From positions 1,929,833-1,961,832 of the forward strand of contig NZ_CP123991.1 of NCBI RefSeq assembly GCF_029919255.1: DNA of 32,000 nucleotides. The letters are read 5' to 3'. This DNA comes from a cyanobacterium endosymbiont of Epithemia clementina EcSB. Its GTDB lineage: Bacteria > Cyanobacteriota > Cyanobacteriia > Cyanobacteriales > Microcystaceae. Shown here one piece after another: positions 1-32,000 of the stretch (position 1 is its first letter; each line of letters begins with the position of its first letter). Made by a program: the position numbers and the translations under genes. The notes under the pieces were generated by a model. It was not told where the DNA came from. It saw nothing but the letters and a program-made list of their open reading frames with translations, and did not search any database.

Positions 1-740
1 TAGAGTGGAGACCCAGGGAATCTGTCCTCATGATACGAAAAAACTTGCGGGGTTCCCATCCTCAATTTACGGCTTCTGCCAAGGAGGGTAAATATTATGC
101 TACTCAGCAGAAACTTGAATTTATAGGCAATATTATTGCTACCTCAAAAAAGCCTCGAATGCAACTGAAAACAGAACATCTACTCTGGAAGATTCCTGAA
201 CAAAAGGTAATTGGTGATCGTTTACTTAACATAGTTCGTTTCCAAGATAAAATCGTCACCGACAAACTAGTTGCTAACCGTGCTGAAGTTCATCTCAACA
301 CCAAACAGATCATTGTTAAAGACAATATTGAATTCAAATCAATTAAACCTCCGGTACAAGTAGCAACCAACGAATTTATTTGGAAATACGAAGTGCGTCA
401 AGTAACCTCTAGCAGACCCGTCAAATTAATTCACTATCAACAGGGAGTTATCGTCACTGGTAATCAAGCTGAGGTCGATCTCACTAATAGTATTGCTTAT
501 CTTCGAGGTGGTGTTCAAGGCAATAGCACCGCTAATGCCGCCAAACTATATTCAAACGATCTTACCTGGAATGTTGACACTCAGATCATCGAAGCCTTGG
601 GAAATGTCATTTACGAACAAACCAATCCTGACTTTAATTTAACTGGGGAAAAAGCTGTAGGCACTATACATGATAACAAAATTGTTGTCAGCGGCAATGC
701 TCAAGATCGAGTAGTAACGGAATTTTTCCCAAATAAATAA
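1..740 (+). CDS. LptC/OstA-like periplasmic LPS-export protein, probably 5'-truncated by the window edge
   Basis: ORF 30..740. The same frame has no stop back to base 3. The listed Met is not followed by a signal or TM segment, so the gene probably starts left of the window. The repetitive beta-strand-like pattern (VIGDRLLNIVRFQDKIVTDKLVANRAEVHLNTKQIIVKDNIEF; GVIVTGNQAEVDLTNSIAYLRGGVQG; LYSNDLTWNVDTQIIEALGNVIY) recalls cyanobacterial LptC-family proteins. The family call is from memory only. Confidence 0.45.
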   Translation, partial: EWRPRESVLMIRKNLRGSHPQFTASAKEGKYYATQQKLEFIGNIIATSKKPRMQLKTEHLLWKIPEQKVIGDRLLNIVRFQDKIVTDKLVANRAEVHLNTKQIIVKDNIEFKSIKPPVQVATNEFIWKYEVRQVTSSRPVKLIHYQQGVIVTGNQAEVDLTNSIAYLRGGVQGNSTANAAKLYSNDLTWNVDTQIIEALGNVIYEQTNPDFNLTGEKAVGTIHDNKIVVSGNAQDRVVTEFFPNK

Positions 741-759
741 CTTAAACTAACTGTTTTTC

Positions 760-1476
760 ATGAGAACGGTATTACTTATGAGTGTAATTACCTCTACTAC
801 TATGAATTCTTGCATTTTATTAGTACAACTTGACGAATCCTTTAATCAACGCGCAAAAGCTGATCTAATAGAAATTGGTTACACTCCAGTGATTGTATCC
901 GACGCTCATCAAGCTCTACTCGAAGTCAAAAAGCAACAACCGGCTATGATAGTTATTGATCGTCACCGCTCAAAAAAAGCTGGATTGACTTTGTGCCGTC
1001 AGTTGAGAAAGGTTCAAAACCGAGTATTGATTATTATGGTGCTTGATCAAGAAAGCGTTGAAGAAAGAGTGGCTTGTTTAGAGGCAGGAGCCGACGACTA
1101 TATATTAACAGCTTATCATACTGAAAACCTGCTTAGGTTAGTCCATTTTTATTTAACTACTAGTGAAACAGTTACTGAAAGACTTCAATTTGATAATTTA
1201 ATATTGAATTTGAATAACCGCCAACTTTTTATTAATGAAATAGCCATTGATTTGACGATGAAGGAATTTGAATTACTTAAATACCTCATGTCTCATCCTA
1301 AAGAAATATTAACACGAGATAAAATTTTGGAAAATGTTTGGGGATATGATTTTCAAGGCGAATCTAATGTAATCGAAGTTTATATTCGTTATTTACGCTT
1401 AAAAATAGAGATTAAAAATCAAAAACGATTGATCCACACTGTTCGCGGTGTTGGCTATGTTCTACGAGAAGGATAG
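760..1476 (+). CDS. OmpR/PhoB-family response regulator with a degenerate (pseudo-)receiver domain, NblR-like
   Basis: The C-terminal winged-helix motifs are clear (LTMKEFELLKYLMSHPKEILTRDKILENVWGYDF, VIEVYIRYLRLKI, IHTVRGVGYVL). The N-terminal receiver fold is present but non-canonical (ILLVQLDES, AMIVID, IIMVLD, GADDYILTAYH). The likely true start is ATG 802 (MNSCILLV) rather than 760. Confidence 0.85.
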   Translation: MRTVLLMSVITSTTMNSCILLVQLDESFNQRAKADLIEIGYTPVIVSDAHQALLEVKKQQPAMIVIDRHRSKKAGLTLCRQLRKVQNRVLIIMVLDQESVEERVACLEAGADDYILTAYHTENLLRLVHFYLTTSETVTERLQFDNLILNLNNRQLFINEIAIDLTMKEFELLKYLMSHPKEILTRDKILENVWGYDFQGESNVIEVYIRYLRLKIEIKNQKRLIHTVRGVGYVLREG

Positions 1477-1565
1477 TCAGAAAAAAGGGAGACAAGGGGA
1501 AAAATCCTACTTTGTATTTCTTGTCTTAATCTTTAACTGTAATTGTTGATAAACACTGACGTAAG

Positions 1566-2105
1566 ATGGGACTTACAATGAAATTATCGATTTCCTTAAC
1601 CTCAACTGTTATTATTGCTATTTCATCTTTTGGATATTCTTTACCAGAGCGGACTCAATCCCAGTCTAGTGAGGTTGAGAAGACATTGGAAATCATTGCC
1701 CAAACCCAAGGTCAAAGTCTCCCTGTGGAAGCAAAGGCAATGATCAATGGACAAGTGATTGAATTAGAAGTTGCTCAAACTCCAGAACAACAAAGCATCG
1801 GATTGATGTATCGGGAGTCTTTAGCAGATAATCGAGGAATGCTCTTTGTTTTTGAGCCTGCAAGGCCGGTAAGATTTTGGATGAAGAATGTTAACCTGTC
1901 CCTAGACATGATTTTCCTATTCGATGGAGAAGTCAAACAGGTGGTAACTAATGTTCCCCCTTGTCAAGAAGACCTCTGTTCTACCTACGGACCTATTCTT
2001 AACACCGATATCGATATGGTGATTGAATTACGGGGGGGACGTGCTGCACAATTAGGTATTGAATCAGGCGATCATATTCATATTGAATTTTTCACTTCTT
2101 TTTGA
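1566..2105 (+). CDS. DUF192-domain protein with N-terminal signal/anchor
   Basis: It has a hydrophobic N-terminus (MKLSISLTSTVIIAISSFG). The DUF192 core is LEVAQTPEQQSIGLMYRESLADNRGMLFVFEPARPVRFWMKNVNLSLDMIFL ... VIELRGGRAAQLGIESGD. An alternative start is ATG 1578. Confidence 0.8.
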   Translation: MGLTMKLSISLTSTVIIAISSFGYSLPERTQSQSSEVEKTLEIIAQTQGQSLPVEAKAMINGQVIELEVAQTPEQQSIGLMYRESLADNRGMLFVFEPARPVRFWMKNVNLSLDMIFLFDGEVKQVVTNVPPCQEDLCSTYGPILNTDIDMVIELRGGRAAQLGIESGDHIHIEFFTSF

Positions 2106-3537
2106 CATTCCTCTAGAAATACTCTTCCTTAGGAGTCGCGCAAGCACACTGCACAGACCTTTTTGGCTTAGCATAGGATGTTACTGTTTCACTGAACTCT
2201 TCTAGATAGAAAAAAAATGTTGCTATTTATCTACTTCCGTCAAGATATTTCCATACTCGTCACTACCGACTGTCCATGGGCTGTGAATGTATAGCTTTTT
2301 AATCATCAGAAAAACTTTTTTTCTGTTTCGAATTTTTTAGCATTGTTGATTGCCAGACACAACCTACGTACGCGTGTACCCATCAGCGAGAGTAATAAGG
2401 TTCGCCCTTTAATTTCTTGGCGTGTTTCCAAGTGTCTATTAGACTAGTTTTAGTCTAGCTTAGTCGTTAAGTACTGAGTAGCTTTCACCCTGAGACCGCA
2501 ATATTGCGCTTATTTTTCTTTCCCTGCGGGAAGCTAAACAGAAAAGTCTTAATCTTGTTTAACAAAGTTAAAAATTAGTGTCAAATTTATGCTAACTAAT
2601 GTCTCTATTAGTTTTGAGCTTTGTTTGAGCTTCTCATGCTAGAGTATTTTCTCATTCTTTCAGTACGAGTTGGCAATTTATCCACTGCCTTAATAGTTCT
2701 TAACATAGTGTTGTTGATTTATGTCTTACTACTCATTCCTTCTATCTCGAAGAATAAATCCTTAAGTCGACGATTCGTAGATGTAATATCTCCTCAAATA
2801 AAGGACAAAGTCGACCAAAATACTAGTCTACCTTAAGTAAAATTAAGTCCTATCCCGTAATGGAAAGTTCAGTGGATAGATGGTGTGAGTAAGAATAATA
2901 CGAAAAAACTCAAAGAAGCTTTTAGGATTTTTATCCATCTAGAGTTGATAAATAAGGAACGAGTAAACGTAGCCACGCGTACATATTTCTACATGTTAGT
3001 TATTTTCATTAGCTTCCTAACATATAAAGAGTTTGCTCTTGAGGAAGAACATTCCCTAACGATTAACTATATTTTGCCTCAATGTTGACATAACGATCAC
3101 GGTAGACTACAAAGTGAAAATTTAATCAGTCGTTACCACTCTTAGGACATAATCATCCTCAACGATCAAGGAACAATTAAAACTCAAAGATGAAACCTAC
3201 ATAAAAAATCAGAAAAGACGATGTCAAATACCACATTATAAACAATTATTACTTTTGTTGGATAAAGACTTAGCTCTTTCTAAGAATTAAATTGCTGTTG
3301 TTCAACTGAACGTTGAACAAACTTAAGAGCCCCCAATGGTCCTATGGCAGTATAGATTAGTAAATCTTAAAGAATTAGATCAAATTTATGACTGGTTAGA
3401 ACAGATCTGAGTTTAATTTGATCACGGTTAGTTAACTTGTCTTATTAAAAATCAAGAGAGAGTGCAAGGAATAAACTCAAAAGTGGATAGGCTCAGAGAA
3501 CTAAGATAAAATGTTCTGATAACTTCTGGCTTAAACT

Positions 3538-4335
3538 ATGTTTCAAACTCAAGAATTACGGATTGGTTGGCTATATCCCACTTTAATGAGTACCTATGGT
3601 GATCGAGGTAATGTCATCTGTCTTCAACGTCGTTGTCAATGGCGTGGACTCAATGTTACTATCGTCCCTATAACTCAGCAAACAGAAGCCTCGATGTTTA
3701 AAGAAATCGATATCATTGTCGGAGGTGGGGCCCAAGATCGTCAACAAGAGATTGTGATGCGAGATTTGCAAGGGGCTAAAGCTGAGGCTTTTAAAGATAA
3801 AATTGAAGAAGGAACCCCTGGAGTGTTTACCTGCGGTTCTCCTCAACTTTTAGGCCATTACTATGAACCTGCTTTAGGACGACGCATTGAGGGGTTAGGG
3901 TTACTAGATTTAGTTAGTAAACATCCCGGATTAAATGTATCTCGTTGTGTTGGTGATGTTGTCTTTGAAATCACTCCTAGTCCCCTAGCAGAAGCTTTAA
4001 GAAAACAATTAGGAAAACCTCCGATTATCATCGGGTTTGAGAATCATGGAGGGCGGACTTATTTAGGAAAAGTTGAACCATTAGGAAGAGTGATTAAAGG
4101 GTATGGGAATAACGGAGAAGATGGTTATGAAGGAGCTTTTTATCGTCATGTGATCGCTACTTATTGCCACGGGCCTTTGTTACCTAAAAATCCTTTTGTT
4201 GCTGACTGGTTAATTCAAACGGCTTTACAAGAAAAATATCAAGCCGAAATTTCCTTAGACCCTCTTAATGATTCTCTTGCAGAACAAGCTAGGAAAGCTA
4301 TGTTAAAACGTCTTGAAGTTGGTTATGTAGGATAA
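3538..4335 (+). CDS. CobB/CobQ-like type-1 glutamine amidotransferase, GatD-like (lipid II isoglutaminyl synthase amidotransferase subunit family)
   Basis: Motifs seen: LRIGWLYPTLMSTYGDRGN, DIIVGGGAQDRQQ, nucleophile-elbow Cys in FTCGSPQLLG, and His motif GFENHGGRTYLG. The 265-aa length fits the family. No intact partner Mur-ligase-like gene is adjacent. Confidence 0.7.
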   Translation: MFQTQELRIGWLYPTLMSTYGDRGNVICLQRRCQWRGLNVTIVPITQQTEASMFKEIDIIVGGGAQDRQQEIVMRDLQGAKAEAFKDKIEEGTPGVFTCGSPQLLGHYYEPALGRRIEGLGLLDLVSKHPGLNVSRCVGDVVFEITPSPLAEALRKQLGKPPIIIGFENHGGRTYLGKVEPLGRVIKGYGNNGEDGYEGAFYRHVIATYCHGPLLPKNPFVADWLIQTALQEKYQAEISLDPLNDSLAEQARKAMLKRLEVGYVG

Positions 4336-4737
4336 AAGCAGTTCACGGTGAAATATCTATTAAGCTTTTAAATACTAACGACACTATTTCCTTTACTAGT
4401 CTATTTATCAGTAACCCTTTTACGCCGATCAATAAGAATATTCAACAATTTTTAAACTTTATCCATCAAGATAAATTTAGTTAATTGAGTTAAAAATCAT
4501 CATATTTTATTTATCAAAATTTTATTGACAGCAACCGATAAAGATTTTTGATTTTGGAGCAGTAAGGCAGAACCCTAGGTATTATTAAAAAGAATTTTTT
4601 CTTTTAAAGAGTATTATTTTATCTAGGTTGTTATATATAAACTGCCAATTCTAAATTGTTTTAAAATCTGGAGATTTAAGTGAAAGATACTATAGTTAAT
4701 ATCCACTTTTTTCTACAATTTTTATAAAAATTTACCC

Positions 4738-4760
4738 TATATAAAACCTGGTTTTATATA
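4738..4760. repeat. Palindrome, 11-bp arms
   Basis: TATATAAAACC-T-GGTTTTATATA. Confidence 0.7.
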
Positions 4761-4841
4761 CCGAAATAATGAAATTTTCTGTTCATAATTAAGTTATTAA
4801 ATTTGGAAATCACTAAGCGTTAAATAAAACTATATTTTAAC

Positions 4842-4861
4842 TTATCTAAATATTTAGATAA
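4842..4861. repeat. Perfect 20-bp palindrome
   Basis: TTATCTAAAT|ATTTAGATAA. Confidence 0.7.
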
Positions 4862-5169
4862 TCAAAATTACCATTCAAAAAACATAACTGACTCTATTTC
4901 TTTTTTTATTTTTAATAATAGCATTTTCTTACTCTAGTCGTATAACCATATGGATGTTTTTTCAAAAATTAAATACAGCTAAAGCCATATTTAATTCAAT
5001 ACACCCTTCTATTTTCAAAAATATTTTCTAGTTTTTCACCTTAATGCTTATTATTCTAGTTTAAAATTTCCTAATATTTGTAAGTTTTTTCTGGTTATTT
5101 CTTATTTGTTATACATACAACTTATATATTATTCTGTAATATTATTATTCTATAATTTGGCTATTTTTA

Positions 5170-5219
5170 TTTAAGTTAGATCGTTATTTTTTGAGCAAAA
5201 AATAACGATCTAACTTAAA
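5170..5219. repeat. Perfect hairpin, 23-bp arms and 4-nt loop
   Basis: TTTAAGTTAGATCGTTATTTTTT (5170-5192), loop GAGC, then AAAAAATAACGATCTAACTTAAA (5197-5219). It lies in the convergent gap between the gatD-like gene and the ferredoxin-like pseudogene. Confidence 0.95.
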
Positions 5220-5379
5220 CTTTTGTTTGCTTTCAAGTTTACTATATTTTCCTGATTTGTTAGTTTTTTCTGAATATTTTCCTATTTCGTCTGTTTTTTT
5301 AGACTATTAATTAAAAGTATTATCAATTTTTAATAAACGATAAACTCTAATCTTTACATATGCAGGGTTTAGTTTCAAG

Positions 5380-5648
5380 TTAAACTGGTTCATTAACCAA
5401 TGTTTGACAGGATAAGTGATAATTATCGGGCTTTTTCTTAAGTGCACACTTTTCAAAATCTGTTCGTGGTGACCAATTTTCTACCCCTTCAACAATTTCT
5501 ACGATACAAGTCCCACATTGACTATAGCCCCCACAATTAATGAGTTTTCCCTTTAGAGATCAATCTGGTTTTGTAGAGCCTTTTCTCTGAGGTTAGCTCC
5601 TTGAGCCGCGACAATATCTTTATTTTCCTTAACAAAAAAAATAGTCAT
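5380..5648 (-). pseudogene. Small 2Fe-2S ferredoxin-like gene (CGG-x-x-QCGTC type) disrupted by one 1-nt deletion
   Basis: The minus strand reads ATG(5648) [31 protein letters not shown] then TAA. Shifting one base continues [57 protein letters not shown] to the stop at 5380-5382. The total is 269 nt (3x90-1). The junction GATCTCTA-AAGGGA looks like GAT CTC TAx AAG GGA with one base lost. All four Cys are retained. Confidence 0.8.
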
Positions 5649-5754
5649 CTGCTTTTATCATCCGAATCTAAGTTTTTAACATTCTTCCATAATTTTTATA
5701 AGTTTTAAGACTCGGCTAATCTTAACTAACAATTTTGTTTCAGTTCAGTAGTAT

Positions 5755-6525
5755 TTATGTAATTCTAACAGGAACTTGGCGATCACGTAAGTATTCTTTG
5801 ACTTCACCAATGGACAACTTACCGCAATGGAGTAAAGAAGCTAATAAAGCTGCTTCAGCACGACCTTTAGAGAAGGATTCATAGATATGTCTACAATTTC
5901 CCGCTCCTCCAGAGGCAATTACTGGAATTTCTACTAGTTCAGCGATAGTGCGAGTTAATTCCAGATCATATCCAGCCTGAGTTCCATCCGCATCCATACT
6001 GGTTATTAACAATTCCCCTGCACCCCGTTTTTCCGCGTTTTGTGCCCACTCGATGGCATCTATCCCTGTACTTTCCCGTCCTCCTCGCACATAGACTTCC
6101 CAGCCGTCATTATCAGGATATTTGCGCCGTCTAGCATCAATAGCAACTACGATACACTGTTTACCAAAGCGATCACTAGCACGGTTGATAAAATCAGGTT
6201 TACGAACAGCGGCGGAGTTAATACTAATTTTATCAGCTCCGGCCCTTAACAGATTTTTGATGTTTTCTAGGGTTTGAATGCCACCCCCAACGGTTAAAGG
6301 GATGAAAATGGCTTCGGCAGTACGATAAACGACATCAATAATGGTGTCTCGTCCCTCATGAGTGGCAGTAATATCGAGAAAGACTAATTCATCAGCCCCA
6401 GCATCATTGTAGACTTTTGCTAATTCCACAGGATCTCCAGCATCTTGGAGATTAAGAAAATTAACACCTTTGACCACGCGACCGGCACTAACATCGAGAC
6501 AAGGTAAAATTCGTTTAGCTAACAT
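5755..6525 (-). CDS. hisF: Imidazole glycerol phosphate synthase cyclase subunit HisF
   Basis: Full-length 256-aa match to the HisF pattern: [47 protein letters not shown]...IPLTVGGGI...[12 protein letters not shown]...IVVAIDA...[17 protein letters not shown]...[22 protein letters not shown]...[10 protein letters not shown]. Confidence 0.97.
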
Positions 6526-6621
6526 TTGGACGAGTTTTTTGGGTAAATATGATGTATTTAGTAGTTTATTTCTGATTTTAGACTTAAAAAGTAATCACAG
6601 AAATAAGAGTTTATTTTCAGT

Positions 6622-7845
6622 TTAATTGTTCAGAGTTTCAATGTTTACTTCTCCTTTTTCGGTCATCCAAACGAGAGTTTTGATGTGATTTTTCAACGCA
6701 TAATTACGAATTTCTTCGGGAGAACGTCCTCCCAATTCTAGGGCTACCCTTAACTTTTCTGATGATTGTCTAAGTTGTTGAGCATAACTCAAGGCCATTG
6801 ATTGAGTCCGAGAAGTTTGAGCAATCACGAGGGAATCAATTAGAGGAGGAGTTTGCGGCAAAATAGCAGTGGTTAATAAACAAGTGTATATGTCTTCAAG
6901 ATTGAAAGAAAATCCAATACCTGGAGCTGATGTTTGCTGAGGATGGTAAACCCCAAGAAGTTTGTCATAGCGTCCACCCTGACCTAAAATTTGTAATTGG
7001 TTGTTGTTTTTTCCAATAGCTTTAAACACAATTCCTGTATAGTAATCAAAGGTTTGAATTAAACTTAAATCTAAGGTAAATGGAAAGGGTTTTGACCAGC
7101 TTGTTTCAATTAGTTCGACCAAGGCTCTTAGATTATTAACACTTTTTTGTCCAGCCTTATCCAACTCTAATTGGACAACTTTTTGGAGTACCTGAGCAGG
7201 AGTTCCCCGTAAATCAAACAATAATTTTCCTCGTTGTTGTAAGTCAACAGAAGGGTAGTCAAGATTTTCTAGGGTGACATAGTCAAGTTGAGCTAAACAT
7301 TGACGCACTTGACTTTTGAGGGAACCTGGAAAGGGTTCAAGAAGTGATCGCGTGAGACTAGCTTCTCCTAAAATGAGATGCCAATGGGGAATTCCTAACT
7401 GTTCGAGACAATCAGCGACTAATAATAAAATTTCCGCATCCGCTAACACTCCTCCCGAAAAAAGCAATTCTACCCCTGCTTGATAAAACTCTAATTGTTT
7501 TCCGTGATGACCAACCGGAGGATCCCGAAAAACATTAGCACGATAACAGAGGCGTTGAGGATAAGTGGTATCAGCCATGCGAGTAACAGCAGTTCTGGCA
7601 ATCGAGGCAGTTAGTTCTGGCCGCAATCCTAATTGCCCTGTAGAACTATCCTGTAGTTGAATAACCGTTGAAGGATCAATAGCTCCTCCGGCCATCAATG
7701 TTTCTAACCATTCAATGGTGGAAGTGACAACACGTTGATATCCCCATTGTCCAAAGACTTGTTGAAGAAGATCATTAATCCAAGCCTTTTGTACGACTTC
7801 GAGAGGAAGTAAGTCTCTTGCTCCTGCAGGTGGTTGATGAATCAT
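6622..7845 (-). CDS. hisZ: ATP phosphoribosyltransferase regulatory subunit HisZ (HisRS paralogue)
   Basis: Motifs seen: PAGARDLLPLEV, WGYQRVVTSTIEWLETL, LGLRPELTASIARTAV, QRLCYRANVFR, LEFYQAGVELL, DAEILLL. This is the HisZ rather than HisS pattern. The gene is 407 aa and lies next to hisF. Confidence 0.85.
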   Translation of the reverse strand: MIHQPPAGARDLLPLEVVQKAWINDLLQQVFGQWGYQRVVTSTIEWLETLMAGGAIDPSTVIQLQDSSTGQLGLRPELTASIARTAVTRMADTTYPQRLCYRANVFRDPPVGHHGKQLEFYQAGVELLFSGGVLADAEILLLVADCLEQLGIPHWHLILGEASLTRSLLEPFPGSLKSQVRQCLAQLDYVTLENLDYPSVDLQQRGKLLFDLRGTPAQVLQKVVQLELDKAGQKSVNNLRALVELIETSWSKPFPFTLDLSLIQTFDYYTGIVFKAIGKNNNQLQILGQGGRYDKLLGVYHPQQTSAPGIGFSFNLEDIYTCLLTTAILPQTPPLIDSLVIAQTSRTQSMALSYAQQLRQSSEKLRVALELGGRSPEEIRNYALKNHIKTLVWMTEKGEVNIETLNN

Positions 7846-8125
7846 GGTTTTCTTTCGCCTATTGCTTTGTATTGTTTTGCCCCAAAAAGGGGAGGTTAAA
7901 GTTCTGTCTTTTAGCCTAGCTTAGGATTGCCTTTTACCAGTGGAGTATAAACTACTTCTTTTTCCCGAACAAAGAGCTAAACAGTTTTCCCTCAATTGAT
8001 TTATCAGAAGATTTGTGTTTGTCATTGCTCATTAGTTGATCAAGAGATTTTTTAGCTTAAATAACCACCAGGTGTTTAGAGTTTCCTTGCGGAGCTTTAT
8101 TGATATGAACCCTAGTCATGGTGAG

Positions 8126-8640
8126 TCAATTTTCTTCAAAAGAAGCTAATCCGAGTGCTTCATGACATACTGAATTATTTGGTTCAGTTTTCAGGGCTTC
8201 TCGTAATTCTATAATGGCTTGGGACATTATATTCTTGGCGCTCAAGATGTCAACGCGCCCGTCTAATGACAGAATAAACAACGGAAACAAAAGTTTTTTC
8301 AATCTATAGCTGTTGTTTAGGGTCTTCTAGATCAAATTTAGGTTTAGGCAGTTCAGGAGAAGGTTTAATTCTAGTTTTTTCCCTTGCCGCATTCATTATT
8401 TAGATAAACTAAATTCAATTCATCAAGTTTACAGTGTTTACCAATGCTTGAGCCAAGTCCTTATACTGTTCATAAATTAAGGATTTAATTAACTTTTAGA
8501 TAAATTCAATGAGTGTTTTGAGTCACTGTAACCTGAAATAATTTGTAGGCAGTTTTAGCGCCTAAAGTAATATAGCTCAGCATCTCCGGCTAAATCCAGA
8601 CCATTCAAGCTGGCCTTTTGAGGGGGTTTTCTAGGCAGGA
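8126..8640 (-). pseudogene. TPR-repeat protein fossil (multiple in-frame stops)
   Basis: One minus-strand frame reads ..LDLAGDAELYYFRR*NCLQIISGYSDSKHSLNLSKS*LNP*FMNSIRTWLKHW*.. and ends ..SQAIIELREALKTEPNNSVCHEALGLASFEEN*. Both parts fit the TPR consensus (AEAYYNRG.AY...G.Y..AI..F.KAI.LNP). Codon starts at 8638 and 8128 are in phase (510 nt apart). The upstream limit is unclear. Confidence 0.45.
8226..8253 (-). promoter_or_regulatory. Perfect sigma70-type consensus promoter motif (TTGACA-16 nt-TATAAT) pointing toward hisZ
   Basis: The minus strand reads TTGACA (8253-8248), then TCTTGAGCGCCAAGAA, then TATAAT (8231-8226). It lies inside the TPR fossil, about 380 nt upstream of the hisZ ATG. 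Function is untested and a chance match is possible. Confidence 0.3.
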
Positions 8641-8973
8641 TTAACTTATTGTTATAACAAGTTATTCTCTAGTTTCTTCCTGTTTTCTATTTTCCCCTTA
8701 CAGGTATTAAAATGAAGACAAAAAGCAACTTTCAGGTAACGTTGGGAAATTTACTTGATATCCACATCTATCGGAAGCCCAAGAATTGTATAGTAATAGT
8801 GGTAGATGAGATCATATTTAAATAGTCCTTGTTAAATAGGAAGGCTTACGCCAAATTTTAAGCCCACCCCTTCAGTGACTGAAACTTTTCTTTTTTCTTA
8901 TGTCGTTATCATCTCTACTGTGTCTTCAAACACCAAATTTCTAGCTGTATAACTAGGATCACCTAGCGCTCGA

Positions 8974-9816
8974 CTATAGTGATTTTACTTGATAAAAATT
9001 CTGTAGCCAGGGCAATGCTTTATCTAAAGCTTGACTCAAAACATGATGGATATGCCCGTTAGTAGCTAATAATTTCCCTGATTTAAGGATTAACGCACTC
9101 TCATCATAAGCAGAGATTTTTCCTCCTGCTTCTTCTAAAATGACAATCCCTGCGCTAATATCCCAAGGACTTAATCCTTTTTCCCAATACCCATCGAGGC
9201 GGCCACAAGCTACATTGGCTAAGTCAAGGGCAGCTGATCCTGCACGGCGCACTCCTTGAGTAATATGAGTTAAGTAACAAAATTCAGGATAGTTAGTATC
9301 TTGAGTTTCTTGGCGATCATAAGCAAATCCTGTGACTAGTAAACTATTACTTAATTCTGTAGTTTTGGAAACTCGAATAGGACGATAATTAAGAGTAGAT
9401 CCTAATCCTTTAGCAGCTCTAAATAATTCGTTCTTAAAGGGATTATAAATGGCTCCCACTTGGGGAATTCCCTCTATCAATAATCCGACAGATACGGCGT
9501 AGATAGGATAGCCATGGGCATAATTGGTGGTTCCATCAAGGGGATCAATTACCCAAAGATAATTACTTTTAGCTACTCCTAAAAGACCAGATTCTTCAGC
9601 TAAAATTTGATGTTGAGGAACTCGACGACGTAGAACATTTAAGATAGCTAATTCCGCTGTTTTATCAGCTTCGGTAACTAAATCTCCAGGACGACTTTTT
9701 TCCTCAATTTTTTCTAATTTACCCCAAAGATCTTGTAAAATGATTCCAGCAGTCATCACCGCTTCTGTGGCAACATCTAAGAGTATTTCTAATTCGTTTT
9801 GAACTGGTTTGTACAT
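8974..9816 (-). CDS. Inositol monophosphatase family protein (SuhB/HisN-like)
   Basis: IMPase motifs seen: LVTEADK..E, WVIDPLDGTTNYAHG, and GSAALDLANVACGRLDGYWE..LSPWDISAGIVILEEAGG. Confidence 0.9.
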   Translation of the reverse strand: MYKPVQNELEILLDVATEAVMTAGIILQDLWGKLEKIEEKSRPGDLVTEADKTAELAILNVLRRRVPQHQILAEESGLLGVAKSNYLWVIDPLDGTTNYAHGYPIYAVSVGLLIEGIPQVGAIYNPFKNELFRAAKGLGSTLNYRPIRVSKTTELSNSLLVTGFAYDRQETQDTNYPEFCYLTHITQGVRRAGSAALDLANVACGRLDGYWEKGLSPWDISAGIVILEEAGGKISAYDESALILKSGKLLATNGHIHHVLSQALDKALPWLQNFYQVKSL

Positions 9817-9952
9817 GACTGATAGTTAACAATAAACCATTGATAATTCAATAATGGATAAATCTCGTTATAAAACGAAATCTTAAAGCTGGTTTTAAAA
9901 ATATTGATTTCTCTCCAATAATTGAGGATATGATTACATATAATCTATTAAT

Positions 9953-10321
9953 TTAATCATCATCCATAAAAATTTTAAATTTCTTTTTCACCCTCCTAAA
10001 ATGTTGTCCAAATTGAATCTCATAAACTTCATCCTCATTTTGAGTTTCTATTTCTAAGCTAGATCGAGCATAACTAACACACAACAGAGCATAACCTTTG
10101 TCTTTCAATTCTGGAGATAATCCTACAGCTTCAGGTTGATAGACTTCTCCTGATAGAATACGTACAGCACAGGTAGTATAAGCCCCATTTCTACACAAAC
10201 AAGGTAATTGATTACCTTGTTCTTCGACGCTATGAAGAATGTAGTTATTATTGGGAACTTCTAAGGTGTATTCTTTTCCTTCTTGACGATGGTTGATGCG
10301 AACTGTATGATGACGGGTCAT
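9953..10321 (-). CDS. Plant-type 2Fe-2S ferredoxin with C-terminal extension (FdC2/Fed2-like), ligand Cys replaced by Tyr
   Basis: Sequence seen: MTRHHTVRINHRQEGKEYTLEVP..YILHSVEEQGNQLPCLCRNGAYTTCAVRILSGEVYQPEAVGLSPELKDKGYALLCVSY...NEDEVYEIQFGQHF. The track ORF begins at an upstream GTG (10384). ATG 10321 fits the family length better. Confidence 0.8.
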   Translation of the reverse strand: MTRHHTVRINHRQEGKEYTLEVPNNNYILHSVEEQGNQLPCLCRNGAYTTCAVRILSGEVYQPEAVGLSPELKDKGYALLCVSYARSSLEIETQNEDEVYEIQFGQHFRRVKKKFKIFMDDD

Positions 10322-10492
10322 AGTCGAACAAGACAGAGTACTAGTGACAGTTAGAAACAAACTTAGACCTGACGATAACCCCACTCTTCTCCTATGGTAG
10401 ACTTTTTTGCTTTTCTCGTAAATAGTTAAGTTATTAAAACATTAATATAAATCGAGTCTCTGATTATTTATCAGGTTAATCAATGTTCACTC

Positions 10493-11317
10493 TTAAGAAT
10501 TCAACTTTTTTTGTATCGCCATAGCCAATTGAACATGAAGCTTATGACTTGCTTTGTAGGCTAAAAAATGTCCTTGAGGAATAGTTCCTAATAAACTTAA
10601 ATCCCCAATTAAATCTAATAATTTATGACGGGCAGGTTCATTCTCAAATCTCAAAGGGAGATTTAACCATTTTTCGTGATCACAGACCAAGGCATTTTCT
10701 AAACTCCCTCCCTGAATTAAACCTGCCTTTTGTAGTTTTTCAATTTGATCAGCAAAACCGAAAGTTCTAGCAGGGGCGATTGCCTTTTCAAAAGATTCTA
10801 TACTAGGGTTCCAACTATACCATTGATTGCCAATAGGAGAGTAAGGAAAATCAATTCCATAGGTGAAACGAGTCTCAGACGCAGGTAAAACAGCCACAAA
10901 AGCATCTCCATCCCTAATCCAAATCGGTTCTAATAAAGGAGAACCTGCGGACAATGAAGAAGGACTAACACCTCCTTGAATCATCGCTTTAAACCATTCT
11001 TGAGCAGAGCCATCCAACAATGGGACTTCTGGCCCATCAATTTCAATACGGGCATCTTTGACCCCAATGGCGATTAACGTGGATAGAAGATGTTCAACCG
11101 TACGAATGGCTACCTTTCCTTGACCTAATTCTGTTGATAAAGTCGTCTGACTAACTGAAGCTACCTCAGCACGAATTATAGGATTTTCTGGTAAATCTAC
11201 CCTCACAAAATAGCGACCTTCTCCCGATTGTGCAGGTAAAATACTTACCTGAGTTTTCACTCCAGAATGTAACCCAACTCCCGATACTGTAATAACTTCT
11301 TTAACCGTAGAACTCAT
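10493..11317 (-). CDS. lpxC: UDP-3-O-acyl-N-acetylglucosamine deacetylase LpxC
   Basis: Motifs seen: [54 protein letters not shown]...[12 protein letters not shown], and [14 protein letters not shown]. The track start is TTG 11338. ATG 11317 is preceded by GAGG. Confidence 0.93.
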
Positions 11318-11350
11318 AATTACCCTCACCACTATCAAGGTATAAAGAAC

Positions 11351-11382
11351 AGGCCATCCTAAAAATAGGCCATCCTAAAATT
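11351..11382. repeat. Tandem 16-bp duplication just upstream of lpxC
   Basis: AGGCCATCCTAAAAAT (11351-11366) is followed directly by AGGCCATCCTAAAATT (11367-11382), a 15/16 match. The pair lies 34-65 nt upstream of the lpxC ATG on the minus strand. Confidence 0.8.
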
Positions 11383-12164
11383 CTTGTTTGTTCAAATCTC
11401 TCACTTAGTTCATATCTAATTCTAATACCTCAGCTACTTGTGAGACCGTTAATCCTGATGTGAGTAAACACGGAGAATAGAAGCTGTCTTAACGGCTAAT
11501 TCTTTTTCTCATAGTCCTTCTTCATGGACATCTTGAAAGCATGGAGTTTATTTCAATACATCCACACTAGAAATGGCATACCCTCTATCTCCTAACAAGT
11601 CAAACAGGGTAATTTCTAAAAAAGAATCTTTCTATTAATGGAAAAAGCAGTTGAGGTTACTTGAGTTTTTCTTGAACTATTTGAATAAATAAGCCTGTCA
11701 TTCATTCTTAATTCATGTTTTTTTGAATTATAATTAATCGTAGTGTAGCTAACTAAATATAAAAAAGTTGCTCTATATATTCTAATCTATTTAAATAGAT
11801 ACGAGTAATTATTCGAGATTTTAACCAGTTCTTATATCGTTTAATTGTGTTTATATATTTGATTTTTAGAAGAGATTATATTCTCTTGCTAATAATTATT
11901 TATATTAGATTTACTTTAGTGAAAAAATGACGAAGTATCAACCGTTTATAAAATAAATTGTTAGTTTTTAATCGGAATTTACATAAATAAATTGGAAGAG
12001 TTTTATTAGACATTCTGAAGAAGAAAAACTCTATAAATCCGAAAAGCAAGTTGTTTAACTTTCACCGAATAAAGGCGACGATTTTGTCCTCTAATTAAAG
12101 TAATTGGAAGCAATTCAAAAAAATAGAGGGACAAATAAGAAAAAGAATAAAATCTAGTTTTTCA

Positions 12165-14549
12165 TTAAAACCTCTCCCCAATACCAAAGTGAAGGCGGGA
12201 ATCTCCCTCATTATTAACCCCATAGTCAACTCGAATTGGTCCAACTGGCGATTGAATGCGAACACCAAGGCCGTAACCATAACCATCACTAGGCAATCCT
12301 CGAATTGTACCTGGAAAGCCTCTTACTGAGCGTTGAGACTTAATCGTTGTCCCATAGTCAATAAAGAGAGCTGCCCCGACTGCTGGAATGACAGGAAAGC
12401 GGTATTCTGCTGTTGCTTGGAAATAACTACGTCCATTTCCTAATTCTCCTTCATCGTAACCACGTACTGAGTTACTTCCCCCAATGACAAAGGCTTCATA
12501 AGGAGGCAAATCCTCGAAAACTGTTCCTGCTTGGAAATTAAAGGCCAATGCTTGAGGTTTTGGTTGATCTTCCTCAATAAAACCTAAATCAATAAAATCT
12601 ACAGGGATATAGTGACTATAGCTTCCTCGTAATCTTGTAAAGAAAATACTGCCTGAACCTACGGGTATAGTTTGTTCAACTCCCAAGCGCAGAAGATGAC
12701 CGCTCGTAGGACGTAAAGGATTATTACGAAAGTCTTGAGAAACTCCAAAACTGATAGTAAACAGGTCATCCTTTCCCTCATCACTAAAGGCCAAGGGTTG
12801 AGAGGGAAAACCATTGAGAGGGGCTGACCAAGGCGCAATATCACCATCCCCATTTTCCACTTGAATCCGTTGATAGTTGAAACCTAGGGAGGTTCGCCAA
12901 TCGGGTACACTGAAGGGGTTGTCCGCCAAAGGCCGCACAAAAGTTACCCCACCCCCAGTGCGAACCACCCGTGGACTATCAAAGTCGTTGAGGGTTCTAA
13001 TTGAAGAATCATCTCCATCAAAGACTAGAGAAATAGTCCGTCTACGAAATCCATTAACCGTATAAGCAGTACGAAAAGGATCACCGGCAATCCAGGGATC
13101 GGTAAAATTGACATCGAAGAGTAGTTCCCGTTCTCCAATTTGAACCTCACCCCCGATAGTTTGGTTATTTCCTCCTAGGTTTTGCTCTTGATAACTGACT
13201 GTTCCAAACAGTCCGCTAGTGGAACTAATCCCAGCTCCCGCAGCCAGAGAGCCGGTATTTCCTTCTACCACATCAATATTAACAATAACCTCTCGTGGAT
13301 CTTCCCCAGGACTAAAAGAAATTCTGACATCTTCAAACAACCCTAAACTAAAGACTCTTTGCAAATCAGTTTGAGCGATTCTGCGGTTAAAAACATTCCC
13401 TGGTTCAAGTTGCATCTCACGAGTCACAATAAAAGGGCGTGTTCGACCATTAATGGGTTCATCTTCTGCGTCGAAAAATCTCACTTGTACGTCTTGAATT
13501 ATCCCTTCAGATACCACTAGGGTTACAATTCCATCATCCCCAACTTTAGGAGAACCAATAACCTGGGCTAGATCATAGCCCTGTTTGGAATACCATTCAT
13601 TAAGTTTTTGGATGCCGTTTTGTAATTCTCGTAGGTTAAGAATTGTCCCATACTGAGGCTTAAAAATATCCTCAGCAATTTCGGGCGGTAATGCTCGAGC
13701 TTCCTCATCTGTGCCTGTGTCTACGACGACTTCACTCAGAGTTGGGTTAGGTTGCAAATCGAAGGTAACGCGTACCCCTAAAGGTGTATCGACAGGGGTA
13801 ACTTTAACATTGGAAAAGAATCCGGTGGCATAAATTACATTAACATCTTCTTGCAGCTGGGAGCGAGTGGCTGTTCGTCCTGGAGTAGTTTGAATAGTGT
13901 TATAAACTAGATTTCCTAGGTCCTCATCAACGCCACTAACTAAAACTTCTACCACTAAAACTCTGGGTTCTTCCCCCGATATTTCTTCAATTAAAGGACT
14001 ATCTGACGAGGACGGTTTAATAGGAGTTGGTATTTCCTCTGAAGTTGGTAATTTTTCTGTTTCTGGTAACTCTATCTCAGATACTTCAATTTGCCCTTGA
14101 GTATCCGTTGAAGAAGTTAAATCTGCCGCAATCACCTTTTTCAACTTGGAAACCAAGGGAGTTCCCTGTTCTAAGGCTGATGAAATCTGAAAGTCTAAAT
14201 CTTCTGAGGTTACAGGTATTATTAATACCGGAGTTTCCTGGGAAACAGCTAAATAATTAGCCTTTAAATCTGTCAGAAAGGTTACATCAGTTTCTGTCAC
14301 GTCTTCTAATATAGAAACCGACGTAGGTGCTAGTGCAGCTTCCCCCAGCATGATGGACTGTAAGTCCATCATGTTCACCATAGTCTCTGGATTCTCCTCT
14401 CCAATAGTTGTTTCAGTTAAAGGGACTATAGTCTCTCCCCTAATAGACTGGGCTAAGTTTAACACAGTGGCAGTCACGAAAGGGACTACCACTATAGGAG
14501 ATAACCGTAATTTTTTAATCTCGTTTGACACTTCCACACACCCAATCAA
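12165..14549 (-). CDS. bamA: Outer-membrane protein assembly factor BamA / Omp85 family
   Basis: 794 aa with a signal-like N-terminus (KKLRLSPIVVVPFVTATVLNLAQS), a Pro/Glu/Ser-rich linker, POTRA-like repeats (RVLVVEVLVSGV.., ..IIQDVQVRF) and a C-terminal beta-barrel ending ..RLHFGIGERF. The start codon is uncertain (TTG 14549 or a nearby GTG). Confidence 0.9.
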   Translation of the reverse strand: MIGCVEVSNEIKKLRLSPIVVVPFVTATVLNLAQSIRGETIVPLTETTIGEENPETMVNMMDLQSIMLGEAALAPTSVSILEDVTETDVTFLTDLKANYLAVSQETPVLIIPVTSEDLDFQISSALEQGTPLVSKLKKVIAADLTSSTDTQGQIEVSEIELPETEKLPTSEEIPTPIKPSSSDSPLIEEISGEEPRVLVVEVLVSGVDEDLGNLVYNTIQTTPGRTATRSQLQEDVNVIYATGFFSNVKVTPVDTPLGVRVTFDLQPNPTLSEVVVDTGTDEEARALPPEIAEDIFKPQYGTILNLRELQNGIQKLNEWYSKQGYDLAQVIGSPKVGDDGIVTLVVSEGIIQDVQVRFFDAEDEPINGRTRPFIVTREMQLEPGNVFNRRIAQTDLQRVFSLGLFEDVRISFSPGEDPREVIVNIDVVEGNTGSLAAGAGISSTSGLFGTVSYQEQNLGGNNQTIGGEVQIGERELLFDVNFTDPWIAGDPFRTAYTVNGFRRRTISLVFDGDDSSIRTLNDFDSPRVVRTGGGVTFVRPLADNPFSVPDWRTSLGFNYQRIQVENGDGDIAPWSAPLNGFPSQPLAFSDEGKDDLFTISFGVSQDFRNNPLRPTSGHLLRLGVEQTIPVGSGSIFFTRLRGSYSHYIPVDFIDLGFIEEDQPKPQALAFNFQAGTVFEDLPPYEAFVIGGSNSVRGYDEGELGNGRSYFQATAEYRFPVIPAVGAALFIDYGTTIKSQRSVRGFPGTIRGLPSDGYGYGLGVRIQSPVGPIRVDYGVNNEGDSRLHFGIGERF

Positions 14550-14681
14550 GCTACAGCGTTGTTTATTGTATTTATATTTTTGTTATTGACTCATAATAGC
14601 TGACAGAGTGCCTAAGCAACCGAGCTAAATTATCGAATCTAGTGACCAGAGCTACTGGCAAAGGTTCCAATGTCAGGGACA

Positions 14682-15407
14682 TTATCTGATACCTAATTTT
14701 TCTAAAACCCTTTGTTGAACTTGCTGATAGGCTGCTTCCACTTTTCCTAAGTCGTGCCGAAATCGATCTTTATCCAAAACTCTATCTCGGAGATTTTTTG
14801 TTTGTTGATCCCACAATCGACAGGTATCAGGACTGATTTCATCAGCTAGGAGGAGGTTTCCTTGAGAATCTAACCCAAATTCTAATTTGAAATCTACTAA
14901 GGTAATCTGGCAACTAGCAAAAAACTCTGTCAAATATTGATTGATTTTTAAGGCTATAGACTGAAGTTGTTCAAGTTGTTTTTGGGAAGCTAATTCCAGG
15001 AGCAGTAGGCGATCGCGGGTCAATAATGGATCTCCAAGTTCATCGTTTTTTAAATAAAATTCCACCAGAGGAAAGGATAAAATTTTACCTTCGATTAGGC
15101 CTGTTTGTCGGCAGAGACTTCCCGCAGCAATATTTCTAACAACTACTTCAATCGGGACAATTTTGACCGCACGGACGCGCATTTCACGATGAGCAGGCTG
15201 ATCAATAAAATGGGTAGCAATATTCTTAGATTCTAGCCATTTGAATAAAGCTGAAGAAATTTGACAGTTTATTTCTCCTTTTCCCGGTATTATTCCTCGT
15301 TTCGAGGAATTAAAAGCCGTTACATCATCTTTAAATTGAGTAAGAAGAATTTCGGGATCGCTGGTAGTATAAATAATCTTAGCTTTTCCTTCATAGAGCT
15401 TTTTCAT
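14682..15407 (-). CDS. purC: Phosphoribosylaminoimidazole-succinocarboxamide synthase PurC
   Basis: Sequence seen: MKKLYEGKAKIIY.T.DP..L...FKDDVTAFN..K...IPGKG.IN..IS..LF..L....I.THFI ... LADEISPDTCRLWD. The 241-aa length fits. Confidence 0.95.
   Translation of the reverse strand: MKKLYEGKAKIIYTTSDPEILLTQFKDDVTAFNSSKRGIIPGKGEINCQISSALFKWLESKNIATHFIDQPAHREMRVRAVKIVPIEVVVRNIAAGSLCRQTGLIEGKILSFPLVEFYLKNDELGDPLLTRDRLLLLELASQKQLEQLQSIALKINQYLTEFFASCQITLVDFKLEFGLDSQGNLLLADEISPDTCRLWDQQTKNLRDRVLDKDRFRHDLGKVEAAYQQVQQRVLEKLGIR
15009..15016. repeat. HIP1 octamer GCGATCGC (inside purC)
   Basis: Exact GCGATCGC. This palindrome is highly iterated in many cyanobacterial genomes. Confidence 0.9.
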
Positions 15408-16199
15408 TCGTTGTTTATCCTTATTAGTAGTTGGTTAGTCGTTTTTTGCTATAGTATTTCAGTGTAAAGATTTCTCTTAATTCTGACTCAATACAGTTTA
15501 TTTAAGTTTTAATCAACGGTAGTTTTTTTGCGTATCACCTGTTGCCAACTTTAATAACAGTTTCGCCATGGATGAAAGACTATGGCTCTTTATTCTTAGA
15601 AAATGGGCGTAGACAAACACATTAGAGTCTACCTCACAAGAGTTATAAACGCTACACTTTAGCTCAGAAACGTTAAAGGTAAACTCGATCATTGAGTCAA
15701 CCATAGAAAGACAAGCAGCCAATATCTTCAAATATACTCAAATTTCTTGATTTTTTTCAACTTCAGTAGTCCTAGAAACTAGGTTATATAAACCAGTTGT
15801 AGATAAAAAAAATTCTATATCTTTATCAATTAAAACTAACAATGCTACCACCGTTTTAAAACAAATAAAAATCAACAAAATCCATAACAATAAATTATAA
15901 AAAATTACGCCTGAATACTAACAGATATTGAAACCTTAACTAATAGTTATCTCGAAGTTCCTATCGAGAAAATTTATCCCAGATCACTTGGTTTTTAATG
16001 CTAATCCGCGATAATTTGCTAAACAGGTTAGCTATAGTCTTCGAATTGAAAAACACCAGTCAAATTTACCCATAAAAAGCTTTTCATTAGATAAAGACCT
16101 TTGGAAATAACTTAAATATGGTAAAGAAAATATAGTAAAAAAAATAAAATTGTGGACTTCTATTCAGAATAGAGATAATCCAGAGGGTCATAGTGATAA

Positions 16200-16216
16200 G
16201 GTGGGCATTGCCCACC
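16200..16216 (-). terminator. GC-rich hairpin 17 nt downstream of the ndhB stop
   Basis: GGTGGGCA-T-TGCCCACC has 8-nt complementary arms. On the minus strand it is followed by TTATCACT, with no long U-tract, so terminator function is tentative. Confidence 0.4.
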
Positions 16217-16233
16217 CCACCTGCTACAGGCAA

Positions 16234-17799
16234 TTATTGGTGAGTTAAATTTGGTGTAGTTTCAAGTTGAGAGATTTGGTTATGGACAATGGCCGATTGT
16301 AAAATCGGGGTACTAGTTACCGAATTATCAACCAACGTTAACAAAGGATTCGCTAAAATTCCAGCCAAAGAAGTGACAATCACACTTAAAACTAACCCCA
16401 CTTGTAGGGGACGCATCCCCGATAAATTCCAGCAAATTTTGGGATAATTTTTTACGGCATCGGACATTTCTTGAGGTTCTTTTACTACCATCATTTTCAC
16501 TACGCGAATGTAGTAATAGATGGAAATTACACTGGCGACTAAAGCGAGGATAACTAACCCATAAAGTTCTGCTTGCCAACCTGCCCAAAAAATGTAAATT
16601 TTTCCAAAAAAGCCAGCTAACGGAGGAATTCCACCTAAGGAGAGTAAACAAATACTTAACCCTAAAGTGAGTAAGGGATCTTTTTGATAAAGCCCGGCAT
16701 ATTCGCTGATTTTATCAGTTCCAGTTCGTAGGGAAAAGAGGATAACTCCTGTAAATGCCCCCAAGTTCATGAATAGATAGACTAGCAAATAAAAGACCAT
16801 GCTAGAGTATCCTTTATCAGTACCTGAGACTAAGCCAATCATGACAAAACCGGCTTGGCCAATGGAAGAATAGGCTAACATCCGCTTCATACTGGTTTGG
16901 GTTAAAGCTACCATATTTCCCAATAACATACTGAGGATAGCTAAAGCGGTAAAGATAAAATGCCATTGTTCTTCAACCACAGTAAAAGTAGTCACTAACA
17001 GACGAATCGCAAGGGCAAATCCTGCGGTCTTAGAACCCACAGAAAGAAAGGCAACAACGGGAGTAGGAGAACCTTCATAAACATCAGGAGTCCATTGATG
17101 AAAAGGAACCGCAGAAATTTTAAAGGCAATTCCGGCAATGACAAAGACTAAGGCAATGATTATCCCTAAAGACTGTTCTCCACCGACATTGGTAATGTTA
17201 GCAGCGATCGCATTGAGGATAGTTTCTCCCCCGGATAAACCATAGAGAAGAGAAACCCCATATAGAAAAATAGCTGAACTAGAAGCCCCAATTAAAAGAT
17301 ATTTCAAAGCTGCTTCATTGGAACGAGGGTCCCGTTTCATGTACCCTGTCATTAGGTAAGAGGAGATACTTAACATTTCTAGGGAAATAAAAATCATCAC
17401 CAACTCATTCGCCCCACATAAGAACATTCCTCCTACGGTAGCCGTTAACATGATGGCGATAAATTCAGCCAAAGATGTCCTTGTTTGTTCGACGTAACGA
17501 ACTGACATCAAAACAGTCACTAAAGTAGACAGGGCAATAATAGCCCGAAAAACAATACTGAGGTTATCTCCGTTGAATGACCCAAAGAAACCGATGGGAG
17601 TAGCAGTATCCCAAGCAAAACAAAGGGCGACAAGCGAAGCAAATAACCCAACCATGGCAGCATATGGTAGCCATGTTCTCGAACTACGACCAAAAATGAG
17701 GTCTCCTACTAAAATAAAGAGGAGAGTAATGATAACAATTCCTTCTGGCAGAATTGTTTCGGCATTCAGTTGACTGGCAATGTTACTAGAAAAATCCAT
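16234..17799 (-). CDS. ndhB: NAD(P)H-quinone oxidoreductase (NDH-1) subunit 2, NdhB
   Basis: It starts with the typical cyanobacterial NdhB sequence [23 protein letters not shown] at ATG 17799; the track starts at an upstream GTG 17823. It is a polytopic antiporter-like membrane protein with ..[32 protein letters not shown]. Confidence 0.95.
17204..17211. repeat. HIP1 octamer GCGATCGC (inside ndhB)
   Basis: Exact GCGATCGC. Confidence 0.9.
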
Positions 17800-18471
17800 A
17801 GAGTTATGGTAAGAAAAAAACACCTAAGAGTTAAGCTTAAGGAATTATCCGGCTATTTGCTCCGGCTTCATTCCTTTGGATCATAATGGACAGAGGGAAT
17901 TTCGGGCTAGTCTTTAAGGTTGCGTTCACCTTCATCAGTGCGCCTTTAGAGATCGCACTTTTGAGGAAATCTTGAATTGATGCGCTATTATTTCTGATTT
18001 TTTATCAAACATTTTACAATTTTACTCTCTTAGATCGAGGGTAATATAGTTAATGAAGAAAATGTCAGATTAATAGAACTCTTCTTCTAAGATTATCAAA
18101 GTTAGTTTAGCTATAAACTTGTCTTCTAATTAACTTAATCTTCTGATTTATATTTCCTAGTATCCATTGGGAGAGTAAATTTTTAAAATAAGCTACAATC
18201 TCATCAATTGCTCTACATTATTGTTTAAATAACTCTTAAGACAATATTAAAGATTATTTAATATATATTTCTTATATTTATTGAATATTTTATCGCTCGA
18301 TATCTTGATATAAATACATCTATCTTTTTCCATTTTGGATCTATCTTATTTGTTAGATTTTTTAGTTTTTTTTAAAAAAAAGTTTAGCATTAGTTATACC
18401 TGTATTTTTTATATCTTTTTTTTCTGTATCTAAGTATTATCACCATTCTTAATCAAAATTTATTTATCCAT

Positions 18472-18513
18472 ATTAAGTACTTCATTGCTATATATAGCAA
18501 TGAAGTACTTAAT
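18472..18513. repeat. Perfect 42-bp palindrome (21-bp arms, no spacer)
   Basis: ATTAAGTACTTCATTGCTATA|TATAGCAATGAAGTACTTAAT. I checked it base by base. Confidence 0.95.
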
Positions 18514-18818
18514 TAATGTTCTGTTCGAGTACATAAATAATTTCATATTAATTCTGTCTGGCTTAATACTTTTGAGGTCATGCTGTACAAATATATTGCT
18601 TATTTTTACCAATTTAGATAGTAAAAATATTTTTTCTTTATTCATAAAGTGGAATACTTGATGTATTAATGTACGAGAAACAATCTAGACTTACATTGAT
18701 TTTTTTATTATTAAACTACACCTAATCTAGGGAACCAATAACTTTTTTAAGAAAAAAGTGCTCTATGCTATTAATATTTTAAAACTTCTAATTTTTAAGA
18801 TAATCTTAAAGTCATGAC

Positions 18819-18994
18819 TCTTCTAGACTAGAAGTCTTGCTTGGCAAAGTTTCCAAGATACTAAAAACTTGATTCTTATATAAAGGAGAGTTTTTAATTA
18901 AGTTTTCAGAGTTATAGAACACCGTAAAAATAGGAGTTTGGGAGTTTATTCTCTACTTATTTTTTATACTCAGTCTAGAATAGCCATAATCATT
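18819..18994 (+). repeat. Copy 1 of a diverged ~180-bp direct repeat flanking mnmA
   Basis: It shares collinear blocks with 20525..20720: TCTTCTAGACT; TTGCTTgGcAAAGTTTCCAAGAT.AC.AAAACTT.ATT (about 33/41 identical, including a 14-mer); GAGTTT / GGAGTTT; and CTAGA.TA.GCCAT.AT. The spacing between blocks is similar in the two copies (134 vs 124 nt). Confidence 0.6.
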
Positions 18995-19154
18995 ATAATT
19001 AATACTCTTCTGATACAGACTTCGTCTCTAGTACTTAATGTTAAACATTCACTCTTAAGCTAGATTTATCGAATAACAATCAAAGTTCATAAGCCAACAG
19101 TCATAGGTGATGAGTTATCCTAAATAAAGTAAGGTTACGAGAAACAAAAGTGTA

Positions 19155-20204
19155 ATGGAAAAAGTTCTAGTCGGTTTGTCAGGGGGTGTTGATAGTTCTG
19201 TTGCGGCTGCTAGTCTTCAGCATCAAGGTTATGAAGTTATTGGGTTAACCCTATGGTTAATGAAAGGGAAAGGACAATGTTGTTCAGAGGGAATGGTAGA
19301 TGCAGCTTTAATTTGCGAACAGTTGAGTATTCCCCACCATATTGTTGATAGTCGTGATGTATTTCAAGCTAATATTGTCGATTATTTAGTGTCAGGTTAT
19401 GAGTCAGGGATAACGCCTCTTCCCTGTTCCAAATGTAATAAGGTGATCAAATTTGGCCCTATGTTAGAATATGCTAAACAAAAATTAGAGTGCAATCGCA
19501 TCGCCACTGGTCATTATGCACGTGTTCGCTACGATGAAGTTAATCAGCGCTATCAATTATTACGAGCAGTTGATTGTAATAAAGATCAGTCTTACTTCCT
19601 CTATGATCTTTCCCAAGAAATGTTAGCGGGAACTATTTTTCCTTTGGGAAATCAAACCAAGGAAGAAACCAGAAAAATTGCTAATGAATTCAATTTGAAA
19701 ACCGCAAGTAAACCTGAAAGTCAAGATTTATGTTTAATTGAAGCTTATGGATCTATGAAAACTTTTTTGGATCAACGTATTACTCAAAAAGAGGGGGATA
19801 TTGTTAGTCTCGACGGCAAAGTATTAGGAAAACATCAAGGAGTTCATCACTATACTGTTGGACAACGTAAAGGCTTAGGCATTGCTGCAACTGAGCCCTT
19901 ATATGTAATAAAACTCGATCCCGTAACAAACCGGGTTATTGTTGCTAATCGTGGCAATGCAGGATGTTCTGATTGTATTGTAAATAGAATGAATTGGATT
20001 TCAATTCCTGAACCCTCTTCTCCTATTCAGGTAGAAACTCAAATTCGCTATCGTTCTCCTGCAGTTCCAGTTGATGTTGTTCCTTTGGATAATCATCGTA
20101 TCAAATTAGTCTTTTATGAGCCTCAATTTGGGATTACTCCAGGTCAAGCAGCAGTTTTATATGATGGGGAAATTGTATTAGGAGGCGGTATTATTGAAAG
20201 ATAA
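19155..20204 (+). CDS. mnmA: tRNA-specific 2-thiouridylase MnmA
   Basis: It has the PP-loop [15 protein letters not shown], plus [29 protein letters not shown], and GQA.VLYDGE.VLGGGII at the C-terminus. Confidence 0.95.
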
Positions 20205-20524
20205 AAGCCTATTTATATATAAAGTGTATTGAAAATAAGGTTCAATGTCATCTGTCGAGAAGGGTTCAAATAAATTTTGAGTATTCTCCAAACATGAGAT
20301 TGTGTGGTGTTATTTTTTATGAACGAATCAGTATTAATATTTAAGTAATCCCTGAAATCAAGCCAAACATTTGTTTTTAACTATATAGAGTAATTTTACT
20401 GATATCCTTAGAAAGGTATACCTAGAAAAGGAAGATGGCAAGATTCAGAGTAATAGGTCCAAAAAGAAATTTAAATCAACCTTCTTAAGAGCTTTACGTA
20501 GTAATTAACTTTAATTATTTTAGT

Positions 20525-20720
20525 TCTTCTAGACTGGCTGTGATAACAGCGTAATAAACAAAAGTTAAAAGTTTTGCTTTGTAAAGTTTCCAAGATTACG
20601 AAAACTTAATTTTGGTAAGAATTGAGTTTCTGGAGTTTAGAAAATTCAATTAAAATAAGAATTCTGAAAGTCATTAGCTACTAATTTAGTATACGTTAGG
20701 CTAGATAAGCCATGATTCTT
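20525..20720 (+). repeat. Copy 2 of the diverged direct repeat flanking mnmA
   Basis: See copy 1. This copy carries a ~34-nt insertion after TCTTCTAGACT relative to copy 1. Confidence 0.6.
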
Positions 20721-21146
20721 TTGTCATTTTTTTAAAAAAAACTTAACCAATAATTGCTTAAAAAACAACAGAAAAAACTCTCTATGGTTAGTAAGATTTA
20801 TAAAGAAGTGAAAAAGAAATTTAACCCTTTTAAAAAAATACAGTTTTTACTATCAGATTTAATATCGCTTTTAGCATTATTGAGCTCATTAGTTTTCAAG
20901 TTTCATTAGCTTAAGCTAGTGTAGTAAGTTTAGTCGGTAGCCGGTACGGCAAATTTGCTGTTGTTTATTTAAAATGCTACTTCCTTAGACTTTTTTAAAA
21001 TTTTTATTTTATATCTTTTAAATTTCATCTCTTTGAGAGACCATAAACCCAAGATTGCAACAATAGACTGACTGTTCCCTTGAATAGGGTAGTCTTAAGA
21101 AAGATGAAGGTATTATCCTAAGCTAGGTAATGTTTACCCTAGAAGG

Positions 21147-21217
21147 CATTGATAAGCTTATCAATGTTCTTAGCACAATACATAGTGCATTGCACTATGC
21201 TATAGTTTATCTGTGCT
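21147..21217. repeat. Cluster of nested inverted repeats
   Basis: The cluster holds CATTGATAAGCTTATCAATG (20-bp palindrome, 21147-21166). It also holds TAGCACA...TGTGCTA enclosing CATAGTGCA-T-TGCACTATG (21181-21199). It lies about 125-195 nt downstream of the small secreted-protein gene (minus strand). Confidence 0.7.
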
Positions 21218-21341
21218 ATGCTCCAAAAAGCATTAATGACAGTTATTTAATTCCTGAAAAAAGTACGTGATAACTCAGTCCCCTTTTGACTACATTCTTA
21301 GCGAGAACACATCTAACAAAAAATTTTAGCTCATCTCTTGT

Positions 21342-21662
21342 TTATTCTGGAGTTGCTGATTCAAGGAGAAAATACTCACCATTTTTCTTAAAAACAAGAA
21401 TGCGATCACCTCGATCAATTGATGTCCCTGGATGATGAAATCTCAATTTTGTATTATCCTCAAGCTTTACAAATAAAACACTACCATAAGGCCCTGAAAT
21501 AATTCCAACAATAGTCCCTGACTGGTAGGGACTATCGTACCCTAAATTTGGGTTAGCAGCTCTCTCTTCTAAATTCAATTGGCGAACAGTTTGAGCGTTC
21601 GCTATGGTAGTCACGCAAACCAGAGCCATCATGCCCATCAATATATTGAAAATTCTCTTCAT
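21342..21662 (-). CDS. Hypothetical small secreted protein (106 aa)
   Basis: ATG 21662 is preceded by GAGGGA 6 nt upstream and followed by a classic signal peptide, MKRIFNILMGMMALVCVTTIANA-Q. The longer 173-aa track ORF adds an AT-rich, low-complexity extension that overlaps the upstream kinase gene. No family was recognised. Confidence 0.55.
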   Translation of the reverse strand: MKRIFNILMGMMALVCVTTIANAQTVRQLNLEERAANPNLGYDSPYQSGTIVGIISGPYGSVLFVKLEDNTKLRFHHPGTSIDRGDRILVFKKNGEYFLLESATPE

Positions 21663-21855
21663 GGTAATTCCCTCTAAGTAGGAGAAACGCCCCTTTGTTT
21701 CCCTTTCTTCAACTCTAGAAGGATTTTTTATCTCACACCATAAAGATAAGATTATAACTACAAGATATGACAACAAACAACGACTGTAAAAAAAATAATA
21801 GTTGTTAAGAACATTTAAATTAAAGAGATAAGTTTGAATCTCAATTAAACAACTA

Positions 21856-22722
21856 TTAATCATTAACTATTTTAGACATCCATTGACGAGTTCCGAAATA
21901 CTGACAAGCAATGGAGGCAACTTGAGAAGCTTCTGCTATAGAATCCTTAAAATTGTGTTTTAGAATAAAATGACAAAAAGCTCCATGAAAAATATCTCCA
22001 GCTCCTAATGTATCAACCGCTTTGATTTTTGACACTTTAATATTTCCTGATTCCTCGTTAGTCCAATATTGAACTGGATTTGCTCCTTTAGTAATAGCAA
22101 TATAAGGAATTTTAAACCATTTTAAATAGTTAAATACATCGAGAGAACTAAGACAATTAGGGGGATAAAAATTGTCAGAGCAAATCGCATAATTTACGTA
22201 AGGAAGAACTTTTGGTAATCCAGATTTCCAGCTTCCTCCATCTAAAACAACGGGAATTTTTAACCGTTGCGCTTCTTTGGCAATCATAATACTCGTAGAT
22301 ATTTGATGCCCGTCTACTAAGATAACATCAACATCCTGTAATTTTTCCAAAAAAAGTTCATTATTAATAATGGCTGTAGATTTGGTAGCATTTATCGAGA
22401 CAACAGCCCGTTCTCCTGTCGTTTGGTTAACAATAATTGAAGAAGTAGATAAAGGGTTTTGTTGATAGGGATTCAGATCAAAAACCTTGACTGAATACTC
22501 GTTTAATTCAGCATAAATTAATTGACTAATGGGATGATTTCCAATCACACTTAATAAGGTGGCTCGATTACCAAAATATCTAAAAGTGATAGCCGCATTC
22601 GTTGCTGGTCCACCCGCAGAAATTGTTTCATCAATGGCTACAATTTTTTCATTACTGTGGGGAAAGTGATCGGTAAGATAAATTAAATCTAGGGTTGTTA
22701 AACCGATAAATAATCCATTCAT
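21856..22722 (-). CDS. PfkB-family carbohydrate kinase (ribokinase-like)
   Basis: It has the N-terminal G-rich sugar-binding pattern (IGLTTLDLIY ... SAGGPATNAA) and the C-terminal PfkB signature AVDTLGAGDIFHGAF. Confidence 0.85.
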   Translation of the reverse strand: MNGLFIGLTTLDLIYLTDHFPHSNEKIVAIDETISAGGPATNAAITFRYFGNRATLLSVIGNHPISQLIYAELNEYSVKVFDLNPYQQNPLSTSSIIVNQTTGERAVVSINATKSTAIINNELFLEKLQDVDVILVDGHQISTSIMIAKEAQRLKIPVVLDGGSWKSGLPKVLPYVNYAICSDNFYPPNCLSSLDVFNYLKWFKIPYIAITKGANPVQYWTNEESGNIKVSKIKAVDTLGAGDIFHGAFCHFILKHNFKDSIAEASQVASIACQYFGTRQWMSKIVND

Positions 22723-22733
22723 GAGTTGTAAAA

Positions 22734-23603
22734 ATGAGCAATGAAATCCTACAAACAGGAACCCTTTATGTTGTCGGAACCCCCATTGGTAATTTGGAAG
22801 ATATGACCTTAAGGGCGATTCGTATTCTAAAATCAGTGAATTTGATCGCCGCAGAAGATACCCGTCACACAGGAAAACTCCTACATTATTTCCAAATTAA
22901 CACTCCCCAGATAAGTTATCACCAACATAATCGATTGTCTCGTCAAGATGAGTTAATTAGCTATCTACAACGCGAAAAAACTATTGCTTTAGTCACTGAC
23001 GCAGGAATGCCAGGTATTTCTGATCCAGGGTATGAATTAATTAAAGCTTGTATTGATAAAAATATTGCTACTATTCCGATTTCCGGGGCGAATGCTGCCA
23101 TCATAGCCCTATCTGTTTCGGGTCTACCTACGGATCGGTTTGTTTTTGAAGGGTTTCTTTCCACGAAAAGCAAAATTAGGGGCGATCGTTTAACGTCTTT
23201 GAAGACGGAAACTCGTACCCTAATTTTTTACGAGTCCCCCCATCGTCTATTACAAACTTTGACCGATTTAAGGGCAGTTTTCGGAGAAAATCGTTTAATT
23301 ACAGTAGCTAGAGAATTAACGAAATTATATGAAGAATTATGGCGAGGAATCCTAGGGGAAGCAATCAACCGTTTTCAAGATTCACGACATCTGAAAGGGG
23401 AATTTACCTTAATTATAGCAGGATGTCAGGCAACCTCCAACTTAATATTAACTGAAGAACAATTAAAGAAAGAATTAAGACAATTGTTAGACGGAGGAAT
23501 GACGCGATCACAAGCGAGTCGTCATCTGGCACAATTAACCTCTTTTAACCGTCGTCAAATTTATGAGTTATCTTTAGAAATTAATAGTTCTAGTCAAGAT
23601 TAA
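22734..23603 (+). CDS. rsmI: 16S rRNA (cytidine1402-2'-O)-methyltransferase RsmI
   Basis: Motifs seen: GTLYVVGTPIGNLEDMTLRAIRILK.V.LIAAEDTRHTGKLL, SDAGMPGISDPGYELI, PGANA, FEGFL, IFYESPHRL, and ARELTKLYEE. Confidence 0.93.
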   Translation: MSNEILQTGTLYVVGTPIGNLEDMTLRAIRILKSVNLIAAEDTRHTGKLLHYFQINTPQISYHQHNRLSRQDELISYLQREKTIALVTDAGMPGISDPGYELIKACIDKNIATIPISGANAAIIALSVSGLPTDRFVFEGFLSTKSKIRGDRLTSLKTETRTLIFYESPHRLLQTLTDLRAVFGENRLITVARELTKLYEELWRGILGEAINRFQDSRHLKGEFTLIIAGCQATSNLILTEEQLKKELRQLLDGGMTRSQASRHLAQLTSFNRRQIYELSLEINSSSQD

Positions 23604-23689
23604 AATTTCCAAAATATATAGATATTACTCATTTAATAAAATTACTATTTTTAGTTTTTAACTTTGGAGTATTTATAATTACACTTTTT

Positions 23690-24174
23690 ATGTATCAGGC
23701 TGGGTTCTTCCGATAATTCACAATCTGAATAACCTAGTAACTTTTTTATAAAATGGAGAACCCCATGCTGAAGTAAAAAAATGAGCCAGCAGTTTTAATC
23801 GGTAATTATCTCTACTCTGATATGTTTCCCCTGTCTAAATAGATTCAAATTGTCTCTGACATTGCCAGAAGAGGAATAGCAAGACTTGCGACACAATGGA
23901 GGATAACTAGACAACTTTTTAGAGTTAACTACGGGAATTTAAGAGATAATTTGAATCTCACGACCTTTACATCTGAACAAATTGATGAGATAGAAACTAA
24001 GTGCATTGGTCTATCTTTTGTAGAAAAACTTTAACTTTTGATGGACAACAATTTGCTCTTCACCTTATCATACCTAATATTTACTTTCGCGTGACAACCG
24101 CTTATTATACCTTTCGTTATTGCGGCGCATAAATTGGTAAACATGATTATCTCAGTTCTGCTCAGAATTTATGA
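23690..24174 (+). pseudogene. DUF1993-family gene fossil (many stops and at least 2 frameshifts)
   Basis: From ATG 23690 one frame reads MYQAGFFR*FTI*IT**LFYKMENPMLK*KNEPAVLIGNYLYSDMFPLSK*IQIVSDIARRGIARLA. A shifted frame then gives MEDN*TTF. A third frame gives TLTFDGQQFALHLIIPNIYFRVTTAYYTFRYCGA*IGKHDYLS. These are collinear with the DUF1993 pattern recalled from memory (MxLYQAS.P.F...L.NL..IL.K...HA....DPAVLL..RLAPDMFPL..Q.QIASD.AKG.AARLAG....FEDNETTF ... LTF.G..YL..F.LPNFYFHVTTAY.ILR..GV.IGK.DYLG). The 485-nt length fits a ~165-aa protein. Confidence 0.75.
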
Positions 24175-24703
24175 TAATTATCATAGTGTATGCATTTTTA
24201 GCCCAATTTAAGGTAAATATTCAGCTTTTTAAGTAAAAAAATATTTAAACATTGTTTAATGGTAATTAAGTACAAGCTTTTTAAAATGTTATAATCAAGC
24301 AACTATAAATGTTTTAAAATTGTCCAAAATAATATTAATTTTATTGGTTTATTACATTTATTTATGGTGAGCAAAATCAAGGAATAGCTATTTTAAAATA
24401 GCCATATTTATATCATGCACTGAGTCCCAATTAATGTAAAATAGTTCTGCTATATTCATTTTTATTAGAAACTATATTTTTACTTTTCTTTTAAAAGAAA
24501 TCGTAAGAAATGTCTTTAGTCTGCGCATTAATCACAAGGATAGTACTAACTTTTTCTGTTGTTTTTTGTACGTCAATAGTATTATTGCTATCCATAATAG
24601 TTATAAAAAAAATAGAACAGAAACTATTTATGATAATAAAATATGCACTTATCTGAGCCTAAATGAACAGGTTTAGTTACAGTTTGATAGTTAAAATTCT
24701 GTG

Positions 24704-24734
24704 ACTAGTTAATAGACTTAATCTATTAACTAGT
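24704..24734. repeat. Hairpin, 13-bp arms and 5-nt loop
   Basis: ACTAGTTAATAGA, loop CTTAA, then TCTATTAACTAGT. Confidence 0.85.
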
Positions 24735-25054
24735 TTAAATATGACACATAATAATTGTTTTAAACAATGACTAATTTAAGTGCTAATTTTAGAATTATAA
24801 CAACAAAAAAATACACTTTAATAGGAGTTAAATGAAACTTTAAAAATCTAATGAAATTTAGTACTATAAACTTAGTTAAATTTCAAGAATACTAGTTTTA
24901 GATTAAAAAGTAGAGTTGTTTTAAAAAATTAATCTTTATGGTTAACTAAACTCTTGACTACCTCAATGTTAATTCCTAACTCCCAAAAATCACTAGAAAT
25001 CGTGTATAATGACAGTTTTGGAGTAACTATGTATTTTAGGAGAAAATCTGTTAT

Positions 25055-25663
25055 ATGTCTCGTTATAGAGGACCTCGCTTAAGAGTTGTACGACGACTAG
25101 GAGAACTCCCTGGCTTAAGTCGCAAAACCCCCCGTCGTGCTTATCCCCCAGGGCAACACGGACAAGGACGTAGAAAGCGTTCAGAATACGCTATTCGTCT
25201 CGAAGAAAAACAAAAACTGCGCTTTAACTATGGCGTAACAGAAGGTCAACTAGTACGCTATGTAAAAAAAGCTCGTCAAGCTACAGGTTCTACCGGTCAA
25301 AAACTTCTAGAATTGCTAGAAATGCGCCTTGATAATACAGTGTTTCGCTTAGGGATGGCGGGAACAATTCCAGGAGCCCGTCAGTTAGTCTCTCACGGTC
25401 ATGTTACCGTTAATGGCAAAGTTGTTGATATCCCTAGTTATCAGTGCCGTCCTGGGGAAGTAATCTCAGTTCGTAATCAGGATCGTTCTCGTCGCCTAGT
25501 AGAGGCGAATATGGAATACCCTGGTCTGGCCAACCTTCCAAGTCATTTAGATTTTGATAAAAATACCTTGACAGGAAAAGTCAATGGAATTATCGAACGG
25601 GAATGGATAGCTTTACAAATTAATGAATTGTTGGTAGTTGAGTATTATTCTCGGAAAGCTTAG
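25055..25663 (+). CDS. rpsD: 30S ribosomal protein S4
   Basis: [23 protein letters not shown] ... [21 protein letters not shown] ... LE.RLDN.VFRLG.A.T...ARQLV.HGH..VNGK.V.IPSY. The 202-aa length fits. AGGAG lies 12 nt upstream of the ATG. Confidence 0.97.
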
Positions 25664-25669
25664 AAGAGT

Positions 25670-25698
25670 ATTGGATAACTTCAATAGTTGTCCAATTT
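25670..25698 (+). terminator. Hairpin immediately after the rpsD stop
   Basis: ATTGGATAACT (25670-25680), loop TCAAT, then AGTTGTCCAAT (25686-25696). The 11-bp stem has one A/G mismatch and is followed by TTTACT. The U-tract is weak. Confidence 0.4.
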
Positions 25699-26086
25699 AC
25701 TCATGAACTTCGATTATTTAACTTGACTTAAAAATTTTAAAAATAATAAATATAAAATCTTTTGATCCTATCAAAGTTTATCTCCAATAATCGAGTCTTT
25801 TTTACAGTTATTTATAGTTTTTCAGGGATTTGGGTTACCTCGCAATGTAGTGATGATATCACCAACGGTGTAGTTCTCTTTCTTAAAAAAACCTTTATGA
25901 CCTTAATAATTATGTAGAGTCATTGCCAGAGACTAGGGCAAAAGTTAATTACTAGACAACTTATTTTTATTGTATACGCACTTAACAAAATCATAAACTT
26001 ATGTAGTTTAAGGAAATTAATCCTCTATTTCATTGAAACTATCCTTTTCAGGATTTACTTGGGAATTAAGAAAGTGTAATTACAAA

Positions 26087-26788
26087 TCAATCGGTTCTTG
26101 TTACTTCGTCGGTTCCAAAGGTTTCAACTAATCGTACTAGCGGTGACCGAGATACAGGGGCGGCTATGATGGTACTTCTTTCTGTTAGCCAAGGGCTAAC
26201 CGTTGACACCAGACTGCTAAGTCACTTTACTATACCCACCAAGAATTTTGGGTTAGTCTTTTTGGGGTTCTTTAACTAAAGTTTGGACAATGTCATAGAA
26301 GAAGATAGGTTTGATCGAGCAAAACCTTTTAACTTTCCGACCATATCCGCATAGGTGAGAGAAGGAGGCAAAACAACCACTCGGACATTATAGGGAACTA
26401 GTTATTCTCATAAGGCTTAAGTAAAGCCCGAAAGAGTCAATTTAGTTTTCAGATGAGTTGCGATGGTGGGGCGGCAATTTTTCCTATTAAACTCGCTCGA
26501 AAATTTTATTGGGTCATACATCGGGCTACAAACCGAGTAATGCCATGGGTTTCCATTAAATTGATAGCCAATTCATTGTCAATTTGAGATAATCGAGTTA
26601 TCAAAAAAGAACTTTATTCTTATCAGGCTTGACTAATAGTTTTGATTGACAGTAGTAAGTTTAAGTTTGGCATTGCGGACTACCAATAATAGACGTCTGA
26701 AATCATGGCAAGCCAATTCAAGAGGGCCCACTCGTCTAATCCTACGGAAAGCCCCTGTGACTATTACTGTTTTTCCTGAAATTTTCAT
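26087..26788 (-). pseudogene. Short-chain dehydrogenase/reductase (SDR) fossil: 8 in-frame stops, no net frameshift
   Basis: From ATG 26788 the minus strand reads MKISGKTVIVTGAFRRIRRVGPLELACHDFRRLLLVVRNAKLKLTTVNQNY*, a decayed TGxxxGIG Rossmann start. The same frame continues through ..SNLSSSMTLSKL*LKN.. (decayed YxxxK) and ..VSTVSPWLTE.. (decayed PG..T) to the stop at 26087. I checked codon phase at 26368 and 26089. The span is 234 codons, a typical SDR length. Confidence 0.75.
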
Positions 26789-27267
26789 ATTCAACACCTC
26801 AACTCAATTCAAAATATTAGGGGTTAGGCGCATAAAGATTTTGTACTCGTTTCATGGGAGATGAGTACAGAGGGGATTCTTCCTACACGTTTCAAGAATT
26901 GAAAAGAACTTAGACCGCAACAAGCATTTAAAATTAATTAGTTAATGACTATTACTTAGGGGCGTTAACCTTAAATTCCATTTAATCTATCTCTTTTTCT
27001 GACTAATTCCTACGCTAAAGATGTGTACATACTCGCATATAAAATAGGATTACCGCTAACTGTTTTATCGTAACTTTTTTTCTTCCACAAAAAACTTTTG
27101 TCTATGATGTCGTCACTACTTTATAAATGAAAGAGTAAAAGAGTATAAGAGACTAAATATTGGTTCTAATAGGATATTGATGGTACGTATCTTTGATACG
27201 AGAGTTGACCGGATTGACCTGAATAACAAAGTTAAGTAACCAAATCAAAGATTAAAAATAAATCTTC

Positions 27268-27323
27268 ATAATTATAGCTAGTCTATCCACTCTAATAAGA
27301 GTGGATAGACTAGCTATAATTAT
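27268..27323. repeat. Perfect hairpin, 26-bp arms and 4-nt loop
   Basis: ATAATTATAGCTAGTCTATCCACTCT (27268-27293), loop AATA, then AGAGTGGATAGACTAGCTATAATTAT (27298-27323). Confidence 0.95.
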
Positions 27324-28398
27324 ATTCATCTGTTACTAAATTTATATACTAAATTAATAGGTTTATTCATAGTTCTATAATTTGGAAATTATTGGGCTTA
27401 CAAATATTGTTCTAATTTTGATCGATAGTTTTTATTGATATTAAGATAATATGGAAATACAAATATAGTTTTTTTCTATGAATTTTATTGTTTTTATGAC
27501 TTTCTCAACTTATTATCAATACTTTCTACAGTTCCCTGAGTTGTTGATAAATTCATATAGGCAATGATTTTCCAATCTGACGTCTAATTTACAATTGTTT
27601 AGCATCTAGCTCTAATAAATAAGATTTATTAAACTAATTAACTAACTCTAATAGTCCTTAAATTTAGTCTATTTTTTTTAAAAACCTGTTATAAATTACT
27701 ATTTATATTAGAGCATTTTGAAGAATACTGACTGAGTTTTATACACTTAGTTTAATTTGTATTTTTGTTTGCTACTTATATTTTATATATCCCCGATAAT
27801 AGCAAATTTTGTCTTATTTAAAATTGCTATTTTTTCAAGCTAGCAATTTTAAATTTTCTATCTTCTTGTTTAAGAACTTATTTCTGACTATATGGTCAAA
27901 GATTAATTTTTTTCATTCTATAAAATTTATTTATTATTAATTTAGCTTGTGGCATGAATTTATAACATTATTACAAAATTTCCAAAGCTCTATACTAACT
28001 TCTTTTCTTTTTGTAAACACCTCTTTCCCTCAAACTTCTAGTTGTTCTACTATTTTCTTATATTTTCTCATTGCTATCATTTATAAATTTATTTATTTAT
28101 CTAATTTTACTAACACTAAATAATAACTTTCTTATTCTTTAATTAGAAAGTCTTTATCAATTGCCAGCCGTTTCAATAGCTGAGGCATTCTTATGTGTAA
28201 TTCTTAATTTAAATCTTTAAAAATTGTTTCTATTTCTTATTCAATTACTCCACTATCGCTATTTAAGATCTTTTCAATTAATTTGATCTTATTTGTATAT
28301 GTGCTTTGTTAAAAACACATAAGATAGTAAGCCGTTAATTTTTATATCGTTTATTACTTGATATTTGAAGTATTAAATTAGGTTTAAAAATTGCGTTT

Positions 28399-28440
28399 AA
28401 TATAGTATCTTAGCTATAAAGATAGCTAAGATACTATATT
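28399..28440. repeat. Perfect hairpin, 19-bp arms and 4-nt loop
   Basis: AATATAGTATCTTAGCTAT, loop AAAG, then ATAGCTAAGATACTATATT. Confidence 0.95.
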
Positions 28441-28497
28441 TATATCTTTTTTGGGGAAAATAGACTTATTTAAGCTCTAATTAACAATAGACATAAA

Positions 28498-28521
28498 CTC
28501 GTTAATCAGAAGATTAACGAG
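28498..28521. repeat. Hairpin, 10-bp arms and 4-nt loop
   Basis: CTCGTTAATC, loop AGAA, then GATTAACGAG. Confidence 0.8.
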
Positions 28522-28982
28522 CTCAGGATATAATAAGTTATCAGAATATTTTCTATTTATCCACTATAGTTAATTGATTTTACCATCTATTTTTTTTCTG
28601 TTCATGTTTATTTGAAAATAATTTTTAATTAAAAGTATAGATAACCTGACCTATCAAATCAATTAAATTAACCATGTACTTAAGAAAAAGATTCGTTTTT
28701 TTTAAAAAAATTCATAAAGAAGAAAAATATAATTCAAGATGTTCTTGAGTTATAAAAGGTTAAATCAGATGTATAAATAGCTACAGAAGTTACCATAATT
28801 TTTTGGCGAATTGTAAATAATGAAATTTAGTTATTCAACTAAACTTTAATACTTAATTTCTAAAGAAAAACTAAATTTATTCAACGTTTACAGAAGTTTT
28901 GACTAGCATAGGAGATGTATATGGCTTTAAAAAAAATTAAAGAATGTTATTCAAATCTCACTCATCATTAAATTAATCAACT

Positions 28983-30113
28983 ATGAAATTTGTTGACGAA
29001 TACCGCGATGCTAACTTAGCTCAACAATTTTCCAGGAAAATTGCCCAGATAACCACCAAAGATTGGAAGATAATGGAAATCTGTGGTGGACAAACCCATT
29101 CTATTGTGAAATATGGAATTGATGAACTTTTACCCTCAAAAATTACTTTGATTCATGGACCAGGTTGTCCAGTATGTGTAACCCCTATTCAATTAATTGA
29201 TTCTGCCTTAAAAATTGCTGCTCTTCAAGATGTAATTTTCTGTTCCTTTGGGGATATGTTACGAGTCCCTGGAACCGATGAAGATTTGCTTACCATCAAA
29301 GCAAGGGGGGGCGATGTTCGCATCGTGTATTCTCCTTTGGATTGTCTTAAACTTTCCGAGGAAAATCCTAACAAACAGGTGGTCTTTTTTGCTGTCGGGT
29401 TTGAAACCACTGCCCCTGCGACCGCCATGGTTGTTTATCAAGCTGAACAACGCGCAATAACCAATCTTTCTTTATTAGTGTCTCATGTCCTGGTCCCCCC
29501 CGCCATGGAAACTATTTTAGGGTCACCTCAATCCCAAGTACAAGGATTTTTAGCCGCCGGTCATGTTTGCACAGTAATGGGATATGAAGAATATAATCCC
29601 ATTGCCCAAAAATACGGCGTTCCTATTGTAATAACAGGGTTTGAACCCGTTGATGTTCTCCAAGGAATTTATCTATGTCTGCAACAGTTAGAGTCAGGAC
29701 AAGCATACTGTGAAAATCAGTATGTCCGTTCCGTGGAGCAACAAGGTAATTCTATAGCAAAACAAATTATTCAAGAAGTATTTGAGGTAGTTACCCGTCA
29801 ATGGCGAGGTATTGGGGAGATTAATAAAAGTGGCTTAGGTTTGCGGGAAAAATACGCTAGTTTTGACGCCTTGAAACGGTTTGCTTTAGAATGCCGAGAA
29901 GAGGAGTTACTTTTAACCAAACCCTCTTATGTCTCTTCGATTTGTATTAGTGGGGAAATCATGCAAGGCCGTAAAAAACCCCAGCATTGTCCTGCCTTTG
30001 GGAAAGAATGCGCCCCAGAACATCCGTTAGGCGCACCGATGGTATCCTCAGAAGGAGCTTGTGCTGCTTATTATCGCTATCGTAGTTATCAAAGTCGAAC
30101 ATTGATGGTTTAA
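28983..30113 (+). CDS. hypD: [NiFe]-hydrogenase maturation protein HypD
   Basis: Motifs seen: [53 protein letters not shown], and the C-terminal Cys-rich region ..[31 protein letters not shown]. Confidence 0.93.
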
Positions 30114-31048
30114 GAAGTCAAAACCTTATGGCAATATCTTTTCTTTTTACTTTGGTCGCAGCCTTGATAACCACAATAAAATTTAACTATACTATAAGTA
30201 CTGTCATTTTATATAAAATCTAAATCTTAAAATGACTGATTATCCTGATCCGAAATATAAAAATTAGCAACCGATACACTAGCGTAGACTTAGATAAGAA
30301 TTATCAAAAGACTCATATTCTATTGGGTTAAAAAGCAATCCAGTTTTTGTTGGTGTTACTGCCATTATCATTAGTTGATTAGACTCCTATTATTTTAAGA
30401 ACCTCTATTATTCTTTAGTTGGGAGAAATCTCTTCCCTTATTCAAAGACTTAATGATAATAAGCTAGAAGTTAGTAACTAAAATTTACTAGTTAACTTTA
30501 AAGCGTAAATTAATATTTTGAAGTCTTTGTTTAATCAATTTCTTATTAGTCGTTTCAGAGAAGATGAAAAGATAGTCTATTATTACTGCTAATCGTTTAT
30601 CCGAGATGTTTAACAATTTGTCTCATGACAGCGTGAACTGTTTCTAGCTAAGAGAAAGTTATGAACTTGTTTATTGAATCAAGTTAAATATAAATTGACT
30701 TTATCCGGTAAATTTTAAGTATTAATAATATAACCATTAATACCTGTTTTAGTAAAGTAAACTAACGTAAATTTATTGGCTATTCTTAGTTAAGGAATAA
30801 ACATGAAATAATTAAAGTAATTAGACAAATTATTTAGTTTTCTTTCGATGTTTTAGTAGTTTTTTAAAAAAAAGTTTAAAACTTAATATTCCCTATAAAA
30901 ACTCGATAAAAAAACTATTTATGACTAGTAGTTGGAATACTTTTTTTATTGAGTTTATGTAATAGAAAATAGTTGTTCTTCTTGAAAAGAAAAGCTAAAA
31001 TTTTCTAAAAGTACCAGCAATTTTAAATTTTAGAGATAGAGAAGAATG

Positions 31049-31103
31049 TTAAAATTGTTAACTTAATGCTTCTTTTTAAAAAGAATTAAGTTAACAATTT
31101 TAA
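31049..31103. repeat. Inverted repeat, 19-bp perfect arms and 17-nt spacer
   Basis: TTAAAATTGTTAACTTAAT (31049-31067) pairs with ATTAAGTTAACAATTTTAA (31085-31103). The spacer itself contains TCTTTTT/AAAAAGA. Confidence 0.9.
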
Positions 31104-31368
31104 AAAATTTCTTATAAAAATATTGTTCAATTTTATATTTATCTTATAAAGATAATTAAGACTTCAATAAAATTAATGAAAGTCTAGTTATTTCAATTTG
31201 AAATATAGTTTATTTATGGTCATAAAATTTGAGAGAATAGAAGCTTATTCTTTTAGTATTTTATAAGCTTTTATAAAGCTAGAGCTAATGAAAGCTGAAG
31301 AGTTGATTGATAATTGACATTAAATCTAAAAAAATTAGTAATTTAAGTAAATTTAAGTTTTTTATAAA

Positions 31369-31401
31369 AAAATAGTTACCATATATTATCGTAACTATTT
31401 T
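31369..31401. repeat. Inverted repeat, 11-bp arms and 11-nt spacer
   Basis: AAAATAGTTAC ... GTAACTATTTT. Confidence 0.75.
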
Positions 31402-31448
31402 ATTCATCCTAGAAAAATAATGTTTAAAATAATTTATTAATCCGCAAC

Positions 31449-31489
31449 TGTTAAGTATGATTATATTAATAATCCAATCATACTTAACA
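31449..31489. repeat. Inverted repeat, 14-bp arms and 13-nt spacer
   Basis: TGTTAAGTATGATT ... AATCATACTTAACA. Confidence 0.85.
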
Positions 31490-31932
31490 AGTTTTATAAC
31501 AATTAGAAAGATGTTTAAAAAAGAAACTAATAATACTAGTAGTTCACGTTTTGTTTTATTAAATGCATTGCCATTTTGTGAAGTACTGATAAGATAATTT
31601 TTAACAATTAAGGTTAATAAGTCTATAGAATAGTTGATTTAGACGTTGAAGTCTATTCTCTAAAGGTATTAATTCAAGAATTTTATATACATCATTAATT
31701 TTATACTTTTCGGAAATTTTAACCAAAGTTAAACATTATTGATTCTTCAATAATGTTAATGATGACTATGGTAAGATATATGGCAATAGTTAAGAACTAG
31801 TAAAGAAAACTCCCCAGCAGCTCAGATACATATTTTTCATGTTATTTATCTAAAAAAAGTATATTTTTATCTAAAAAATCTATACAAAGAAAATAAAAAA
31901 AATAAATCCAAATGGCGCACAAATAGTTCCTA

Positions 31933-31974
31933 TTTTAGTAAGATTAGTTAATTAATTAACTAATCTTACTAAAA
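31933..31974. repeat. Perfect 42-bp palindrome (21-bp arms, no spacer)
   Basis: TTTTAGTAAGATTAGTTAATT|AATTAACTAATCTTACTAAAA. I checked it base by base. Confidence 0.95.
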
Positions 31975-32000
31975 GTAACTTCCGGTATTAGAATACGATT

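Follow-up and report, generated by a model that had tools for sequence, protein, structure and literature searches.

Spheroid bodies are obligate N2-fixing cyanobacterial endosymbionts of rhopalodiacean diatoms (Rhopalodiaceae) and are related to Crocosphaera and Rippkaea. Two of their genomes contain 286 and 225 pseudogenes together with 22 and 18 dead IS elements (PMC5638926), later work agrees with this picture of gene loss (PMC11131595), and the most recent account gives 0.58–0.68 genes per kb and describes 'degraded gene fragments' (bioRxiv 10.64898/2026.03.19.712447). The AT-rich, half-empty layout of spheroid-body genomes is already published, in papers of 2017, 2024 and 2026. Here we describe a stretch of 32,000 nucleotides, referred to throughout as the window, which we regard with a probability of roughly 93% as a representative segment of a spheroid-body (diazoplast) chromosome in which slow gene loss has left neutral, AT-rich deserts between the surviving genes.

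At the BamA locus the spheroid bodies of R. gibberula (93% identity), R. gibba (92%), E. turgida (90%) and E. pelagica (87%) rank first, followed by free-living SU2 and Crocosphaera at no more than 80% and UCYN-A at 63%, which bears out the guess of the first-pass annotation that the DNA came from a Cyanothece-related N2-fixing diatom spheroid body. The spheroid body in question is of the Rhopalodia musculus type: GatD matches, at 100% identity, a protein that carries the name "cyanobacterium endosymbiont of Rhopalodia musculus". The window as a whole is ~99.85% identical to assembly GCA_052156355.1, which encodes the exact HypD. Collinearity, deserts included, extends to the symbionts of R. 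gibberula (AP018341), E. turgida (AP012549), R. gibba (CP067995), E. pelagica (OX373462) and R. sterrenbergii (CP192514) and to one further spheroid-body genome. The published genomes share gene order and deserts, most of the common genes that were compared encode proteins of 84–97% identity, and the genomes are also alike in their ~34% GC, ~0.56–0.6 genes per kb and transposases present only as fragments. They belong to other species or strains and differ in synonymous divergence (dS ~0.22 for the Rhopalodia and E. turgida symbionts, 0.43 for the E. pelagica symbiont). Lesions are lineage-specific too (the ferredoxin and DUF1993 genes, dead here, have live copies elsewhere), as are deletions and palindromes.

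In the ORF listing, 18 long ORFs cover 16,624 of the 32,000 bases (52.0%); the first-pass annotation had counted the same 18 at about 16.3 kb, and its statement that only around half of the window is intact gene holds. The gaps between them, at 2106–3537, 4336–5754, 7846–8973, 11339–12164, 15408–16233, 17824–19154, 20205–21341, 23604–25054, 25664–28982 and 30114–32000, match those listed earlier apart from start-codon choices. These deserts measure 0.8–3.3 kb between housekeeping genes and are, as had been noted, far more AT-rich than the genes (28.7% GC outside the ORFs versus 39.7% within them, some desert cores falling to 21–25%). Manual sums of gene calls over 21-kb free-living loci put the coding share at ~79% in Rippkaea PCC 8801 and ~82% in SU2, compared with ~48% for the window's genome. 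About 3.8 of the 15.3 kb of non-coding DNA can be assigned to a named ancestor, and the other ~75% is unreadable, in line with the earlier remark that the remaining long stretches can no longer be read. Ten remnants could be named: seven derive from resident genes (ferredoxin, DnaJ-TPR, DUF1993, SDR-like, DUF2949, DUF2092 and DUF7219) and three are pieces of dead selfish DNA (two from ISL3 transposases and one DUF2887 insert).

The window opens with the 3′ part of an lptC-like gene (1–740, +; ORF 30–740) whose 5′ end lies upstream; it matches amino acids 164–406 of SU2 LptC with 86% identity (tblastn), and in L092 the gene call spans 390 aa. An OmpR-type response regulator (760–1476, +) and a DUF192 gene (1566–2105, +) follow, 82 and 79% identical to their SU2 orthologues, and SU2 keeps the identical order. 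Desert 1 (2106–3537; 1432 bp, 35% GC) has as its only readable content a DUF2949 remnant (3291–3404, +; tblastn 72% identity over 39 aa, E 4e-14); the DUF192–gatD interval of SU2 is 717 bp long and houses an intact 73-aa DUF2949 gene. Beyond intact gatD (GATase_3, lipid II isoglutaminyl synthase subunit; 3538–4335, +; dN/dS 0.10–0.15 versus sister genomes) lies a DUF2092 remnant (4383–4608, +; 25% GC; tblastn E 2e-9 against the SU2 gene, which sits directly 3′ of gatD there), of which approximately amino acids 151–218 of 269 are left, the 5′ part being deleted. It is followed by an unreadable core (4609–5361, 21% GC) containing a perfect palindrome; most of this core, palindrome included, aligned to none of four sister genomes, its 5′ part alone aligning weakly with RgSB. 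A 2Fe-2S ferredoxin pseudogene comes next (5362–5651, −; Pfam Fer2 E 6e-6; 37% GC). The first-pass annotation had rightly seen a decayed gene at 5380–5648 but gave it a single lesion; scored against the intact 115-aa copy of the R. gibberula spheroid body there are two, a 7-bp deletion that shifts the frame and a premature stop that costs the last 17 codons.

Intact hisF (5755–6525, −) and hisZ (6622–7845, −), with dN/dS of 0.09–0.17, are separated from intact suhB (8974–9816, −) by a DnaJ-TPR fossil (7955–8855, −) bearing a frameshift and stops (tblastn E 1e-19 to 3e-23), to which the previously reported decayed yet readable segment at 8126–8640 belongs. Its pieces are 33–52% identical to the SU2 protein, the flanking genes 82%, and the suhB–hisZ interval of SU2 holds an intact 306-aa gene with Pfam DnaJ and TPR domains. 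An intact ferredoxin-like gene (9953–10384, −; 122 aa as called) and lpxC (10493–11338, −; intact) lead to desert 4 (11339–12164, −), 826 bp with a DUF2887 remnant at ~11756–12146 (Pfam E 1e-5 here, E 5e-7 on an EtSB ORF). The same spacer measures 114 bp in SU2, and C. watsonii and UCYN-A4 likewise have a short one at this locus; the bamA–lpxC desert is a decayed insertion. Intact bamA (12165–14549, −) and purC (14682–15407, −), with dN/dS of 0.11–0.19, are followed by a DUF7219 remnant with one in-frame stop (15970–16185, +), which is matched by 19 cyanobacterial loci (tblastn E down to 3e-8) whose intact homologues score E 2e-32 with Pfam DUF7219; in SU2 the DUF7219 gene adjoins ndhB.

Upstream of intact ndhB (16234–17823, −; dN/dS 0.08–0.17), ~80 bp (17870–17951, −; 67% over 27 codons against SU2, both strands) are the sole part of the ndhB–mnmA desert that still matches SU2. 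This conserved stretch is probably the ndhB promoter or 5′ leader, and to judge from such conservation not all desert bases would be junk, some parts being apparently functional. The ndhB–mnmA distance is 1331 bp here versus 199 bp in PCC 8801, no trace of the three SU2 ORFs between the two genes was found in the window, and the desert contains the C-terminal DDE part of an ISL3-family transposase (18080–18214, −), which matches a Microcystis ORF by tblastn at E 7e-7, the ORF itself scoring E 1e-32 with DDE_Tnp_ISL3; a second copy of this sequence lies elsewhere in the spheroid-body genome L098. Intact mnmA (19155–20204, +) is followed by unreadable desert 7 (20205–21341, 29% GC), which gave no Pfam or tblastn match; positions 20526–21824, comprising most of this desert and the small ORF that follows, have no counterpart in L098. 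That ORF, for a small secreted protein (21342–21863, −; 106 aa as called), precedes a pfkB-family kinase (21856–22722, −) and rsmI (22734–23603, +).

Beyond rsmI, the DUF1993 pseudogene (23683–24171, +; Pfam E 9e-7) keeps its full length despite many stops or frameshifts, matching the intact 172-aa orthologue of L098 at 38% identity (tblastn E 8e-20); the annotated multiply broken but readable gene at 23690–24174 is this one, with ~16 stops in a single frame of the alignment by manual count. Intact rpsD (ribosomal protein S4; 25055–25663, +; 97% identical to that of the E. pelagica symbiont) is succeeded by a fossil (26090–26803, −) confined to one reading frame, which at least 7 stop codons interrupt. 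The earlier description of a multiply broken, readable gene at 26087–26788 stands as to the frame and its stops, and the family is probably that of the short-chain dehydrogenases (SDRs): the statistically weak matches (adh_short E 0.017; 8 of 8 PDB matches SDRs, E 0.04–0.5) are co-linear at the TGxxxGxG and YxxxK-PG regions, and L098 holds a related remnant. Further along lies the N-terminal part of an ISL3-family transposase (27964–28302, −; tblastn 40% identity over 122 aa, E 1e-16, to a query with Zn_ribbon_ISL3, HTH and DDE domains), present in the R. gibba symbiont and absent from that of R. sterrenbergii, where a 1.25-kb stretch is missing. Intact hypD (28983–30113, +) is flanked by unreadable desert 10 (30114–32000, 23% GC), which runs on to ~33,350 and carries three hairpin palindromes. 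Six-frame Pfam scans of the largest desert were empty, the SDR-like and ISL3 remnants are the only identified content of the two largest deserts, and no trace of the PCC 8801 hypD neighbours (SufE, CobW and others) was detected beside hypD.

Could the deserts encode unrecognised small proteins, non-coding RNAs or genes in an altered code? Gene finders call a few tiny ORFs in them, the stretch 5′ of ndhB is conserved with SU2 and there are long hairpins, but this explanation is very improbable. In the five deserts used for the neutral-rate test (for the three beyond 23.6 kb the comparison was by blastn mapping), Jukes–Cantor (JC) distances are 0.19–0.29 against a dS of 0.22 for the R. gibberula symbiont and 0.37–0.53 against 0.43 for the E. 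pelagica symbiont. Because the deserts thus diverge at the synonymous rate while genes have dN/dS of 0.08–0.31, the measured deserts appear to drift neutrally and not to be hidden genes. A manual tally against GCA_052156355.1 found ~11 SNPs in ~13 kb of genes and ~30 differences in ~14 kb of desert, ~2.5 times the density in genes. Reading through any single stop codon leaves a longest desert ORF of at most 166 codons, the window has no tRNA gene and no Rfam match at gathering score, and deserts are partly or wholly absent from sister genomes; the hairpin sequences vary between species, three being recent rewrites. It is hardly credible, moreover, that long AT-rich spacers were already present in the free-living ancestor, or that the window is an assembly artefact or endosymbiont DNA decaying in the nucleus, even though many other bacteria have more compact genomes than cyanobacteria. 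The matching places in SU2 and PCC 8801 are short spacers or intact genes rather than equally long non-coding intervals, and gene calls cover ~79–82% of those free-living loci. Almost the same sequence emerged from independent assemblies of three sequencing runs. E. clementina does have nuclear insertions of diazoplast DNA, but the known ones are 1.7–6.4 kb mosaics of distant fragments (PMC12377750); the window is 32 kb long, collinear with complete endosymbiont chromosomes and part of a 3.07-Mb contig.

Somewhat more room must be given to the proposal that most of the desert DNA consists of decayed mobile or selfish sequence acquired at about the time of host restriction, not of former resident genes, although as a general account we consider it doubtful. 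Some deserts are indeed decayed insertions and not former housekeeping genes: there are the two ISL3 remnants, joined by a third just outside the window, the whole bamA–lpxC desert is a DUF2887-bearing insertion missing in free-living relatives, and dead IS elements are on record (PMC5638926). The twofold length of desert 1 relative to SU2, and the ndhB–mnmA desert, with its untraceable SU2 ORFs and short PCC 8801 equivalent, point the same way. Against it, the seven of ten named remnants that are ordinary resident genes lie at ancestral syntenic positions, and the DnaJ desert (1128 bp) is about as long as the live SU2 interval (1114 bp). Selfish DNA complements gene loss as an explanation without replacing it.

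Under the gene-loss reading, host restriction would have relaxed selection on many genes, and these, along with some IS elements and other selfish inserts between housekeeping genes, would have been inactivated. Deletion is slow in this lineage, so that DNA once dead would stay in place and drift at the neutral rate; AT-biased mutation would move it towards ~25–33% GC, with purifying selection holding the retained genes near 40%. GC-to-AT changes are 2–3 times as frequent per site as the reverse, giving an equilibrium GC of 0.25–0.33, and desert GC is 0.287. Readability would be set by the time since gene death, and for the unreadable 75% we infer the same two origins, resident genes and selfish inserts. 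The first-pass annotation's fossils of different ages are borne out by sister genomes: among those examined, the R. gibberula symbiont alone has an intact ferredoxin gene and L098 alone an intact DUF1993 gene, whereas the compared spheroid bodies have the DnaJ-TPR fossil and the remaining measured deserts in common. The ferredoxin pseudogene is young, and its nucleotide alignment suggests that each lineage has different changes. Slow deletion, also claimed, fits the nearly unshortened DnaJ desert; in the small-genome E. pelagica symbiont most deserts are shortened by 17–74%, its rsmI–rpsD, rpsD–hypD and hypD–eda deserts measuring 634, 1725 and 846 bp versus 1451, 3319 and 3241 bp here. Such deletions in sister genomes and the lineage-specific deaths of the ferredoxin and DUF1993 genes agree with the view that reductive genome evolution is ongoing.

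The deserts also contain long perfect hairpin palindromes. The one at 27268–27323 (26-nt arms, 4-nt loop) derives from an imperfect palindrome, one arm having been rewritten to match the other according to an alignment of sister and outgroup genomes; others lie at 5170–5219, 18472–18513, 28399–28440, 31040–31112, 31449–31489 and 31933–31974. Sister-genome alignments reveal the same one-arm rewriting at 31449–31489 and, less clearly, at 31933–31974, and together they show how such palindromes may have arisen. Ripley, as well as Löytynoja and Goldman, have reportedly described template-switch (quasipalindrome-correcting) mutations; here too, an imperfect inverted repeat becomes perfect through substitutions and indels clustered in one of its arms only, but the present palindromes are unusually long, with perfect arms of 19–26 nt. 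They appear to be enriched in neutral spheroid-body deserts relative to free-living relatives. No paper linking palindromes to spheroid bodies was found in the literature searched, and the observation seems to be unreported.

Sodalis glossinidius, 'Nostoc azollae' 0708, Richelia intracellularis and Mycobacterium leprae have pseudogene-rich genomes of ~50% coding density and are recently host-restricted, and such bacteria represent the early stage in the McCutcheon–Moran model of reductive evolution. Their genomes usually hold many active or recent IS elements and show rearrangements. In spheroid bodies, by contrast, IS elements survive only as dead relics and synteny is high, a point stressed in both 2024 and 2026 (PMC11131595; bioRxiv 10.64898/2026.03.19.712447). 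UCYN-A ('Candidatus Atelocyanobacterium thalassa', the Braarudosphaera nitroplast) is likewise an N2-fixing endosymbiont of the Crocosphaera group and keeps the bamA–lpxC neighbourhood, but its BamA is only 63% identical and its bamA–lpxC spacer carries no insertion. It is also further reduced, with 1200–1246 genes and 57 pseudogenes versus more than 150 pseudogenes in diazoplasts (PMC12377750).

Only about half of the window is occupied by intact genes. An ORF search recovered all 18 long ORFs described in the first-pass annotation, which together cover 16,624 of the 32,000 bases (52.0%), and the ten gaps that it had placed between them, here termed deserts, coincide with ours save for start-codon choices. 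The GC content is 39.7% within the ORFs and 28.7% outside them, dropping to 21–25% in several desert cores, with 34.4% for the window overall. According to hand sums of gene calls in 21-kb loci, the coding share of this genome is 48%, compared to ~82% in the free-living unicellular cyanobacterium SU2 and ~79% in the free-living Rippkaea PCC 8801. The window edge cuts through an lptC-like gene of 390 aa, of which the first ORF represents the 3′ end. No tRNA genes, no Rfam families at gathering score and no dispersed direct repeats were found in the window, and tandem repeats are negligible. The window covers neither the photosystem genes, whose loss is typical of spheroid bodies, nor the nif cluster that these symbionts keep, and the only metabolic hints among its genes are ndhB and hypD. 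HypD (28983–30113) comprises 376 aa compared to 366–371 aa in the first-listed spheroid-body genomes and free-living relatives, and by inspection the surplus seems to form a short extension at the C terminus. The gatD gene (3538–4335), encoding the amidotransferase partner of MurT, is flanked by two deserts without an adjoining murT. Because murT is likewise not a neighbour of gatD in SU2 and C. chwakensis, this isolation is probably ancestral rather than the result of loss.

The closest sequences are those of the spheroid-body (diazoplast) genomes of Rhopalodiaceae diatoms, ahead of free-living Crocosphaera and Rippkaea, and the guess made from the raw sequence that the DNA belongs to such a symbiont was thus correct. 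With one genome considered per species, BamA is 93, 92, 90 and 87% identical to its counterparts in the spheroid bodies of R. gibberula, R. gibba, E. turgida and E. pelagica, respectively; beyond the spheroid bodies the identity is at most 80% in free-living strains (80% in SU2, followed by Crocosphaera) and 63% in UCYN-A. HypD shares 86–91% identity with the spheroid-body copies and 79% with PCC 8801, and GatD matches, at 100% identity, a protein cluster that NCBI names ‘cyanobacterium endosymbiont of Rhopalodia musculus’. In assembly GCA_052156355.1, a contig of 3,073,171 bp encodes an identical HypD; GatD and MnmA proteins identical to those of the window occur on a second contig, which measures 3,074,008 bp. 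The comparison at this near-identical level took in four loci (L092, L001, L091 and L093). The first 14.3 kb of the window contain 13 differences from GCA_052156355.1, and the last 13 kb contain another 27 as well as an indel, amounting to ~40 substitutions and a single indel over 27 kb (~0.15% overall); since the two are not identical, the window derives from a very close strain. Collinearity in blastn is near-continuous over 22–32 kb with six spheroid-body genomes and extends to the non-coding DNA. We judge the length of the 3,073,171-bp contig, the GC content and the 18 genes in 32 kb (0.56 per kb) to accord with the published characteristics of spheroid-body genomes, i.e. 2.4–3.2 Mb, 33–35% GC and 0.58–0.68 genes per kb (bioRxiv 10.64898/2026.03.19.712447).

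Two alternatives to decay have to be considered, namely that the deserts are ancestral spacers or that they conceal genes. The former is rejected, as the corresponding intervals in SU2, the closest free-living relative obtained for the locus comparison, and in PCC 8801 are either short or occupied by intact genes. The purC-bamA-lpxC-ferredoxin-suhB-X-hisZ block of SU2 is collinear with the window, yet the bamA-lpxC spacer measures 826 bp here and 114 bp in SU2, and the 1128-bp desert between suhB and hisZ corresponds to an SU2 interval of 1114 bp that contains an intact gene for a 306-aa DnaJ-TPR protein. At a second SU2 locus, with the order lptC-RR-DUF192-DUF2949-gatD-DUF2092, 717 bp separate DUF192 from gatD compared to a 1432-bp desert here, and downstream of gatD the next gene follows directly in SU2 whereas the window has a desert of 1419 bp. 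The distance between ndhB and mnmA is 199 bp in PCC 8801 and 1331 bp here. The notion of hidden genes is rejected because the five deserts measured diverge at the synonymous rate and reading through stop codons uncovers no ORFs. Across the five deserts and eleven neighbouring genes that were compared, the Jukes–Cantor (JC) distances of the deserts are 0.19–0.29 to the R. gibberula symbiont (gene dS 0.22) and 0.37–0.53 to the E. pelagica symbiont (gene dS 0.43), while the genes themselves evolve under purifying selection with dN/dS ratios of 0.08–0.31. Alternative genetic codes offer no way out, as readthrough of TGA, TAG or TAA singly restores no long ORFs. By our own tally, deserts carry ~2.5 times as many differences to the near-identical assembly per unit length as genes do. 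Lineage-specific desert substitutions from GC to AT are two to three times as frequent per site as those from AT to GC, and this rough parsimony estimate implies an equilibrium GC content of 0.25–0.33, which is near the actual GC content of the deserts. The only part of the desert upstream of ndhB that is still conserved with SU2 is an 80-bp stretch (17870–17951) immediately before the gene, probably its promoter or 5′ leader; in the E. turgida symbiont a palindrome with 28-nt arms (L006 6473–6531) adjoins this stretch.

Searching the deserts with Pfam on fragments and with tblastn, using ORFs from ~95 loci as queries, allowed us to name ten remnants that account for 3.8 of the 15.3 non-coding kb; the remainder was unreadable by Pfam, tblastn and the other methods tried. 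Resident genes have left remnants of DUF2949 (3291–3404), DUF2092 (4383–4608), a 2Fe–2S ferredoxin (5362–5651, minus strand), a DnaJ-TPR protein (7955–8855, minus strand), DUF7219 (15970–16185) and DUF1993 (23683–24171), and all six pseudogenes were matched to an intact orthologue that is syntenic or neighbouring in a relative. A seventh resident is a probable SDR (26090–26803, minus strand), for which the support is weak but consistent. Selfish DNA is represented by two pieces of ISL3-family transposase (18080–18214 and 27964–28302) and by a remnant of DUF2887 between bamA and lpxC; this whole desert is an insertion that the five spheroid-body genomes compared at the locus share and that free-living relatives and UCYN-A lack. 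Pfam searches of stop-to-stop fragments from all ten deserts detected nothing beyond Fer2, DUF2887 and DUF1993, and those of six-frame translations of the largest desert, with stops written as X, gave no match and failed to recover the SDR and ISL3 remnants that other methods revealed; profile scans lack the sensitivity needed at such a degree of decay. ORFs from the hypD neighbourhood of PCC 8801 (SufE, CobW, GTP cyclohydrolase and others) have no detectable fossil beside hypD here, and neither the three ORFs between ndhB and mnmA in SU2 nor the small ORF after mnmA left a trace in the window. The 1.2-kb stretch 2106–3290 has a GC content of 35%, similar to the younger fossils; it matched nothing in Pfam or in any relative compared, is without counterpart in the 717-bp SU2 interval and may be a decayed insertion of some type.

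The fossils differ in age. The ferredoxin gene, described in the first-pass annotation as carrying a single lesion, in fact combines a 7-bp deletion with a premature stop that cuts off 17 codons. The R. gibberula symbiont has an intact copy (115 aa), and no intact ORF was found in the other three genomes compared, in which nucleotide alignment suggests changes that differ from genome to genome; at present the gene seems to be decaying independently in several lineages. DUF1993 is likewise a gene that is dying independently in different lineages: it encodes 172 aa without interruption in a further spheroid-body genome of 3.10 Mb (L098 5887–6405; ENA ERZ25042306) and is a stop-riddled fossil here. 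The DnaJ-TPR fossil and the other deserts measured are common to the spheroid-body genomes compared, from which we infer that they are older than the radiation of these symbionts. GC content roughly follows age, from 37% in the ferredoxin through 35% in DUF1993 and DnaJ to 24–27% in ISL3 and DUF2887 and 21–26% in the unreadable cores, with the SDR-like remnant (40%) as an exception. The DUF192 gene (1566–2105) is intact in the window as well as in the E. pelagica symbiont; the E. turgida sequence (L006 21623–21814) aligns with residues 1–64 only and may be a pseudogene.

Desert lengths are similar among the genomes of 2.8–3.1 Mb and mostly shorter in the 2.48-Mb genome of the marine E. pelagica symbiont, where deserts that are full length in some lineages are cut by 17–74%. 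The intervals rsmI-rpsD, rpsD-hypD, hypD-eda and hisF-gatD measure 1451, 3319, 3241 and 1419 bp here and 634, 1725, 846 and 853 bp there, respectively. Other stretches are missing from single lineages: the R. gibberula symbiont lacks 77 bp of the bamA-lpxC spacer, the R. gibba symbiont 158 bp, the R. sterrenbergii symbiont 1.25 kb including an ISL3 relic, and L098 1.3 kb (window 20526–21824; L098 3649–4069), a loss that removes most of the desert following mnmA (20205–21341) and a small ORF for a secreted protein. L098, having kept DUF1993 and lost these 1.3 kb, illustrates differential loss between lineages. The shorter deserts of E. pelagica and the lineage-specific gaps together imply that deletion is slow but continuing.

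The deserts also hold, in ~15 kb, five perfect palindromes with arms of 19–26 nt and loops of 0–4 nt (5170–5219, 18472–18513, 27268–27323, 28399–28440 and 31933–31974) and two near-perfect ones (31040–31112 and 31449–31489). Each is unique in sequence and all lie within AT-rich non-coding DNA, and composition-preserving block shuffles yield almost no such structures. In 164 kb of spheroid-body loci we counted 15, and free-living relatives had the same number over 1.2 Mb; with arms of at least 19 nt the counts are 11 and 2, or ~15 times as many per non-coding kb by a rough normalisation. Palindromes thus appear enriched in the spheroid-body loci, although as a property of the genomes this enrichment is provisional, being based on a locus-level comparison with rough normalisation. 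For four of the five perfect palindromes, the segment that contains them has no alignment to the nearest sister species. At 27268–27323 and 31449–31489 the inverted repeat is still imperfect in the sister and outgroup genomes, and in the window clustered changes confined to one arm have turned that arm into the exact complement of the other; 31933–31974 displays the same pattern less cleanly, with one sister genome compared. Such one-arm rewriting is a signature of template-switch mutation.

Unique sequences also decide against a repeated mobile family, be it MITEs or abutted IS ends, and this reading is rejected. Intrinsic terminators are unlikely, as the stems are AT-rich, no T-tract was seen, several palindromes are distant from gene ends and one is located in a divergent promoter region. 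Our own reading, to which we assign a probability of about 0.4, is that an unusually active hairpin-driven template-switch process reshapes the spheroid-body deserts: rewriting of one arm would generate the palindromes with 19–26-nt arms, their loops would possibly flip, and the hairpins may mark or promote the deletions by which deserts shrink. The stretches around two of the palindromes outside the bamA-lpxC spacer are missing in sister genomes. At 5170–5219 the loop (5194–5195) reads AG in the window and its reverse complement CT in GCA_052156355.1 and two independent read assemblies, which looks like a hairpin inversion between near-identical strains. In the bamA-lpxC spacer (window 11778–11807; L008 12735–12781; L006 12776–12805; L005 ~12721–12730) a palindrome occupies the same place in the R. 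gibba and E. turgida spheroid bodies, and the window has a degenerate one; a different hairpin lies close by in the E. pelagica symbiont, and the position falls within the 77-bp deletion of the R. gibberula symbiont. In our own reading of the alignment its arms differ between species and remain complementary, apparently through compensating changes. We found no joint mention of palindromes and spheroid bodies in the literature searched. If general, the signature would provide a handle on the mutational machinery after the loss of repair genes and on the final removal of dead DNA.

Spheroid bodies, at most tens of millions of years old, belong to the small number of young cases in which a bacterium is turning into an organelle. 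Their gene graveyards record which functions turned dispensable and in which order, and the window presents the reduction process at single-locus resolution. The argument for reductive evolution that was drawn from the raw sequence is sound, and as all its main points have already been published the finding is correct and well reasoned but already known; the window leaves the published picture unchanged and confirms it for one more strain. Two spheroid-body genomes were reported to contain 286 and 225 pseudogenes along with 22 and 18 non-functional IS elements (Nakayama and Inagaki 2017, PMC5638926), and a preprint from 2026 that covers 22 additional genomes states the same observation in its title (10.64898/2026.03.19.712447). 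The UCYN-A/nitroplast is a poor parallel, being neither a close relative (BamA 63%) nor comparable in its compact genome, given the coding density of 52% here. The window instead resembles the early stage of reductive evolution, with lesioned pseudogenes at ancestral positions, neutral deserts, genes under selection and AT-biased mutation. It departs from the classic model of early reduction, in which active IS elements proliferate and rearrangements are frequent: no intact transposase is found among the 18 long ORFs, the only traces in the window are the two short and dead ISL3 fragments, and synteny is high. The published spheroid-body papers describe the same departure, with high synteny and without active mobile elements.

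Follow-up and report, generated by a model that had tools for sequence, protein, structure and literature searches.

Young, lineage-specific palindromes in the non-coding deserts of a diatom diazoplast genome: probable scars of short-range template switching

The window analyzed here, a stretch of 32,000 nucleotides, carries cyanobacterial genes and comes from the diazoplast (spheroid body) of a rhopalodiacean diatom, a nitrogen-fixing endosymbiont related to Rippkaea and Crocosphaera. Its HypD shares 91% identity with the Rhopalodia gibba endosymbiont protein, 89% with that of the R. sterrenbergii endosymbiont, and 79% with that of Rippkaea orientalis. The AT-rich deserts of the window are non-coding, pseudogene-derived, and decaying. 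The desert between rsmI and rpsD contains the remnant of a DUF1993 pseudogene, and among the ten longest stop-free desert segments a ferredoxin fragment is the sole protein remnant. An exhaustive scan of the window found nine perfect inverted repeats with arms of 13-26 bp, which are given below together with imperfect repeats and two gene-associated hairpins.

5170-5219, unstranded: palindrome whose 24-bp arms enclose a 2-nt loop; the convergent genes on either side are hisF and one of GATase_3 type
18472-18513, unstranded: loop-free palindrome with 21-bp arms, located between the divergent ndhB and mnmA
24704-24734, unstranded: perfect inverted repeat whose 13-bp arms flank a 5-nt loop, in the rsmI-rpsD desert
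25670-25696, plus strand: short conserved hairpin (ATTGGA, 15 nt, TCCAAT) directly 3' of the rpsD stop codon, lengthened in one sister genome to perfect arms of 20 bp
27268-27323, unstranded: the largest palindrome, its 26-bp arms joined by a 4-nt loop, in the rpsD-hypD desert
27816-27854, unstranded: perfect inverted repeat whose 14-bp arms flank an 11-nt loop
28399-28440, unstranded: palindrome with 19-bp arms and a 4-nt loop
30281-30298, plus strand: surviving right arm of a hairpin 3' of hypD that is conserved in sister genomes
30899-30956, unstranded: imperfect inverted repeat whose 21-nt arms contain 2 mismatches and enclose a 16-nt loop; possibly an older or eroding member
31049-31103, unstranded: perfect inverted repeat whose 19-bp arms enclose a partly self-paired spacer of 17 nt
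31369-31401, unstranded: imperfect inverted repeat whose 15-nt arms contain 1 mismatch and enclose a 3-nt loop
31449-31489, unstranded: perfect inverted repeat whose 14-bp arms are separated by a 13-nt spacer
31933-31974, unstranded: palindrome with 21-bp arms and no loop

The eight repeats listed in an earlier, sequence-only reading were all recovered at the same coordinates, with the correction that six rather than five have loops of 0-5 nt and two rather than three have long spacers; the repeat at 27816-27854 was absent from that list. The shorter repeats of 10-11 bp that it placed at 4738, 4842, 21147, 28498, and 31369 are likewise all present, and further short ones occur at 31732 and, as two 11-bp repeats within ORFs, at 10198 and 14349. 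That such repeats are not due to chance, as had been argued from a rough estimate, is borne out by 300 dinucleotide-preserving shuffles in 500-bp blocks, which retain local AT content. Arms of at least 13 bp were observed nine times against a mean expectation of 0.07, arms of at least 10 bp 17 times against 2.1, and arms of at least 19 bp six times against none in any of the shuffles. All nine repeats with arms of at least 13 bp fall outside ORFs of at least 100 amino acids, in the 48% of the window that is free of such ORFs (P = 0.0014). Repeats that are perfect, with one mismatch, or with two mismatches stand at 7:1:3; this excess of perfect repeats, which is not significant, hints at a burst or at maintenance. 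The hairpin at 5170-5219 has a DNA folding energy of -20.4 kcal/mol (z = -11.8).

With arms of at least 13 bp as the threshold, the window contains 2.8 repeats per 10 kb and four of five sister diazoplast loci contain 0.75-2.4 per 10 kb, the fifth, a 5.4-kb contig (L093), having none. The corresponding figure is 0.11 per 10 kb in 80 unrelated bacterial hypD loci and zero in two free-living relatives.

Two independent assemblies of the same species, each differing from the window by ~0.2%, and four syntenic sister diazoplast genomes (L085, L088, L090, and L092), in which the deserts can be aligned at ~60-85% identity, allow the history of these repeats to be followed. In the first same-species assembly, L001, a 3.07-Mb contig of GCA_052156355.1 matches the window, and the window palindromes are identical in it base for base; in the second, the Logan short-read contig L002, the five palindromes wholly inside the contig and the repeat at 27816 are identical as well. 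The arms of 31049-31103 measure 17 bp in these two sister strains. Degraded fragments of DDE transposases lie near the locus in L001 and in L085. At the orthologous sites of the four sister genomes no perfect inverted repeat was found; the DNA there is alignable and is non-palindromic or weakly palindromic, and each of these genomes has private palindromes at other sites. A homologous orthologue that is non-palindromic or quasi-palindromic was identified for the repeats at 18472, 24704, 27268, 27816, 28399, 31049, 31449, and 31933, and at least eight sister-lineage sites show the same pattern of a palindrome in one lineage and a non- or quasi-palindrome in its relatives. At 5170, L093 and L094 have no palindrome downstream of hisF, in a region where the alignment is poor. 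The palindromes arose in situ and are lineage-specific and single-copy, and the comparison with sister genomes that the sequence-only reading had named as a test for selection came out against it.

The orthologous sites also indicate which part of each palindrome is new. At four sites (27268, 31449, 18472, and 31049) only one of the two arms has a match in the sisters, often together with an indel. In 27268-27323 the right arm agrees with R. sterrenbergii at 21 of 26 positions, while the inner part of the left arm has been replaced and is 11 bp shorter; window positions 27195-27352 are missing entirely from the R. gibba symbiont. In 31449-31489 the ancestral state is retained by the spacer and the right arm (CATACTTAA), and the left arm differs from the state common to L085 and L088 at 6 of 14 positions, all six differences creating complementarity to the right arm. 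The right arm of 18472-18513 (ATGAAGTACTT) is kept in L090 and L088, where the left arm has no counterpart; in 31049-31103, a segment missing from R. gibba, it is the left arm alone that resembles R. sterrenbergii. Elsewhere the homologue of 24704 in three sister genomes is non-palindromic and 24 bp longer, and among the R. gibba orthologues that of 27816 is equal in length and non-palindromic, that of 28399 aligns yet is non-palindromic, and that of 31933 is a weak quasi-palindrome, 11 bp longer. For 5170, 27816, 28399, and 31933 there was one outgroup or none by which to polarize the arms. Across paired columns, complementarity is 75/144 (52%) in the outgroup majority versus 100% in the focal lineage. 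Alignments of short AT-rich arms may be biased towards apparent homology. A pooled test of arm asymmetry was marginal (P = 0.056) because the deserts diverge by 35-43% from the outgroup majority.

Cleaner tests are provided by cases within the sister genomes, where background divergence is low, and replacement of one arm alongside an ancestral partner is clear 3' of rpsD in L090, 3' of hypD in L088, and in dacB of L085, as it is at 27268 and 31449 in the window. In the L090 hairpin the left arm, which includes the rpsD stop codon, is kept in all five genomes, and six changes in the right arm yield perfect arms of 20 bp. In L088 a 7-bp core that is conserved in four genomes now has 22-bp arms, and 3' of rpmF in L092 an imperfect repeat with a long loop has become a palindrome with 27-bp arms and no loop, accompanied by a 36-bp deletion. 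Within the intact dacB of L085, an R. gibba symbiont, the ancestral 9-nt loop has given way to its exact reverse complement (ACAAAAGTA to TACTTTTGT), and the right arm carries five changes. Spacer inversion of this kind was seen in the sister genomes only and in none of the nine palindromes of the window. Two strains of the R. gibba symbiont, which are separated by ~30 events in 12.4 kb, are polymorphic for a loop flip from ATAA to TTAT in a perfect hairpin, so that the process is ongoing.

Taken together, these comparisons favor the earlier suggestion of a recent origin in template-switch or snap-back errors by which quasi-palindromes become perfect, and the palindromes are probably (at a probability of about 0.8) mutational by-products of short-range template switching, without function. 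According to this explanation, a nascent strand made in replication or repair would now and then change template over a stretch of some tens of bases, folding back onto itself or jumping to the complementary strand, often at an existing short or imperfect inverted repeat. The polymerase would copy the reverse complement of neighboring sequence and then go back, so that a single event could turn one arm into the exact complement of its partner, lose or gain a few bases, and invert the spacer. The resulting hairpin would be perfect at once and unique in sequence. In genes selection would usually purge such events, whereas in neutral AT-rich deserts the hairpins would last until point mutations or deletions wear them down; because of this difference, only young, perfect, and lineage-specific hairpins would be conspicuous, and these would be confined to deserts. 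Arm homogenization, spacer inversion, and the creation of perfect stems are established signatures of template switching (PMC8794818, PMC5453318, PMC8604942, PMC5941160). The polymerase-level mechanism is inferred, and repeated switching may keep the arms homogenized.

A different possibility is that the hairpins are selected functional elements, whether terminators or insulators, plastid-like stabilizers of RNA 3' ends, or sites for dimeric proteins. The very high thermodynamic stability of the hairpins and the greater number of perfect than of 1-mismatch repeats would fit such roles, as would the short hairpin cores directly 3' of rpsD, hypD, and rpmF, which are conserved across diazoplast genomes and seeded three of the sister-lineage palindromes. 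Yet 0/9 window palindromes are conserved as palindromes in the four sister genomes, every sequence is different, and positions relative to genes are inconsistent, with some palindromes 300-1,600 bp away from the nearest gene end and another located in a divergent promoter spacer; moreover, a 34-bp deletion in the source lineage took the left arm and center of the conserved hypD 3' hairpin. Selection for function is accordingly improbable. The lack of real T tracts and the inconsistent distances to gene ends speak against rho-independent terminators in particular, and terminator-like sites number 8 against 6.9 expected. The alternatives entertained in the sequence-only reading, namely insulators or terminators, protein-binding sites, and footprints of IS200/IS605-TnpB-type enzymes, found no conservation, T tract, consistent gene position, or transposase in the window on which to stand.

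The last of these belongs to a broader explanation in which the repeats are MITE-like foldback transposons, or the footprints or ends of a hairpin-recognizing transposase or nuclease (IS200/IS605 TnpA/TnpB) encoded elsewhere. Its appeal lies partly in the transposase fragments near the locus, which are however of DDE type and not IS200/IS605, and partly in the arms themselves. TTAAGT/ACTTAA was confirmed in four of the nine arms, at the outer edge in three cases, with a nominal P of 8e-5 for a hexamer picked post hoc from about 2,000 classes, and it replicated weakly in the sister genomes (2 of about 12 palindromes); short words are shared among arms more than among random desert segments (P about 0.01). 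Neither the word-sharing nor the edge position is predicted by a purely random template-switch model. Against mobility, no second copy of any long arm was found, with up to three mismatches allowed, across the ~170 kb made up by the window and L001, L085, L088, L090, L092, L093, and L094, in agreement with the earlier statement that this is no multi-copy MITE, and in place of an empty site and a target duplication the sisters show a single arm or a quasi-palindrome. No remnant of a Y1 transposase or TnpB occurs among the ten longest stop-free desert segments of the window. IS200/IS605 hairpin ends were rejected, as the window has no tnpA/tnpB ORF or fragment and all hairpins differ. A CRISPR array had already been discounted, rightly in view of the differing arms and irregular spacing. 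The mobile-element explanation is largely refuted locally and is very unlikely. Fold-back chimeras can arise in long-read assemblies, but nothing specific points to them here, and since the independent same-species assemblies carry the same palindromes, base for base in L001 and for the six comparable repeats in L002, an assembly or sequencing artefact is excluded for practical purposes. More closely related to the main explanation is a mechanistic variant, fold-back (snap-back) priming in double-strand-break repair with scars at deletion junctions, which is unlikely. The net deletions relative to sisters of 24 bp at 24704, 11 bp at each of 27268 and 31933, and 36 bp at 20580 in L092, the 0-5 nt loops, which are compatible with physical snap-back, and a genome in deletional reduction all agree with it; 27816, 31449, and dacB are nevertheless length-neutral, and exact spacer inversion with arm homogenization is the classical signature of replication template switching. 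The two routes are not separable by sequence alone.

Viewed as template-switch scars, the palindromes can be set beside several known systems. Quasi-palindrome correction, to which the name of the Ripley model is attached, similarly makes a perfect inverted repeat from a non- or quasi-palindrome in one event that leaves one arm ancestral, and combines multi-nucleotide change with small indels and possible spacer inversion. Such short-range template-switch mutation has been described by Löytynoja & Goldman 2017 (PMC5453318) and Mönttinen & Löytynoja 2022 (PMC8794818), and hotspots are known in E. coli (PMC7202029). Unlike in those systems, the repeats here reach ~3 per 10 kb (~6 per 10 kb of non-coding DNA), have long arms of up to 26-27 bp, and occupy neutral deserts of a young organelle-like endosymbiont, with no RNA product. 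In Proteobacteria, too, perfect inverted repeats exceed null models, and template switching is invoked for their maintenance (Lavi et al. 2018, PMC5941160). Those repeats are conserved across related genomes, whereas the diazoplast ones are lineage-specific in deserts that are ~60-85% identical. Small inversions associated with hairpins were reportedly described in plastid genomes by Kelchner & Wendel in 1996. They have since been reviewed (PMC12371153), and the loop flips between close relatives (the two R. gibba symbiont strains; dacB) in an AT-rich, non-coding, organelle-like setting are comparable. The plastid cases mostly flip pre-existing and often functional 3' hairpins, whereas here long palindromes are new and far from genes. 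The palindromic elements of Rickettsia and the Nezha/SDR elements of cyanobacteria are multi-copy families with shared sequence; they too form hairpins and are dispersed between the genes of an endosymbiont or cyanobacterium, but the arms here are single-copy and born in situ. The palindromes have the appearance of young template-switch scars, not of a new functional element or a mobile-element family. The best explanation is a mechanism that is already known, operating at an unusually high density.

What might account for that density is suggested by the reported absence of RNase HII and RecQ from all rhopalodian endosymbionts (PMC12903740), as loss of RNase H2 in yeast increases quasi-palindrome mutations (PMC3820800). 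From this we infer that the high density reflects the loss of both enzymes in the clade. A strongly raised rate of short-range template switching throughout the diazoplasts, possibly by way of this loss, is a tentative proposal that may well prove wrong. If it were true, hairpin birth, loop flips, and hairpin-linked deletion would together be a main force behind the decay of non-coding DNA in an emerging nitrogen-fixing organelle, with an occasional protein change, as exemplified by dacB. Some new hairpins may also be co-opted as plastid-like 3' RNA elements. The only feature of the window in the right position for a plastid-type 3' inverted-repeat RNA stabilizer is the conserved rpsD hairpin (25670-25696), which is the kind of small hairpin that template switches would build on.

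Perfect inverted repeats are far more frequent in the window than chance allows. An exhaustive search of the window, restricted to maximal perfect inverted repeats whose loop is no longer than 20 nt, recovered every coordinate at which the sequence-only reading had placed such a repeat and added one, at 27816-27854, giving nine palindromes with arms of at least 13 bp, each designated by its start position (5170, 18472, 24704, 27268, 27816, 28399, 31049, 31449 and 31933). In a null model of 300 dinucleotide-preserving shuffles inside 500-bp blocks, by which local AT-richness is kept, the mean is 0.07, and none of the shuffles produced a repeat with arms of at least 16 bp, of which six are observed; the proposal that the palindromes are real and not products of chance is thus confirmed. 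All nine lie outside open reading frames of at least 100 aa, in DNA that makes up 48% of the window (P = 0.0014), and as single strands they would have folding energies between -10 and -26 kcal/mol (z-scores between -5 and -13). The mismatch spectrum of the repeats (seven perfect, one with one mismatch and three with two) does not significantly discriminate steady-state birth and decay from either a burst or maintenance.

The housekeeping open reading frames of the window are of cyanobacterial type (HisF, HisZ, LpxC, BamA, PurC, NdhB, MnmA, RsmI, RpsD and HypD). Its HypD is 91% identical to that of the Rhopalodia gibba endosymbiont, 89% to that of the R. sterrenbergii endosymbiont, 86-87% to the proteins P0005 and P0006 of diazoplasts (3.10-Mb and 2.48-Mb contigs) and P0004 of a free-living relative (L091), and 79% to that of free-living Rippkaea orientalis. 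From these open reading frames and identities, the DNA is that of a diazoplast (spheroid body), the N2-fixing cyanobacterium that lives as an endosymbiont in a rhopalodiacean diatom and is undergoing genome reduction. The G+C content of published diazoplast genomes is about 33-34%, and their pseudogenes number more than 150 (PMC5638926, PMC12377750). The genes of the window are separated by AT-rich stretches of 1-3 kb each with a G+C content of 21-30%, referred to here as deserts. Rfam and tRNA scans of the window gave no matches, and relics of genes can be recognized as follows.

5383-5559, minus strand: 2Fe-2S ferredoxin fragment, a desert relic (Pfam Fer2, E = 2e-7)
9953-10384, minus strand: ferredoxin-like open reading frame of 143 aa with an odd N-terminus, counted among the gene relics
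about 23843-24031, plus strand: DUF1993 remnant, the gene being intact in the sister diazoplast L090

Degraded short DDE transposase fragments (DDE_Tnp_1_3, ISL3) occur in the desert downstream of hypD/eda in the same-species locus L001 (15620-15751) and in the R. gibba symbiont L085 (13708-13830); they attest to earlier IS activity and belong to types other than IS200/IS605.

Within the species, two further sources are available: assembly GCA_052156355.1 (L001), whose 3.07-Mb contig encodes an identical HypD, and an independent Logan short-read contig (L002). Each shows differences from the window at about 0.2% of positions and carries the same palindromes, so that an assembly artefact is rejected. 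Since about 28 differences distinguish positions 18983-32000 from these sequences (0.2% of 13 kb), the window represents either a strain closely related to GCA_052156355.1 or another assembly of that species. The sole palindrome difference is one outer-edge base of 31049, whose arms measure 17 bp in L001 and L002 and 19 bp in the window; this event, at 31050, is the only one of the 28 to touch a palindrome and is uninformative.

Comparison with more distant diazoplasts bears directly on how the palindromes arose. Orthologous loci were obtained through homologous proteins and then the contigs encoding them. The gene order mnmA-rsmI-rpsD-hypD-eda is kept in the R. gibba symbiont, the R. sterrenbergii symbiont (L088), L090 (3.10 Mb) and L092 (2.48 Mb), and the deserts of the window align with those of these four sisters at about 60-85% identity. 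No window palindrome has a perfect inverted repeat at the orthologous site in any of the four, and every sister possesses a private set at other sites, the arms measuring 13-27 bp. At the window palindrome sites, the sister DNA is homologous, yet non-palindromic or weakly palindromic, as individual sites illustrate.

27268: right arm matches the R. sterrenbergii symbiont at 21 of 26 positions; inner left arm replaced, 11 bp shorter
31449: right arm and spacer common to the R. gibba and R. sterrenbergii symbionts; 6 of the 14 left-arm positions depart from the state that these outgroups have in common
18472: right arm (ATGAAGTACTT) kept in L090 and the R. sterrenbergii symbiont; left arm without counterpart
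31049: R. sterrenbergii symbiont resembles the left arm, not the right
24704: homologue in three agreeing sisters non-palindromic and 24 bp longer

For 5170, orthologues are present in two relatives covering the hisF region (L093 and L094), where divergence downstream of hisF is too high to polarize the change. Across the eight polarizable cases, the outgroup-majority sequence is complementary in 75 of 144 paired columns (52%), as against 100% in the focal lineage and roughly 30% expected of random desert sequence. The excess over random suggests that the events would have been seeded on pre-existing quasi-palindromes, with a possible contribution from alignment bias. Pooled over cases, the asymmetry between arms is of marginal significance (P = 0.056) because the desert background is itself 35-43% diverged. 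A 158-bp segment holding the 27268 palindrome (27195-27352) is missing in the R. gibba symbiont; as it is present in both the R. sterrenbergii symbiont and L090, its absence is a lineage-specific deletion.

Where flanking sequence is under constraint, the sister genomes show the pattern unambiguously. Downstream of rpsD, a 6-bp stem (ATTGGA, 15 nt, TCCAAT; 25670-25696) begins 7 nt past the stop codon, is kept in all five diazoplast genomes and is likely a genuine 3' element; in L090, six changes have brought the right side into exact complementarity with the left, which contains the stop codon, extending the hairpin to 20-bp perfect arms. The 7-bp core downstream of hypD (GCTGCTA, A, TAGCAGC) is kept in four genomes; in the R. 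sterrenbergii symbiont, overwriting of its left flank has produced 22-bp arms, and in the source lineage of the window a 34-bp deletion took the left arm and centre, leaving the right arm at 30281-30298. Position 30284 in this surviving arm is a G/A strain polymorphism. Where L090 has an imperfect repeat with a long loop downstream of rpmF, L092 has loopless 27-bp arms and a 36-bp deletion.

The pattern extends into coding sequence. In the R. gibba symbiont (CP067995), dacB, encoding PBP4, is intact (19086-20375) and holds an inverted repeat (19670-19714) with 18-bp perfect arms, of which the left is ancestral and the right carries five changes. Relative to four other diazoplasts, its 9-nt loop is exactly reverse-complemented (ACAAAAGTA to TACTTTTGT), and the event rewrites about nine codons while preserving the reading frame (RIIEQKYQTFLP to RSVDTFVQHFYA). 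Between L085 and a second R. gibba symbiont strain (L087), about 30 events in 12.4 kb include an exact flip of the loop of a perfect hairpin, from ATAA to TTAT (L085 12483-12512, L087 9382-9411), and a T-to-A change in a 1-nt hairpin loop (L085 8884). Homogenization of arms together with inversion of the spacer is the recognized signature of short-range template switching (PMC8604942, PMC5453318, PMC8794818).

The origin of the palindromes through template-switch mutation, which the sequence-only reading had placed foremost, is supported by these sister-genome comparisons. A mechanistic variant, fold-back priming during break repair, is viable because several of the events accompany net deletions of 11-36 bp, and the two routes, fork template switching and fold-back priming, are inseparable from sequence alone. 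Mobile elements were rejected: no second copy of an arm, allowing at most three mismatches, is present in about 170 kb comprising the window and related loci, and none of the sister sites has the form of an empty site with a target duplication. Footprints of IS200/IS605 activity were likewise rejected, as the ten longest stop-free segments of the deserts, scanned against Pfam, yielded a 2Fe-2S ferredoxin fragment only, with no transposase and no remnant of a Y1 transposase or TnpB.

Selection for hairpins, as terminators or otherwise, is disfavoured by the lack of conservation and of a T tract. Terminator-like sites in the window number 8 against 6.9 expected, a promoter consensus scan of the window likewise gave no enrichment, and positions relative to genes are inconsistent, with 18472, for example, lying between divergent gene starts. 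A CRISPR array is ruled out by the diversity of the arm sequences.

Counted per total sequence, perfect repeats with arms of at least 13 bp occur at 2.8 per 10 kb in the window. The corresponding densities are 0.75-2.4 in four of five sister diazoplast loci (0 in L093, a 5.4-kb contig), 0.11 across the 1.37 Mb of 80 unrelated bacterial hypD loci, and 0 in both free-living relatives compared; the large neutral non-coding fraction by itself accounts for part of the contrast. According to PMC12903740, rhopalodian endosymbionts all keep 24 of 27 DNA-repair proteins, those missing being PhrB, RNase HII and RecQ. In yeast, loss of RNase H2 specifically increases mutations by which quasi-palindrome arms are lengthened (PMC3820800). 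The absence of rnhB and recQ is thus a concrete candidate cause, and a possible one, of the high density of template switching.

Template switching as a mechanism is already known. The diazoplast-genome papers whose text was searched do not mention hairpins or inverted repeats, and a wider literature search for a palindrome term together with Epithemia and spheroid bodies returned no paper; the density of template switching in diazoplasts and its possible link to rnhB and recQ appear undescribed in the diazoplast-genome papers searched. If true genome-wide, these patterns would offer a natural system for measuring one well-defined mutational mechanism at high density, in at least six syntenic, closely related genomes of a nascent organelle, and could allow the process to be linked to the absence of specific repair genes (rnhB, recQ). 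They also caution that conspicuous perfect hairpins in decaying endosymbiont DNA are not necessarily regulatory or mobile elements.

Recurrent words within the arms are a further feature. TTAAGT/ACTTAA occurs in four of the nine window palindromes (nominal P = 8e-5 for a hexamer picked post hoc), and in three of these carriers (5170, 18472 and 31449) TTAAGT lies at the outer edge of the arm; replication among sister-genome palindromes is weak (2 of about 12), and no mechanism for the motif was found. Words of 7-9 nt are common to arms more often than to random desert segments (P about 0.01), and GCTA/GCTAT lies at the inner arm edge of 18472, 27816 and 28399. Such arm-boundary words may mark preferred template-switch points or may reflect local oligonucleotide bias. 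Cyanobacteria carry a highly iterated palindrome, HIP1, and AGATCGTT, held within the arm of 5170 (5170-5193), may be a decayed HIP1-like site (GCGATCGC).
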